Assembly (NCBI RefSeq): GCF_023055435.1
Contig: NW_025964334.1
Coordinates: 48,112,001 to 48,176,000, forward strand
Direction of reading: 5' to 3'
DNA: 64,000 bases
DNA from: Haliotis rufescens
Taxonomy: Eukaryota
Shown here: piece by piece, positions 1-64,000 of the stretch
How the letters are laid out: the number at the start of each line of letters is the position of its first letter
How positions within the stretch are numbered: position 1 is the first letter of the stretch
The notes under the pieces: model-generated
The model's database searches: none
Told to the model about the DNA's origin: nothing
The model's input: only the letters and a program-made list of their open reading frames with translations
Translations under genes and position numbers: made by a program

Positions 1-191
1 TCCAACTGGAGACATTGTTGTAAATTTGAAAAGTGATGATGAATTTTAATATTCATATTATTGAAACCGTCCTTTTTAAGGGACCGTTTATGCCTAGAAT
101 TGTTACGGGGAATTAACTCCAGGATCTCCACGCCTTCAAAAACAGACAGAGAGGTTCTCAGGCGAAATGCACTACCCATCTGTCCAGTTTT

Positions 192-452
192 GAATTGATA
201 ACAATGGTTTCCCACATGGTGGTCAAATTATGCAAGTTTTGATGTGTTGACTAGCTTAGTTGATTGTTTATAGGCTGGTCGGCTGTGTTTGAAACTGGTC
301 AGTCGGCTCTAGAATTTCAATACATGGAATTGATAACAATGGCTTCTCACATGTTGGTCAAATTATGCAAGTTGATGTGCTGACTTGCTTAGTTAATTGT
401 TGGTCTGGTCAGCTGTGTCTGAATCTGGTCAGCCGGGTCTAGAATTTCAATA
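192..452. repeat. Two diverged ~130-bp direct repeats
   Basis: 'gaattgataacaatgg...tctagaatttcaata' starts at 192 and again at 327. Confidence 0.85.
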
Positions 453-820
453 GCGCTAGCTGATTAGCATCTGCCAGCTCATTTGACTGGTTTCGACAGC
501 TTGCATCTCCAAGCGTTACGTATTATGATAGACGTCCTGTAAACTATGTAGCTTTTACTGGCTTGGGAATGTGAAACTTAAAGTAGTAGAATATATTTGA
601 TTTTGATAAAACTTGAAGAAAAATATAATGGTTTTCGCACTGTTATAGTACCCCTGGACGTCGTGGAGCTTTTGACCGCAAAAGCCTATTAATATTTTTG
701 TTAAACAGGTGTTGACGTAAACATAATACAATTGTACACAAAAATACATAAAACATTTTAAAGTAACACAGCAAAAATATGCGAACATGACAAAGGATAT
801 GCACTGCTTAGACAGCCCAC

Positions 821-1744
821 TTAAAATACTTTTAGCATACAAGAAGGATCTAAAATTTGGTATCTACCATCATGAACCATAAGTATGTAGGCAGCGAAAG
901 GATGATTGAACATTTTCTGGAGTTTACGGGCAGTAACGAAAGAGACTCGAAGCGTGTTCGGGACCGAGAGAGACGTTTGGGTTAGGAGGTTAGTCACAGT
1001 AAAGGCGGGGCTTTCAACAGTAAGGGTGGGAAAGAAATATCCAGAGATTCGGAGCTGTTCCACCGTGTATGGGGGTTGAACATTCCAGTAGGAAGGACAG
1101 AGACTGAGAGCCAGAATAGGAACAGTGACACATTCTGGACCAGTGGTGAGCTCAAGAACGAGACCATTGTGAGTCCTAAGACTGCGTTCATAGATGAGAA
1201 GGAGAAGAATAGAAGCAACAGTGAGTGTGATCACTCCTAGAAGGATTGACACATGACAGTCAGCAAGATCAGACACATTGAAGCTGGGACTAGAAGTGGT
1301 TTGTGAATTATAATTTAGTACTGGAGGCTGTACTGCTTTAACTGGCGTGACACGAGTAACCAGCAATGGCGCAGCAGAGAGTGCACGAACTTTGAAAAAC
1401 ATCCAAAAAAGCAAAATAATTGAGAGAACTGACATAGCCGAAGTGGTGATGGCTATAATTGCATTTGTATCAGGCCAAGAACTTGGTAAAGTGATTTGAC
1501 CATCAAGCAATGGTTCCGTAATAGCCTGAAATATGGTTTGATCTTTTCTTGCCCTTTCAGCGACACGTTTAAGACTGAGATGGGACTTTTGATCACTGGC
1601 CAAAACATTGGAAATTTCATGAGAAAATATATCAAATTTTGGAATGGTGAAGTTAACTGCTTTTCTGAAAATTGTATCACCAGCAATACTAGAGAGGGTA
1701 GAATCCTCGAAGAAGTGTTTTGTAAGTGTAACATATGAATGCAT
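821..1744 (-). mobile_element. Truncated env-like membrane-protein ORF, probably from an LTR (Gypsy-type) retroelement
   Basis: 307-aa intronless ORF with two hydrophobic TM-like segments (AIIAITTSAMSVLSIILLFWMFF; VSILLGVITLTVASILLLLIY) after an amphipathic helical region. It resembles the C-terminal half of env-like ORFs of invertebrate Gypsy elements, recognised by eye only. Confidence 0.45.
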
Positions 1745-3215
1745 GTGTTGGTTTATTATAAGTATTTAATCAATAGTTCAAGAATAAAACTTTTTTTTCA
1801 TTTACGATTTACATAGAGTTTTTGTCATTACATTAAAATCCCAAGATCAGGGATGCTAATCTCACATTCGTCCACCTAATGATTGGTGGTTGTTTGCTAG
1901 AACAATACCTCTACTCGTGAGTGTTTATCGGAGATTTCTTTTGGCTATGGAAATAGTTTTGTAGCTTTTATTATCACCAGAATTGTAAGCGTCAATTACC
2001 TGCACTACATTGGGCCTCCTCCAACGTTAAACTGACAGTTTAATATAACTGAAATACTATTGAAAGCGGCGTTAAGCAGGCATAACGCTGTCTGGATTAT
2101 TGTAGGAATTCACAGCCGAAAGTTTCACAAACAAAATGTCCAAGCCGTGTATCACAGCATTGGCCAATAGTCGTGATAAACAATAAAACACTTACATGTT
2201 AATGATGGCCATGCTGTGTCAGATGTCAGCAGAAATGGCAGACGAAGTTTATTTATAAATCACGTCAAGTCAATGGCGCTGTGACAAGTAGTTTTTACAG
2301 TACTCGACATCACAGAGTGGGAAATATCACAAAATAGACAATGACTCCTTGAAGCATCAACACGTTGAGAAAGCAATCTTCTATTCCAAATGAAGAAAAA
2401 ATGTTTAAAAGCTCAATCAAGTATATGCAGTGTTTCTTTACAGTAGATGTCGGGCTGGTACACTTATATTCCAAGGCACAGGAGGGGAGCGAAACAGAAT
2501 GTGTACACCTTCTGGAAGTAGTGGGTGACAAATCCTTCCTACAATATTCTCCTGATTTGCACTAACCATGACCAAAATGCCCGTGTTTAGTTGTACACTT
2601 TCAAATCAAATCACATGTGTGCACACCCCATGGTCAGATTTACGTGCCCTGGACTTGTTTTTCCAATAGCCATTTTGAGAAATTAAAACACGTAAAATCC
2701 CGAAACTATTTCTCAAATCAAACATAAAGATGAAATGCCAATATAAACAACATATTAACATGGTATTGCAGCTGTCAGCTATCATAACTGTAATCAGAGA
2801 ACACTTTCCTATATAGAATACCAAATAAATTAATCACTAATTAAGGCTAATGCGCACAACACACCACTTTAAAAGGCTACATGTATGGTATTTGTCTTGT
2901 AGTGCATACTTCCATTTTTAGCTCACCTGACCTGTGTCTCTGATTATTGTTCACAAAATTTTGATCCGAGTTTGAGCATGTCATTTTAGACACATTACTT
3001 CATGTTTCATTGTGAAATTTTATATAAAAAATGCAGCATAAAATACATTCAAGTTTAGCTATTAATTCCACATTAAAACTTATCCCCGTTTTTCTAGTGT
3101 TTCTGCATGTTTGATATCCCATCTGAAACTACAAGGCCCATGAATCTGAAATGTTGCATGAATGATCAATAGTCTTAGGTTTGGTGCCTCTTTAAAGTAA
3201 TCACAGAAATTTAAT

Positions 3216-3217
<2 letters not shown>

Positions 3218-3285
<68 letters not shown>
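3218..3285. repeat. (TA)n microsatellite
   Basis: About 34 perfect AT units. Confidence 0.99.
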
Positions 3286-3287
<2 letters not shown>

Positions 3288-3739
3288 ATGGCAATTTCTA
3301 TAACATCCATTTGGTGTTCACTGAACTCTAATCTGCCACCATATTTCAATTAATCATGTGCATATATTTGGAATAAAAGCGATGACACACCTTCTATATT
3401 CATAAGAAATCTCTGCTATTCCGACTATATTATAAGCAAGTGTTTATGAATGACTTTCGAATTGGCGTTGAAGTCAGGTGTTTATGTCACACAAATAGCC
3501 TATTTCTACACATGTTCATGTGAAATGCCATATTGTGAAGTTTAAACGTGTTATTGTTCCCGGATGTGAAATTCCCCTGTCAAATGAGGTTTTTGCGAAA
3601 CGACGGCACTGTTTGAACCATAATATGAATGTTCATCTGATCAGGGAAAACCAAAGAAAGCTTTTTCCATAATCATCGGAAATATCTGCTCAATGCAGAG
3701 TACATTTATTCCGACTATCTCATAAGCGTCTATTAACAG

Positions 3740-4560
3740 TATCATGTGTCTATGAACAATATTAATGGTGATGATACCTGGTGTTCGCGAAAAGGTTAGT
3801 GTATCCTGCCCCACCGGTGGAACCTATCACAAACACATGCAAATGCAAGTCAATTGTTCACCTGAAAAAGCTTGAGAACACATGTCTACCATGAAACGTT
3901 TTGAAAGCTTGACTGAGGCCTTGAATGTTAAAACCCTGTTCTAACAACTTTTGACCGAGAGTTTAGTGACACTCTTTGAAGTATTCGTACAAATATATAT
4001 TTGATTTTACCTCAAAATAATTTGTGAAATATGGTCAACAAAGGCTGGAGCTGCTGAAATATTGGCATAATCGGCATAAAGGGACATTTGACTATTGGAA
4101 AGTTGTAGTCAGCAGTGTTTTACAGTTTCGTGGAGAGTGTTTTGTCACTCTCAATCTGTGTGCATAGATCCAAATATAAGAAAACCCAGATGCAGCTGTC
4201 TTACTTACTTCCTTTATTTCCATTTCTGGTGTGTAAATCATGATCAGTTGAAGGGAATAGGCTATTTGATGGTTATTTAATGATATCAGATTATCGATAT
4301 CCCTGAAAGTTCTTGGCAAAATTTGCCAAACTGATCAGAAGTTCCGATTCATATGCATAAACAAACAGATCAGCAAGAAGGGAAGCACAATTGGTGCCCA
4401 TGATGATGCCTCTCACTCAAACATATGACATAGGTGTAATTAATGAGGAAGTCCAACATTTCACATATTTTCACAGTACTTCACAACTTCAGATGTCATT
4501 TCACATTTGACTATGGCGAAAGGTAGGTTTTCACACATGGGTGCCAAGAAACGAAACAAT
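3740..4560 (-). mobile_element. Penelope-like retroelement RT remnant with 3' tail
   Basis: Minus-strand translation gives GIIMGTNCASLLADLFVYAYE (~4345-4415), FRDIDNLISLNN (degenerate YIDD motif), YTPEMEIKE, NISAAPA and QKLLEQGF...FKTFHGRH, all typical of PLE RT. Frameshifted. Confidence 0.8.
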
Positions 4561-5394
4561 ATTGAACAGAAATGCGTCCAGCAGCGTGAGGAAAATCTGT
4601 CGATAGGATGCCCCACCCAATGTTTTCTCATCCTCCACCTTGTGTTACCGAAGAAAATAATAAATAATTATTCAAGCAGGCCCGAAATGTGCAAGGGTGG
4701 TTGGCTAGAGTTCGGGCCGATTTGGCAAGTAAAACACAGATGCTGCTTCGGACATCTATGCAAGGACAAGGAAAGATCAAAGACGGGTCTCTTTTTTGTT
4801 ACGTACTATTTAAAATGTATGTGACCCTGTGATCCGCTGTAACCCCTACATTTAACTTATTCTTCCTTTTCCAAGGACCGTCTGTGCACCACTTTTTCCT
4901 TGGCTGAATCTTATTGAAACTATTTCTGCATTGGTCAGGTGAGCTACATTATTAATGTAAAAGAATCACAGAGTACCAGGTTCGCTTTACAGAGGGTGAC
5001 AACGTGCTAGCGTTCCAAAGCATTCTTGTATGAAAGGTCAGTAGTGGTAATTTGGAACAATTACCGTGATTACTCTGACATTAATTGGATAAGTTGATGT
5101 ACGGTCGGTAAAACACAAGCCATTTGTTAATATCACACATGTTCTGGCCCCAATAACAGCACGACAGAGTGTTCACTGTTGTGATTACATTTAGTTCTGT
5201 AGTTGGATGCGACTGTAAACTGTTCGCGCTGTTAACCCAGGATAGGAGTCACCAGGATAGGTAACTTCGCATGCGTAATTACATATCCAAATTAAGGATT
5301 CATTGATTTTGATCATACGTTAGTAAATATTTTCAGGTGAACAGTTGACTTGCATTTGCCCTAGTTTTCATATCTCGAGCTTACATTTATCGCT

Positions 5395-5610
5395 GCTCCG
5401 TGAAGATCCGGGTGACAATAGGTCTTAAGCAACCCTTGTTTGCCGTAAGAGGCGACTAACGGGATCGTTTGGTCAGGCTCGCTGCCTTGGTTGTGCATGT
5501 CATCGCATCATAATGCTCAAAATGTTAATCACTGCATTGTCTGGTCCAGACTCGATTATTTACAAACCGCCGTCATATAGCTAGGATAATGTACTCAATC
5601 ACTCAACAGG
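5395..5610 (+). mobile_element. SINE, V-domain type family (5'-truncated)
   Basis: Core 'ttgccgtaagaggcgactaacgggatc...gtcaggctcgctg...tctggtccagactcgattatttac'. The same family occurs at ~18200, 29790, 45025, 47970-48232, 51875-52120(-), 55140-55335, 57870-58210 and 60880-61090. Confidence 0.7.
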
Positions 5611-6149
5611 CGTGTCAATGTCTTTTTATGCCTATTTTACTTTAATGGTTTAATGAATAGTTTGTATTTTGTCCCTATGATATAGTATGTTGAAGTGTGG
5701 CATTTCAAATTGTTCTTGTTAGCCTTGGAGTACTAGTATTTCTCTGCTACTTCAAGAGGATGTATTGACTTTAGGTTGATATTCCCTGAACCATATTATC
5801 TTTTCCGGATAGCTGAAAGCCTCATGATATTAGGTAATGGTAGTACTGCCCTGTTTAAGGGAGGAGTTATCTGCCCCTGGATGGTGAAAGATGTGTTTCG
5901 CTCGTCTCCCTCACGATTGAAAACAAATCTGAAATAATCGGCTCACCAAGTGACCATCCATTGTAAATAGCGACATATGTGTGTGAAAGCCTGTCTAAAG
6001 ATTTCTTAAAGGGTAGTTGTATCTTTGATTTGAAAGAACTGAAGGCCTTACGTTGGAATATGGTGCAGTCATTGAATGAAGATGTCGATTTTGTTGAAAG
6101 TGTGATGTCTAGCCACGTGTTGTCGAAAGTGAAGAATGTCTATGTCAAC

Positions 6150-6880
6150 CTTCAGCTGCCAAAAAAGCGAAAACATGTAATACATACTTTAATGCTCTTG
6201 TGTCAACCAACTGTGAACTCATGGATGCAAAGTCGTGCCCGTTGTCGAGAGGAAATTGTCCAGTCGACGGTGCGAACGTACGACAAGGAATCACAAACGA
6301 AGAGCTTCTCACTGCAATCAATCATATGAGATCTTGTCTCAGTGAACAGTTGGCAGAAAATGAAAACATGAGTTTGAGTGAGAAGATTAAATTCCTTGAA
6401 AATCTCAAGGAAATGCAAATCAAAGCAGTATGAAGGGAATAGAAATGTAATGTTTTTGAGACACAGTTCGCTGAGTTTTAAAAGGTCCGGTAAAGACACA
6501 GAGACTGAACGTTGCATTGTCTTACGAAATCTACCTGTTTACAGCCGTGAACCGACAGACTCTAATGTGATCTGTAAGAATGTCAATCGCATTCTTTTCA
6601 ACGGAAATTTACAGATGCTCATGCAACGCGTGCAATTCGGAAGAAACGGAACGACAACAAACCCGGCGTTGTTGTGGTCACACTTGAGACTGTTGATCAA
6701 CATAGGAAAGTACACCAGAATAAGAAAAGACTTAGAGATACTAAAGACTTCTCAAGAGTGTATGTGGACGCGGCTATGTCTCCTGGAGAACTTGTTGTCA
6801 AGATCGAATATGCAGGCTATAATCAGCAAGATTGGGAAGGAGAAGAAACTGTGATTTCATGGCAAACGAATTGTTTCTAT
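6150..6880 (+). pseudogene. Decayed non-LTR retrotransposon ORF1-like sequence
   Basis: Frameshifted pieces: coiled-coil (LSEKIKFLENLKEMQ), ERCIVLRNLP and VVTLETVDQHRKVHQNKKRLRDTKDFSRVYVD, resembling the RRM region of LINE ORF1. Confidence 0.5.
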
Positions 6881-7811
6881 CAACAAGTAGGACAGGCTGC
6901 AGCTGGGGTTTTTGAAATTGTGGAGGATGGTCAAAAAGGGAGTCAAGAAATAAACAGTTTAGGGATTCTATTCTGCTCGATTTGGACTATGATATTTTCA
7001 GTGTTTGTGAGACTTTCTTAAAGCATCGAGAGAATATAGTGGTAGAGGGAGTTGGTATGGGTGCGGGAATGGGTACAGGTGAGAATATGGGTATATGTTT
7101 GAGAAATAGGGTGTGGATGAGGGTACTGTGTACCTGTGGCTGACGGTTGTGGCTGACGGTATATATATGATGCTTGTACGGGGTATATTATGAATGTTAT
7201 TTACATAATTATTATTAAACGCGGGGTGTGTATATATATAATATTGTTTTTATGAGTCTTTTAGTGTCTCGTGGGCCATTTTGGCAGGCTGCTGAGCTTT
7301 TACATTTTGCCTTACCAATTTATATGTACAGTGGGTGACAGTTTATTGATATATTCTTCTTCTTTTTCATTCTACTTCTTCTTCTTCTATAGCTTCCAAA
7401 TATATAAGTTTAGAAAACCAATTACAGAGCGTGTGGTTTCAGCAGTTTCACTTGGACATTTAAAAAAATACTTTCTGCTAATGGTATGACCTTTTCCCCT
7501 CGGAAAGTGATTTACTATTTATAGGACAATCTTTTACTCAACTTGCCCTTTGACATTACTTTAAATGGTTTATATTTGGAAACTATGATATGGTGTTGGG
7601 AGTGACATTTGGCGCTTTGCTGCCTGCCTGAACCAGTCTAAACTAATGTATTATAGTGTAATCCCACTGAGATGCCATGCCACATACGATCTCATAGCGC
7701 ATATTGGTATGATCGAGCCACCAGTCTTCCACTCTCTGGGCAGACGCTGTATCTATAACAGCACTCCACACAATAATATATTAAAAATGTGTTGTATGTT
7801 TTCAGACAACA

Positions 7812-8990
7812 ATGGCCGCTTTCCTGTCAATATTTAGACGTGGTTTGGATCAGGACATGGTGGACAATGTGAACGGATTCTGGTCGGTTCTCCTCTTGGC
7901 CCTCTGCTCGGCTGGGGCATTTCTAGTGCGATACATTACTGATCCTACAAGCTGCTGGTACCCTTCACAATTTGAGGCATCACAGGTTTCATACTCCGAC
8001 CATGCCTGCTTCCTCACGGATGTCTTTTACCACCCTGCCACAAGTGATGTCCCAAAGTCAAGGCATGATCGTGTCCCCTCCTACCATCTCTGGATACCAC
8101 TCATACTCTTCTTCCAAGCCCTCGCTTTCAAAGTACCAAACATCATCTGGAACAGTGGCAAGCACTTCCTCACTTTCAATATGGACGAAACTGTCGAGTC
8201 CCTAAAAAGTGTACAACTGACCAATGCTGAGAATCGACAGGCCATTTTCAGTGATGCAGCCCGAGTATTTGGAAGTCTACTGAGGAGGAATCGATTCTTT
8301 CTGGCGTTGTTGTACCTATTTGTGAAGATTCTCTCATGTGTCAATCTCATAGCACAGTTTATGTTCCTCACGATATACTTCAGACAATACCTGGCAATCA
8401 GGGTAGGATCCTATGCTGGTTTGGATATGGGCTCCATCGTAAAACCATTACTTGTGAAACATGTTGTTTGCGACATCGATGTGTATATGATGACAAATTT
8501 TCAAAAATACACCGTTCAGTGCACTCTGCCAATCACCGAAATCTATGAGAAGATGTTCATATTCCTGTGGTACTGGGTCTTCCTCCTGGCTGTCATCACA
8601 ATCCTAAACCTTGTCCTGTGGGCAGGATTTCTCTTCATACCGTTCCTAAGAGATGGCAGGATAGCTGCCCACATCAACGATGCCAAAGGATCTCGCCCTG
8701 ACGAACCCAATGTAACTCGTTTCATCAGAAGTTTCCTCGGAATCGATGGTGTGCTTGTCCTGTCCATGATATCCCGGAATTCCAGCGAGTTAGTTGCAGC
8801 AGATCTCACCCAACATTTGTACCGGGTGTTTCAGGAGAAGGAAGAAGATCTTCAGAATCAGCAACATCTCTGCACAGGAGAACCGGAATGTGGCATTGTC
8901 CGAGATGAAGCAACAGGAGCCGTGGCAGCTTTACCAATGAGCGATCTACCCTCTGGTGCCGAAAAGTCGGAGAAGGCCCCGATTGTGTGA
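7812..8990 (+). CDS. Innexin paralogue 1 (392 aa)
   Basis: Four TM segments, EL1 Cys48/Cys66 (SCWYP...HACF), innexin signature variant SYHLWIPLILFFQALAFKVP, EL2 Cys220/Cys237 (CDID...TVQCTLP..EKMFIFLWYW), and post-TM4 FLGIDGVLVLSMI. A splice-acceptor-like tttcag lies 6 nt before the ATG. Confidence 0.95.
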   Translation: MAAFLSIFRRGLDQDMVDNVNGFWSVLLLALCSAGAFLVRYITDPTSCWYPSQFEASQVSYSDHACFLTDVFYHPATSDVPKSRHDRVPSYHLWIPLILFFQALAFKVPNIIWNSGKHFLTFNMDETVESLKSVQLTNAENRQAIFSDAARVFGSLLRRNRFFLALLYLFVKILSCVNLIAQFMFLTIYFRQYLAIRVGSYAGLDMGSIVKPLLVKHVVCDIDVYMMTNFQKYTVQCTLPITEIYEKMFIFLWYWVFLLAVITILNLVLWAGFLFIPFLRDGRIAAHINDAKGSRPDEPNVTRFIRSFLGIDGVLVLSMISRNSSELVAADLTQHLYRVFQEKEEDLQNQQHLCTGEPECGIVRDEATGAVAALPMSDLPSGAEKSEKAPIV

Positions 8991-9524
8991 CAACAGAACT
9001 GGTGTGCCATGCATTGAATGTATTTAATTATAATGTTGGGTCTTGAAATAACCTGGTGTTGAAAGGTTCGCCTGTCACGCCTAAGTCCTAGGTTGATTTC
9101 CTGCATGTGTATATTGTCTGAAGCCCATAGCGGTGTCAAACTATATTCAATCGAATAATTATTATTGTATTAAGAGTAATAAAACTCACTGATTCTTTGA
9201 ATGTCTGAAATGGACATCCAGTATGTTGCATTCCGTACTGACAGCGCCTCTATTAAAATATTTTACTTTGGCACTTAACATGAAAGTATTCCTGTGTTTT
9301 TTACACACATCTTTGACGTTTGGTGATGTCAGAGACTCACTGAGATGTTTCCCCGTATTGAATGACATCAATGTCAATGGCATCGTCATTTTTCAACCTG
9401 AGCAACTACCCAAGCCCTTTGGGCATAATGACACACGTTGTACTATCGGATAGTCATTAGTTGGGTCTTACCACATGCAGCAGGTGCCGGCGACCTGCAC
9501 TATTTGCTGTCCTATAATATGGTT

Positions 9525-9700
9525 TAGAGTGGTGGAGGAGCCTAGTGGTTACACCAAACACTCGGGTTTGATTCTTCATCATTTGTGGTGTTCCACAATG
9601 ATATTGCTGGAATACTGTGAAAAGTGGCGCAGAAACGTACTCACCCTCTCTCACACATACACACAAACACACACGCACGCACGCACGCACACGTACACAC
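9525..9700 (+). mobile_element. Old tRNA-derived SINE with (CA)/(GCAC)n tail in the 3' flank of the innexin copies
   Basis: 'gcctagtggtt...gggtttgattc...atattgctggaatactg..aaagtggcg' followed by a microsatellite. Paralogous positions at ~21710, 33305, 39505 and 47600 have different (GCAC)n lengths. Confidence 0.65.
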
Positions 9701-11349
9701 TATGACCACTCGTGTCATTTCGGGACGAGTCGATTGGTCTCAGAAATAGCTGTCTAAATATAATCGAGTCTGAACCAGTCAGATTATTATCCACGCCGTT
9801 GGGATACGATGAGACGCTATCAAGTCACGTGACCACACGTTCCCATGAACATGCATCCGGGTTAGACCTGGACTTCAGTTACCCTTAAGTGCAGGGGACT
9901 TTGCTTCTGAAATTAAAGAGTCGACTGACGGGATCGGCATTCCAGTAACAACTGAGCTCCAAATCAATCTGCTAGAAGGCCTCCTTCAGGAAAATACTAT
10001 GGAAAAGTCAAATTGTGCCGTCCCCCGCCGTATTGCTGCGTGAATATTTCTAAAAGAGGTGAAAGACAATACTCACGTATGTCAGTAAACTGCCAGGCAA
10101 ACGAAAGTACGTGCACACACTTGGAAATTGGATTTGGCAAAAAAGGTGTCTTGGCTGAAAACAGTCGCCAAAACACTGCAAACGTAAGGTCCACAACACT
10201 ACTGTGATACCCGTATCAAATACATCTCGATCACCTTTACTTGTTTGTTTCATTTTAGCCACCATCAAACAAGGGTGTATCCTTTCTTTTGCCCAGCAGT
10301 TTATGTCGGAGTGATAACGAGTTTATGTCACCCGTGATTAAGAATGTCAGTGCAATTTTAGCTTAATTATCGATGTTTGATTTTGATTTTCTTTATCTCA
10401 ATATTGTTATTTTTATGCACTTTATGATAGTTTGCAGTTTTGAATACGTTCTGGTCGGTTATACACAACAAGGATAGTGAGATGATGTTTTCTTGCTACT
10501 GGATTGAGATTTTACGATCGGAGCCAAAATCATCCGAATGCGGAGTTAATAAATAAGAACCTTATCTAATATGCGCGTAACACTTTCTCAACTTTCTCTG
10601 ATTTGAACCTCGTTGTGATACCGTTGTTCTCATGATAAGTAAATTAACAAAAGATTTTGAATTTCGGATGGCTTTGGGAGAAATGAAGTTGTTTTTTGCA
10701 GTGACTGACATCCAAAATACACAGATCATTCGTACCATATATGCCAAGATGTTTCGCCTCATTCTCTTAGGTGCTCCGACGTTCGCCTATCGGATAAATG
10801 TTGTTTTATACCGGATGCAGTTGACAATGATCTAGCTACAACACGACAATCTGTATGTAATAATTAAAGACGCTGGTTGAAAGTATGAACACCGATCATC
10901 TATGTCCTAGCGGTAGGCTGACACAAAATCCGCCAGGCCACATGATGTCAACCAGGTTCTCAAATCTTGGAGGGGATTCTTCGAACCTATCCTGAGCCCT
11001 GTTCCAGAAAGTGATCGTAGAGCTAAGGCGATCGTAGCTCACATACTTTTAATATAGACTTACGACTGTCATAACACAACGATTGCCTAGTGGAACGGGT
11101 CCCTGTCCTTGAACCATTACATTACCTCGCATAACCACGAGCACTCGGCACGGGATTGCTTAGAATGATGACAAACAATTCTTGACAAACAAGGTCTTGT
11201 GAGCTTAGTGACAAAATACTCGAAAAAAGGTTGATTTTATCTTCTCACATGATTCAGTGCACGTCCATATATCCACCCGAATCAGTGCCCACCACTGGTT
11301 TTGTGATTGGAGTGACATGGACTTTCTTTCTCTTCATTGAAGACCCCAT

Positions 11350-14300
11350 CAGATCAGTATAAGGTTTAAAAGTGGCAGAATTATGGATTTTGTGGACTTA
11401 CAGGACTTACGTACAATTGTTTTACCATACTTCAACCCCCGGTTATTCAGTTATGAATTCATTCTACCAAATTAAAAATCAATTACTTTATACTATATAT
11501 ATTATGATAAAAATTTATCTATTAATTCTATTTTTTTAGGAAACTGATGATTAAATGAGCACGTATTTGACTAAAAAGATCCTTGATGGATGAAACATTG
11601 AAACACTTATCCCTTGTAATGGAAAAATCAATACAGTCAAGCAGTACGTGCTTGACTGTGATTCTCTCGTCACAAGGGATACAAAACGGATGGTCCTCAC
11701 CTTACATTCGTGTGTATATCTTGAATGGCCAATATGACATCGTCGTAAAATGACCTCTTCAAATCTGGACTGACAACCCAAGTAGGTGTAACCATAGTTG
11801 GCTTAATTTGATGTGATTTATTGATACCTACTTGGGCGTCCCACTTCTTTGGCATAAGATCCCTGATGTAACATCTCATCACAGGTTTATTCTCACTGTT
11901 TAGAATTAGAATTAGTGTCACAGATTTGTTGAGTGCTGCTTCAGCTTCAGCATCAGCCATTGTGTTGACTTTTATAACCACATGACTGGGCAACCAACAA
12001 AAGACAATGTCGTATTGACCAGTTGAAAGATCAACATAAAGTTGTAAAATGTTTAAAATATTTGGATGATTAGAAGAGACTTTTTTCAGTACCTGAAGAC
12101 AAGATAGAGATTCAGAAAAGATGACAAATTGTTTATATGCAAACCTCTTTTGAATGTATATCAAAGGCTGTAAGGATAGCATTGGCCTCAGCAGGGAAAA
12201 TTGAGCTATTGTATGGTATTCTAGATGATAAATGTTTTGATCCAACGACAGTGGTGCATGCTTGGATCCATCAGTTAAGGTTGAACGGTGTGTGTCGTAT
12301 TTATTTCTTAATTGTAAATCTTCCTGTTGATATACTAGTTGGTTTGTGTCAGATATAATAAAACGGGTTAGAGAAACGTCTACTTCTGGCCTCACCAGCT
12401 GCCAGGGAGGAGTAGATAAAGCTGGTATGGAGATATAATACCTAGAACTATATTTGCAGCAATAATGTGTGATTTGATCCGAAATCCAAGTGGTGAAAAC
12501 AGTTTTGGTTTTCTCTGAAACAGTTCTTCATATAGGGGATGAAAAACGGAGTCATAGGCAGGATTAAAAGGATTGGAGTGTAATTTAGCGATATATTGAA
12601 GAGACAATTTAATACCACGTTGTTCAAAGAAGGTTCATCAGCCTCGACATAGATTCTGTCGACTGGAGAAGTTCTAAAAGAACCAAGGCATAGTCGTAGT
12701 CCTTGATGGTGGATTCAATCTAGCTGTAAGCTCCAGCATACACAATGGAGGCATTGTCCAATTTAGAGCAGATTAATGATCCCCTCCCCACTTTGAATTT
12801 GAGACGACTTTCAAAATATATAGGGCCTTCAGGCATTTAGTCTTTAAATATTTAATATGTGGCAAAAACGTCAAATGGTGGTCGAAAAACAATCCAAAAA
12901 ATGTGGCTTCTTTAATCCTTAAACCTTAATTGGAGTGTTATCTGGGTCTTTATGGGGGTTTATATTTCCGACAGAAATTTATGCAAATGGTCTTAGTCTG
13001 TGAAAACTTAAAGCCATTCTCTAGACACCATTTATGAATTTTATTAAGACACAACTGTAACTGTCTTTCAATGACACGCATATTTTTACCACAACATGAA
13101 ATATTAAAATCATCCACAAACAATGACCAATCGGTTGAGTCATTTAATACTTTAGATAAACTTTTTATTTTTATACTAAACAATTGACAGAAAATATACT
13201 GCCCTTTGGAACACCCTAATGCTGACTATAATGATAAGACAGGGTCGATACAACACGAACTTGAAATTGTCTGTCTGTTAAAAACTGTGATACAAATTGA
13301 GGCAAGCGGCCTCTTAAACAAAAGTCATGTAAATCTTTTAAAATACCATGCTTCCAAGAGGTATCATAAGCTTTTACAAGACCGAAAAAGATCGATACAG
13401 CATGTTGTTTATTGACAAAAGCATTTTTAGTAAATGATTCTAAACGAACTAAATGGTCAATTGTACCTCGTTTTTTACGAAAACCTCATTTGATATTACT
13501 GAGAAGATTGTATGGCATTTCTCCACGAAGAAGGAAAATGTCCTGTTGTCGAAATATCATCAAAAATATTCAGTGGTGTTACGAGACAAGATTCAGGCAA
13601 GTGTTTTAAGAGCTGATAATGGATATCATCAGCACCAGTTGCAGTATCATGAGCCTGTGCTAAAGCAGTGTGTAGCTCATGTAGTAAAAATACTTCGTTA
13701 TAATCTTCGCCATTGTCATGTAAATCTTTTTTTTTAAAAACATGCTTCCAAGAGGTATCATAAGCTCTTACAAGCCCAGTTTGTTTGCAATATCTGATTT
13801 TTCAGTCAATAAATTATCGTCATTTTTTAACCTTTCTCTTTGATTTTTTGGATCACGTTCCACACCTTTGACATAGGCGTCGGTGATTTTATTTTGGAAA
13901 CATAATCCTTCCAAGTCTGACGTTTATTGTATTTTTAAGTTCGACGAGCCTTGGCATAATTATTTTTTACATAAATCAAATTATGAACAGTAGGATGGTC
14001 GAAAGTATTTCTCTGCCTTCTCCCTGTGCTTCCTAGTTTCTTTGCACTCGTCAGTAAACCATGGTTTCCGAATATGTGGGTTCACAGAGGACTTAGGAAT
14101 AGTTTCATCAGAGAACAACTGAATTGGGTCAGGAACATCCATAAAAAGGTCTTGTTGCAATATGTCAATAAATATGGTCTGAAATAATGGCCAATTTGCC
14201 TTAGACAATTTCCATCTTCTTGTAGGTGGATCATCAAAGGGGTTTATAGCTGTAAGTACTGTTGGAAAATGATCACTTCCACAAGTCATCATGGACTGGC

Positions 14301-16075
14301 CATTCAAATTCATTATATAAGTTAGAATCTGTGATTGACAGATCTAATACAATATAGGTACCAGTTGTAGGATGTAAATATGTGTTCGAGGCGTCGTTGA
14401 GTATGCATAATTTATTATTAGAGATAAAATCTTCAAGGATTTTCCCTTTATTGTTAGTATTGAAACTTCCTCATAGAGGCTTGTGTCCATTAAGATCACC
14501 CATGATGATACAGGGCTTAGGTAGCTGGTCAAATACATTCTGAAGATCTGACTGCTGAAAATTTGAGGATGGGGAAATATATAGGGAACAAAGTGTGAAA
14601 GTTATTTGTAGAGTAAGACGGACAGCAACAGCCTGAAGATTGCAGTTGAGAGGAACATGACTGTGGATGATGCCCTTCCTCACCAAAATGGAAGCACCGC
14701 CAGTGGCTTTATCACCTGGGGTTGAAAAAGAATGATAAGAATTGTACTGACGCAATTCAAATTTATCAGTATGCTTAAGGTAGGTTTCTTGTATATGGTT
14801 TATAATCTTGTGCTAATAATTGAACTTCATCAAGGTTATTCCTGAGTTCTCTGCAATTCCACTGATTTTAGGAGATTGAGTCATGGTGGTTCGATGGGGG
14901 ATCTCTCACGTGCACGTCTGAAAGGTGGACTCCTACTATTGCTCCAGGACGATGGGGTTACGTCCATATCTAGAGTATCAAAGGAGTTGTGGAGAAGAAC
15001 CTCTGATGACGAGGATTTCATGGTAGTCTGTTTTCTGTTTAGTTTTTTTTTTTCTTTTCTTGTTAGAGTTATAACGGCAGATTCAATAATAACTGGTTCT
15101 ACAGCCTCTGGCTCTTTAGTAATAAGCTCTACAGAAGCTTCATCAATCAAAGGTTCGGATAGGCTTATTGTTTGAGTGGAGGGCGTATTTGAAGTTACTA
15201 CAGATAAAATGTTAACAGATTGCTGTGATGTAATCCATGTCAAATCTGTTTGGATAGAAATGGATGTTTTTTAGGATTTGTAGGAGCAGCAATAGCTACA
15301 ACAGCAGAAGAAGTTCTGGTTAGGGAGTTTGTGGAAACTGTTTTTCAATCAGCTTCTTACCCTCGTAAAACGATATATTCTTGAGCTTCAGGATTTTTTA
15401 CTGTTTTTGCCATTCAGGACATAACCTTGATAAAGCCAGATGTCCTTTGCAGTTTGCACATTTCATTTCTGCTGTGCAGTCGGTGTTGTCATGGCTGTCA
15501 CCACAGCACTGATAGCCTACACAGTGGTCGCAAGATTTAGATCCATGACCAAACTTTTGGCACTTAAAACATCGGAGTGGATTGGGGACATACACCTCCA
15601 CTCCAATGTTGAGATAACCAGCTTTAATAGACTTAGGAAGGACCGAAATAGCAAAGGTAAGCCAATAAGTGTTTGACGGGATGATGTCACCGTCTCTCGA
15701 TTTCATAGTAAAACGCTTAAATGCTGTCACCCTTTGAGTTGTCAGTTCATCAGTTATTTCTTGCTCTGACATGTCGGTCAGGCAACGAGCTCTGTCTCGA
15801 ACAATGCCTCGACAAGAATACAAGGTTTTGTATGCGGACACTGCAACCTCAATATTTACGAATATAATTAAAGACAAAAGATTCAGAGATTGCTGTCTCC
15901 GTGAACACTCAACGAGAAGAGAGCCACTGAGAAGATGTGTAACGTTTTTCACTTCTCTGCAAATTCCTGGAACAGCTTTGGAAATGGCGAATGGATTCAG
16001 CTTAAATGGTTGTTTGTCAGCTGCCTCGGTCACTATACACCAGGGTTACAGGGGTGATATACTCCAGCAAGTATG
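11350..16075 (-). mobile_element. Decayed near-full-length RNase H-containing LINE (I/Nimb-like), copy A
   Basis: ORF1 (15398-16033) has NPFAISKA and CCHC knuckles (PNPLRCFKCQKFGHGSKSC). ORF2 fragments include APE endonuclease (GGASILV, SLYISP, IIMGDLNGH, GSDHFP), RT (KAYDT, LFVDDF) and RNase H (TDGSK, FCWLPSHV). Many frameshifts. Confidence 0.9.
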
Positions 16076-17534
16076 AAGCAAATAGCAATATTTGTATACA
16101 AAATTAAATGCCAGGCTCGCTTGGCCCACGACAAGAAATTGGATACATACTGAATCACCAGAGTTGGCCCATGGGCCGCCGCCTTCTGGCATAAGAATCT
16201 AGACAATCACGTTCAGTGCAATGTGTCTGCACTTTGGAAATTGGGGAATATATACGTAAATATGCACACGTTATCAATTTGCTCAAAGTAAGCATACTAT
16301 AACAAAGAAAGGAGCCCAGCGAAATATTAATGCTACTGTTTTTACACAAAGGCTTAATGCAAAAGTTAAATATTCTAACACAAATTTCATTTTTTTAAAA
16401 CATTGAGTTTGGTGGAAATAAAAATATAATATTGCAAAGCAATATTTCCTAAAGTGATAATTAAATGAAAAGTACCAGTTGTCAGGTGGATGAAAAACAA
16501 AACAGTTTTCCAAATATTATCATGATTATAGCATATTACACACATATACTCGTTTTTATTATACTCGAAGATTGTCCACCGACCACAACACTATTAAGTT
16601 TTCTGTTTGCGAAATATATTAACAGACTCAGTGGAAATAAATCACGACAATCCTCACAGTTTTAATGTTATTCCACATTTTCAAACATTTAGGATCGATA
16701 GTAAACTAATGTATAAAATAAAACCCGCCTTATAAGACCGTAACAATCTTAACATAGTGAGTGATTGCATGTGATAGTAAGTGTGAATTTTGCATGTTCT
16801 TTAACAATTGCCGTCTGGCAATGCAAAGTATACTCTCTTCCTTTCTCATCTTATGACTATGGAAATAGTTTTGTCATTTCTATTATCACCAGAGTTGTAA
16901 GCGTCAATGACCTGCACCACGTTGGGCTTCCTCCAACATTAAACTGACAGATTAATGTAAATGAAATATTTTCCAAAGCGGCGTTAAGCAGGCATAGCCC
17001 TGTCTGGAACAGTGTAGGAATCAACAGCCGAATGTTGCACAAACAAAATATCGAATTTGTCTTGGAGTGCATATTTCCATGTTTAGCTCACCCGACCTGT
17101 GCCTCTAACTATTGTACATTTAGTTCTGTAGTTGGATGCTACGGTAAACTGTTTGCGTTGTTAACCCAGGATAGGAGTCACCAGGACAGGTAACTTCGCA
17201 TGCGTGACTACATATCCAAATTAAGAATTCGTTAATTTTGATCATACCTAAGTGAACATGTTTACATTGACTTGCATTTGCCTTTGTTTATGATAGGTTC
17301 CTCCGGTGGGGCAGGATACGCTCACCTTTTCCAGAACTCCAGGTGTCATCACTATTGATAGCGTTCAGGGACACTTGGTCTGAAAAGGGCAACGTATTAT
17401 ATATTCCCCAGTAACTAATCAAGACAGTACCCCACTTGTAATGAATAACGCCATAACATGGTCTGGTATAAAAACTAAATGACATAATTGGCTCAATTTG
17501 AAATAATGAGAGTTAATAGCAGAAACTTAGGGAA

Positions 17535-17726
17535 CATAAAGGCCGCGGTCGGTCAACAATACAACCAGCCCGCAAGTATTGTATATGTCAGCACTGTTCT
17601 GTACTATCAACAGCTAGTGCAACCAGAGGTGGAAGCAACGCTTGTCGAACAGTAATCCCAAGGATATTTCCAGGGTTTCCAGGATCCCTTTCAAGTTTCC
17701 AGTCTCTGGTTCCCTTTGTTGTAAGT
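17535..17726 (+). promoter_or_regulatory. Candidate promoter / non-coding first exon of innexin copy 2
   Basis: Block with no recognisable TE similarity, with TATA-like CATAAA (17535) and ending in a GTAAGT donor (17721). Strongly conserved upstream of copy 3 (donor 29269) and copy 5 (donor 44469). Every CDS is preceded by an acceptor (ttacag|ACAACAATG, or tttcag in copy 1). Confidence 0.4.
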
Positions 17727-17949
17727 ATTATATTTTATTTTGAGATTGTTTTAGATTATTTCAAATCAATTCGGTTTATGGAATTAAAGGTCATTGGTCC
17801 AAGTAGAAAGGTACATAGTTTTACAACAGACAGTGGGCACTAGAGGTACATGTATATGACATTTAAACCTTGAAATGGCGATGTTAAACAAGTGATTATG
17901 TTAATAATAATGCCATAACTTTTTCAGGTTAACTACAGCGGAGGTTCGA

Positions 17950-18175
17950 CATGAATTGAATGTACACTTAGCAATATATCTTTTGGGTATATAATTTGCT
18001 ATTATTTCATTATATTATGGACATTTTAATAGGACATTAAAGTTTATCTGCAATCAAATTAAAATTACAAAATGTGCAGATTCTGTCTTCATTTTGCCAA
18101 CGACCTATATCTATTTGTAACCCCGTCCCACAAATTCTCCATTGAACAAAATATCATATGTTGTACAAGGTTTTC
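17950..18175 (-). mobile_element. LINE ORF2 3'-end remnant
   Basis: LQIDIGRWQNEDRICTF.NFNLIADK..VLLKCP, a C-terminal Cys motif of non-LTR ORF2. Also at ~29540-29760 and 44720-44990. Confidence 0.6.
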
Positions 18176-18664
18176 ATATTTCGAGCTTATATTAATCGTT
18201 GACCCGTGAAGATGAGGGTTAGAATAGGTCTTAAGCAACCCTTGCTTGCCGTAAGAGCCGATTGACGGGATCCGGTGGTCAGGCTCGCTGACTTGGTAGT
18301 GCATGTCATCATATCCCAATTGCGTCTCAGATATGACACAACTAATTGGTGAACAATATTCACATACACTATACTTAGTGTAACGTTTTAAAATATATAT
18401 CAATGACTGAGTGAAGATGTTAATTAATAAACGATTTGCGTTATGAAGGGAATCACAGATAAGAAACAGTATTCCACTGTTGGCAAATTCACAGGCTGAA
18501 AAGTTTCTGAATTCTAAGTGGGGTGGCACTTGGGTGGGTTTTTTCGAATACATGTTCATGATTAAGACCGGACGCTAAACTTCCTTTCATTGGAAATGTT
18601 TCCAAAGTGGATGCCAGACCACTGTTAACAACTTTGACTTTGTCACGAAGCACAAATTATCTCA

Positions 18665-18905
18665 CTGAGCAGTGGGTCGACATCAACAAATCATCTCATG
18701 GGTTGGCATACAAATCTGTCCAAATATTAATTGAGATACTGCAGATTGAGCAGGATAATACTGCGATCACAATCCAGTTAGTTTGATGCCCCCCAAGAAG
18801 AAGTTTCGAAATCAGACCATGTCCATAAGAGGGAGACAACATCTCGCTGATCAGAAACCAGTTAACGATTATCATAATGCTGTTTCACATTTAGTTTTAC
18901 TGTGA
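18665..18905 (+). mobile_element. MULE-like transposase C-terminal remnant
   Basis: Frames read STNHLMGWH ... IEILQIEQ ... PPKKKFR ... AVSHL, resembling the RTNNxxEGWH...FIxxLxxEQ region of MULE transposases. Also at ~30255-30495 and 36690-36918. Confidence 0.45.
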
Positions 18906-18991
18906 ATACTGTAAATTGGAGATGTGATGGAAAAACGTATGTATTGTGTATTTTTGTATCGTTATGTGTCGGTCTCGTATAGTGTTTAAAA

Positions 18992-19345
18992 GGTGAGGTG
19001 AGGTGAAATGGGGTTTAACGTCGCGTCCAAGATTATTGCACGCATATAGCGACGTGCATGTACGTGTGTGTGTTTGTGTGGCTGCTTGAACTAGTCCGGA
19101 CTGATTCCGATTTATAGTGCTATCTTACTGAGATACCATGCCGCAGTATAACATGAATACCCCACTCAGACACAGTATACTGACTCCGAGCCAACCAGTC
19201 CTTGTTTTAGCCCCTTAATGCCGAGAGCCAGACAGGGTAACAACAAGTACCATTTTAACGTCTTTTGGTATGACGCGGTCGGGGTCGAACCCCGGACCTT
19301 CCGCTCTCCGGTCGGACGCTCTACCACTAGACCACGGAGGCGGAC
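18992..19345 (-). mobile_element. Full-length tRNA-derived SINE (Meta-domain type)
   Basis: Minus strand starts gtccgcctccgtggtctagtggtagagcg (A box) ...ggttcgacccc (B box), then ccaaaagacgttaaaatggtacttg...gactggttggctcggagtcag and a (cacct)n tail. Absent at the equivalent site before copy 4 (~36980). Confidence 0.85.
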
Positions 19346-19997
19346 TACAATGTTGAAGAAACAAGATGGTGTTAATCCCTTGTCCAGCTGCTGAACAAAT
19401 AACAAGTCACTGTTTATGGTTCCCAACGGGATGTTAATGATAAAATGCTAGTTACAGATTGTCAATTGTTATTTTAATTATTCACAACAGCAAAATCAAA
19501 GGTGACGTTTTACACATTCAATATTTCAAGATATACAATGTTGTTATTGTTGTAGGATTAACAGAAATAGCAGAAACAGTATATGTACATTGACTTAATA
19601 TTTATAGGACAATTGATATTCGCAAAAAAAATGCAATTACTTTTATCACTTACTTGCCCTTTGACATTACTTTAAATAGATTATATTTTGTAAGTGGTAT
19701 GGTATGTTGGGAGTGACACTTGGCGCTTTGCTGCCTGAACTAGTCTGAACTAATGTATTATAGTGCAAGCCCTCTAAGATACCATGCCACAGTTTAACAT
19801 ATGTACCTCACACGGACACAGTATCACCCCTTAATGCAGAGTGCCAGGCAGAGTAATAACAATGCGATCTCATAACACATTTTGGTGTCATCGAACCACC
19901 AGCCCTCAGCTCTCTGGACAGACGCTCTATCCGCTACACCTATCTACACAATAACATGTTAATATATGAACTATGTGTTGAATGTTTACAGACAACA

Positions 19998-21176
19998 ATG
20001 GCCGCTTTCCTGTCAATATTTAGACGTGGTTTGGATCAGGACATGGTGGACAATGTGAACGGATTCTGGTCGGTTCTCCTCTTGGCCCTCTGCTCGGCTG
20101 GGGCATTTCTAGTGCGATACATTACTGATCCTACAAGCTGCTGGTACCCTTCACAATTTGAGGCATCCCAGGTTTCATACTCCGACCATGCCTGCTTCCT
20201 CACGGACGTCTTTTCCCAACCTGACACAAGTGATGTCCCCAAACTAAGGCATGATCGTGTCCCTTCCTACCATCTCTGGATACCACTCATACTCTTCTTC
20301 CAAGCCCTCGCTTTCAAAGTACCAAACATCATCTGGAACAGTGGCAAGCACTTCCTCACTTTCAACATGGACGAAACTGTCGAGTCCATGAATTGTGTAC
20401 AACTGACCAATGCTGAGAATCGACAGGCTATTTTCAGTGATGCAGCCCGAGTATTTGGAAGTCTACTGCGAAGAAATCGATTCTTTCTGGCGCTGTTGTA
20501 CCTATTTGTGAAGATTCTCTCTTTTGTCAATCTCATAGCACAGGTTATGTTCCTCACGATATACTTCAGACAAAACCTGGCAATCAGGGTAGGATCCTAT
20601 GCTGGTTTGGATATGGGCTCCATCGTAAAACCATTACTTGTGAAACAGGTATTTTGCGACATCGGTGTGTATATTATGGCAAATCTTCGAACATACACCG
20701 TTCAGTGCACTCTGCCAATCACCGAAATCTATGAGAAGATGTTCATATTCCTGTGGTACTGGGTCTTCCTCCTGGCTGTCCTCACAATCCTAAACCTTGT
20801 CCTGTGCGCAGGATTTCTCTTCATACCGTTCCTAAGAGATGGCAGGATAGCTGCCCACATCAACGCTGCCAAAGGATCTCGCCCTGACGAACCCAAAGTA
20901 ACTCGTTTCATCAGAAGTTTCCTCGGAATCGATGGTGTGCTTGTCCTGTCCATGATATCCCGGAATTCCAGCGAGTTAGTTGCAGCAGATCTCACCCAAC
21001 ATTTGTACCAGGTGTTTCAGGAGAAGGAAGAAGATCTTCAGAATCAGCGACATCTCTGCACAGGAGAACCGGAATGTGGCATTGTCCGAGATGAAGCAAC
21101 AGGAGCCGTGGCAGCTTTACCAATGAGCGATCTTCCCTCTGGCGCCGAAAAGTCGGAGAAGGCCCCGATTGTGTGA
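19998..21176 (+). CDS. Innexin paralogue 2 (392 aa)
   Basis: Same motifs as copy 1. Start placed at the ATG after the ttacag acceptor (19991) rather than at the ORF-track start 19956. Confidence 0.95.
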   Translation: MAAFLSIFRRGLDQDMVDNVNGFWSVLLLALCSAGAFLVRYITDPTSCWYPSQFEASQVSYSDHACFLTDVFSQPDTSDVPKLRHDRVPSYHLWIPLILFFQALAFKVPNIIWNSGKHFLTFNMDETVESMNCVQLTNAENRQAIFSDAARVFGSLLRRNRFFLALLYLFVKILSFVNLIAQVMFLTIYFRQNLAIRVGSYAGLDMGSIVKPLLVKQVFCDIGVYIMANLRTYTVQCTLPITEIYEKMFIFLWYWVFLLAVLTILNLVLCAGFLFIPFLRDGRIAAHINAAKGSRPDEPKVTRFIRSFLGIDGVLVLSMISRNSSELVAADLTQHLYQVFQEKEEDLQNQRHLCTGEPECGIVRDEATGAVAALPMSDLPSGAEKSEKAPIV

Positions 21177-23539
21177 CAACAGAACTGGTGTGCCATGCAT
21201 TGAATGTATTTAATTATAATGTTGGGTTTTGAAATAACCTGGTGTTGAAAGGTTCGCTTGTCACGCCTAAGTCCTAGGTTGATTTCCTGCATGTGTATAT
21301 TGTCTGAGGCCCAAAGCGGTGTCAAACTATATTCAATCGCTTAATTATTATTGTATTAAGAGTAATAACACTCACTGATTCTTTGAATGTCCGAAATGGA
21401 CATCCAGTTTGTTGAATTCCGTAATGACAGCGCCTCTATTAAAATATTTTACATTGGCACTTAACATGAAAGTATTCCTGTGTTTTTTTCTCACAGCTCT
21501 GACGTTTGGTGATGTCAGAGACTCACTGAGATGTTTCCCCGTATTGATTGACATCAATGTCAATGGCATCGTCATTTTTCAACCTGAGCAACTACCCAAG
21601 CCGTTTGGGCATAATGACACACGTTGTACTATCGGATAGTCATTAGTTGGGTCTTACCACATGCAGCAGGTGCCGGCGACCTGCACTATTTGCTGTCCTA
21701 TAATATGGTTTAGAGCGGTGGAGGAGCCTTGTGGTTACACCAAACACTCGGGTTTGATTCTTCATCATTTGTGGTGTTCCACAATGATATTGCTGGAATA
21801 CTGTGAAAAGTGGCGCAGAAACGTACTCACCCTCTCTCACACATACACACAAACACACACGCACGCACGCACACGCACACTATGACCACTCGTGTCATTT
21901 CGGGACGAGTCGATTGGTCTCAGAAATAGCTGTCTAAATATAATCGAGTCTGAACCAGTCAGATTATTATCCACGCCGTTGGGATACGATGAGACGCTAT
22001 CAAGTCACGTGACCACACGTTCCCATGAACATGCATCCGGGTTAGACCTGGACTTCAGTTACCCTTAAGTGCAGGGGACTTTGCTTCTGAAATTAAAGAG
22101 TCGACTGACGGGATCGGCATCCCAGTAACAACTGAGTTCCAAATCAATCTGCTAGAAGACCTCCTTCAGGAAAATACTATGGAAAAGTCAAATTGTGCCG
22201 TCCCCCGCCGTATTGCTGCGTGAATATTTCTAAAAGAGGTGAAAGACAATACTCACGTATGTCAGTAAACTGCCAGGCAAACGAAAGTACGTGCACACAC
22301 TTGGAAATTGGATTTGGCAAAAAAGGTGTCTTGGCTGAAAACAGTCGCCAAAACACTGCAAACGTAAGGTCCACAACACAACTGTGATACCCGTATCAAA
22401 TACATCACGATCACCTTTACTTGTTTGTTTCATTTTAGCCACCATCAAACATGGGTGTATCCTTTCTTTCGCCCGGCAGTTTATGTCGGAGTGATAACGA
22501 GTTTATGTCACCCGTGATTAAGAATGTCAGTGCAATTTGAGCTTAATTATCGATGTTTGATTGTCATTTTTTTTATCTCAATATAGTTATTTATATGCAC
22601 TTTATGATAGTTTGCAGTTTTGAATACGTTCTGGTCGGTTATACACAACAAGGATAGTGAGATGATGTTTTCTTGCTACTGGATTGAGATTTTCCGATCG
22701 CAGCCAAAATCATCCGAATGCGGAGTTAATAAATAAGAACCTTATCTAATATGCGCGTAACACTTTCTCCACTTTCTCTGATTTGAACCTCGTTGTGATA
22801 CCGTTGTTCTCATGATAAGTAAATTAACAAAAGATTTTGAATTTCGGATGGCTTTGGGAGAAATGAAGTTGTTTTTTGCAGTGACCGACATCCAAAATAC
22901 AAAAGATCATTCGTACCATATATGCCAAGATGTTTCGCCTCATTCTCTTAGGTGCTCCGACGTTCGCCTATCGGATAAATGTTGTTTTATACCGGATGCA
23001 GTTGACAATGATCTAGCTACAACACGACAATCTGTATGTAATAATTAAAGACGCTGGTTGAAAGTAAGAACACCGATCATCTATGTCCTAGCGGTAGGCT
23101 GACACAAAATCCGCCAGGCCACATGTCAACCAGGTTCTTAAATCTTGGAGGGGATTCTTCGAACCTATTCCTGAGCCCTGTTCCAGAAAGTGATCGTAGA
23201 GCTAAGGCGATCGTAGCTCACATACTTTTAATATAGACTTACGACTGTCATAACACAACGATTGCCTAGTGGAACGGGTCCCTGTCCTTGAACCATTACA
23301 TTACCTCGCATAACCACGAGCACTCGGCACGGGATTGCTTAGAATGATGACAAACAATTCTTGACAAACAAGGCCTTGTGAGCTTAGTGACAAAATACTC
23401 GAAAAAAGGTTGATTTTATCTTCTCACATGATTCAGTGCACGTCCATATATCCACCCGAATCAGTGCCCACCACTGGTTTTGTGATTGGAGTGACATGGA
23501 CTTTCTTTCTCTTCATTGAAGACCCCATCAGATCAGTAT

Positions 23540-26500
23540 AAGGTTTAAAAGTGGCAGAATTATGGATTTTGTGGACTTACAGGACTTACGTACAATTGTT
23601 TTACCATACTTCAACCCCCGGTTATTCAGTTATGAATTCATTCTACCAAATTAAAAATCAATTACTTTATACGTGCTTGACTGTGATTCTCTCGTCACAA
23701 GGGATACAAAACGGATGGTCCTCACCTTACATTCGTGTGTATATCTTGAATGGCCAATATGACATCGTCGTAAAATGACCTCTTCAAATCTGGACTGACA
23801 ACCCAAGTAGGTGTAACCATAGTTGGCTTAATTTGATGTGATTTATTGATACCTACTTGGGCGTCCCACTTCTTTGGCATAAGATCCCTGATGTAACATC
23901 TCATCACAGGTTTATTCTCACTGTTTAGAATTAGAATTAGTGTCACAGATTTGTTGAGTGCTGCTTCAGCTTCAGCATCAGCCATTGTGTTGACTTTTAT
24001 AACCACATGACTGGGCAACCAACAAAAGACAATGTCGTATTGACCAGTTGAAAGATCAACATAAAGTTCTAAAATGTTTAAAATATTTGGATGATTAGAA
24101 GAGACTTTTTTCAGTACCTGAAGACAAGATAGAGATTCAGAAAAGATGACAAATTGTTTATATGCAAACCTCTTTTGAATGTATATCAAAGGCTGTATGG
24201 ATAGCATTGGCCTCAGCAGGGAAAATTGAGCTATTGTATGGTATTCTAGATGATAAATGTTTTGATCCAACGACAGTGGTGCATGCTTGGATCCATCAGT
24301 TAATGTTGAACGGTGTGTGTCGTATTTATTTCTTAATTGTAAATCTTCCTGTTGATATACTAGTTGGTTTGTGTCAGATATAATAAAACGGGTTAGAGAA
24401 ACGTCTACTCCTGGCCTCACCAGCTGCCAGGGAGGAGTAGATAAGAGCTGGTATGGAGATATAATACCTAGAACTATATTTGCAGCAATAATGTGTGATT
24501 TGATCCGAATTCCAAGTGGTGAAAACAGTTTTGGTTTTCTCTGAAACAGTTCTTCATATAGGGGATGAAAAACGGAGTCATAGGCAGGATTAAAAGGATT
24601 GGAGTGTAATTTAGCGATATATTGAAGAGACAATTTAATACCACGTTGTTCAAAGAAGGTTCATCAGCCTCGACATAGATTCTGTCGACTGGAGAAGTTC
24701 TAAAAGAACCAAGGCATAGTCGTAGTCCTTGATGGTGGATTCAATCTAGCTGTAAGCTCCAGCATACACAATGGAGGCATTGTCCAATTTAGAGCAGATT
24801 AATGATCCCCTCCCAACTTTGAATTTGAGACGACTTTCAAAATATATAGGGCCTTCAGGCATTTAGTCTTTAAATATTTAATCTGTGGCAAAAACGTCAA
24901 ATGGTGGTCGAAAAACAATCCAAAAAATGTGGCTTCTTTAATCCTTAAACCTTAATTGGAGTGTTATCTGGGTCTTTATGGGGGTTTATATTTCCGACAG
25001 AAATTTATGCAAATGGTCTTTGTCTGTGAAAACTTAAAGCCATTCTCTAGACACCATTTATGAATTTTATTAAGACACAACTGTAACTGTCTATCAATGG
25101 CACGCATATTTTTACCACAACATGAAATATTAAAATCATCCCCAAACAATGACCAATCGGTTGAGTCATTTAATACTTTAGATAAACTTTTTATTTTTAT
25201 ACTAAACAATTGACAGAAAATATACTGCCCTTTGGAACACACTAATGCTGACTATAATGATAAGACAGGGTCGATACAACACGAACTTGAAATTGTCTGT
25301 CTGTTAAAAACTGTGATACAAATTGAGGCAAGCGGCCTCTTAAACCAAAGTCATGTAAATCTTTTAAAATACCATGCTTCCAAGAGGTATCATAAGCTTT
25401 TACAAGACCGAAAAAGATCGATACAGCATGTTGTTTATTGACAAAAACATTTTTAGTAAATGATTCTAAACGAACCAAATGGTCAATTGTACCTCGTTTT
25501 TTACGAAAACCTCATTTGATATTACTGAGAAGATTGTATGGCATTTCTCCACGAAGAAGGAAAATGTCCTGTTGTCGAAATATCATCAAAAATATTCAGT
25601 GGTGTTACGAGACAAGATTCAGGCAAGTGTTTTAAGAGCTGATAATGGATATCATCAGCACCAGTTGCAGTATCATGAGCCTGTGCTAAAGCAGTGTGTA
25701 GCTCATGTAGTAAAAATACTTCGTTATAATCTTCGCCATTGTCATGTAAATCTTTTTTTTTAAAAAAACATGCTTCCAAGAGGTATCATAAGCTCTTACA
25801 AGCCCAGTTTGTTTGCAATATCTGATTTTTCAGTCAATAAATTATCGTCATTTTTTAACCTTTCTTTTTGATTTTTTGGATCACATTCCACACCTTTGAC
25901 ATAGACGTCGGTGATTTTATTTGGAAACATAATCCTTCCAAGTCTGACGTTTATTGTATTTTTAAGTTTGACGAGCCTTGGCATAATTATTTTTTACATT
26001 AATCAAATTATGAACAGTAGGATGGTCGAAAGTATTTCTCTGCCTTCTCCCTGTGCTTCCTAGTTTCTTTGCACTCGTCAGTAAACCATGGTTTCCGAAT
26101 ATGTGGGTTCACAGAGGACTTAGGAATAGTTTCATCAGAGAACAACTGAATTGGGTCAGGAACATCCATAAAAAGGTCTTGTTGCAATATGTCAATACAT
26201 ATGGTCTGAAATAATGGCCAATTTGCCTTAGACAATTTCCATCTTCTTGTAGGTGGATCATCAAAGGGGTTTATAGCTGTAAGTACTGTTGGAAAATGAT
26301 CACTTCCACAAGTCATCATGGACTGGCCATTCAAATTCATTATATAAGTTAGAATCTGTGATTGACAGATCTAATACAATATAGGTACCAGTTGTAGGAT
26401 GTAAATATGTGTTCGAGGCGTCGTTGAGTATGCATAATTTATTATTAGAGATAAAATCTTCAAGGATTTTCCCTTTATTGTTAGTATTGAAACTTCCTCA

Positions 26501-28103
26501 TAGAGGCTTGTGTCCATTAAGATCACCCATGATGATACAGGGCTTAGGTAGCTGGTCAAATACATGCTGAAGATCTGACTGCTGAAAATTTGAGGATGGG
26601 GAAATATATAGGGAACAAAGTATGAAAGTTATTTGTAGAGTAAGACGGACAGCAACAGCCTGAAGATTGCAGTTGAGAGGAACATGACTGTGGATGATGC
26701 CCTTCCTCACCAAAATGGAAGCACCGCCAGGGGCTTTATCACCTGGGGTTGAAAAAGAATGATAAGAATTGTACTGACGCAATTCAAATTTATCAGTATG
26801 CTTAAGGTAGGTTTCTTGTATATGGTTTATAATCTTGTGCTAATAATTGAACTTCATCAAGGTTATTCCTGAGTTCTCTGCAATTCCACTGATTTTAGGA
26901 GATTGAGTCATGGTGGTTCGATGGGGGATCTCTCACGTGCACGTCTGAAAGGTGGACTCCTACTATTGCTCCAGGACGATGGGGTTACGTCCATATCTAG
27001 AGTATCAAAGGAGTTGTGGAGAAGAACCTCTGATGACGAGGATTTCATGGTAGTCTGTTTTCTGTTTAGTTTTTTTTTTTCTTTTCTTGTTAGAGTTATA
27101 ACGGCAGATTCAATAATAACTGGTTCTACAGCCTCTGGCTCTTTATTAATAAGCTCTACACAAGCTTCATCAATCAAAGGTTCGGATAGGCTTATTGTTT
27201 GAGTGGAGGGCGTATTTGAAGTTACTACAGATAAAATGTTAACAGATTGCTGTGATGTAATCCATGTCAAATCTGTTTGGATAGAAATGGATGTTTTTTA
27301 GGATTTGTAGGAGCAGCAATAGCTACAACAGCAGAAAAAGTTCTGGTTAGGGAGTTTGTGGAAACTGTTTTTCAATCAGCTTCTTACCCTCGTAAAACGA
27401 TATATTCTTGAGCTTCAGGATTTTTTACTGTTTTTGCCATTCAGGACATAACCTTGATAAAGCCAGATGTCCTTTGCAGTTTGCACATTTCATTTCTGCT
27501 GTGCAGTCGGTGTTGTCATGGCTGTCACCACAGCGCTGATAGCCTACACAGTGGTCGCAAGATTTAGATCCATGACCAAACTTTTGGCACTTAAAACATC
27601 GGAGTGGATTGGGGACATACACCTCCACTCCAATGTTGAGATAACCAGCTTTAATAGACTTAGGAAGGACCGAAATAGCAAAGGTAAGCCAATAAGTGTT
27701 TGACGGGATGATGTCACCGTCTCTCGATTTCATAGTAAAACGCTTAAATGCTGTCACCCTTTGAGTTGTCAGTTCATCAGTTATTTCTTGCTCTGACATG
27801 TCGGTCAGGCAACGAGCTCTGTCTCGAACAATGCCTCGACAAGAATACAAGGTTTTGTATGCGGACACTGCAACCTCAATATTTACGAATATAATTAAAG
27901 ACAAAAGATTCAGAGATTGCTGTCTCCGTGAACACTCAACGAGAAGAGAGCCACTGAGAAGATGTGTAACGTTTTTCACTTCTCTGCAAATTCCTGGAAC
28001 AGCTTTGGAAATGGCGAATGGATTCAACTTAAATGGTTGTTTGTCAGCTGCCTCGGTCACTATACACCAGGGTTACAGGGGTGATATACTCCAGCAAGTA
28101 TGA
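23540..28103 (-). mobile_element. Decayed RNase H-containing LINE, copy B (co-duplicated with the innexin unit)
   Basis: Near-identical to copy A including most disabling lesions, with an extra ~155-bp deletion at 23671. Confidence 0.9.
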
Positions 28104-29489
28104 AGCAAATAGCAATATTTAAATACAAAATTAAATGCCAGACTCGCTTGGCCGCTTGACAAGAAATTGGATACATACTGAATCACCAGAGTTGGCCCAT
28201 GGGCCGCCGCCTTCTGGCATAAGAATCCAGGCAATCACGTTCAGTGCAATGTGTCTGCACTTTGGAAATTGGGGAATATATACGTAAATATGCACACGTT
28301 ATCAATTTGCTCAAAGTAAGCATACTATGACAAAGAAAGGAGCCCAGCGAAATATTAATGCTACTGTTTTTACACAAAGGCTTAATGCAAAAGTTAAATA
28401 TTCTAACACAAATTTCATTTTTTTAAAACATTGAGTTTGGTGGAAATAAAAATATAATATTGCAAAGCAATATTTCCTAAAGTGATAATTAAATGAAAAG
28501 TACCAGTGGTCAGGTGGATGAAAAACAAAACAGTTTTCCAAATATTATCATGATTATAGCATATTACACACATATACTCGTTTTTATTATACTCGAAGAT
28601 TGTCCACCGACCACAACACTATTAAGTTTTCTATTTGCGAAATATATTAACAGACTCAGTGGAAATAAATCACGACAATCCTCACAATTTTAATGTTATT
28701 CCACATTTTCAAACATTTAGGATCGATAGTAAACTAATGTATAAAATAAAACCCGCCTTATAAGACCGTAACAATGTTAACATAGTGAGTGATTGCATGT
28801 GATAGTAAGTGTGAATTTTGCATGTTCTTTAACAATTGCCGTCTGGCAATGCAAAGTATACTCTCTTCCTCACCTTTTCCAGAACTCCAGGTGTCATCAC
28901 TATTGATAGCGTTCAGGGACACTTGGTCTGAAAAGGGCAACGTATTATATATTCCCCAGTAACTAATCAAGACAGTACCCCACTTGTAATGAATAACGCC
29001 ATAACATGGTCTGGTATAAAAACTAAATGACATAATTGGCTCAATTTGAAATAATGAGAGTTAATAGCAGAAACTTAGGGAACATAAAGGCCGCGGTCGG
29101 TCAACAATACAACCAGCCCGCAAGTATTGTATATGTCAGCACTGTTCTGTACTATCAACAGCTAGTGCAACCAGAGGTGGAAGCAACGCTTGTCGAACAG
29201 TAATCCCAAGGATATTTCCAGGGTTTCCAGGATCCCTTTAAAGTTTCCAGTCTCTGGTTCCCTTTGTTGTAAGTATTATATTTTATTTTGAGATTGTTTT
29301 AGATTATTTCAAATCAATTAGGTTTATGGAATTAAAGGTCATTGGTCCAAGTAGAAAGGTACATAGTTTTACAACAGACAGTGGGCACTAGAGGTACATG
29401 TATATGACATTTAAACCTTGAAATGGCGATGTTAAACAAGTGATTATGTTAATAATAATGCCATAACTTTTTCAGGTTAACTACAGCGG

Positions 29490-29575
29490 AGGTTCGACAT
29501 GAATTGAATGTACACTTAGCAATACATCTTTTAGGTTCGACATGAATTGAATGTACACTTAGCAATACATCTTTT
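29490..29575. repeat. 43-bp local tandem duplication specific to the unit before copy 3
   Basis: 'aggttcgacatgaattgaatgtacacttagcaatacatctttt' occurs twice here and once at ~17943. Confidence 0.85.
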
Positions 29576-30582
29576 GGGTATATAATATGCTATTATTTAA
29601 TTATATTATGGACATTTTAATAGGACATTAAAGTTTATCTGCAATCAAATTAAAATTACAAAATGTGCAGATTCTGTCTTCATTTTGCCAACGACCTATA
29701 TCTATTTGTAACCCCGTCCCACAAATTCTCCATTGAACAAAATATCATATGTTGTACAAGGTTTTCATATTTCGAGCTTAGATTAATCGTTGACCCGTGA
29801 AGATGAGGGTTAGAATAGGTCTTAAGCAACCCTTGCTTGCCGTGAGAGCCGATTGACGGGATCCGGTGGTCAGGCTCGCTGACTTGGTAGTGCATGTCAT
29901 CATATCCCAATTGCGTCTCAGATATGACACAACTAATTGGTGAACAATATTCACATACACTATACTGAGTGTAACGTTTTAAAATATATATCAATGACTG
30001 AGTGAAGATGTTAATTAATAAACGATTTGCGTTATGAAGGGAATCACAGATAAGAAACAGTATTCCACTGTTGGCAAATTCGCAGGCTGAAAAGTTTCTG
30101 AATTCTTAGTGGGGTGGCACTTGGGTGGTTTTTTTCGAATACATGTTCATGATTAAGACCGGACGCCAAACTTCCTTTCATTGGAAATGTTTCCAAAGTG
30201 GATGCCAGACCACTGTTAACAACTTTGACTTTGTCACGAAGCACAAATTATCTCACTGAGCAGTGGGTCGACATCAACAAATCATCTCATGGGTTGGCAT
30301 ACAAATCTGTCCAAATATTAATTGAGATACTGCAGATTGAGCAGGATAATACTGCGATCACAATCCAGTTAGTTTGATGCCCCCCAAGAAGAAGTTTCGA
30401 AATCAGACCATGTCCATAAGAGGGAGACAACATCTCGCTGATCAGAAACCAGTTAACGATTATCATAATGCTGTTTCACATTTAGTTTTACTGTGAATAC
30501 TGTAAATTGGAGATGTGATGGAAAAACGTATGTATTGTGTATTTTTGTATCGTTATGTGTCGGTCTCGTATAGTGTTTAAAA

Positions 30583-30937
30583 GGTGAGTTGAGGTGAAAT
30601 GGGGTTTAACGTCGCGTCCAAGATTATTGCACTCATATAGCGACGTGCATGTACGTGTGTGTGTTTGTGTGGCTGCTTGAACTAGTCCGGACTGATTCCG
30701 ATTTATAGTGCTATCTTACTGAGATACTATGCCGCAGTATAACATGAATACCCCACTCAGACACAGTATACTGACTCCGAGCCAACCAGTCCTTGTTTTA
30801 GCCCCTTAATGCCGAGAGCCAGACAGGGTAACAACAAGTACCATTTTTAACGTCTTTTGGTATGACGCGGTCGGGGTCGAACCCCGGACCTTCCGCTCTC
30901 CGGTCGGACGCTCTACCACTAGACCACGGAGGCGGAC
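30583..30937 (-). mobile_element. Meta-type SINE (duplicate of 18992-19345)
   Basis: Near-identical sequence and the same flanks. Confidence 0.85.
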
Positions 30938-31589
30938 TACAATGTTGAAGAAACAAGATGGTGTTAATCCCTTGTCCAGCTGCTGAACAAATAACAAGTC
31001 ACTGTTTATGGTTCCCAACAGGATGTTAATGATAAAATGCTAGTTACAGATTGTCAATTGTTATTTTAATTATTCACAATAGCAAAATCAAAGGTGACGT
31101 TTTACACATTCAATAATTCAAGATATACAATGTTGTTATTGTTGTAGGATTAACAGAAATAGCAGAAACAGTATATGTACATTGACTTAATATTTATAGG
31201 ACAATTGATATTCGCAAAAAAAATGCAATTACTTTTATCACTTACTTGCCCTTTGACATTACTTTAAATAGATTATATTTTGTAAGTGGTATGGTATGTT
31301 GGGAGTGACACTTGGCGCTTTGCTGCCTGAACTAGTCTGAACTAATGTATTATAGTGCAAGCCCTCTAAGATACCATGCCACAGTTTAACATATGTACCT
31401 CACACGGACACAGTATCACCCCTTAATGCAGAGTGCCAGGCAGAGTAATAACAATGCGATCTCATAACGCATTTTGGTGTCATCGAACCACCAGCCCTCA
31501 GCTCTCTGGACAGACGCTCTATCCGCTACACCTATCTACACAATAACATGTTAATATATGAACTATGTGTTGAATGTTTACAGACAACA

Positions 31590-32768
31590 ATGGCCGCTTT
31601 CCTGTCAATATTTAGACGTGGTTTGGATCAGGACATGGTGGACAATGTGAACGGATTCTGGTCGGTTCTCCTCTTGGCCCTCTGCTCGGCTGGGGCATTT
31701 CTAGTGCGATACATTACTGATCCTACAAGCTGCTGGTACCCTTCACAATTTGAGGCATCACAGGTTTCATACTCCGACCATGCCTGCTTCCTCACGGACG
31801 TCTTTTCCCAACCTGCCACAAGTGATGTCCCCAAACTAAGGCATGATCGTGTCCCTTCCTACCATCTCTGGATACCACTCATACTCTTCTTCCAAGCCCT
31901 CGCTTTCAAAGTACCAAACATCATCTGGAACAGTGGCAAGCACTTCCTCACTTTCAACATGGACGAAACTGTCGAGTCCATGAAATGTGTACAACTGACC
32001 AATGCTGAGAATCGACAGGCTATTTTCAGTGATGCAGCCCGAGTATTTGGAAGTCTACTGAGAAGAAATCGATTCTTTCTGGCGCTGTTGTACCTATTTG
32101 TGAAGATTCTCTCATGTGTCAATCTCATAGCACAGTTTATGTTCCTCACGATATACTTCAGACAAAACCTGGCAATCAGGGTAGGATCCTATGCTGGTTT
32201 GGATATGGGCTCCATCGTAAAACCATTACTTGTGAAACAGGTATTTTGCGACATCGGTGTGTATATTATGGCAAATCTTCGAACATACACCGTTCAGTGC
32301 ACTCTGCCAATCACCGAAATCTATGAGAAGATGTTCATATTCCTGTGGTACTGGGTCTTCCTCCTGGCTGTCCTCACAATCCTAAACCTTGTCCTGTGCG
32401 CAGGATTTCTCTTCATACCGTTCCTAAGAGATGGCAGGATAGCTGCCCACATCAACGCTGCCAAAGGATCTCGCCCTGACGAACCCAAAGTAACTCGTTT
32501 CATCAGAAGTTTCCTCGGAATCGATGGTGTGCTTGTCCTGTCCATGATATCCCGGAATTCCAGCGAGTTAGTTGCAGCAGATCTCACCCAACATTTGTAC
32601 CAGGTGTTTCAGGAGAAGGAAGAAGATCTTCAGAATCAGCGACATCTCTGCACAGGAGAACCGGAATGTGGCATTGTCCGAGATGAAGCAACAGGAACCG
32701 TGGCAGCTTTACCAATGAGCGATCTACCCTCTGGCGCCGAAAAGTCGGAGAAGGCCCCGATTGTGTGA
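31590..32768 (+). CDS. Innexin paralogue 3 (392 aa)
   Basis: Five aa differences from copy 2; EL2 identical to copy 2. Confidence 0.95.
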   Translation: MAAFLSIFRRGLDQDMVDNVNGFWSVLLLALCSAGAFLVRYITDPTSCWYPSQFEASQVSYSDHACFLTDVFSQPATSDVPKLRHDRVPSYHLWIPLILFFQALAFKVPNIIWNSGKHFLTFNMDETVESMKCVQLTNAENRQAIFSDAARVFGSLLRRNRFFLALLYLFVKILSCVNLIAQFMFLTIYFRQNLAIRVGSYAGLDMGSIVKPLLVKQVFCDIGVYIMANLRTYTVQCTLPITEIYEKMFIFLWYWVFLLAVLTILNLVLCAGFLFIPFLRDGRIAAHINAAKGSRPDEPKVTRFIRSFLGIDGVLVLSMISRNSSELVAADLTQHLYQVFQEKEEDLQNQRHLCTGEPECGIVRDEATGTVAALPMSDLPSGAEKSEKAPIV

Positions 32769-33451
32769 CAACAGAACTGGTGTGCCATGCATTGAATGTA
32801 TTTAATTATAATGTTGGGTTTTGAAATAATCTGGTGTTGAAAGGTTCGCTTGTCACGCCTAAGTCCGAGGTTGATTTCCTGCATGTGTATATTGTCTGAA
32901 GCCCAAAGCGGTGTTAAACTATATTCAATCGCTTAATTATTATTGTATTAAGAGTAATAACACTCACTGATTCTTTGAATGTCTGAAATGGACATCCAGT
33001 TTGTTGAATTCCGTAATGACAGCGCCTCTATTAAAATATTTGACATTGGCACTTAACATGAAAGTATTCCTGTGTTTTTTTCTCACAGCTCTGACGTTTG
33101 GTGATGTCAGAGACTCACTGAGATGTTTCCCCGTATTGATTGACATCAATGTCAATGGCATCGTCATTTTTCAACCTGAGCAACAACCCAAGCCGTTTGG
33201 GCATGATGACACACGTTGTACTATTGGATAGTCATTAGTTGGGTCTTACCACATGCAGCAGGTGCCGGCGACCGGCACTATTTCCTGTCCTATAATATGG
33301 TTTAGAGTGGTTGAGGAGCCTAGTGGTTACACCAAACACCCGGGTTTCTTCATCATTTGTGGTGTTCCACAATGATATTGCTGGAATACTGTGAAAAGTG
33401 GCGCAGAAACGTACTCACCCTCTCTCACACATACACACAAACAAACACACA

Positions 33452-33503
<52 letters not shown>

Positions 33504-35849
33504 CACGTACACACTATGACCACTCGTGTCATTTCGGGACGAGTTGATTGGTCTCAGAAATAGCTGTCTAAATATAATCGAGTCTGAAACAGTCAGATTA
33601 TTATCCACGCCGTTGGGATACGATGAGACGCTATCAAGTCACGTGACCACACGATCCCATGAACATGCATTCGGGTTAGACCTGGACTTCAGTTACCCTT
33701 AAGTGCAGGGGACTTTGCTTCTCAAATTAAAGAGTCGACTGACAACGAAAGTAAGTGCACACACTTGGAAATTGGATTTGGCAAAAAAGGTGTCTTGGCT
33801 GAAAACAGTCGCCAAAACACTGCAAACGTAAGGTCCACAATACAACTGTGACACCTGTATCCAATACATCACGATCACCTTTTCTTGTTTGTTTCATTTT
33901 AGCCACCATCAGACATGAGTGTATCCTTTCTTTTGCCCGGCAGTTTATGTCGGAGTGATAACGAGTCACTCGTGATTAAGAATGTCAGTGCAATTTGAGC
34001 TTGATGATCGATGTTTGATTTTTATTTTCTTTATCTCAATATAGTTATTTATATGCACTTTATGATATTTTGCAGTTTTGAATACGTTCTGGTCGGTTAT
34101 ACACAACACGGATAGTGAGATGATGTTTTCTTGCTACTGGGTTGAGATTTTACGAGTTAAAAAATAAGAACCTTATCTAATATGCGCGTAACACTTTCTC
34201 CAACAGTCTGATTTGAACCTCGTTGTTATACCGTTGTTCTCATGATAAGTAAATTAACAAAAGATTTTGAATTTCGGATTTGTAATTTTTTTATTTTTTT
34301 TGCAGTGACTGACATCCAAAATACTCAGATCATTCGTACCATATATGCCAAGATTTTTCGCCTCATTCTCTTAGGTGCTCCGACATTCGCCTATCGGATG
34401 AATGTTGTTTTAAACCGGATGCAGTTGACAATGATCTAGCTACAACACGACAGTCTGTATGTGATAATTATAGACGCTGGTTGAAAGTATGAACACCGAT
34501 CTACGTCCTGGCGGAACGCTGCCACATAATCAGCCAGGCCACATGATGTCAACCAGGTTCTCAAATCTTGCAGGGGATTCTTCGAACGTATCCTGAGCCC
34601 TGTTCCAGAGAGTGTTCGTAGAGCTATGTCGATCGTAACTCACATACTTTTAATATAGACTTACGTAACGCTACGATTGCCTTGTGGAACCGGTCGCTGT
34701 CCTTGAACCATTACATTACCTTGCATAACCACAAAAACTGGGCATGGGATTCTTCAGAATGATGACAAACAATTTTTGACAAACAAGGTCTTGTGAGCTT
34801 AGTGACAAAATATTTGAAAAAAGTTGATTTTATCTTCTAACATGATTCAGTGCACGTCGATAAATCCCCCGAATCAGAGCCCAGCACTGGTTTTGTGATT
34901 GGAGTGACATGGACTTTTTTCTCTTCATTGAAGACCCCATTAGATCAGTATAATGTTTAAAAGTGGCAGAATTATGGATTTAATATATACTCTTCAAAAA
35001 ACGTAGGGGCTCATGAAATGTAAATGTTAATCCTGACAACAAAGGTAAACGTTGACGACACACATCCTATGCTTGAACGTTTATGTCCATAAAACATGAC
35101 AGCAAAACACACCGACAGTCTGCACGTGCCACACTTGCGTGGGATTGCCATTCCTCGTTTTCTCACTTTCAAGGAAGGTCGATTAATCTCTGTGGACCAT
35201 TGTTTCTGTCAACTTCTATATTCTGCTTATCATACACTTGTGATTTTCTTGATTTCATGTATTCTGTGTGTATGAACTAGCGATGCAAACTACTGATCCA
35301 AAAACTTTCCCATCTTACCCTAATCGTCCTTTAAGATCGTTGGCAGTCATAATACCATATACTGTCATACTTCACTGCCGGTTTGTTCGACAAAGTCTTG
35401 TTTGTTAAAGTTAGTTTACCACAAGAATTTGATTTCGAGATATGTTAGCCTCATTGTGTGATATTAATCATGTTCAGTGAGTGAGTGAGTTAATATATAA
35501 AGTCACATTGGCACTATTTCAGCCATATCATAAAAACCTGTCGTCGAAGGACAGTACAACATCTAGCAATTTATCACAGATTATAATTGTAAAACTAGTT
35601 TTAGAACAATAAAGTCATCAGATTATAACAGAAGACACATTATAAAAACGGGCTGTAGATCGCCAGAAACCAAAGTTAGGCCACCATACAAGGCACCATG
35701 GGGACTTACGCTACCTACATGGTACCCCAGCAGGATTAATACCTTCCCTCTGCCTACTGGCGGTGATCAGAAAGATTAGCCAAACAGTTAAAATCAACAA
35801 AAATACTATGATTAAAATCACAGAGAAATGAAAAGATACTGTGAATGAT

Positions 35850-36688
35850 ACTCTTATCCCTTGTAATGGAAAAATCAATACAGTCAAGCAGTACGTGTCT
35901 CATCACAAGGGATACAAAACGGAGGATCCTCACCTTTTAAGAGACATTCGTGTGCATATCTTGAATGGCCAATACGTAAAATGGTGTAACCATAGTTGGC
36001 TTAATTTGATGTAATTTATTGATACCTACTTCGGTGTCCCACTTCTTTGGCATAAGATCACCTGATCACAGGTTTATAATCACTGTATGGAATTAGAAGT
36101 GGTGTCGCAGATTTGTTGAGTGCTGCTTGAGCTTCAGCATCAGCCATTTGGCAACCAACAAAAGACGATGTTGTATTGGCCAGTTGAAAGACCAACATAA
36201 AGTTCTAAAATGTTAAAAATATTTGGATGATTAGAAGAGACTTTTTTTAGTGACTGAAGACAAGATAGAGAATCAGAAAAGATGACAAATTATTTATATG
36301 CAGAGCTTTTTTGAATGTATATCAAAGGCTGTAAGGATAGCATTGGCCTCAGCAATGAAAATTTAGCTATTGTCTGGCATTCTAGATGATAAATGTTTTG
36401 ATCCAGCGACAGTGGTGCATGCTGCTTTGTCACTGTCCTTGGATCCATCAGTAAATATTGAACGGTGTGTGTTATATTTATCTCTTAATTGTAAACATTC
36501 CTGTTGATATACTAGTTGGTTTGTGTCAGATATAAAACGGGTTAGAGAAACGTCTACTTCTGGCCTCACCAGCTGCCAGGGAGGAGTAGATAAGAGCTGG
36601 TATGGAGATATAATATCTAGATCTATATTTTCAGCAATAATGTGACATTTGATCCGAATGCCAAGTGGTGGAAACAGTTTTGGTTTTC
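35850..36688 (-). mobile_element. 3' (RNase H) fragment of the same LINE
   Basis: SIFTDGSKDSDKAACTTV. It retains bases deleted in copies A and B and is truncated at 36688, where it joins innexin upstream sequence. Confidence 0.85.
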
Positions 36689-37635
36689 TCACTGAGCAGT
36701 GGGTCGACACCAACAAATCATCTCATGGGTTGGCACACAAATCTGTACAAATATTCATTGAGATACTGCAGATTGAGCAGGATAATCCAATTAGTTTGAT
36801 GCCCCCCGAGAAGAAGTTTCGAAATCAGACCATGTCCATGAGAAGGAGACAACATCTCGCTGATCAAAAGCCAGTTACCGATTATGACAATGCTGTTTCA
36901 CATTTAGTTTTACTGTGAATACTGTAAATTGGAGATTGGAGTATGTATTGTGTATTTTTGTGTCGTTATGCGTCGGTCCCGTACATTGTTTGAAGAAACA
37001 CGATGGTGTTTATCCCTTGGCCAGCTGCTGGACAAATAACAAGTCACTGTTTATGGCACCCAAAAGGATGTTAATAATAAAATGCTAGTTACAGATTGTT
37101 AATTGTCATTTTAATTACTGACAACAGCAAAATCAAAGGTGACGCTTTACACATTCAGAAATTCAAGATATTCAATATTGTTATTTTTGTAGGGTTAACA
37201 GAAATAGCAGAAACAGTATATGTACATTGACTTAATATTTATAGGATAATTGATATTCGCAAAAAATTGCAATCATTTTTTCACTTACTTGCTCTTTGAC
37301 ATTACTTTAAATAGTTTATATTATGTAACTATGATATGGTATGTTGGGAGTGACACTTGGCGCTTTGCTGCCTGAACTAGTCTGAACTAATGTATTATAG
37401 TGCAAGCCCTCTAAGATACCATGCTAGAGTTAAACATGTGTACCTCACACAGACACAGTATTACCCCTTAATGCCGAGCGCCTGGCAGAGTAAAAACAAA
37501 TACGATCTCATAACGCATTTTGGTATGATCGAACCACCAGCCCTCAGCTCTCTGGGCAGACGCTCTATCCGCTACACCTATCTACACAATAACAGTTTAA
37601 TATATGCACTATGTGTTGTATGTTTACAGACAACA

Positions 37636-38814
37636 ATGGCCGCTTTCCTGTCAATATTTAGACGTGGTTTGGATCAGGACATGGTGGACAATGTGAACGG
37701 ATTCTGGTCGGTTCTCCTCTTGGCCCTCTGCTCGGCTGGGGCATTTCTAGTGCGATACATTACTGATCCTACAAGCTGCTGGTACCCTGCACATTTAACT
37801 GCATCCCACGTTTCATACTCCGACCATGCCTGCTTCCTCACGGACGTCTTTTACCAACCTTACACAAGTTATGTCCCCAAATCAAGTCATGAACGTGTCC
37901 CCTCCTACCATCTCTGGATACCACTCATACTCTTCTTCCAAGCCCTTGCTTTCAAAGTACCAAACATCATCTGGAACAGTGGCAAGAACTTCCTCACTTT
38001 CAACATGGACGAAACTGTCGAGTCCATGAAATGTGTACAACTGACCAATGCTGAGAATCGCCAGGCCATTTTCAGTGATGCAGCCCGAGTATTTGGAAGT
38101 CTACTGAGAAGAAATCGATTCTTTCTGGCGCTGTTGTACCTATTTGTGAAGATTCTCTCATGTGTCAATCTCATAGCACAGTTTATGTTCCTCACGATAT
38201 ACTTCAGACAATACCTGGCAATCAGGGTAGGATCCTATGCTGGTTTGGATATGGGCTCCATCGTAAAACCATTACTTGTGAAACATGTTTTCTGCGACAT
38301 CGATGTGTATATGTTGAAAAATCTTCGAAAATTCACTGTTCAGTGCATTCTGCCAATCACCGAAATCTATGAGAAGATGTTCATATTCCTGTGGTACTGG
38401 GTCTTCCTCCTGGCTGTCATCACAATCCTAAACCTTGTCCTGTGGGCAGGATTTCTCTTCATACCGTTCCTAAGAGATGGCAGGATAGCTGCCCACATCA
38501 ACGCTGCCAAAGGATCTCGCCCTGACGAACCCAATGTAACTCGTTTCATCAGAAGTTTCCTCGGAATCGATGGTGTACTTGTCTTGGCAATGATATCCCG
38601 GAATTCCAGCGAGTTAGTTGCAGCAGATCTCACCCAACATTTGTACCAGGTGTTTCAGGAGAAGGAAGAAGATCTTCAGAATCAGCGACATCTCTGCACA
38701 GGAGAACCGGAATGTGGGATTGTCCGAAATGAAGCAACAGGAACCGTGGCAGCTTTACCAATGAGCGAGCTACCCTCTGGTCCTGAAAACTCGGAGAAGG
38801 CCCCGATTGTGTGA
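37636..38814 (+). CDS. Innexin paralogue 4 (392 aa)
   Basis: Same architecture, with the most divergent EL1 (PAHLTASH...YQPYTSYVPKSSHE). ATG follows the ttacag acceptor at 37629. Confidence 0.95.
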   Translation: MAAFLSIFRRGLDQDMVDNVNGFWSVLLLALCSAGAFLVRYITDPTSCWYPAHLTASHVSYSDHACFLTDVFYQPYTSYVPKSSHERVPSYHLWIPLILFFQALAFKVPNIIWNSGKNFLTFNMDETVESMKCVQLTNAENRQAIFSDAARVFGSLLRRNRFFLALLYLFVKILSCVNLIAQFMFLTIYFRQYLAIRVGSYAGLDMGSIVKPLLVKHVFCDIDVYMLKNLRKFTVQCILPITEIYEKMFIFLWYWVFLLAVITILNLVLWAGFLFIPFLRDGRIAAHINAAKGSRPDEPNVTRFIRSFLGIDGVLVLAMISRNSSELVAADLTQHLYQVFQEKEEDLQNQRHLCTGEPECGIVRNEATGTVAALPMSELPSGPENSEKAPIV

Positions 38815-39027
38815 CAACATAACTGGTGTGCCATGCACTGAATGTATTTAATTATAATGTTGGGTCTTGAGATAACCTGGTGTTGAAGGATTCGCTTGTC
38901 ACGCCTAAGTCCCGGGTTGATTTCCTGCATGTGTATATTGTCTGAAGCCCAAAGCGGTGTTAAACTATATTCAATCGCTTAATTATTATTGTATTAAGAG
39001 TAATAACACTCACTGATTCTTTGAATG

Positions 39028-39165
39028 AGTGAGTGAGTGAATATGGTTTTACGCCGCTTTTAGCAATATTCCAGCAATATCACGGCGGGGGACACCAGAA
39101 ATGGGCTTCACACATTTTACCCATGTCGGGAATCGAACCAGGGTCTTCGGCGTGACGAGCGAACG
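39028..39165 (-). mobile_element. Young 5'-truncated SINE insertion with 13-bp TSD
   Basis: TSD gattctttgaatg at 39015-39027 and 39166-39178, with a (gagt)n tail. The site is empty in the other four 3' flanks. Confidence 0.9.
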
Positions 39166-41329
39166 GATTCTTTGAATGTCTCAAGTGGACATCCAGTATG
39201 TTGCATTCCGTAATGACAGCGCCTCTATTAAAATATTTTACATTGGCACTTAACATGAAAGTATTCCTGTGTTTTTTCAGTCATCTTTGACGTTTGGTGA
39301 TGTCAGAGACTCACTGAGATAATGTTTCCCCGTATTGAATGACATCAATGTCAATGGCATCGTCATTTATCAACCTGAGCAACTACCCAAGCCGTTTGGG
39401 CATGATGACACACGTTGTACTATCGGATAGTCATTATTTGTTTCTTACCACATGCAGCAGGTGCCGTCGACCTACAATATCAGCTGTCCTATAATATAGT
39501 TTAGAGTGGTGGAGCAGCCTAGCGGTTAAGGTGTTCCCTCATCACACCAAACACCCGGGTTTGATTCTTCATCATCTGTTGTGTTCGACAATGATATTGC
39601 CGGAATACTGTGAAAAGTGGCACAGAAACGTACACACCCTCTCTCACACATACACACAAACACGCACTCACGCACACATACACACTATGACCACTCGTGT
39701 CTTTTGGGGACGTGTCGATTGGTCTCAGCAATAGTTGTCTAAATATAATCGAGTCTGAACCAGTCAGATTATTATCCACGCCGTTGGGATACGATGAGGC
39801 GCTATCAAGTCACGTGACCATAGGATCCCATGAACATGCATCTGGGTTAGACCTGGTCTTCAGTTACCCTTAAGTGCAAGGGACCCTGCTTCTCAAAAGA
39901 GTCGACTGACGGGATTGGCATCCCAGGAACAACTGAGTTCCAAATCATTCTGCTAGAAAACCTCCTTCAGGAAAATACTATGGGATAAGCCAAATTGTGG
40001 CGTCCCCCGCCGTAATGTTGCGTGAACAGAGGTGAAAGACAGTACTCACGTATGTCAGTAAAATGCCAGGAAAACGAAAGTAAGTGCACACACTTGGAAA
40101 TTGGATTTGGCAAAAAAGGTGTCTTGGCTGAAAACAGTTGCCAAAACACTGCAAACGTAAGGTCCACAACACTACTGTGATACCCGTATCAAATACATCG
40201 CGATCACCTTTACTTGTTTGTTTCATTTTAGCCACCATCAAACAAGGGTGTATGCTTTCTTTTGCCCGGCAGTTTATGTCGGAGTGATAACGAGTCACCC
40301 GTGATTAAGAATGTCAGTGCAATTTGAGCTTAATTATCGATGTTTGATTTTGATTTTCTTTATCTCAATATAGTTATTTATATGCACTTTATGATAGTTT
40401 GCAGTTTTGAATACGTTCTGGTCGGTTATACACAACAAGGATAGTGAGGGGATGTTTTCTGCCTACTGGGTTGAGATTTTACGATCGCAGCCAAAATCAT
40501 CCGAATGCGGAGTTAATAAATAAGAACCTTATCTAATATGCGCGTAACACTTTCTCCACTTTCTCTGATTTGAACCTCGTTGTGATACCGTTGTTCTCAT
40601 GATAAGTAAATTAACAAAAGATTTTGAATTTCGGATGGCTTTGCGAGAAATGAAGATTTTTTTTGCAGTGACTGACATCCAAAATACTCAGATCATTCGT
40701 ACCATATATGCCAAGATTTTTCGCCTCATTCTCTTAGGTCCTCCGACGTTCGCCTATCGGATAAATGTTGTTTTATACCGGATGCAGTTGACGATGATCT
40801 AGCTACAACACGGCAGTCTGTATATGATAGTTATAGACGCTGGTTGAAAGTATGAACACCGATCATCTATGTCCTAGTGGTAGGCTGCCACATAATCAGG
40901 CAGGCCATATAATGTCAACCAGGTTCTCAAAACTTGGAGGGGGTTCTTCGAACCTATCCTGAGCTCTGTTCCAGAAAGTGTTCGTAGACCTACGGCGATC
41001 GTAGCTCACATACTTTTAATATAGACTTACGACTGTCATAACGCTACGATTGCCTTGTGGAACGGGTCGCTGTCCTTGAACCATTACATTACCTTGCATA
41101 ACCACAAGCACTCGGCACGGGATTCTTCAGAATGATGACAAACAATTCTTGACAAACAAGGTCTTGTGAGCTTAGTGACAAAATATTTGAAAAAAAGGTT
41201 GATTTTATCTTCTCACATGATTCAGTGCACGTCCATATATCCACCCGAATCAGTGCCCAGCACTGGTTTTGTGATTGGAGTGACATGGACTTTCTTTCTC
41301 TTCATTGAAGACCCCATCAGATCAGTATA

Positions 41330-41615
41330 ATGTTAAAAAGTGGCAGAATTATGGAGTTTATGGACTTACAGGACTTACGTACAATTGTTTTACCATACTT
41401 CAAGCCCCTGTTATTCAGTTATGAATTCATTCTACCAAATTAAAAATCAATTACTTTATACTATATATATTATGATAAAAATGTATCTATTAATTCTATT
41501 TTTTAGAAAACTGATGATTAAATGAGCACGTATTTGACTAAAAATATCCTTGATGGATGAAACTTTGAGATACTTATCCCTTGTAATGAAAAAATAAATA
41601 GTCAAGCAGTACGTG
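41330..41615 (-). mobile_element. Extreme 3' end of the same I/Nimb-like LINE
   Basis: Matches ~11365-11650, then switches abruptly to sequence homologous to 2541 onward. Confidence 0.7.
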
Positions 41616-42646
41616 TAACAATATACTCCTGATTTGCACTAACCATGACTTTTGTTTAGTTGTGCACTTTCAAATCAAATCACATATGTGCACGCCCAAT
41701 CGTCAGATTTACGTCCCATGCACTTGCCTTTTGTGATTACCATGTTGAGATTCCAAATGCCAATATAAACAACATATTAATGAACATTGAAGCGAAAATA
41801 ATTGTGATTAGAGAACTTTCCTATTAAATACAATACCCAATGAAATTATGTCTAATTAAGGCACAACACACCACTTTAAAAGGCTACATGTATGGCATTT
41901 GTCTTGGAGTGCTTATGTCCATTTTTAGCTCACCTGTGCCTCTAACTATTGTTCACAGAATTTTGATCCGAGTTTGAACACATTACTTTGTAATTCATTG
42001 TGAAATTTTATATGCAGCATGTATGTGGTTATCGAAATAAAATAACTTACGTTTGTAGTATGTTTAGATATTTATTCCACAATACAACGTATCCCCGTTT
42101 TTCTAGTGTTTCTGCATATTGGAATCTGAAATTTTGCAAGAATAATCAATTGTTTTAGGTTTGGTGCCTCCTTAAAGTAATCACAGAATTTTAATCCGAT
42201 TTTTAACATGGCCACTATGGCAGCCATATATAATCCCATTAACGGTTATATCTATAAACACCATTCAGTGTCCACTGAACACTGGTCTGCCACCATGTTT
42301 CAATTAATCATGTGCATATACATGTATTTGGAATAAAAGCGATACATGCCTTTTATATTCATAAGAAATCTCTGCTAAAAGCAGAGTCGATGTCAGGTGT
42401 TCCGACACACATAAAGCGTATTTCTACACATGTTCATGTGAAATGCCATATTGTGAAGTTTAAACGTGTTATTGTTCCCTGATGTGAAATTCCCCTGTCA
42501 AATGAGGTTATTGCGAAACGACAGCACTGTTTGAACCATAATATGAATGTTCATCTGATCAGGGAAAACCCAAGAAAGCTTTTTCCATAATCATCGGAAA
42601 TATCTGCTCAGTGCAGAGTACATTTATTCCGACTATCTCATAAGCT

Positions 42647-42795
42647 TCACTCGTCACGCCGAACACCAATGTTCTATTCCCGACATGGGTATAATGTTTG
42701 AAGGCCCATTTCTGGTGTTCCCCGCCGTGATATTGCTGGAATGTTGCTAAAAGCGGTGTAAAACCACACTCACTCACTCACTCACTCACTCACTC
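42647..42795 (+). mobile_element. SINE insertion with (cact)n tail
   Basis: Flanked by ctcataagc / ctcttaagc; the empty site is at ~3718. Confidence 0.8.
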
Positions 42796-45700
42796 TTAAG
42801 CGTCATGAACAGTATCATGTGTCTATGAACAGTATCAATAGTGATGATACCTGGTGTTCGCGAAAAGGTGAGTGTATCCTGCCCCATCGGTGGAACCCAT
42901 CACAAACACACGCAAAAGCATGTCAATTGTTCACCTTGTGTTACGGAAGAAAATATCAAAACTTGTTCAAGCAGGCCCAAAATGTCCAAAGGTGGTTCCT
43001 AGAGTTTGGGCCGATTTGGCAAGTAAAAAACTCTTTTTTGTGACGTACTATTTAAAATGTTTGTGACACTGTGATCCACTGTATTTAACTTTTTCTTCCT
43101 ATTCCAAGGACCTTATGTACACTACTTTCTTCTTGGCTGATTCGTCACACAATTATTTCTTCATCGGTCAAGTGACCTACATTATTTATGTAAAACAATC
43201 ACAGAGTACCAGGTTCACTCTACAGAAGGTGACAACTGCTGGCGTTCCAAAGTATTCTTGTATGAAAGGTCAGTAATGGCAATTTGCAACAATTACCATG
43301 ATTACTCTGACATTAATTAGGTAAGTAGATGTACGGTTGGTGAAACACAAGCCCCCTGTGTAATATCACACATGTTCTGGCACCAATAATAGCACGACAG
43401 AGTGTTTACTGTTGTGATTATATTTAGTTCTGTAGTTGGATGCCACGGTAAACTGTTTGCGCTGTCAACCAAGGATAGGAGTCACCAGGACAGGTAACTT
43501 CGCATGCGTGACTACATATCCAAATTAAGAATTCGTTGATTAGGATCACACCTAAGTAAACATTTTCAGGTGAACAATTGACTTGCCTTTGCCTTTGTTT
43601 ATGAAAGGTCCCTCCGGTGGGGCAGGATACGCTCACCTTTTCGTGAACTCCAGGTATCATCACTATTGATAGTGTTCAGGGACACGTGCTTATGTTATGG
43701 TGGGAATCGCCAATGTATTCTGCTTTTGGCAGATATTTCCGATGATTATGGAAAGGGTTTGTTTGCTGTATTACCGATCACAGGAACATTAGTGTTTCAA
43801 ACAGTGATGTTGTTTCGCAATAACCTCATTTCACGGAAACAAGAGAACGCTTAAACTTCAAATGTGGCTTTTCAAATGAACAGGTATAGCAATAATTTTG
43901 TGTGACAGAGCTTTATTAATTGCTTGCACAGTAGTTGGCTCCTCAGATGAATTGTCCACAAGTGTTTTCTTATTTTCCGAAATCGACCTTCCTGCACATG
44001 GATATGTCAGAGGAAATGTGACCATCATCTCGGGCCCTTTATCAGCAGATTATAGACAAGGAATGCAACTCTACACAACGAATTGTTGTGACCTAATACA
44101 CTAGGCCATCTGTACCCCCTTGGTCTGTAAACAGCAACGTTTTATATATTCCCCAGTATCTAATCCAGTCAGTGCCCCACTTGTAACGAATAACGCCATA
44201 ACATGGTCTGGTATAGAAACTGAATGACATAATTGGCTCAATTTGAAATAATGAGAGTTAATAGCAGAAACTTAGGGAACATAAAGGCCGCGGTCGGTCA
44301 ACAATACAACCAGCCCGCAAGTATTGTATATGTCAGCATCACACTGTTCTGTACTATCAACAGCTAGTGCAACCAGAGGTGGAAGCAACGCTTGTCGAAC
44401 AGTAATCCCAAGGATATTTCAAACCTCCAGGATCCCTTTCAAGTTTCCAGTCTCTGGTTCGCTTTGTTGTAAGTATTTTATTTTATTTTGAGATTGTTTT
44501 AGATTAGATTATTTAAAATCAATTCGGTTTATGGAATTAAAGGTCATTGGTCCAAGTAGAAAGGTAAATAGTTTTACAACAGACAGTGGGACTAGAGGTA
44601 TATGACATTTAAACCTTGAAATGGCGATGTTAAACAAGTGATTATCTCAATAATAATGCCATAACTTCTTCCGGTTTAACTACAACAGAGGTTCGGCTTT
44701 CACACCTTAAAATACGACATGAATTGAATGTACACTTAGCAATACATCTTTTGGGTATATAATATGCTATTATTTCATTATATAATGGACATTTTAATAG
44801 GACATGAAAGTTTATCTGCAATCAAATTAAAATTACCAAATGTGCAGATTCTGTCTTCATTTTGCCAACGACCTATATCTATTTGTAACCCCGTCCCACA
44901 AATTCTCCATTGAGCAAAATACCATATGTTGTGCAAGGAACTTTTATTAAACAAGTAATATTCGGTTTTTAGACACATTTCATAACATGAATAGTTTTCA
45001 TATTTCGAGCTTATATTTATCGTTGACCCGTGAAGAGCAGGGTTAGAATTGGTCTTAAGCAACCCCTGCCTGCTGTAAGAGGCGATTGACGGGATCGGGT
45101 AATCAGGCTCGCTGACTTGGTAGTGCATGTCATCATATCCCAACTGCGTCTCAGATATGACACAACTAATTGGTGAACAATATTCACATACACTATACTG
45201 AGTGTAACGTTTTAAAATATATATCAATGACTGAGTGAAGATATTAATTAATAAACGATTTGCGTTATGAAGGGAATCACAGATAAGAAACAGTGCTCCA
45301 CTGTGGCAAATTCGCAGGCTGAAAACTTCTGAATTCTTAGTTGGGTGGCACTTGGGTTTTTTTTTCGAATACATGTTCATGGTTAAGACCGGACGCTAAA
45401 CTTCCTTTCATTGGAAATGTTTCCAAAGTGGATGCCAGACCACTGTTAACAACTTTGACTTTGTCACGAAGCACAAATTATCTCATAGCAGAACCAGTAT
45501 ATGTATATTGACTTAATATTCATAGGACAATTGATATTCGCAAAAAATTGCAATTATTTTTATCACTTACTTGCCCTTTGATATTACTTTAAATAGTTCA
45601 TATTTTGTAACTATGATATGGTATGTTGGGAGTAACATTTGGCGCTTTGCTGCCTGAAATAGTCTGAACTAATGTATTATAGTGCAAGCCCTCTAAGATA

Positions 45701-45917
45701 CCATGCCACAGTTTAACATATGTACCTCACTCGGACACAGTATCACCCCTAAATGCCAAGCGCCAGCCAGAGTAATAACAAATGCGATCTCATAACGCAT
45801 TTTGGTGTGATCGAACCACCAGCCCTCAGCTCTCTGGACAGACGCTCTATCCGCTACACCTATCTACACAATAACATGTTAATATATGAACTATGTGTTG
45901 AATGTTTACAGACAACA

Positions 45918-47096
45918 ATGGCCGCTTTCCTGTCAATATTTAGACGTGGTTTGGATCAGGACATGGTGGACAATGTGAACGGATTCTGGTCGGTTCTCCT
46001 CTTGGCCCTCTGCTCGGTAGGGGCATTTCTAGTGCGATACATTACTGATCCTACAAGCTGCTGGTACCCTTCACAATTTGAGGCATCACAGGTTTCATAC
46101 TCCGACCATGCCTGCTTCCTCACGGATGTCTTTTCCCAACCTGACACAAGTGATGTCCCAAAGTCAAGGCATGATCGTGTCCCCTCCTACCATCTCTGGA
46201 TACCCCTCATACTCTTCTTCCAAGCCCTTGCTTTCAAAGTACCAAACATCATCTGGAACAGTGGCAAGCACTTCCTCACTTTCAACATGGACGAAACTGT
46301 CGAGTCCCTGAAAAAAATACAACTGACCAATGCTGAGAATCGCCAGGCTATTTTCAGTGATGCAGCCCGAGTATTTGGAAGTCTACTGAGAAGAAATCGA
46401 TTCTTTCTGGCGCTGTTGTACCTATTTGTGAAGATTCTCTCATGTGTCAATCTCATAGCACAGTTTATGTTCCTCACGATATACTTCAGACAATACCTGG
46501 CAATCAGGGTAGGATCCTATGCTGGTTTGGATATGGGCTCCATCGTAAAACCATTACTTGTGAAACAGGTTTTTTGCGACATCGGTGTGAGAATTTTGGA
46601 AACTCTTCGAACATACACTTTTCAGTGCACTCTGCCAATCACCGAAATCTATGAGAAGATGTTCATATTCCTGTGGTACTGGGTCTTCCTCCTGGCTGTC
46701 ATCACAATCCTAAACCTTGTCCTGTGGGCAGGATTTCTCTTCATACCGTTCCTAAGAGATGGCAGGATAGCTGCCCACATCAACGCTGCCAAAGGATCTC
46801 GCCCTGACGAACCCAATGTAACTCGTTTCATCAGAAGTTTCCTCGGAATCGATGGTGTACTTGTCTTGTCCATGATATCCCAGAATTCCAGCGAGTTAGT
46901 TGCAGCAAATCTCACCCAACATTTGTACCTGGTGTTTCAGGAGAAGGAAGAGGAACTTCAGAATCAGCGACATCTCTGCACAGGAGAACCGGAATGTGGC
47001 ATTGTCCAAAATGAAGCAACAGGAACCATGGCAGCTTTACCAATGAGCGATCTACCCTCTGGTCCTGAAAAGTCGGAGAAGGACCAGATTGTGTGA
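45918..47096 (+). CDS. Innexin paralogue 5 (392 aa)
   Basis: Same architecture, with the most divergent EL2 hairpin (CDIGVRILETLRTYTFQC) and C-tail (…EKDQIV). Confidence 0.95.
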   Translation: MAAFLSIFRRGLDQDMVDNVNGFWSVLLLALCSVGAFLVRYITDPTSCWYPSQFEASQVSYSDHACFLTDVFSQPDTSDVPKSRHDRVPSYHLWIPLILFFQALAFKVPNIIWNSGKHFLTFNMDETVESLKKIQLTNAENRQAIFSDAARVFGSLLRRNRFFLALLYLFVKILSCVNLIAQFMFLTIYFRQYLAIRVGSYAGLDMGSIVKPLLVKQVFCDIGVRILETLRTYTFQCTLPITEIYEKMFIFLWYWVFLLAVITILNLVLWAGFLFIPFLRDGRIAAHINAAKGSRPDEPNVTRFIRSFLGIDGVLVLSMISQNSSELVAANLTQHLYLVFQEKEEELQNQRHLCTGEPECGIVQNEATGTMAALPMSDLPSGPEKSEKDQIV

Positions 47097-47737
47097 CGAC
47101 AGAACTGGTCACGCCTATGTCCCGGGTTCGATCTCCTGCAGGTGTATATTGTGTGAAGCCCATTTCTGGTTATCCTCGTCATCATATTGCTTGAATATTG
47201 CAAAATGCGGCGTAAAATCATATTCACTCACTTAATTATTATTGTATCAAGAGTAATAACACAAACTGATTATTTGAATGTCTAAAATGGACATCCAGTT
47301 TGTTGCATTCTGTAATGACAGCGTCTCTATTAAAATATTTCACTTAACATGAAAGTATTTCTGTGTTTTTTTCACTCATCTTTGACGTTTGGTGATGTCA
47401 GAGACTCACTGAGATAATGTTTCCCCGTATTGATTGACATCAATGTCAATGGCATCGTCATTTTTCAACCTCAGCAACTACCCAAGCCGATTTGGGCATG
47501 ATGACACACGTTGTACTATCGGATCGTCATTAGTTTGGTCTTACCGCATGCAGCAGGTGCCGTCGACCTACAATATCAGCTGTCCAATAATATAGTTTAG
47601 GGCGGTGTAGGAGCCTAGTGGTTAAAGCGTTCGCTCATCACACCAAATACCCGGGTTTGATTCTCCAACATTTGTGGTGTTCCACAGAGATATTGCGAAA
47701 AGTGGCGTAGAAACCTACTCACCCTCACACACACACA

Positions 47738-47790
<53 letters not shown>

Positions 47791-48329
47791 GAATTCCCAC
47801 ACACACACTATGACCACTCATGTCTTTTCGGGACGAGTCGATTGGTTTCAGCAATATTCCAGCTAAATAACGGCTGTGTGAATATATCCGAGTCTGTACC
47901 AGTAATTGACATCATGAGCATCGATATATTGATGACACGCTACCAACCAAGTCACGTGACCATACGGCCCCGTGAACATGAATCCGGATTAGTACTGGTC
48001 TTCAGCAACCCAAAGAGCCAAGAGAGGCAGGCGACTATGCTTGTCGTAAGAGGCGACTAACGGGGTCGGGGGGTCAGATTGACTTGTTTGATGCATGTCA
48101 TCGTATCCAAATTGAGTAGATCGATGCTCATGATGTCAATCACTGGATTTTTAAGTCCAGACTCGATTATTTATAGACCGGCATCATAAAGATGGAATAT
48201 TGTTGAGTGCGGCGTTAAACAACAAACAAACAGATTAGTATCGATTGACTGCACATTTGCACAAATGCAATGTCATGTTAATGTTTTATCCGTATCCTCA
48301 AAATAGGCACACTATGGCAGAGAAAGCTA

Positions 48330-48528
48330 CGAAAGCCTTTTAGGGGCATTTGGTTTTGTTTGGGTTTTTTTCGATACTATCTAGAAATTTCAAGATACTT
48401 ACTTAAAATTTCAGGATAATGATCTTGAAATTTCAAGATACTAAGTTGAAATTTCAAGATACTAAGTTGAAATTTCAAGATAGTATAAAAAAAAAATAAG
48501 AAAAACAAATGGCCCTAAAAGGCTTCCG
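48330..48528. mobile_element. MITE with TA TSD and internal 21-bp tandem repeats
   Basis: TIRs cgaaagccttttaggggcatttg / caaatggccctaaaaggcttccg flanked by TA; internal (gaaatttcaagatactaagtt)x~5. Confidence 0.8.
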
Positions 48529-49356
48529 TAGAAAGCAGAACCTATCGAAATAATAATGTTCCTGCTTAATGCAAAACGCATAATGCAAAAGTTAGGTATT
48601 CTAAAGGAAATTCCCTTAAAAAAAGATTGGATCTGGTGGTAATAAAAAAAAGTAATGTGGTAATTAAATGAAAAATACTCGTGGTCGGTGGGATGAAAAA
48701 CAAAACAATGCATCAGTTTTCCAAATATTATCATGACCATAGCAGATAAATCCAGCGTTAAAACATGTTCACCAATATGTGATGGTAATAATTATTACAC
48801 ACATACCCTCTCTGTTACTCTTTATGTTACCGGACTCGAAGATGGTCCACCGTCCACAACACTATTAAGTTGACTCTTTGTGAAATATATTCACAGACTC
48901 AATGGAAATAAATTATTACCATCCTCATAGTTTTAATTCTATTCCACATCTTTAAACATTTGGGATCGATAGTAAACTTATGTATGAAATTAACCCTGCC
49001 TTATAATACGGTAAAAATGTAAACACGGTGAGCGATTTCATGAGCACGTAAGTGTGAATTTTGCATGTTTTTTTAATAATTGCCGTCTGGTCTAACAGAA
49101 TGCAAAATGTTCTACCTTCAGTTGGAAAGGCAGATTTATGAAGACCTAAACTGGACAGAATTCGACAAATCACGGGAAAAGTTTGATATTCTAAATACAG
49201 ACCAGACGACACCCTTCACATATTTAAGAGGCATGATTAAATATTTCAGTTTGCATGCTGCAGACACCCGCACATACAATTTTCAGATTCACATGTTGCC
49301 TAGCAAGGTTGGTGTTGTATTCACACACAAAATGAGTTCATTTCTGATTATCAATA

Positions 49357-49535
49357 CAGTAAACTACGGTTATAACGAACTCAAAGGGACCACTAATTTT
49401 CGTTCGTAATAACCGTAGTTTGTTATCAGCATATATACAGTATATATATATACAGCAAATGGCCTGGACTAAGAAATAAGTTCGTTATATCGGTCAGTTC
49501 GTTGTACGCGTGTTCGTTATCAACGTAGTTTACTG
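49357..49535. mobile_element. pogo/Tigger-type MITE
   Basis: TA|CAGTAAACTACG...CGTAGTTTACTG|TA. Confidence 0.85.
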
Positions 49536-49932
49536 TAGTTCCATTTCTAGCAATTTAGTGCTATTTGAAAAGGAAATATTTCGGGTTTTTTACCCCAGAA
49601 TGCATACAAATTCCTTCAAATAGATAGTTTAATGCAGAGGCAGGTCAGTGTTGAAAAATGTAGATCTAGTGCCATTTGGGGACTGGCGAATTTTCAGCAT
49701 AAATTGAAAAAGTTATTTTCCCCATGCTGGTACTGGTAGTCCTCTTAAATCACGAGATTCATGATTAGCGGGGGTTTGTTTGTTTGGTTTTGTTTTGTTT
49801 TGTTTTTTTTGGGGGGGGGTAGATTGTCCCCGAAATGTATGCCTATAGACTGTTAAAATATGTTATCAGGCTGTTGAAAAAGTTGTTGTTTTTAAATACA
49901 CAAATTATACAAAAAATATGTTTTTGCAAGTT

Positions 49933-51450
49933 GTGTTTTCTTATAAAGAATTCAGGCCCAAAGAAAACACAACTTGCAAAATTAATAGAAAAAAATATCT
50001 GGTTTTGTATCTGATGCTGAAAATATATCTAATCTCAATTCAAAATCCCAGGACTTGCAGCACAACCCACAACCAACACAACATATCTGAACTATGGGGG
50101 AACTGATTCGTGGCGCACGCCTGCGTAGACAGACCAACCCCACATTGTAAACTGGAGGCAGGAACACAAAAAAAACACAAAAAATAGACAGCTCCCCGAA
50201 TTCTTTACGCTTCCAGATTCGTTACATGCCCTGGAAATTGTGGACGGGTCTTGATAGATGTGTCTGAAACTTAAAGATTAAAAGTAAATGAAAAATATAC
50301 AAGCACAAAACATCAAACGAACGAGCGAACAATACCCCGAAGCTATAAAGAGATGTACGGTCGAAGGGAGACACTTGTGACGTTACAAACTTGTTGCCGT
50401 GGTCAAAGGGAGACAATTCAATTGCTGTTGGTCCATGCGGTAAAAGTTTGTGGTCAAAGGGAAGTAATGCTGCTTGGTAATTACTCTGGGTTCCTGTCTA
50501 GCTGAAAGCGCTGAGCTGGCGACGTGTACCAAAAGTGATACCAGTTTACTTGATATTTTCAAAAGGAGTTACGTCCCTTGTTCAAGCTCCCTTCAGGGTC
50601 AACAAGCAAACTTCAGACACTGCGTTGTACTTTATCAAAGGGGAGCAACTGTGTTAAGAAAAAACAATCTGTGTGTTGTGCGCATGTCAAAACTGAATAT
50701 ATACAATGAAATGAGTTTGATAAACATAAGATTTTGTCAATCGACTCATTGATAATACCAATGGAATGATACATGTGCACAAGTCATAATTTGAATGTGG
50801 ATTGTGAATGTACCATTTAATATTTTGTAAATCAGCATTTACATTATACGCCGCTTTTAGCAATATTCCAGCAATATCACGGCGGGGGACACCAGAAATG
50901 GGCTTCACACATTGTACGCATGTCGGGAATCGAACCCGGGTCTTCGGCGTGACGAGCAAACGCTTTAACCACCAGGCTACCCGACCGCCCCCATTAAAGA
51001 AACTAATGTTTCCAATGTCATTTTGACACAAGGAAAGCCATAGGGAATATATAATTTTAACACAAACTATTGGTAGAAAGGGTAAAGGTGTGTTAACGGG
51101 AAGGACATGCTGTTGCGACAATTTTACGAAAAGCGGTTTTAAACTGACTCAAACACCTTGTTTCTAAGATCTTTAATGGAAACAAGGTTTGAAAAAACAA
51201 AACATTTTGCCTTCCAGATGTTCACAGTACTGATTAAATCTGTCCATAACTGCCCTACCATTTCTTTCCGTTTTTTGTGTTTTCTTATAAAGAATTCAGG
51301 CCCAAAGAAAAACACAACTTGCAAACAAAAATAGAAAAAAATATCTGGTTTTGTATCTGATGCTGAAAATATATCTAATCTCAATTCAAAATCCCAGGAC
51401 TTGAAGCACAATCCACAACCAACATAACATATCTGAGCTATGGGGAAACT
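49933..51450. repeat. ~170-bp dispersed direct repeat (49933-50104 and 51277-51450)
   Basis: 'gtgttttcttataaagaattcaggcccaaag...tctga.ctatgggg' occurs twice. Confidence 0.85.
50847..50993 (-). mobile_element. tRNA-derived SINE with intact head
   Basis: Reverse complement reads ggggcggtcgggtagcctggtggttaaagcg (A box) ...gggttcgattccc (B box) ...gatattgctggaatattgctaaaagcggcgta. Confidence 0.85.
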
Positions 51451-52628
51451 GTGAGGGTACCGTGTAATTGTGATCCTACCGGGTACCCATTCGCTGCTGG
51501 GTGAACATCCTCGAACAAAGTTACCTGCCTGAGAAGACATCACATGTGTAACAAATGCTTCGGGTGGGGCAGGGCCGAAGCCCTAGAAACACTCAGGTGT
51601 CAAGCTGTCGAATGTGGTCAGCCATCCAACTGTTCTCCGTGACCGACGTTGCTGTACCACGTTGCCACCACGTGCCCTTTCAAGTTTATAATTTACGTCA
51701 ACACTCTTGATATCACATAGCAGGTAATGTCTAGTCCGGGACACACAGCTAGAGTGAGTGAGTGAGTATGGTTTTACGCCGCTTTTAGCAGTATTCCAGC
51801 AATAGCATGGGGGGGGGGGGGGGGGGCACCAGAAATGTGCTTCACACATTGTACCCATGAACATACTGCTTGTTTGTTTCTTTGTTGTTTAACGCCGCAC
51901 TCAGCAATATTCCAGCCATATGACGGCGGTCTGTAAATAATCGATTCTGAACCAGACAATCCAGTGATTGACATCAAAAACATCGATCTACGCAATTGGG
52001 ATACCATGACATCATGCATCAACCAAGTCAGCGAGTCTGACCTCCCGGACCCGTTGGTCGCCTCTTACGACAAGCATGGGTTGCCGAAGACCTATTCTCT
52101 ACCCGGATCTTCACGGGTCCAAAAAGCTAGAAGCAGACACATAAAAACGTATTTATAGCATTCACGAACATACTGACAGGAAAGCATGGTTACTTTGTAA
52201 TCAACACAAATCGAAGCAATAGTAACTCTTATCCGTTGGGACTGCGTTCAGGCTACGCAAACGGAAATGCCTAATTAAAGATATTCATTGATTCATTCAA
52301 AAAGGCTTGAAGACCTAAAGTAACACGTGGTCTAAATACGTCACAATGCACACGTTAACTGGGTGATGCGAAGGGGGGTTTGGAGCAAAATACAGCAAAT
52401 CACGCAGATCCCAACAAATGGTCACACACTGCCTGACTTACTCGGGATGGCTCCATTTACTCTCAGTGGATTCTTATCATTACGAAGCTAACTTTATGGG
52501 GGACAGTGTCTTAAAAAATGTTTGTTATTTGTGTGGCTTTTTTCAATTTTAATGTGTACATTTTCCATGGTTTGGTTGCTCTGTGTTGGTTTTCCTTGGT
52601 AGGCCTCACGAGTGCAATTAATCAAATA

Positions 52629-53429
52629 CAGTAGACTCTGCGTAATCCGACATCTGTCGAAAGCAACATTCTGTCTAATCAGACACAGCCCTGCGTTGTC
52701 ATAAAAAATTACACTGTGAAATCCGACATCTGTCTATTGCGAATTCCGACCCTGTTTTGTGGCCCCCATGAGCAAATCCACGCTCTGTAATCCGACATCA
52801 AAACAAGACCAACGACCTTCAATAAACACTCAATTGTAGCCGCGGAGGATTTGTACATGTATTTAGTAAACAACCTTCAATAAACACTCAATTGGGATCG
52901 TGGAGGATTTGTACATGCAATTGTAAACAACCTTCAATAAACACTCAATTGTAGCCGTGGGGGATCTGTACATGTATTTAGTAAACAACCTTCAATAAAC
53001 ACCCAACTGTAATCGTGGGGGATTTGTACATGTATTTAGTAAACAACCTTCAATAAACACTCATTTGGGATCGTGGGGGATGTGTACATGCATTTGTAAA
53101 CAACCTTCAATAAACACTCAATTGTAGTCGTAGAGGATTTGTACATGTATTTAGTAAACAACCTTCAATAAACACTCAATTGGGGTCGTGGGGGGATGTG
53201 TACATGTTTTCAGTAAACAATATTCAATAAACATTCAATTAAAGCTTAACAAGGATAATCTACATTGGACAAAGTAACTGTTGATGTTTGGTAAAACACG
53301 AGGGTTAATCTTTAATTATTTCCTTAATTAAGTGATAGTCTGGATTTCAGACTGAGTGAATCATTGAGAACAATCTAATCCGACATTTCCCTCGGCCCCG
53401 AGCAGTGACGGGTTACACAGAGTGTACTG
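52629..53429. mobile_element. Tc1/mariner-pogo type non-autonomous element carrying a 57-59-bp tandem array
   Basis: TA|CAGTAGACTCTGCGTAATCCG ... CGGGTTACACAGAGTGTACTG|TA, subterminal 'atccgac' motifs, and an internal array at ~52812-53240 (7 full units plus a partial). Confidence 0.85.
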
Positions 53430-53469
53430 TAATGTATATTTGGATATTTTTCAGCATGAACTGCCCCAG

Positions 53470-54300
53470 CGATTATGGACATATCAAACAACAGGCTTTT
53501 CTTAAAGACTTGTGAAGCTTGCCACGGAGAATATAGGGAATAGCAGAGTTATCGATCGTTGCTGTCAGCAGGTGCTCGTTTACAGACACGAGAGGGCGCT
53601 TTAACCGAAGGACGCTTCCTGTTAACAAATTAGCAAGGATTCGTCTGCACGGAAGCATAATTTGGTTCTGAAAATGTCCATTTAGATATTTTTGGCTGTC
53701 TGGGGTGTATTGGAATAAAAAAGCTCTTATCACATATGCCCATTTGAATTGAAAACCAAAACGAGTGTTATTTTTTGCCCACTTCCAGAAGATTCTCGGA
53801 AAAGACTGTAAAGTGGTCGGTGTTTGTTTTGATTGTCGAACAATACATTGACTTCTCTGCTTTCACCAGAACAGATAATATGGACAAGGCTGCCAGAGCT
53901 GTTAGAAGGTATATATAAATATGTTTTTCATCCATGTGGTAGTCTTCCTATGGCTGTTTGTTTTCAGCGTAGTGCTTTGTTGGAATTCTCATGTAGGAAG
54001 GACGATGGACATTGTTGACATACTCCGGTCGCTTTTGCGATGACGTTTAGAATACCTGTAGTGACAGGTGTTTTGCTAATCATGTCAGAATTTGTACGAC
54101 TTTTTCTAGTATTATGGCGATAAGACCACAGTTGAAAAATGTACGTAATCGCGTCAATGGATTGTAACATAACACTTGATGTCCAGATACACATATCTCA
54201 GATCTGTTATATTCGTGTATCCATACAGGACGTGTGGGAGTCTAAGCAGTACACACCGTGATTCTGAAGTGCTGCAGCATTCATCGTATTGATGATAATG
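53470..54300 (-). mobile_element. Highly decayed RTE-like LINE RT remnant
   Basis: Fragments such as PVTTGIL and QKYL...LLTATID...LHKSL loosely match RTE RT motifs. Confidence 0.35.
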
Positions 54301-55975
54301 ACTTTGAAAACATGTGGTCAAATGAATACGATGTTATATTGTCCTTTATGCTTGGAGGGTATATTGATTACCATCCCTTCAGGATTGGGAAGTAATGCAT
54401 GTTATTACTCTCAAAATATCTATTAATAGAGATATGTCTTCTCGTCACATGTGAAGATCCCCATACTTGCTGTAAAAGGCGACTATGCTTATCGTAAGAG
54501 GTGACTAATGGGATGGGGTGGTTAGTTGACAAACAACTCTCCATACTTGAAAAGTAATGAAGCGTTCCAACAATAGAATGACGGCACAGATGGGTTTAAA
54601 ATCTGTTCCTGAGTTGTTTCTGGTGTTAACATACCTAAAATTGTAATCTTCAGTATTGGAGGAAATAAAGACAATCAAACACTCCAGCAGGGGTGTACTG
54701 TACCAGCTATTACATTACAAATGTGAAATCTCATTGCATAATCCAAATGGGACAAACTTAAATTAAACAATTGTCTTGTCATGAACATGGAAAATTTCAA
54801 CATAATTGTTGCCAATTGTGTTATATAATAGGTATTGTATCGTGATTCAACATACTCAAGTATTATGTACATGATTATGATTTTGAGGAGATGGTGTGGT
54901 AGGCATATTGGGACACCTCTAGTGTAGTGCTAACATTTCCTGACAAGAGTCAATTTTGCTCATGATCTTTGGAATTTGTGCAACATGAAAAGAGGTTGTG
55001 ATGTTGGAAAAGAATATTGGCAACAACTGGTCCTTGGCTATACTTGGTTGCCAGCCAGTGCATGTTTCAATATAGGTAGAGTTTCAATTTCTTACATCAT
55101 GTATATTTGAGTAATCCATGGTTGAAAATGAAACACTTGGTACCCATGCAGGCCTGGCTAAGGATAGGTCTTCATCAACCCATGCTTGCCGTAAGAGGCG
55201 ACTATGCTTGTAGTGACAGGTGGCTAACAGGATCGAGTGGTCGGTTCGGTGACTTGGTTGATGCATGTCATCATGCCACAATTGCCTAGATCGATGCTCA
55301 TGACATCAATCCCCGGATTGTCTGGTCCAGACTCGCAGTCCTCCATCTGTCAGGCCGAGTACAGTGAAGTGTGAGACAAATACTAGAACTTGAGAACATT
55401 TCTGGCCTGAACAATCATGTGTTTTCATAGTAAATTCAGAACATGCTGAATGGGATAGATGTATTTTGTACAGCAGGTTGTGATGGTAATGTGGGGTTAA
55501 TTTTTGTAATCCTTTTTCCACCGTCAGTATGTTGAAAGACTACTGTTATTTAAAGTTACACTGTGTTTGGGGATGATGAAGTTCTTGTATTAAACTCAGT
55601 GCATACACTGACCCTCAGCATGATAAGACTCTCATATCATTGTTCAGCAGTTATTTACAGAACTTCTGAAAGTCAAGGTAGACACTCAGACCAATACATG
55701 GCTCAATGACTCTCTATAAGTTGAGATGGGTATATGTTTTTTCACCAATACTCTCACCCTCTTCAACTGCATCTTTTAGTGATGGCAGGGCTTTGAACAT
55801 GGTCTAAAAATATGGATGCGTTACATTAATTATGGATGAATAAGCCTGATAAGGCTATCCTAGTTTGCCTGGAAACTTTGAGCAAGAAAATCATGGGCAT
55901 GTGGACATTCCAAACTTTAACTGTGTTTCTTGTCTAACTTCTAATCCTGCTGATAGAAACATCAGTTAATAGAAT

Positions 55976-56049
55976 ATGGATGCTGTGGCTGAATTATCAA
56001 TAAGGATTCAAACGTCCCTTCGATGCTCTTCATACAAACTCTTTAATGA
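55976..56049 (+). CDS. Probable first coding exon of the Pil1/Lsp1-like BAR gene (MDAVAELSIRIQTSLRCSSYKLFN-E)
   Basis: ATG at 55976 and GTATGT donor at 56050. It ends in phase 2, matching the next exon. Confidence 0.55.
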
Positions 56050-57708
56050 GTATGTAACATGTTTTGTAAATAATATCATCCTATGTGTTTCTTTATTTTT
56101 TATATTCGTTCATGGGTATGATTTAGAGAATTATGTTTCAGGCATGTTTCTGAGTGGGCTATTTATGTTAAACTGCAGCATGGTATCGCAGTGAGCTAGC
56201 ACATGAAAAACACACATAACTTCGGATTAGTGATAAGCAGCCATGCACACACATGCAGGCAAATCTATCTATTTGCCTATTTATGCTATGTTTAACTTTC
56301 TGTTTTCTGTCATTTGTTTCCAAATTGCGCACTAATCATGCTCATATGTTGAGGTCCAGGTGTCATTGGCATAATTAATTTCTTGGCATCATATAACAAT
56401 ATTTAGGCAATGTTTTTGTATTACCTGGTTAAGGGATCCGCCAACTCTAAATTTTACACATGTGGAATAAAATTGAAATTATTATTTTTTCTTCCCCCTT
56501 TTCTTTAAAAATAGCATGAGCCCATCTTTTATAAGGCATAACTCAACTGGTATAAAAGAGTATGTGCAGAATTATTTAAACTTTCCCCACTGGTTTGGTA
56601 GTTGTGGTTTTTTTCTTTTGTAGTTGTGTATTATTTTGCTTACCATTAAAAAATAAGGCCTGGAGGTGGTCCTTGGGTTTTGTGCTGTAAGTGTTTAGTC
56701 TAAGGGCCTCAAATCTTTAATTTTCAAAATTGTAGTTATCAGGTTATGACAACTTATGTATTATACCACAGTGATTAATCTACCATTCTCATTGGTCGGT
56801 ATTCTAACAATGGCTTTGGAAAACATGGTATTGATCTGGTAGAGTTCCTGAAATTGAAATTCTTGATCATTATACAACGGTTCTGAATACCTTGGAGTAA
56901 TGTTTAATTTTTGGCAAACATGGAAATGAGCCTTGTCTATCACATCTGCCCGAGGCAAGAGAGTTAACAGACTATAGACGTCCAGTTTCCCCCCTTGCCG
57001 AACTAGGCTGGTATTATTGAGTTACATTTTGGTTGGACTAATGAGTCTTATGCATAGTCCAATCAAAATCGTGCAATGAAATCAAAATGCTGTTCCTAAA
57101 CTCTGATTTTGGTTGATTGCAGGATTTGCAAAGCATGTGCACCGCCAACTCGTTGTCAACACATATTTCTCAAATCTTTTCATGTTTTTAATCTAGGCGC
57201 TCATGTGATTTGATGCACTTCCCAATGTAAGACCTGTTTTATCACAGAACAGATCTTGATTATTGATCAGATTGTCTTGACTGGGCACCGAGGTGGAATC
57301 TGATTGGTCCATAGGAGAGGCATAGAAGGGACATAACTTGTAATAGCCAGTTCGGCAGGGGTGGAAACTGGACTTTTAAAGTCAGTTGACTCACTTGCCT
57401 CGGGAAGATGTGTATATCACTAGAAATGAGAAAGGGCTTTAATACCAATTTTCAAGTTTTAAGAAATGAGGGATAGTTAGTATTATGGAAATATTTGTGA
57501 ACACTAGTGAAGTATCTAACTAACAGGGCTAGTATCAGCTTGATTGGTATTAGGACATGTATGCTGCATACTTTACCAAAACACCTTTGCACGTTTATGT
57601 TGTAAAGGGTAGTAGACTGAAGATGCTTTATCAAATCAGTGTTGGAAAATGATGCTGTAGACAATGATAAATACATTATCAAATTATTCTTTGTTTGATT
57701 ATTTTCAG

Positions 57709-57824
57709 GAGTAGTGTTAAGTTGCTTTCTCTGAATGGAGGTCATGCTGACCTGAATGTGCTCATATCTGAGGTGAAGGACATGCGGAATACAGCCAAGG
57801 CTTTCATGAATGCCCAGTCAGCTG
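57709..57824 (+). CDS. Exon of Pil1/Lsp1-like gene (SSVKLLSLNGGHADLNVLISEVKDMRNTAKAFMNAQSA)
   Basis: attttcag acceptor, GTAGGT donor, phases 2/1. Confidence 0.8.
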
Positions 57825-58446
57825 GTAGGTACACCCAGGAAGCCCTAGACACTGTGTAGACAGCACTACCCATGGAGATCTGGGTTAGAACTGCTCCTCG
57901 GCAACCCATTCTGTTTATAAGAGGCGCCAACGGGATTGGATGGTCAGACTCACCAACTTGGTTGATGCATGTCATTGTACCACAATTGCATAGATCGATG
58001 CTCATAATGTCATTCGAGTCTGGACCATACAATCCAGTGATGGACATCATGAGCATCGATCCCAGCAATCGGGATACGATGACATGCATCAACCAAGTCA
58101 GCGAGTCTGGCCACCCGATCTCGTTAGTCGCCTCTTTCGACAAGCATAGTCGCCTGTTACGGCAATCATGGGTTGCTGAAGACCTATTCTACGCCAGATC
58201 TTCACGGGTCCTAAGCATACCGTAAGTTTGTAGTGATCATGGTCATTATTCACATTTTATACATGACAATCAAGAGTTATCTTTGTCCAGATTGTCTGAT
58301 ATCACATTTGTGATAATTGTAAATATTACTGGGAAAGTGAGAGGCCAGGTTTCGATATTACTTAATGATTGTAGTTCAACTTGACTTTTAGCAAACAGTT
58401 ATTTATTAATGATGAACCAATTTGAGAATGACATGTTTTGTTGTAG

Positions 58447-58499
58447 CTTCACAAGATCTCCTGAAATGGACTGCACATGAAGACAATCGTGCTATACAG
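58447..58499 (+). CDS. Exon of Pil1/Lsp1-like gene (ASQDLLKWTAHEDNRAIQ)
   Basis: ttgttgtag acceptor, GTAGGC donor, phases 1/0. Confidence 0.8.
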
Positions 58500-59245
58500 G
58501 TAGGCAGCATTTGCAATCCAGTGACATCATGCTGGAGAAAAACATGGCTCCCCTGAATGCTTTTGTTGTGAGGCAACTTGGGGCACCGGTGGCCAAGTCG
58601 TCTTAGGCACCGCAATTCACTGTGCAGAGTTGCATCCCTTGGGCATGCCAGGAACCTATGATCGTGGTTCAAATCCCAGTTCTCCCTGATTATGTTCCTA
58701 GGTTTGTCAGCACCATACCCGTGCTTGTGGGTTTCACTAAAGTTGTAAACATCTAAGACCTGCATTACTTTGGGCTTGCATCAAGCTGTCATGCTGTGAT
58801 ATCACTGGAATACTGTTCAAAGCATCTGCATCACCATGTCTGTGAATTGCTCGGTGATGAGTGATCACAGTCACTTTCAGACTTCAATATGAATAAGAAA
58901 GAGCCTTTGTTTTGGGGACCCAACCAACCCTGCCGAAAAAGTTTTTTGTCAGTATATACACATAAATCTTGGGATTACAAAACGTCTATTACTCCAGAGC
59001 AGTAAATCTTGTATACTGTCATTAGATCATAAAATCTTTAGATTTTCAACAGAAGTCCTCTTCACTGTCAACCATCCATGATTAGTTGTGCCACTAATGA
59101 TATCTCCCTTCCCAAGCCTCTAGTGCATGTGCCAGGTGGGATACCCCACTTCTTTCCAACATCTACACCTAGATGCAGAATATTGGGGGTCTCAATTTAA
59201 GGAACTGGAGTTGAGCTGCACCAGGTGCATGTTGACATGAAAAGC

Positions 59246-59340
59246 TGGTTGCACCAGACTAAACAAGGTTGCACCAGACTAAACCAGGTTGCACCAGAAT
59301 AAACCAGGTTGCACCAGAACAAACCAGGTTGCACCCTGGT
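59246..59340. repeat. 20-bp tandem repeat (ggttgcaccagactaaacca), ~5 units
   Basis: Read directly from the sequence. Confidence 0.9.
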
Positions 59341-59752
59341 ACCATTAATTTATCAAAGTTGAAACACAGACGCATAAACTAGTCTAAATAAGCAAAATCT
59401 CAGATTTATGATGACTGTGTAATGTGTCATGAATTACACATAGTGCGATATTGACTGTGTTCAAAGGTTGATGTGTGGACAAGTTAGAGGTAGTCAAATT
59501 CTCAAATATGAATATTTTGGACATGCACTTATGTATGTCGACATAAATATTGGGTTGCATTTTTCAATAATAGATTGCATTGATGCATGTTTTATATTGC
59601 TTAATTGAGCCGTTTAACTAGATGAAGAATATTGGAGAAGGGAAGGGGGGATTACTCCAGACGTATTAAAGTTATTCTTTGAACTAATAACAATGACAAC
59701 TATTGTTTGATGATTCTTAAAATACAAACCTCTATAACATCATTGCCAAAAT

Positions 59753-60638
59753 ATACCCGAGGGATCGCTGGGTTCTGACATCTAGTAAAACCTTGGATAC
59801 CCGAGGGATCGCTGGGTTCTGACATCTAGTAATACCTTGGATACCCGAGGGATCGCTGGGTTCTGACATCTAGTAAAACCTTGGATACCCGAGGGATTGC
59901 TGGGTTCTGACATCTAGTAATACCTTGGATACCCGAGGGATTGCTCGGTTCTGACATCTAGTAATACCTTGGATACCCGAGGGATCGCTGGGTTCTGACA
60001 TCTAGTAAAACCTTGGATACCCGAGGGATCGCTGGGTTCTGACATCTAGTAATACCTTGGATACCCGAGGGATTGCTGGGTTCTGACATCTAGTAATACC
60101 TTGGATACCCGAGGGATTGCTGGGTTCTGACATCTAGTAATACCTTGGATACCCGAGGGATTGCTGGGTTCTGACATCTAGTAATACCTTGGATACCCGA
60201 GGGATCGCTGGGTTCTGACATCTAGTAAAACCTTGGATACCCGAGGGATCGCTGGGTTCTGACATCTAGTAATACCTTGGATACCCGAGGGATTGCTGGG
60301 TTCTGACATCTAGTAATACCTTGGATACCCGAGGGATTGCTGGGTTCTGACATCTAGTAAAACCTTGGATACCCGAGGGATCGCTGGGTTCTGACATCTA
60401 GTAATACCTTGGATACCCGAGGGATTGCTGGGTTCTGACATCTAGTAATACCTTGGATACCCGAGGGATTGCTCGGTTCTGACATCTAGTAAATACCTTG
60501 GATACCCGAGGGATTGCTTGGTTCTAACATCTAGTAATACCTTGGATACCCGAGGGATTGCTCGGTTCTGACATCTAGTAAATACCCTGGATACCCGAGG
60601 GATTGCTCCGTTCTGACATCTAGTAAATACCTTGGATA
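59753..60638. repeat. 44-bp minisatellite, ~20 units, intronic
   Basis: Unit gatacccgagggat(c/t)gctgggttctgacatctagtaa(t/a)accttg, with no spacers. Confidence 0.98.
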
Positions 60639-60721
60639 GTTAGGAGACCCTCACCTTCCTGACTTCCATCCAACTTGGGACTCTTCCCTCATGGTCACAA
60701 TGCGCCATTTTGTGTTGTCAG

Positions 60722-60785
60722 GATGTTGCCAACCAGCTGGCTGAACTCAATCTAGTATGGACAGAAGTACAACGAGAATTTATTG
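60722..60785 (+). CDS. Exon of Pil1/Lsp1-like gene (DVANQLAELNLVWTEVQREFI)
   Basis: ttgtcag acceptor, GTGGGT donor, phases 0/1. Confidence 0.8.
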
Positions 60786-61123
60786 GTGGGTACACATTTT
60801 CAAAACATTTACCGTTTGTTGCAGCCATTTTCCATTCCAGCTCTCAACGTGTGCGCCTAAAGTATTAACAATATCATCGGGGTAGAATAGGTCTTCAGCA
60901 ACCCATGCTTGCCGTAAAAGGCAAGTAACAGGTTTAGGTGGTCTGGCTCGCTGACTTGGTTGATGCACGTCATCAAATCCCAATCACAGAGATGAAAGTC
61001 CATGATGTGTCTGGTCCAGACTTGTTTGTTTACAGACTATTGTGATATAGCTGGAATATTGCTGAGTGCTGTGTTATACAACAAGCCAACAATCAATAAG
61101 ATGTGAAATGACCTATTTTGCAG

Positions 61124-61203
61124 AGCACATCAAGGAGTACAAACATATGTATGAGATGGTCCTGGAGGGAGAGAAGCATGTTGCCCATGCCAAAACCAAC
61201 TTT
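61124..61203 (+). CDS. Exon of Pil1/Lsp1-like gene (EHIKEYKHMYEMVLEGEKHVAHAKTNF)
   Basis: ttttgcag acceptor, GTAAGT donor, phases 1/0. Confidence 0.82.
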
Positions 61204-62027
61204 GTAAGTTACGTCTGTCGTAATTTATCTTGTCTTCAAGATGTATTCTTTTTTGTAAAGTCTGGGGCCCTAAGCCTCACAGCGATCTTTGCGCTAAGAT
61301 GATCGTATCTCCCATACTAGGTTTATTATTGTAATAGAACTAAGATCACTTTGTGAAACAGACCCTGGATTGGTTGGAAGGTAGGAGAAAAACAAATATA
61401 AAAGACATTTTTATATTTGTGTCTGTTCTTCAAAACATTATCTGAATATATTGTATCGCCATGTTTGTCAGGTCTGCAGTACTCATAGTGTGCACATTTA
61501 CATTTGGTCAGCACGCATGTCTGCATTCAAAAAATATTTTGTGTATATTTAACTGCTTTCCCAAATGTTATTAGTGTCAGTGGAATGGTAAGCCCATTTC
61601 TTTTGAAGTATTCTACTTATGGTCTTACTGATAAGTTTTTGGCAGACGTATCATCAGGATAAATATTGTGATGTAACCAATTCATATCAAATAATATGAT
61701 GAGTAAAAAAGCAGTAGTTGTTTCAGCACTGGTAGGCACTGAGAGTCAGAAGGTATTCAAATGTACTAGAACCAGTACCGTATTCAACATAATAAGCGCC
61801 CACAGGGATATTTGCTAATATATATTGCCAAGTGAAGAATCCCAATTAGCACCCCTTCCGATTGATCAGTGTACATAACACTTATTGAATCGTGTATAAT
61901 ACGCACTCGTGTGTTATATGCACCCTTAATTATTACGTCGAATACGGTGTTTAATATTTCATAAGCAGTACCGTTTTCCTGTGTTGTCGTGTCCAGTTTG
62001 TAGTAAATATACATGCCTCTCTCCCAG

Positions 62028-62084
62028 GCTTCGTGTGAGCAGCGTGAGGTGAAGATTAGGAAGGAATTAAAGAAGGCCTTCAAG
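62028..62084 (+). CDS. Exon of Pil1/Lsp1-like gene (ASCEQREVKIRKELKKAFK); no stop reached, so the gene continues downstream
   Basis: ctctctcccag acceptor, GTAGGC donor, phases 0/0. Confidence 0.8.
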
Positions 62085-62154
62085 GTAGGCAATGGGAAGT
62101 GGGTCATTGTTGACAGAACTTCTTGTCACAGGCTTCAGTCAACACTATTGACAC

Positions 62155-62503
62155 TAGGGGTGAAATGATGCATCGGTGCACCAGTGCATCGGGAGTTTTC
62201 AGGTGACGATACAATACACTATACGTCTTTCTCTGTATCGATATAAGAAATACACTTGCTGAAATAATACCCCTGGCATTTTAGCCCGTCAGATATAGGA
62301 AAATGTATTGGAATTAGCGTTTCAAGTTCACTACGAAAATAGCCATTGCGAACATGTGTCTACAGCTAGCTTTTCCTTTTGAACCTGCTCTGAAATATTT
62401 ATTGTCAAAAAGTTTCCATTCGATTTGATGTAAATATGTGTATCGCTACACGTATCATATCGTCACCTATGTATCATGACCTTGATGTATAGTTTCACCC
62501 CTA
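62155..62503. mobile_element. hAT-type MITE
   Basis: TIR TAGGGGTGAAA...TTTCACCCCTA with 8-bp TSD attgacac / attgatac. Confidence 0.85.
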
Positions 62504-63367
62504 ATTGATACCATATTGTTATGCCATGAAATGCAGTTTTATTTCATATAGCCAATTCCTTATCTCACCTGCTCAGAAACAATTGCAGAAATGTTGTTCT
62601 TTTATGTGTTTAAGGCAAGATCCATATTTTTACATGTGTTACCAACCTAAATATCGCAAAAGTGGAAAAAGTATTTCAAACTTGTCTTGGGTGAAGTGTG
62701 TCAGTAATACAATACTTGACAACGTGGACACAATGTGTGGATAATGACTTCTTTATTTACTGTAAAGGTAACGTTTCAGTATAGATCCTTATACCGTTAT
62801 CAAGCAAAGCAAGGCTGCTTGACAACAATATAAGGATCAACAATGAAACGTCAATCAAGGCCAGCCTGCTTGACAACAGTATAAGTATCTGTACCTAACG
62901 TCGCCTGTACAGTATTAAAGAAGTTGTTATCCATACATTGTGTCCACTTTGTCATCCGTTAACTTCTAAGTAATGCCTTTCAAACAATTCATTGCCATAC
63001 CTGTTTTTAGAAAGCAACATCTGCTGAGCTACAGAGTTTGGAAGGAAGGTTATCTCAAGCTGAAAGAGCCAAAGACTTAGCTCAGGTGGAAGGTAAGCTG
63101 TAACAATGAGTTGTTGGTTAGGATGAGAATCTCCTGCAGCAAGTACCAACAGGGAAGGATGCTGCTCGACAGTAGGGTGAGCTGAAACTGGGCAGTTTAC
63201 CTTTCACACAGAAAACAAGTTTCTGGACTCTTGAGAAAATGATGAGAGCAGAGAAACTCTTGCCCCAGGAGTAGGTATGTGTGACAGGAGGCAAAGTGCG
63301 CAGTTTCTTCTGCCACCATGTTTAGCACATATATCAGTCTTCGACTTGGGCATCTTCAGAAACAAAT

Positions 63368-63626
63368 CTTGTTGTTACCCTGTCTGGCGCTCGGCATTAA
63401 GGGGCTAAAACAAGGACTGGTCGGCTCGGAGTCAGTATACTGTGTCTGAGTGGGGTATTCATGTTGAACTGCGGCATGGTATCCCAGTGAGCTAGCACTG
63501 TAAATCGGCATCAGTCCGGACTAGTACAAGCAGCCACACAAACACACACACGTACATGCACGTCGCTATATAAGTGCAATAATCTTGGACGCGACGTTAA
63601 ACCCAATTTCACCTCACCTCACCTCA
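63368..63626 (+). mobile_element. Meta-type SINE, 5'-truncated
   Basis: Reverse complement of ~18992-19250 with a (cacct)n tail, flanked by cagaaacaaatc repeats. Confidence 0.85.
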
Positions 63627-64000
63627 GAAACAAATCCAAAGCCTGAGTCTCGAAAAATCTGTTCGGTCTAGTAAACTCCGTTAATAATACAGGTCTATTT
63701 CATGACACTAAATCTACTGAAAATGTGGCTAGAACCTTATTTGGGCAGGTAGAGTCAGAAGTTTATGGCACAGACTTATATATTCACTGTTTCGCTCAAG
63801 GTAAAAATAAAGCATGTTTAAATTAAAAATGTTTTGTTTGTGCTTTGAAAGCATATAGAAGTTGATTGTTCTGAGTGGATAATTAATTAACGTAGGTTAT
63901 CTCCTGGTCTGCCAGGATCAATTGATTGTTGATTGACTTCTTGACCTGTGAGCCTGTCTCTGGCTTCATCAAAATATTCCTGAACATCTCCTGGTTGCCA

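Follow-up and report, generated by a model that had tools for sequence, protein, structure and literature searches.

The window, the whole 64-kb stretch of Haliotis rufescens DNA analysed here, carries a tandem array of five innexin genes, several of which are transcribed. The copies are recombinant mosaics of one another, their differences are concentrated in a 16-residue beta-hairpin of the extracellular loop E2, and the hairpin types, compared at the protein level, are common to H. rufescens and H. cracherodii. On balance, we find it somewhat probable that this pattern reflects concerted evolution of the coding exon in a lineage-specific, expressed tandem array, with segments of the docking surface escaping homogenisation. 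Gene conversion or unequal exchange would keep most of the exon near-identical between copies; the segments that escape would be chiefly the hairpin enclosed by Cys220 and Cys237 and, to a lesser degree, the E1 loop. These segments would hold older divergence, dating from before the split between the two species and consisting mostly of replacements. Each copy may then show the opposing hemichannel another hairpin tip, altering which hemichannels dock, and the hairpin types would be held apart either by selection or by mismatch-limited conversion.

An array of transcribed innexin genes

Five plus-strand ORFs, each with an intact 392-codon CDS, constitute the array (Table 1), in agreement with the five intact 392-aa paralogues described in an earlier note on this DNA. 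The CDSs of copies 2 and 3 (c2 and c3) differ by 9 nt and their hairpins are identical, while the units holding them share 98.7-99.4% identity across ~12 kb. These units could represent either a very young duplication or one haplotype laid down twice, and therefore the distinct copies may number four. A Pfam scan of ten further long ORFs in the 64-kb window matched no family. Pseudogenes are present in neighbouring arrays.

Table 1. Coordinates of the innexin array and its variable segments
Feature	Position	Strand	Evidence
CAG splice acceptor with T-rich tract before it, 6 nt 5' of the copy 1 ATG	7803..7805	+	sequence and contigs
Copy 1 coding exon, acceptor to approximate 3' end	7806..9203	+	ORF/translation, Pfam PF00876, contigs
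Copy 1 (c1) CDS, 392 aa innexin	7812-8990	+	
Copy 1 E2 beta-hairpin segment, codons 217-238, hypervariable island	8460..8525	+	
Copy 2 (c2) CDS, 392 aa	19998..21176	+	
Copy 2 hairpin segment, codons 217-238	20646..20711	+	
Copy 3 (c3) CDS, 392 aa	31590..32768	+	
Copy 3 hairpin segment, codons 217-238	32238..32303	+	
Copy 4 (c4) CDS, 392 aa	37636..38814	+	
Copy 4 E1 loop, codons 49-90, second variable segment, private patch at codons 52-58	37780..37905	+	
Copy 4 hairpin segment, mixing c1-type and c5-type states	38284..38349	+	
Copy 5 (c5) CDS, 392 aa	45918..47096	+	
Copy 5 hairpin segment, closest to H. cracherodii P0025, with 3 of 22 residues different	46566..46631	+	

Residues 15-338 match positions 2-331 of the 333-position Pfam Innexin profile (PF00876) with E=1.2e-56 and 192.8 bits (cut-off 25), and a match to Caenorhabditis elegans INX-6 was obtained at E=2.5e-26. 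An AlphaFold model of modest confidence (pLDDT 58 overall, but 73-82 in the transmembrane and loop core) contains four helices at 14-42, 94-120, 139-189 and 241-291; when used as a Foldseek query, its top matches were the INX-6 structures 5h1q and 5h1r (E about 1e-12). Four cysteines, C48, C66, C220 and C237, are invariant across 27 sequences including all five copies, as the earlier note had stated for the latter, and align with C58, C76, C248 and C265 of INX-6. This pairing of extracellular-loop cysteines is the innexin E1-E2 pattern, from which disulfides are predicted. At the start of TM2, SYHLWIPLI in the abalone proteins corresponds to QYYQWVPYV in INX-6, so that W94 and P96 of the YYQWV-type motif are retained and its YYQ portion is altered. 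By family profile, fold and cysteine positions, the five proteins are innexins, and they may form intercellular channels.

The CAG ACA ACA ATG context of the acceptor is common to copies 2-5, in which LQTTM is read at the end of in-frame extensions 5' of the ATG. These extensions were rejected as coding sequence and assigned to the intron because they are located upstream of the acceptor. RNA-like contigs from runs X2, X7 and X10, representing two species, begin matching exactly at 7806 and end at about 9203-9285; in contigs of three runs, 79-130 additional unlike letters precede this boundary. Coverage by the RNA-like runs is confined to repeats and to the stretch from 7806 to about 9285, whereas the DNA run covers everything, and it is from this shape of coverage that their RNA status is deduced. 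An AATAAA motif lies at 9178-9183 in copy 1. Each gene would be built of a non-coding leader exon spliced to one coding exon. Among the matches listed, contig types are found at 0-1, 9 and 11 differences from c1, and therefore more than one copy is expressed. Thus the genes are real and, by the RNA-like contigs, several copies are transcribed. In three runs, contigs are interrupted at 8461, in the copy 1 hairpin segment.

Clustering of differences on the E2 hairpin

The five copies vary at 54 residues, 17 of which fall in codons 217-238, and a further 22 codons vary synonymously only. When the 17 hairpin replacements at ~51 non-synonymous sites are set against the 24 synonymous changes at ~256 sites outside, the odds ratio is 4.8 (Fisher p=3.5e-5), and therefore the clustering in the hairpin is far beyond chance. 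The four hairpin strings quoted in the earlier note proved exact, and its manual counts were reproduced: 31 residues separate c1 from c5, of which 12 lie in 217-238 alongside 1 silent change, and c1 and c2 differ in the hairpin by 8 replacements and 1 silent change. Charge is altered at positions 223, 225, 228, 231 and 232, and at codon 225 (TAT vs AGA) no position is shared. Across 23 family members the hairpin has the highest entropy of all regions. Its length is nonetheless 16 residues in 22 of the 23, and both cysteines, V224, T234, V235 and an alternating hydrophobic pattern are kept.

The placement of this stretch on the docking surface, also proposed earlier, was borne out, the stretch being the E2 beta-hairpin. 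The spacing of C220 and C237 is identical in the alignment to that of C248 and C265 in INX-6, and the AlphaFold model has strands at 217-226 and 229-238. In the INX-6 structure, the E2 hairpin enters a cavity of the opposed hemichannel built from E1 lobes together with two E2 hairpins (PMC5146279).

In searches of the assembly with 121-nt queries, the neighbouring subfamily aligned to copy 1 only in the flanks of the island and not in the hairpin itself. In E1 of this subfamily, an N-x-S sequon is conserved. Among pannexins, glycosylated loops accompany a loss of docking. Neither E1 nor E2 contains an N-glycosylation sequon (N-x-S/T) in any of the five copies, an absence that is compatible with docking. 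It is highly improbable, in our view, that the proteins are mainly non-junctional, pannexin-like hemichannels whose hairpin faces the medium and whose variation concerns ligands, gating or microbes instead of docking. Innexins are known to form non-junctional channels (PMC9949713), and the E1 sequon of the neighbouring subfamily points the same way; however, the five copies have no sequon in either loop, and the geometry of their hairpin and cysteines is fully INX-6-like.

Mosaic history, hairpin types and selection

Recombination among the copies was detected by the PHI test (p=0.0006), and by the four-gamete test 40% of the informative pairs of sites are in conflict. Three partitions of sites, none compatible with another and comprising 10, 7 and 5 sites, are interleaved inside the hairpin. 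The copies are thus recombinant mosaics. Synonymous changes are also patchy along the exon (p=0.0035), with none in codons 176-216 and 239-313 vs 3 in the hairpin (p=0.0033), the local hairpin dS resting on these 3 changes. Relative to divergence of the flanks, CDS dS is lower in pairs involving c5 and higher in the c1-c2 pair. Between subfamilies, pS reaches 0.84 in codons 1-47 vs 0.13-0.31 in codons 91-345. The tree of the hairpin is 7 times as long as that of the rest for the five copies and 4 times for nine paralogues; for E1, the tree is 4-fold longer than for the rest of the exon. With mosaic copies and an excess of synonymous divergence in the loops, the loops appear to be older than the remainder of the exon and not demonstrably faster-evolving.

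Several further leads were discarded. The NG86 estimate of hairpin pS between subfamilies (0.885) was set aside as untrustworthy, since hardly any codon still encodes the same residue; at the six hairpin codons with a conserved residue, only 2 of the 6 differ synonymously. No stand-alone donor cassettes for templated replacement of the hairpin emerged, as the c1 and c5 121-nt queries match only known family genes in the assembly. The E1 patch of c4 was considered as an import from the neighbouring subfamily, but direct conversion from those copies was rejected because the shared A52 and T55 use different codons.

Comparison with other abalone species was made at the protein level only. Within the 22-residue hairpin segment, c5 differs from H. 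cracherodii P0025 at 3 residues and c1 from P0026 at 4, vs 12 between c1 and c5; over the rest of the protein, relations are star-like. By this comparison of protein sequences, the hairpin types are trans-specific, and therefore most of their differences are old and not newly generated. Outside the loops, the numbers of protein differences are alike within species (4-22) and between species (9-20). Paralogues within a species were not closer than orthologues between H. rufescens and H. cracherodii at the protein level, and the data therefore do not show that concerted evolution has continued strongly since speciation; an old duplication burst followed by slow evolution also fits the protein data. 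Within paralogue pairs of H. rubra and of H. asinina, the hairpin differs at 9-11 of its 16 residues vs 7-11% of residues elsewhere, so that the hairpin hot spot recurs in four species.

The earlier note had attributed the loop variation to diversifying selection, which, following recent duplication, would actively and repeatedly give rise to hairpin variants that serve as a wiring code or a self/non-self filter or that evade a pathogen or toxin binding the loop. A site-model signal was obtained: M2a is preferred over M1a on all 15 topologies (LRT 18.9-33.7, p<=8e-5), with ω2 of about 7 at 5-12% of sites and posteriors of at least 0.96 at sites 225 and 228. The many charge changes in the hairpin and the three-position difference at codon 225 point in the same direction, as does a hairpin dN of 0.14-0.36 vs a gene-wide dS of 0.015-0.076 and a flank divergence of 0.02-0.14. 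However, the signal did not survive once heterogeneity of rate or history was admitted. With a site-rate class allowed in a dual-rate model, the LRT for selection falls to 1.62 (p=0.44). When branch lengths are fitted separately to the hairpin, its ω is 1.5-2.6, not significantly above 1 (p=0.10-0.48), and across nine paralogues it is 1.02; on the hairpin's best tree, ω exceeds that of the rest of the gene only marginally (p about 0.09). The E1 ω is 0.37-0.54, the synonymous density of the hairpin is also above that of its flanks, and the same hairpin types occur in H. cracherodii with differences that are mostly old. We therefore regard recurrent diversification as unlikely. As the hairpin ω is not significantly above 1, selection maintaining the hairpin types is not demonstrated either.

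Relaxed constraint by itself would let a tolerant hairpin tip drift neutrally in redundant young duplicates, with mismatch then blocking conversion and no functional meaning attached to the outcome. This agrees with a confidence interval for hairpin ω that includes 1 (about 0.5-5.6 on the hairpin's best tree), with N:S ratios of 17:3 in the hairpin vs 47:24 elsewhere that are not significantly different (p=0.16), with the fairly high ω of the rest of the gene (0.47-0.59) and with the pseudogenes among neighbouring arrays. We nevertheless hold it to be rather improbable in view of the fixed length of the hairpin, its retained cysteines, V224, T234, V235 and hydrophobic alternation, the survival of hairpin types across a species split with 3-4 changes, a replacement density 4.8 times the synonymous density outside, and the repetition of the hot spot in four species. 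Homogenisation of the exon with escape of its docking segments remains our preferred account, and the hairpin-focused divergence suggests copy-specific docking, selection for change not being proven.

Comparison with known systems

A more elaborate form of the preferred account, which we consider decidedly doubtful, is a combinatorial code of gap-junction compatibility. Hairpin types would be held apart by selection across species and shuffled by short conversion tracts, and, with cell-specific expression, only matching hemichannels would dock. If true, such a code would make the docking surfaces of channels the basis of a recognition system. The array bears on the determinants of docking between innexin hemichannels. 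Its copies are naturally near-isogenic channel variants, set apart chiefly by the 16-residue E2 hairpin and a small number of residues in E1, and thus make a ready-made set to test docking specificity. The array also illustrates clearly how a short functional island resists homogenisation in a gene family. In the full-text literature, of which our coverage was limited so that earlier work may exist, no paper was found on this subject in abalone or on loop-focused divergence of innexin paralogues.

The array resembles gene families under concerted evolution that contain conversion-escaping islands, with which it shares mosaic partitions, synonymous divergence that comes in patches, and a short island of divergence set between sharply conserved flanks. 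Unlike in those families, homogenisation within species is not stronger than similarity between species at the protein level.

With INX-6 (PDB 5H1Q / 5H1R), the abalone copies have in common the Pfam family, the fold, two matching cysteines per loop and the 16-residue E2 beta-hairpin, at about 22-23% identity in the structural alignment. Unlike INX-6, the abalone copies are products of recent tandem duplication and have a single coding exon. Their cytoplasmic loop and C-terminal domain are near-invariant among copies and the hairpin is the most variable part.

The leech Hirudo reportedly has about 21 innexins, and an ectopic innexin is said to couple neurons to cells expressing the same innexin. 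The leech repertoire and the code proposed for abalone are alike in having many innexin paralogues whose identity determines, or would determine, the coupling partners. However, leech innexins are old, dispersed and multi-exon, whereas the abalone copies are near-identical and tandem; we know of no report of hairpin-focused divergence among near-identical tandem copies in the leech.

In connexins, a sequence family unrelated to the abalone innexins, the docking surface is made from E1 and E2, and a few E2 residues are thought to decide which hemichannels pair. Such E2-based compatibility works like the specificity that we propose for the abalone copies. The extracellular loops of connexins are conserved and their cytoplasmic parts vary. 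The abalone array reverses this pattern, as its hairpin varies and its cytoplasmic parts are near-invariant.

The innexin array and its transcription

Each of the five tandem copies (c1-c5) encodes a full-length innexin (Pfam PF00876, E=1.2e-56; match to INX-6, E=2.5e-26), and the window (G000:C556:48112001-48176000) contains zero undetermined bases. The gene units are segmental duplications, of which those of c2 and c3 are 98.7-99.4% identical and may therefore reflect either a very young duplication or a haplotype assembled twice. Long open reading frames between the innexins gave no Pfam match, and three of these five fall in the c1/c2/c3 duplicated unit. Additional arrays of relatives with ~72% identity (the upstream subfamily) lie 90-320 kb upstream, as well as on contig C600. 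These second and third arrays of the single-coding-exon innexin family comprise loci L006-L014 at G000:C556:47.80-48.03 Mb and L007, L009 and L012 on C600, where the copy order differs from that on C556. Stop codons interrupt L008, L010, L012 and L014, and the translation of L013 is identical to the H. rufescens protein P0015. L009 joins the deletion of L008 in the first extracellular loop (E1) to a hairpin whose first half is that of L011, and looks like another recombinant.

Features of the window (window coordinates)
Feature	Position	Strand	Remark
c1 innexin CDS	7812-8990	+	intact 392-codon reading frame
c2 innexin CDS	19998-21176	+	intact 392-codon reading frame
c3 innexin CDS	31590-32768	+	intact 392-codon reading frame
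c4 innexin CDS	37636-38814	+	intact 392-codon reading frame
c5 innexin CDS	45918-47096	+	intact 392-codon reading frame
c2/c3 duplicated block	11645-21878; 23670-33468		~10-12 kb, 98.7-99.4% identity
Long ORFs	821-1744; 44778-45380	-	no Pfam match
Long ORFs	11697-12395; 15398-16033; 23722-24633	-	no Pfam match; in c1/c2/c3 duplicated unit
Short high-copy repeats	7381-7507; 9540-9666; 10048-10301		also in RNA-like runs
Tandem repeat	52821-53231		AATAAA series, ~58 bp spacing
Tandem repeat	59753-60638		period ~44 bp over ~890 bp (self-BLAST ladder)

Contigs of four public runs were aligned to positions 7000-10800 (3,801 letters): X2 and X7 from one organism and X10 from a second, all small runs whose RNA label is a guess, and a DNA run from a third organism. 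Coverage by X2, X7 and X10 was limited to 7806 to ~9285 and the three high-copy repeats; the DNA run covered every bin, and at the repeats its depth exceeded that in neighbouring bins by a factor of tens to hundreds. In each of X2, X7 and X10 a contig match starts exactly at 7806, preceded by 79-130 extra letters absent from 7000-10800. The sequence at this junction in c1, tgttgtatgttttcag followed by acaaca and the ATG, is a canonical acceptor 6 nt upstream of the start codon, and the context CAG ACA ACA ATG is retained in copies 2-5. Each gene is therefore predicted to consist of a non-coding leader exon and a single coding exon. AATAAA lies at 9178-9183, shortly upstream of a contig end at 9203. 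In the RNA-like runs, contigs with 0-1 differences from c1 occur beside hairpin-spanning contigs with 9 and 11 differences, indicating expression of at least two copies. Other runs from these studies contained none of the words searched for, as expected if the RNA is tissue-dependent. The c1 reference letters at 8680 (D290) and 8863 (Q351) are absent from all four runs, whose contigs read the other copies' letter; possible explanations are alleles private to the reference animal or conversion of c1 in other animals.

Loop variation and history of the coding exon

Altogether 54 residues vary among c1-c5, 17 of them within codons 217-238, the hairpin segment of the second extracellular loop (E2). 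The hairpin strings and difference counts of the earlier note proved exact on rechecking the translations, and the four loop cysteines are invariant across c1-c5, as it had stated. Further variable clusters lie at residues 52-58 (c4 only), 73-86 and 131-134; A52 of the c4 E1 patch is common to H. cracherodii and outgroups.

Informative sites of the five copies fall into three mutually incompatible partitions, interleaved inside the hairpin: c4+c5 (10 sites), c1+c4 (7 sites, five in the hairpin) and c1+c5 (5 sites, codons 70-133), with a PHI p of 0.0006. Synonymous changes are patchy along the exon (p=0.0035): codons 57-175 carry 15, the 22 codons of the hairpin three (Fisher p=0.0033), and codons 176-216 and 239-313 none. 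Divergence of the non-coding flanks is at odds with that of the CDS: c5 differs from the others by 10-14% in the flanks and by a dS of 4-8%, and c1 from c2 by 2.5% and 6%, respectively. Synonymous difference from the upstream subfamily is 0.84 in codons 1-47 and 0.13-0.31 in codons 91-345. Taken together, these patterns show that the coding exon is a patchwork of ages, such as gene conversion or unequal exchange yields, with the loop segments probably among the old patches. Only the two flanks of a 121-nt hairpin query aligned to the upstream subfamily by BLAST (92-95%). The same segment detected no stand-alone donor cassettes across the 1.33-Gb assembly.

Two H. cracherodii proteins from the same 90% cluster were compared at the protein level. 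P0025 differs from c5 at 3 and P0026 from c1 at 4 of the 22 hairpin residues, whereas c1 and c5 differ at 12, which argues that the hairpin types predate the split between the two species. Outside the loops the seven proteins are about equidistant (4-22 differences) and show no within-species clustering, so strong post-split homogenisation lacks support. Close paralogues of other species differ similarly, for example in H. rubra (P0005 and P0012; 9/16 hairpin residues vs 21/288 elsewhere) and H. asinina (P0016 and P0017; 11/16 vs 33/287). Among 23 family members entropy is highest of all regions in the hairpin (1.85 bits), compared with 1.73 bits in the second E1 lobe, 0.57 in the cytoplasmic loop and 0.19-0.26 in TM2 and TM4. 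The hairpin is nevertheless constrained, as its length is conserved along with the two cysteines and a number of positions in the strands, and we consider neutral drift of a tolerant hairpin tip unlikely.

E1 residue 73 tracks the hairpin type: Y/F73 occurs with D223/M226 in c1, c4 and P0026, and S/V73 with G223/I226 in c2, c3, c5 and P0025. This covariation, which persists despite intervening sites of other partitions, is a hint of E1-E2 co-adaptation from very few independent events.

Selection on the hairpin

Pairwise Nei-Gojobori estimates among c1-c5 gave dS 0.015-0.076 and omega 0.38-1.07 for the whole gene, and dS 0.08-0.26 (1-3 changes), dN 0.14-0.36 and omega 0.74-4.5 for the hairpin. 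Site models M1a and M2a were run with purpose-written codon-likelihood code on all 15 unrooted topologies. M2a was preferred on every one (LRT 18.9-33.7, p<=8e-5, omega2 ~7), with high posteriors at sites 55, 76, 133, 225 and 228. Both models assume a single synonymous rate and a single history across sites.

Fits of exon partitions with their own branch lengths (tree length in substitutions per codon)
Partition	Sequences	Omega	p vs omega=1	Tree length
Hairpin	five copies	1.5-2.6	0.10-0.48	1.2-1.3
E1	five copies	0.37-0.54	0.03-0.23	0.67-0.78
Rest of exon	five copies	0.47-0.59	0.006-0.08	0.17-0.19
Hairpin	nine paralogues	1.02	0.74	4.25
Rest of exon	nine paralogues	0.36	6e-16	1.05

The diversifying selection proposed by the earlier note thus has the M2a signal in its favour, but this signal is lost once the assumption of one rate and one history is dropped, either with separate branch lengths or with a two site-rate-class model, which outfits M2a and to which an extra omega>1 class adds an LRT of 1.62 (p=0.44). 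Positive selection on the hairpin is therefore possible, short of proof, and its recent action is a doubtful alternative explanation. Where dN/dS at or below 1 was to count against the proposal, E1 fell below that value and neither hairpin estimate differed significantly from it (95% profile interval for the five copies ~0.5-5.6 on the hairpin's best tree). The hairpin is set apart clearly by its total change and far less by its ratio of replacement to silent change.

The docking surface

By phmmer, C220 and C237 align to INX-6 C248 and C265, with 16 residues between them in both proteins, and C48 and C66 to C58 and C76. In INX-6 these four cysteines make two E1-E2 disulfides, and E2 is an anti-parallel beta-hairpin (PMC5146279). 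An AlphaFold2 model of c1 (pLDDT 58 overall and 73-82 across the membrane and loop core), with INX-6 as its closest structural match, has strands at 217-226 and 229-238 and a turn at 227-228. Cysteine alignment, published hairpin and modelled strands together place the hypervariable residues 223-232, by homology, at the tip of the docking hairpin, in agreement with the earlier assignment of the variable stretch to a docking loop; residues 73-86 would lie in the second E1 lobe on the same grounds. A non-junctional role of c1-c5 appears very improbable. Neither loop of c1-c5 contains an N-glycosylation sequon; the upstream subfamily (L006, L009, L011) carries N-x-S (NKS, NNS, NES) at about residue 74 of the E1 lobe, a possible glycosylation difference between subfamilies.

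The best-supported account is an expressed, lineage-specific innexin array in which most of the coding exon would have been homogenised between copies and the docking-surface segments would have escaped, staying distinct and old. These data do not reach the wiring code or self/non-self system once suggested. Literature searches in a limited library found no description of such a pattern in abalone, nor of loop-focused divergence among innexin paralogues, and earlier work may exist. Copy-specific docking would be the consequence, because in the INX-6 structure the E2 hairpin enters a cavity that E1 lobes and two E2 hairpins form in the opposed hemichannel (PMC5146279).

What the first reader, a model, noticed from the sequence alone, without database searches (positions are those of the whole stretch)
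37789..37893. Second variable hotspot in extracellular loop 1, most extreme in copy 4
Seen: copy 4 differs from copy 1 at 10 EL1 positions (SQFE>AHLT at 52-55, Q58H, H74Q, A76Y, D79Y, R84S, D86E). Residues 73-76 vary across all copies (YHPA, SQPD, SQPA, YQPY, SQPD). Copy 5 has the most derived EL2 but a common EL1, while copy 4 has the most derived EL1. Inference: EL1 and EL2 vary semi-independently, giving combinatorial surface types.
Basis: partly seen in the sequence, partly recalled or inferred. Interest (0 to 1): 0.7.

Follow-up and report, generated by a model that had tools for sequence, protein, structure and literature searches.

The report
Old docking loop in abalone innexin
One of five neighbouring gap-junction (innexin) genes of an abalone carries a distinct outer loop that is likely an old version kept while copy-to-copy exchange evened out the rest of the gene, which could let the copies differ in which cells they connect.

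Summary
The hotspot is real. Copy 4 of five intact tandem innexin genes differs from copy 1 at the 10 stated EL1 residues, and 9 of its 16 private residues lie in codons 52-86 (scan p=0.0002). 'Most derived' is probably backwards: only 3 of the 10 (L54, Y79, S84) are unique among 11 type-A proteins from four Haliotis species, H74Q is a copy-1 change, and in an EL1 tree copy 4 branches first (96/95) although its core groups with copies 2 and 3 (AU p=0.008). The array is a gene-conversion mosaic, so loops do re-assort, also across species. Against upstream paralogues, N-terminus to EL1 is synonymously saturated while the core is homogenised. The variable patches map to the parts that form the INX-6 docking interface. 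Positive selection is only suggestive (EL1 omega 1.2, not above 1; site test p=0.07 after masking multi-base codons), and EL1 is also about twice as fast in an unrelated single-match innexin. Copy 4 is not a pseudogene. Nine literature searches found no description of this array; two look-ups of earlier scan findings showed none on innexins.

The parts
37636..38814 (+). Innexin copy 4, single coding exon, 392 aa, intact
   Evidence: (PF00876 184 bits, cut-off 25)
37628..37635 (+). Splice acceptor AG (37628-37629) and 6 bases before the ATG; the longer upstream ORF from 37390 is probably intron
   Evidence: same context before all 5 window copies and 6 upstream paralogues; contigs of X1 and X7 fit from exactly 37630 with 110 and 79 unlaid letters on the upstream side, DNA-like runs X2, X4 continue to 37627
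37789..37809 (+). EL1 patch a, codons 52-58, between Cys48 and the start of the E1 helix (predicted inner, pore-side lobe)
   Evidence: INX-6 passages in PMC5146279; lobe assignment inferred
37852..37893 (+). EL1 patch b, codons 73-86, coil after Cys66 (predicted outer lobe); the most variable stretch of the family
   Evidence: mean entropy 2.03 bits for 70-87 vs 0.22-0.51 in TM2-TM4 and CT, 27 proteins
38284..38349 (+). EL2 beta-hairpin, codons 217-238, with Cys220 and Cys237
   Evidence: strands 217-226 and 229-238 in the model; Cys match INX-6 C248/C265
7812..8990 (+). Innexin copy 1
19998..21176 (+). Innexin copy 2
31590..32768 (+). Innexin copy 3 (9 nt from copy 2, youngest pair)
45918..47096 (+). 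Innexin copy 5

Best explanation
The stretch is the first extracellular loop of one of five intact tandem innexin genes, and it stands out because copy 4 likely keeps an old loop lineage while gene conversion has evened out the rest of the gene, probably because selection preserves different predicted docking faces among the copies. Shown: intact innexin, clustered differences, mosaic site patterns, segment trees that disagree, saturated synonymous divergence from the N-terminus to EL1 between type A (window) and type B (upstream) genes against low divergence in the core. Inferred: copy 4's EL1 split before the H. rufescens/H. cracherodii divergence; T55E, H58Q and E86D arose on the branch of the other copies, A52S in copies 1, 2, 3, 5, Q74H in copy 1, and only L54, Y79, S84 in copy 4; conversion tracts swap loops onto different cores. 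Inferred and untested: the three variable patches (52-58, 73-86, 217-238) form one surface, the socket and plug by which opposed hemichannels dock in INX-6, with 52-58 next to the E1-helix pore constriction, so the copies would differ in partner preference or permeability. Odds: about 0.7 for the history (old loop, converted core), about 0.45 that selection on docking or pore function is what keeps it.
For: EL1 tree of 11 type-A proteins: copy 4 first branch, other six one clade at 96/95; core grouping rejected, AU p=0.008; support stays 92-93 when any one of sites 55, 58, 86 is dropped. Codon model: with its own synonymous rate EL1 runs 3.1x faster at omega 0.43, i.e. both site classes are raised, as for an older segment. 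Type A vs B: synonymous differences at amino-acid-identical codons 26-29 of 41-44 in codons 1-92 vs 25-33 of 182-193 in the core, Fisher p<=5e-9 in 4 of 4 pairs; EL2 hairpin 4-5 of 10-11, p=0.02-0.12. Codons 1-92 reject grouping by species lineage (AU 0.004) whereas the best core tree groups by lineage (SH-aLRT 85). INX-6: E1 inner and outer lobes and E2 hairpins form the docking cavity, E1 helices a 19 A constriction (PMC5146279 passages). No N-glycosylation sequon in the loops of 11 of 11 type-A proteins. Copy-4-type sequence in other runs: Y76 path in 4 of 4 runs, Y79 in 3 of 4 (by subtraction in table 3); X1 record 8 (3' end, 2 differences from copy 4 where the other copies have 9-66) and X7 record 26 (EL1b, 1 difference where others have 8-9).
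Against: EL1 omega is 1.17 under one synonymous rate, not different from 1. The site test (M2a vs M1a p=1e-4, sites 55, 76, 131, 133, 225, 228) falls to p=0.07 when 7 multi-base codons are masked, is p=0.08 for codons 1-95 alone, and is also positive in the non-loop part (p=0.015). EL1 is about twice as fast as the core in the unrelated innexin-11-like gene too (15 of 41 vs 33 of 204 against H. rubra). The basal place of copy 4 rests on three sites of 50; without all three support is 53/73; site 55 toggles (5 changes in 27 proteins) and a long branch can be drawn to the outgroup. The protein core does not reject a type-A clade (AU 0.144) and the EL2 hairpin test is not significant (AU 0.305). 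No pairwise conversion tract survives correction (best p=0.023 of 10 pairs). The patch-a residues of copy 4 (52-58) were seen in 0 of 4 laid runs (contigs collapse variants, so this shows no absence). The protected block includes the N-terminus and TM1, not only the loop, so loss of homology alone may bar conversion. Model confidence is modest (pLDDT 64, 57 for residues 81-90). Tissue and function are unknown.
Confidence: 0.55

Rival explanations
1. Neutral patchwork: the loops are loosely constrained in all these innexins, conversion tracts fall at random and fail where sequences have already diverged, so copy 4 kept an old EL1 by chance and the loop types have no functional meaning.
For: EL1 omega 0.43-1.17, never significantly above 1; site test not robust; EL1 and EL2 hairpin also fast in the innexin-11-like gene; several array members are broken by stops (4 of 9 type-B matches plus fragments), so copies are dispensable; protected block extends over N-terminus and TM1.
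Against: Loop types persist across species (EL2 type of copy 5 in P0025, type-A/B split in four species); the three peaks coincide with the three elements of the INX-6 docking interface; EL2 omega 1.8 with local synonymous rate 0.9x; codons 1-33 and 35-51 are identical in all five copies right up to the patch.
Confidence: 0.28
2. Recent adaptive burst in copy 4: strong diversifying selection (for example from a pathogen, toxin or gamete partner that binds the loop) drove about nine changes, several of them back to residues used elsewhere in the family.
For: All 11 copy-4-private nucleotide changes in EL1 sit in codons that change the residue; sites 55 and 76 have posterior 0.97-0.98 for omega>1; sites 53, 55, 56, 73 toggle 5-11 times in 27 proteins; copy 4's core is nested with copies 2, 3 and P0025; an innexin under positive selection is reported in Alvinella worms (PMC9441076, passages).
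Against: It needs three independent returns to the outgroup state (55, 58, 86), one by three base changes; the EL1 tree prefers a basal copy 4 at 96/95; local synonymous divergence is raised too.
Confidence: 0.14
3. Copy 4 is an unexpressed, relaxed pseudogene or an assembly artefact.
For: Only about 950 bases upstream of copy 4 derive from the region upstream of copies 2 and 3; no first exon was located; patch-a residues not seen in 4 laid runs.
Against: Open frame, four cysteines, TM2 proline and acceptor intact; changes are clustered, not even; outside the loops pN/pS against the other copies is 0.014-0.028 over 0.030-0.059; copy-4-type pieces occur in runs of four studies, including X1 whose contigs look spliced.
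Confidence: 0.03

Closest known systems
C. elegans INX-6 (PDB 5H1Q/5H1R; PMC5146279)
   Same: Only PDB sequence match (E=1e-25) and top fold match (TM 0.62); four TM helices, four loop cysteines in register, E1 helix, E2 hairpin.
   Different: About 23% identity; docking of the abalone proteins is not shown; here the coding region is one exon and sits in a tandem array with variable loops.
Divergence peaks under gene conversion: RHD/RHCE exon 7, red/green opsin exon 5 (PMC3924837, PMC3966226; passages)
   Same: Tandem paralogues homogenised except around outward-facing or functional sites, with raised synonymous divergence there.
   Different: In those cases the selected sites are known by function; here they are predicted only, and the protected block is long (codons 1-92).
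Clustered protocadherins (PMC3966226, passage)
   Same: Tandem array of cell-contact proteins with domain-specific homogenisation and diverse recognition parts.
   Different: Protocadherin variable exons splice to shared constant exons and give cell identity codes; here each exon holds a whole protein, shared splicing is unproven and specificity untested.
Innexin tandem cluster of ctenophores (PMC9949713) and fast-evolving Group 2 molluscan innexins (PMC8049302); passages
   Same: Lineage-specific innexin duplication, with low conservation and variable glycosylation sites in some groups.
   Different: The passages read describe no conversion mosaic or loop-type retention; I did not test to which molluscan group the array belongs.

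Membership tests
Innexin (Pfam PF00876) | Profile score above the curated cut-off | tested here: met
   184 bits vs 25, residues 15-339
Innexin (Pfam PF00876) | Four transmembrane helices with two extracellular loops, INX-6 fold | tested here: met
   helices 16-42, 94-120, 163-189, 241-275; Foldseek top hit 5H1Q, E=2e-12
Innexin (Pfam PF00876) | Two conserved cysteines per loop and a proline in TM2 | tested here: met
   C48, C66, C220, C237 align with INX-6 C58, C76, C248, C265; P96; invariant in 5 of 5 copies
Gap-junction-forming innexin | No N-glycosylation sequon in the loops (a predictor only; PMC8769644 notes exceptions) | tested here: met
   0 of 11 type-A proteins; an EL1 sequon in 9 of the 16 type-B proteins
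Gap-junction-forming innexin | Forms intercellular channels | not testable with these tools
   needs paired-cell recording or dye transfer
Divergence peak kept against gene conversion (RH/opsin pattern) | Exchange between tandem copies | tested here: met
   clustered incompatibility p=0.0003 (34 informative sites, 5 neighbours; p=0.37 for adjacent only); AU 0.008; segment-wise synonymous contrast
Divergence peak kept against gene conversion (RH/opsin pattern) | Target groups by gene type, remainder by species | tested here: inconclusive
   codons 1-92 reject lineage grouping (AU 0.004); core best tree groups by lineage at SH-aLRT 85 but does not reject type grouping (AU 0.144)
Divergence peak kept against gene conversion (RH/opsin pattern) | Selection at the peak | tested here: inconclusive
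Protocadherin-type identity code | Variable exons joined to shared exons or chosen per cell | tested here: inconclusive
   only hint is isoform X1/X2 naming of different paralogues in H. cracherodii and H. rubra; my candidate first exon proved to be a dispersed repeat
Protocadherin-type identity code | Type-specific homophilic recognition | not testable with these tools
   needs coupling assays
Pseudogene | Broken frame, lost conserved residues or even spread of changes | tested here: not met

The most novel reading that the evidence does not exclude
Abalones keep an innexin array in which old, reshuffled EL1 and EL2 loop types act as a docking code that decides which cells, or which individuals' cells, can couple: a gap-junction counterpart of the protocadherin cluster, possibly with whole coding exons chosen from a shared 5' exon.
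Probability: 0.18. Interest if true: 0.82.

Novelty: new variant of a known kind. Interest (0 to 1): 0.45.

Why it matters
Which residues set partner choice in innexin junctions is poorly understood (PMC5412853, summary passage). Five channels 91-99% identical that differ mainly in the three predicted docking elements, with natural loop swaps across two species, are a ready-made panel for mapping that. A conversion mosaic with protected loops did not turn up for innexins in my searches. If the loops prove neutral, the array is an ordinary birth-and-death innexin expansion.

Tried and rejected
1) 'Copy 4 most derived': rejected by outgroup states and the EL1 tree. 2) Region-level omega>1 in EL1: not significant. 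3) Site-model positive selection: not robust to masking 7 multi-base codons; my own GY94 code, naive posteriors, 5 sequences. 4) Patch a as a transfer from a type-B paralogue: the DNA does not match (codons printed). 5) A conserved element at window 3900-4320 as shared promoter or first exon: it is a dispersed repeat (2622 candidates, 39 scored matches on other contigs at 73-76%); dropped. 6) Fourfold-site test for the EL2 hairpin: 1-3 sites only, uninformative. 7) Longest-identical-run test for conversion tracts: none significant after 10 pairs. 8) No RNA holder listed; X1 and X7 are guessed RNA, and contig depth gives no expression level; X7's copy-4-type piece (depth 5) is close to its intronic background (2-4). 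9) An apparent branch at codon 53 in X7 is just clipping of the alignment; not used. 10) Tables 3, 5, 7 and 8 were cut (173, 81, 722 and 126297 rows not shown), so the first exon and finer EL1 variants stayed unseen; EL1 variants in the other abalone species' runs remain unexamined. 11) Rows left out of trees: one search dropped 5 of 35, one search dropped 10 of 35, one search dropped 8 of 35 (near-duplicates, truncated or distant rows); broken copies were left out of codon models. 12) Literature searches found no paper on this array or on conversion among innexins; the library lacks most subscription papers; no supplements were read. 13) Earlier-findings look-ups gave nothing that bears on this. 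14) No complex prediction was run: docking needs two octamers, beyond the size limit.

Full report
What is there. The window holds five same-strand copies of a 392-codon gene (CDS 7812, 19998, 31590, 37636, 45918) that arose by segmental tandem duplication. Pfam calls it an innexin (184 bits, cut-off 25); the only PDB sequence match and the top fold match is C. elegans INX-6. All 24 homologues at E<=1e-40 carry the innexin domain; the named ones are from Haliotis (21) and Gigantopelta (1). The genome holds 6 more long matches upstream on the same contig and 3 on contig C600 (70-78% identity, 'type B'; 4 of these 9 have stops). Each gene has one coding exon behind a conserved acceptor.

The observation. 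Codons 52-86 of copy 4 are 37789-37893 and the ten differences from copy 1 are as stated. Nine of 16 residues private to copy 4 lie there (scan p=0.0002), so the changes are not evenly spread. H74Q, however, is private to copy 1.

Polarity. T55, H58 and E86 of copy 4 match 4 of 4 outgroup orthologues; A52 matches both H. cracherodii proteins and nearly all type-B proteins; H53 and Y76 recur in other type-A proteins. Only L54, Y79 and S84 are unique among the 11. In the EL1 tree copy 4 branches first and the other six form a clade at 96/95; the grouping found in the core (copies 2, 3, 4 with P0025) is rejected for EL1 (AU p=0.008). Support holds at 92-93 when any one of the three key sites is dropped, 80-88 for any two, 53 for all three. 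Site 55 toggles in the family and long branches can attract, so reversal is not excluded. Likewise the EL2 hairpin type of copy 5 is shared with P0025 (97%).

Mosaic history. Among the five copies, informative sites give conflicting splits (1+5 in EL1, 1+4 in EL2, 4+5 in the C-terminal part) and compatible sites cluster (p=0.0003 and 0.0025 for 5 and 3 neighbours, 0.37 for adjacent sites). P0025 differs from copy 4 at 3 of 204 core residues but 8 of 50 in EL1 and 11 of 22 in the hairpin. Between types A and B, synonymous divergence is near saturation in codons 1-92 and low in the core (26-29 of 41-44 vs 25-33 of 182-193; p<=5e-9 in 4 of 4 pairs), with a weaker rise in the hairpin (p=0.02-0.12). 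Codons 1-92 group by type across species (99%; lineage grouping rejected, AU 0.004). The best core tree groups by lineage (SH-aLRT 85) but does not reject type grouping (AU 0.144). This is the divergence-peak pattern described for RH, opsin and protocadherin genes (PMC3924837, PMC3966226; passages).

Selection. With one synonymous rate omega is 1.17 in EL1, 1.41 in EL2 and 0.40 elsewhere; neither loop differs from 1. With separate rates EL1 has omega 0.43 at 3.1x rate and EL2 omega 1.83 at 0.9x. Site models favour a class above 1 (p=1e-4 with four segment trees; sites 55, 76, 131, 133, 225, 228), but p=0.07 after masking 7 multi-base codons, p=0.08 for codons 1-95, and p=0.015 for the non-loop part. 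In the innexin-11-like gene, a single match elsewhere in the genome, EL1 is also about twice as fast as the core. So selection is suggested, not shown.

Structure. The model (pLDDT 64) places a helix at 56-69, coil at 74-86 and a hairpin at 217-238; the four cysteines align with the INX-6 disulphides. [quoted passage not shown] Across 27 array proteins the entropy peaks are 52-58 (1.45 bits), 70-87 (2.03) and 217-238 (1.53) against 0.2-0.5 in TM2-TM4 and the C-terminus. Assigning 52-58 and 73-86 to the two lobes is my inference; figures were not seen. None of 11 type-A proteins has a loop sequon, whereas 9 of 16 type-B proteins do; glycosylation often, not always, blocks docking (PMC8769644, passages). 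EL1 and EL2 are thus likely one composite surface, which tempers 'independent'.

Is copy 4 alive? Frame, cysteines and acceptor are intact and non-loop pN is at or below pS. In one search (4 runs, 4 studies, contigs only) X1 and X7 contigs fit from exactly the acceptor with extra upstream letters, consistent with splicing; that contig carries the common patch a. Copy-4-type pieces are present: X1 record 8 at the 3' end (2 differences; other copies 9-66) and X7 record 26 in EL1 (1 difference, D79; other copies 8-9); by subtraction a Y76 path occurs in 4 of 4 runs and Y79 in 3 of 4. Patch a of copy 4 was seen in 0 of 4, which collapsed contigs cannot turn into absence.

Verdict. A real but re-interpreted hotspot: most likely an old EL1 lineage retained on a converted core, in an abalone innexin array whose predicted docking elements carry most of the diversity. 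It is a member of the innexin family; it works in evolution like RH, opsin or protocadherin arrays; a docking code is plausible and untested. Searches (listings only, plus passages of PMC9441076, PMC9949713, PMC8049302, PMC5412853) found no description of it. Interest 0.45.

Noticed in passing
protein names (P0038/P0026; P0036/P0006): Different single-exon paralogues are named isoform X1 and X2 with consecutive accessions in H. cracherodii (type B and type A, about 72% alike) and in H. rubra, which may mean a shared 5' exon spliced to alternative whole coding exons, or a gene-model artefact.
   Followed up: partly
G000:C556:47.80-48.03 Mb (L006, L007, L010, L012, L013, L014) and C600 (L008, L009, L011): Upstream type-B half of the array with stops in 4 of 9 genes; C600 looks like the other haplotype, and L010 (stop at Cys66) versus L011 (intact) may be a null/intact allele pair. 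L013 has a shortened, changed C-terminus relative to its H. cracherodii orthologue.
   Followed up: partly
window 38026-38037 (codons 131-134 of copy 4): Third variable patch in the cytoplasmic loop with four versions among five copies; sites 131 and 133 score as high as the loop sites in the site model.
   Followed up: partly
window 37636-37788 and equivalents: Codons 1-51 are identical in all five copies except codon 34 of copy 5, although the intron just upstream differs by up to 19 in 92 bases; strong homogenisation of the N-terminus and TM1 within type A but never with type B.
   Followed up: partly
copy 5, window 45918-47096: Copy 5 shares V34, R225, Q322, N331 and E346 with outgroup orthologues, so it seems to keep old states in other segments; its 3' flank diverges abruptly about 15 bases after the stop.
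   Followed up: partly
G000:C334:10.7-11.2, 13.5, 16.3, 21.5 Mb: A second, larger group of distant innexin matches (25-36% identity), many clustered near 11 Mb.
   Followed up: no
window 821-1744 (-), 11697-12182 (-), 23722-24207 (-), 44778-45380 (-): ORFs without Pfam match (3 scanned); they look like fragments of mobile elements carried along by the duplications.
   Followed up: partly
window 59753-60638 and 52811-53240: Tandem repeats with units of about 88 and 58 bases.
   Followed up: no
window 3900-4320: Dispersed repeat of about 410 bases, also upstream of four type-B genes; thousands of candidates genome-wide.
   Followed up: yes

Follow-up and report, generated by a model that had tools for sequence, protein, structure and literature searches.

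A predicted Pil1-family BAR protein in the abalone Haliotis rufescens and its relatives across Holozoa

Described Pil1-family proteins and the abalone gene

The closest described systems are Pil1 and Lsp1 of Saccharomyces cerevisiae (PF13805; PDB 3PLT, 8QB7, 8QB8, 8QB9), with which the predicted abalone protein shares a three-helix BAR core, a loop with a Y-x-G motif and a fourth helix. It also shares the tryptophan that ends helix 1, counterparts of R43 (probable), K66 and R126, a disordered tail and a short segment at the N-terminus for which a basic amphipathic helix is predicted. The abalone protein differs from Pil1 and Lsp1 in being only 13-19% identical to them in the structural alignments of its model, in lacking Pil1 residues ~1-30 with the first lattice contact, in carrying E and L in place of K130 and R133, and in having a longer basic tip of helix 2 without Y155/Y158. 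It further differs in its PPxY tail and its single copy, and it belongs to an animal, which has no cell wall. The sporulation-specific proteins Meu14 of S. pombe and Ssp1 of S. cerevisiae likewise have a diverged domain of the Pil1 family, employed elsewhere than in eisosomes, and, according to an excerpt of the report on them, act at the edge of the spore membrane (PMC12470953). Those two proteins are ascomycete duplications, whereas the abalone family, set apart from them here by description, spans Holozoa, and the abalone genome yielded no second Pil1-like locus. FAM92A/CiBAR, arfaptin, SNX-BAR and amphiphysin/endophilin proteins share the BAR fold (Z 11-14) but were not matched by sequence in either Pfam or the PDB and aligned without a fourth helix.

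The literature describes Pil1 and Lsp1 as fungal, and a 2023 paper states, in the excerpt cited here, that animals have no direct Pil1/Lsp1 orthologues. Our literature search, which covered titles and the beginnings of abstracts, found no report of an animal or holozoan Pil1. One weak row in a tapeworm table was the only animal mention found in the PF13805 papers covered. The PF13805 tag is already present, without comment, on some database records, and the database labels of some members read "F-BAR", "tropomyosin-like" or "myosin-I heavy chain-like".

The window analyzed is a stretch of 64,000 nucleotides of the H. rufescens genome (contig NW_025964334.1, positions 48,112,001 to 48,176,000). 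The gene, LOC124112918, extends beyond the window end, and its product (326 aa, XP_046329067.1) is the exact translation of 11 joined coding exons. The ten introns are all GT-AG. The exons are as follows, in window positions unless stated otherwise.

53594..53908 (start approximate), plus strand: exon 1, with the 5' untranslated region and the first 29 coding bases from the ATG at 53880; encodes the larger part of the N-terminal helix, which is predicted to be basic and amphipathic
55976..56049, plus strand: exon 1 of the sequence-only reading; inside intron 1, with no support as an exon
57709..57824, plus strand: exon 2, last part of the N-terminal segment and the bulk of BAR helix 1; K33 corresponds to Pil1 K66
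58447..58499, plus strand: exon 3, end of helix 1; W56 corresponds to Pil1 W89 and is present in 159/161 rows
60722..60785, plus strand: exon 4, start of helix 2
61124..61203, plus strand: exon 5, helix 2, region of the Pil1 PI(4,5)P2 pocket; K94 corresponds to R126, and E98 and L101 replace K130 and R133
62028..62084, plus strand: exon 6, lysine/arginine-rich tip of helix 2
63011..63092, plus strand: exon 7, first half of helix 3
Contig positions 48176795-48176919, 48177760-48177820, 48179090-48179191 and 48180522-48180733, beyond the window end: exons 8-11, which encode what is left of helix 3, the Y-x-G loop, helix 4 and a disordered tail containing PPPPY, and end with the stop

Spliced contigs back all six junctions within the window. 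They were found in three of four runs for the exon 2-3, 3-4 and 4-5 joints and in one of four for the exon 5-6 and 6-7 joints; at the exon 2-3 joint, one letter differs in the contig of one run. The joint from the exon ending at 53908 to exon 2 was present in two of the four runs and in one further run, in contigs that start at 53594-53598 and then splice GT..AG to exon 2. The runs carry no RNA label on record, and their contigs are read as transcript-derived solely because they skip GT..AG introns. Runs with spliced contigs come from at least four studies, with tissues not on record. A first read alignment at 90% likeness was overwhelmed by repeats.

The sequence-only reading had proposed six exons joined in frame between 55976 and 62084. 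The five from 57709 to 62084 were retained, being GT-AG, in frame and present on spliced contigs; the exon at 55976-56049 was not, and with it fall the first 24 residues of the earlier peptide. On paper, an ATG at 55976 and a donor at 56049 join in frame to exon 2. We rejected this segment as exon 1 because none of the 13 listed joints starts there, a contig spanning 55871-56187 reads unspliced across the donor, and exon 2 is spliced to 53908 instead. The segment may be a minor alternative first exon: a low-depth contig spans 55840-56029, and in one read alignment 1441 further joints lie outside those listed. The N-terminus common to the relatives is the one encoded from the exon with the ATG at 53880.

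Sequence and fold comparisons

The top Pfam family for the abalone protein was Pil1 (PF13805), at 25.8 bits and E 9.3e-6, which lies below the cut-off of 27 bits. Pil1 was the top family in 11 of 12 close relatives, and the cut-off was exceeded in 5 of the 12. Among 88 members, 47 matched Pil1 at E<=0.01, and the 15 Pfam families listed for them included no other BAR family. At E<=0.001, 47 of the 58 distant members had no Pfam Pil1 match, and none of the 58 matched the models for FAM92/CiBAR, arfaptin, SNX-BAR, N-BAR or F-BAR. When a profile built from 42 named animal proteins was compared with the PDB, it retrieved Lsp1 (8e-11 and 2e-10) and Pil1 (4e-6 and 5e-6); the next of the 16 rows was a designed coiled coil (0.007), and the list contained no BAR chain besides those of Lsp1 and Pil1. 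The profile that included unicellular holozoans retrieved Lsp1 at 2e-14, the next unrelated row being at 0.12. A profile of close relatives placed Lsp1 at E 0.94, and the abalone protein alone returned no PDB rows at E<=10. The Capsaspora member CAOG_01508 matched Pil1 in the PDB at 1e-14, Pfam Pil1 at 8.7e-24 (84.9 bits) and the animal profile at 3e-53. Neither five single exons compared with Pfam nor PF13805 compared with the abalone genome in six frames gave a match, the exons being too short. The Pfam and PDB searches found no PX, PH or SH3 domain in the abalone protein.

The AlphaFold model of the abalone protein, calculated as a single chain, has pLDDT above 90 for 219 residues and about 50 at the N-terminus, with helices at residues 23-57, 63-131, 137-205 and 224-248. 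Lsp1 and Pil1 occupied Foldseek ranks 1-6 (2e-8 to 7e-7), followed by SNX1-SNX5 at 1e-5. In the VIA comparison, Lsp1 aligned with Z 17.9 and an rmsd of 2.2 over 207 residues (model residues 18-246), FAM92A with Z 14.2 and an rmsd of 2.4 over 192 residues, and arfaptin with Z 13.4. The fourth helix was aligned in the Pil1/Lsp1 rows only, reaching model residue 246, while the other listed rows end by residue 221; a second fold comparison concurs for the BAR rows on the reach of helix 4. The Foldseek query TM-score was 0.52 for FAM92A versus 0.49 for Lsp1/Pil1. As leads from the ESM Atlas, we obtained an Lsp1 cluster at 0.88, a cnidarian cluster at 0.88 with Pil1 in 31% of its members and, for the Capsaspora member, Lsp1 at TM 0.80. 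For a nematode member, a prediction made with no alignment gave a poor model (pLDDT 52), which had no PDB match below E 1.3. The model thus predicts a BAR fold for the abalone protein that includes both the additional loop and the fourth helix of Lsp1/Pil1.

The pattern in helices 1 and 2 that had been proposed as Pil1-like was borne out by the alignments to PDB chains. The proposed homology to Pil1/Lsp1 over other BAR families was likewise upheld, with the Pfam search, the PDB profile searches and the fold comparison in agreement. Judged from these searches and from the model, the abalone gene product is a Pil1-family BAR protein.

Distribution and descent

Protein searches recovered relatives in molluscs, a brachiopod, a nemertean, chelicerates, crustaceans and insects, and further relatives in a priapulid, nematodes, two sponges, two Salpingoeca species and Capsaspora. 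Four Haliotis species have orthologues, and the protostome members are 50-80% identical. The family, which is unnamed, spans molluscs, arthropods and nematodes and extends to the unicellular relatives of animals. Fungi, deuterostomes, Drosophila and C. elegans were not represented among the named rows of the distant-alignment search, in which 88 rows were listed and many are unnamed; an earlier search listed 150 of its 628 matches, with 478 beyond the list.

We built a tree of 57 holozoan sequences, leaving out fungal and other BAR sequences. The four gastropods grouped together (100/97), as did the nematodes (99/98), and the non-bilaterians with the unicellular holozoans were split from the bilaterians (100/99). 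The nematode branch was long and weakly placed. The relation to fungal Pil1 may be orthology or ancient paralogy, since a holozoan-only tree fits either. The range from molluscs to Capsaspora suggests vertical descent, and the family was probably inherited in this way from an ancestor shared by animals and fungi. The earlier view that the gene resides in the host genome is supported by the ten introns, the spliced contigs, the single locus (8/8 matches in the abalone genome) and the relatives across Holozoa.

Functional sites, alternative readings and significance

To compare functional sites, we aligned the members with Pil1. Position 33 (Pil1 K66) is K/R in 85% of 156 rows and position 94 (Pil1 R126) in 79% of 163, and positions 9 and 10 are K/R in 98% of 127 and 128 rows, respectively. 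The counterpart of Pil1 R43 is probably R9 or R10, as judged by distance, outside the HMM alignment. The K130 column holds E/D in 141/164 rows (K/R in 9%) and the R133 column L in 140/168 (K/R in 3%), so that one of the three residues of the PI(4,5)P2 pocket R126/K130/R133 is kept in abalone and most animals, and all three in Capsaspora. The R70 column is K/R in 9% of 158 rows, and the adjoining position is basic in 89%. The four sterol-binding aromatic residues of Pil1 have no clear aromatic counterparts in the animal rows. Residues 1-11 have a hydrophobic moment of 0.54 and a net charge of +3 (p 0.002 versus shuffles), with two of six windows significant and pLDDT of about 50.

The first residue of the abalone protein corresponds to roughly Pil1 residue 30-34 (model residue 1 aligns to Pil1 30, and 24 residues precede L25 in 85/117 rows), so the lattice contact of Pil1 residues 1-8 cannot form. 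The Y155 and Y158 columns are K/R in 152/167 and 161/168 rows, and the R145 column is variable. Helix 3 keeps an L..AE.....A pattern adjoining the second lattice contact, Pil1 171-186 (L147 in 144/170 rows, A150 in 139, E151 in 112 and A157 in 153). A PPxY motif, situated about 19 residues past the BAR domain, is present in 163/171 tails, compared with a mean of 17.8 and a maximum of 31 in 200 shuffles; the Capsaspora member has none. PPxY motifs bind WW domains, and NEDD4-type ligases are their usual partners.

It is highly improbable that the gene encodes a common BAR or coiled-coil protein (of the FAM92/CiBAR, arfaptin, SNX-BAR or amphiphysin type) that resembles Pil1 only as helical bundles in general do. 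The sub-threshold Pfam score counts for this explanation, as do the database labels noted above, the Z of FAM92A and its TM-score slightly above that of Lsp1/Pil1. It is largely refuted by the Pfam and PDB searches, in which no other BAR family matched by sequence and the E-value gap was 3 to 12 orders, and by helix 4, which aligns to Pil1/Lsp1 only; the Capsaspora member matches Pil1 unambiguously. Horizontal transfer from a fungus, or contamination, would accord with the fungus-restricted literature and is scarcely credible for a gene that has ten GT-AG introns and lies on a 61-Mb contig carrying abalone repeats, with orthologues in four Haliotis species and across Holozoa and a tree that broadly tracks the species. 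On the same grounds of introns, repeats and orthologues, we rejected contamination.

Among functions for a Pil1-family member, the animal proteins could be true eisosome builders, assembling static, furrow-shaped lattices at the plasma membrane as a buffer against tension beneath an extracellular coat such as a cuticle or shell epithelium, and perhaps shaping folds such as the nematode meisosomes. We regard such eisosome-like furrows as possible but doubtful. The match to Pil1/Lsp1 over the whole domain, helix 4 included, is consistent with this idea, as are the counterparts of R43 and K66 on the phosphatidylserine side and of R126, and the pattern kept in helix 3. In addition, yeast carrying Pil1 K130A/R133A still forms eisosomes, fewer and elongated, according to an excerpt of that report (PMC11324527), and nematodes carry both the gene and PIP2-rich folds named after eisosomes, as described in part of another (PMC10010689). 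Against it stand the absent residue 1-8 contact, the lysines facing Y155/Y158, the variable R145 column and the sterol-site aromatics, and a C. elegans member is not among the named rows. The step to "eisosome-like membrane domains" taken by the sequence-only reading is weakened because K130, R133 and the residue 1-8 and Y155/Y158 contacts have no animal counterpart, and because Meu14 and Ssp1 act outside eisosomes. A role like that of the latter two, at a strongly curved rim where an internal or developmental membrane grows (in a gamete, a cyst or a secretory compartment) and not at the plasma membrane, appears unlikely. Yeast Pil1-family proteins adopted such a role twice independently, according to the excerpt cited above for Meu14 and Ssp1 (PMC12470953), and the remodelled PI(4,5)P2 pocket permits a different lipid preference; however, the single copy and the protostome identity fit a general cell function, and spliced contigs occur in runs of several studies.

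We favor, with a probability of roughly 0.6, a Pil1/Lsp1 relative of vertical descent with a Pil1-type BAR fold, whose dimer would curve or coat anionic membranes and whose PPxY motif would recruit WW proteins. The abalone protein is, on this reading, likely to be a membrane-curving scaffold. Two chains would pair as a curved BAR dimer, and residues 1-11, as a basic amphipathic helix, may insert in the inner leaflet in the manner of Pil1 residues 39-48. R9/R10, K33 and K94, together with family-specific basic residues, could bind phosphatidylserine or phosphoinositides, and helix 3 may align the dimers in a coat that is looser or more dynamic than the yeast lattice. The PPxY tail would recruit a NEDD4-type ubiquitin ligase or another WW protein, and a coat with such a tail might couple membrane shape to membrane protein sorting.

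More tentatively, and with considerable doubt, this may be an overlooked eisosome core protein of most invertebrates, sponges and choanoflagellates that forms tension-buffering furrows or folds, possibly including nematode meisosomes; a PPxY motif in the choanoflagellate-animal ancestor would then have linked membrane stretch to WW-based ubiquitin or Hippo signalling. The finding would move the origin of the Pil1 family back to the opisthokont ancestor, and it gives invertebrate cell biology an unstudied, single-copy and well-conserved BAR family. It offers a candidate gene for the meisosome folds, whose shaping protein is unnamed in the excerpts of the literature cited here, and it constitutes a natural experiment on which Pil1 features a lattice needs.

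Gene structure and transcription

The sequence-only reading had proposed a six-exon gene resembling the fungal proteins Pil1 and Lsp1, with a first exon at 55976-56049 and five further exons through 62084. All six have GT-AG ends and splice together in a single reading frame, and the joints from exon 2-3 through exon 5-6 are present among contigs from four sequencing runs, but the first exon is unsupported: none of the 13 joints listed begins at 56049, and one contig runs through that donor unspliced. Exon 2 as query gave a 100% match to isoform X1 of Haliotis rufescens LOC124112918 (XP_046329067.1, here P0001; 326 residues), whose N-terminus is encoded by an exon ending at 53908, with its ATG at 53880. 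P0001 is the exact translation of 11 coding exons, seven inside the window and four within the next 5 kb of the contig; all ten introns are GT-AG, and all eight genome matches to P0001 fall at one locus.

In contigs placed at 98% likeness, the exon 1-2 joint was seen in two of the four runs, the 2-3, 3-4 and 4-5 joints in three each, and the 5-6 and 6-7 joints in one each; a single contig of 914 bases covers all seven window exons. The runs are presumed to be RNA, and the gene is taken as transcribed because the contigs skip GT..AG introns. The gene is genuine, with its 5' end corrected.

Two AG dinucleotides three bases apart lie at the last acceptor (5516-5524 of L003, the stretch holding the last exon), which would explain the isoform pairs of 326 and 325 residues in four Haliotis species. 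In the part encoded here by the last exon (5522-5733 of L003), many bilaterian members finish with an acidic stretch, then A-M/V-G-G, then a short hydrophobic terminus (A-K-I, for example). One pattern found this C-terminus in 45 of 173 proteins, and it looks like a putative PDZ-binding C-terminus.

Other features of the window are as follows.

7812-8990, + strand: innexin ORF, intact and intronless, 392 residues, in tandem with the next four
19998-21176, + strand: innexin ORF, likewise
31590-32768, + strand: innexin ORF, likewise
37636-38814, + strand: innexin ORF, likewise
45918-47096, + strand: innexin ORF, likewise
52811-53240: tandem repeat, 58 bp x 7.4 copies, ending about 350 bases upstream of the first exon of the P0001 gene
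59753-60638: minisatellite, 44 bp x 20 copies, 96% matches, within intron 3 of the P0001 gene

The innexin ORFs are 92-99% identical across their first 370 residues, and the one checked in Pfam matched Innexin (E 2.4e-54). LINE-like fragments separate the copies. The array looks like a recent local expansion.

Assignment to the Pil1/Lsp1 family

Pil1, rather than another BAR family, was the best Pfam match for P0001 (E 9.3e-6; 25.8 bits against a cut-off of 27), as had been anticipated. It was also the top family in 11 of 12 close relatives, five of which passed the cut-off. Among 88 members, 47 matched Pil1 at E<=0.01 and no other BAR family appeared among the families listed; just 11 of 58 distant members matched Pil1 at E<=0.001. 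A PDB sequence search with P0001 alone gave no match, and a close-relative profile ranked Lsp1 first, yet at E 0.94. A profile from 42 named animal proteins matched Lsp1 (8e-11, 2e-10) and Pil1 (4e-6, 5e-6) over residues 57-268, with no other BAR chain among the 16 rows, and a wider holozoan profile reached 2e-14, the next unrelated row standing at 0.12. At the level of sequence, the Pil1 signal is weak in single proteins and clear once diverse relatives enter the profile.

In the AlphaFold model of P0001 (mean pLDDT 83; 219 residues above 90), a loop connects three long helices to a fourth (224-248), and the tail beyond is disordered. Foldseek ranks 1-6 were all Lsp1/Pil1 chains. By VIA, FAM92A (Z 14.2) and arfaptin (Z 13.4), which represent other BAR folds, scored below Lsp1 (Z 17.9, rmsd 2.2, 207 aligned), and only Pil1/Lsp1 rows aligned through the fourth helix. 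It is very probable that P0001 belongs to the Pil1/Lsp1 family.

Taxonomic range, and Pil1 features kept and changed

Residues 1-245 as query retrieved 97 proteins from 1197 candidates; the rows with names come from molluscs, a brachiopod, a nemertean, chelicerates, crustaceans and insects (41-82% identity). Across the full library, 628 proteins reached E<=0.001, 150 of them listed. Sixteen of 20 distant relatives looked up are named: seven nematodes, a priapulid, three arthropods, two sponges, two Salpingoeca species and Capsaspora owczarzaki. The named rows of the listed matches include nothing from deuterostomes, Drosophila or C. elegans, which does not amount to absence. The Capsaspora protein CAOG_01508 scored 3e-53 against the animal profile, 8.7e-24 against Pfam Pil1 and 1e-14 against Pil1 in PDB; on these scores it is a bridge between the animal family and fungal Pil1.

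A tree of 57 holozoan rows chosen from 173 aligned, none of them fungal, grouped four gastropods (100/97), the nematodes on a long branch (99/98) and choanoflagellate-like rows (100/99), and split bilaterians from non-bilaterians plus unicellular holozoans (100/99); deep bilaterian branching was weakly settled. From the taxonomic range we infer vertical descent from the opisthokont ancestor.

Kefauver et al. 2024 (PMC11324527, including the Extended Data Fig. 4 legend) give for Pil1 an amphipathic helix (39-48), residues for PI(4,5)P2 (R126/K130/R133), phosphatidylserine (R43/K66/R70) and sterol (F33/Y40/F42/F50), together with lattice contacts at three sites (1-8; 171-186 with 145; Y155/Y158). 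These were mapped through the holozoan-profile/PDB alignment onto 173 family proteins of at least 240 residues, near-identical isoforms counted. K66 corresponds to abalone K33 (K/R in 85% of 156), R126 to K94 (K/R in 79% of 163) and W89 to W56 (W in 159/161), and an RR pair, 98% conserved, lies at the distance expected for R43, at a position outside the HMM alignment. By contrast, E/D stands opposite K130 in 141 of 164 rows, L opposite R133 in 140 of 168 and lysines opposite Y155/Y158, while the basic residue of R70 is displaced by one position. The chain starts near Pil1 residue 30-34 (85 of 117 rows have 24 residues ahead of L25), which removes the first lattice contact. The loop ahead of helix 4 is marked by P209 (171/171), Y221 (156/172) and G223 (153/171). 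Residues 1-11 of P0001 have a hydrophobic moment of 0.54 and a net charge of +3 (p 0.002; two of six windows below 0.05).

Of 171 tails, 163 carry PPxY, where shuffled tails give 17.8 on average; the motif lies a median of 19 residues past the domain. Because the Capsaspora protein keeps counterparts of R126, K130 and R133 and lacks PPxY, whereas choanoflagellate rows have the motif, K130/R133 appear to have been lost, and PPxY gained, together in choanoflagellates and animals.

Proposed function and place in the family

Through PPxY, the tail would dock a WW-domain protein, for which a NEDD4-type ligase is presumably the simplest candidate. By analogy with the family, a curved dimer would lie with its concave face on anionic lipid and its N-terminal helix inserted. 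Lacking two of the lattice contacts and much of the PI(4,5)P2 pocket, the coat is likely looser, or held by different contacts, for instance through the basic helix-2 tip. The protein would thus be a curvature scaffold plus adaptor. A membrane-shaping role is probable; the eisosome-like furrows of the original suggestion are unlikely, and Meu14 and Ssp1 illustrate that Pil1-family membership need not mean eisosomes (PMC12470953).

Aggad et al. 2023 (PMC10010689) describe animals as without direct Pil1 or Lsp1 orthologues, Olivera-Couto et al. 2011 (PMC3128537) confine significant matches to fungi, and two reviews (PMC13312728, PMC6723945) assign eisosomes to fungi, algae and lichens; our literature search, mostly at the level of listings and outside subscription journals, showed no paper on an animal member. 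Some database records already carry the PF13805 tag under the title 'uncharacterized' or unrelated automatic labels. Relatives P0003, P0026, P0059, P0156 and P0030 bear misleading names (rickA, myosin-I heavy chain-like, tropomyosin-like, zinc-binding alcohol dehydrogenase domain), and the family may have been overlooked because of such names.

We give a probability of roughly 0.6 to the full reading of P0001 as a vertically inherited Pil1-type BAR dimer that curves or coats membrane and recruits partners through PPxY. Its family is a divergent holozoan branch of Pil1/Lsp1 whose lipid pocket is remodelled and whose tail carries a new motif.
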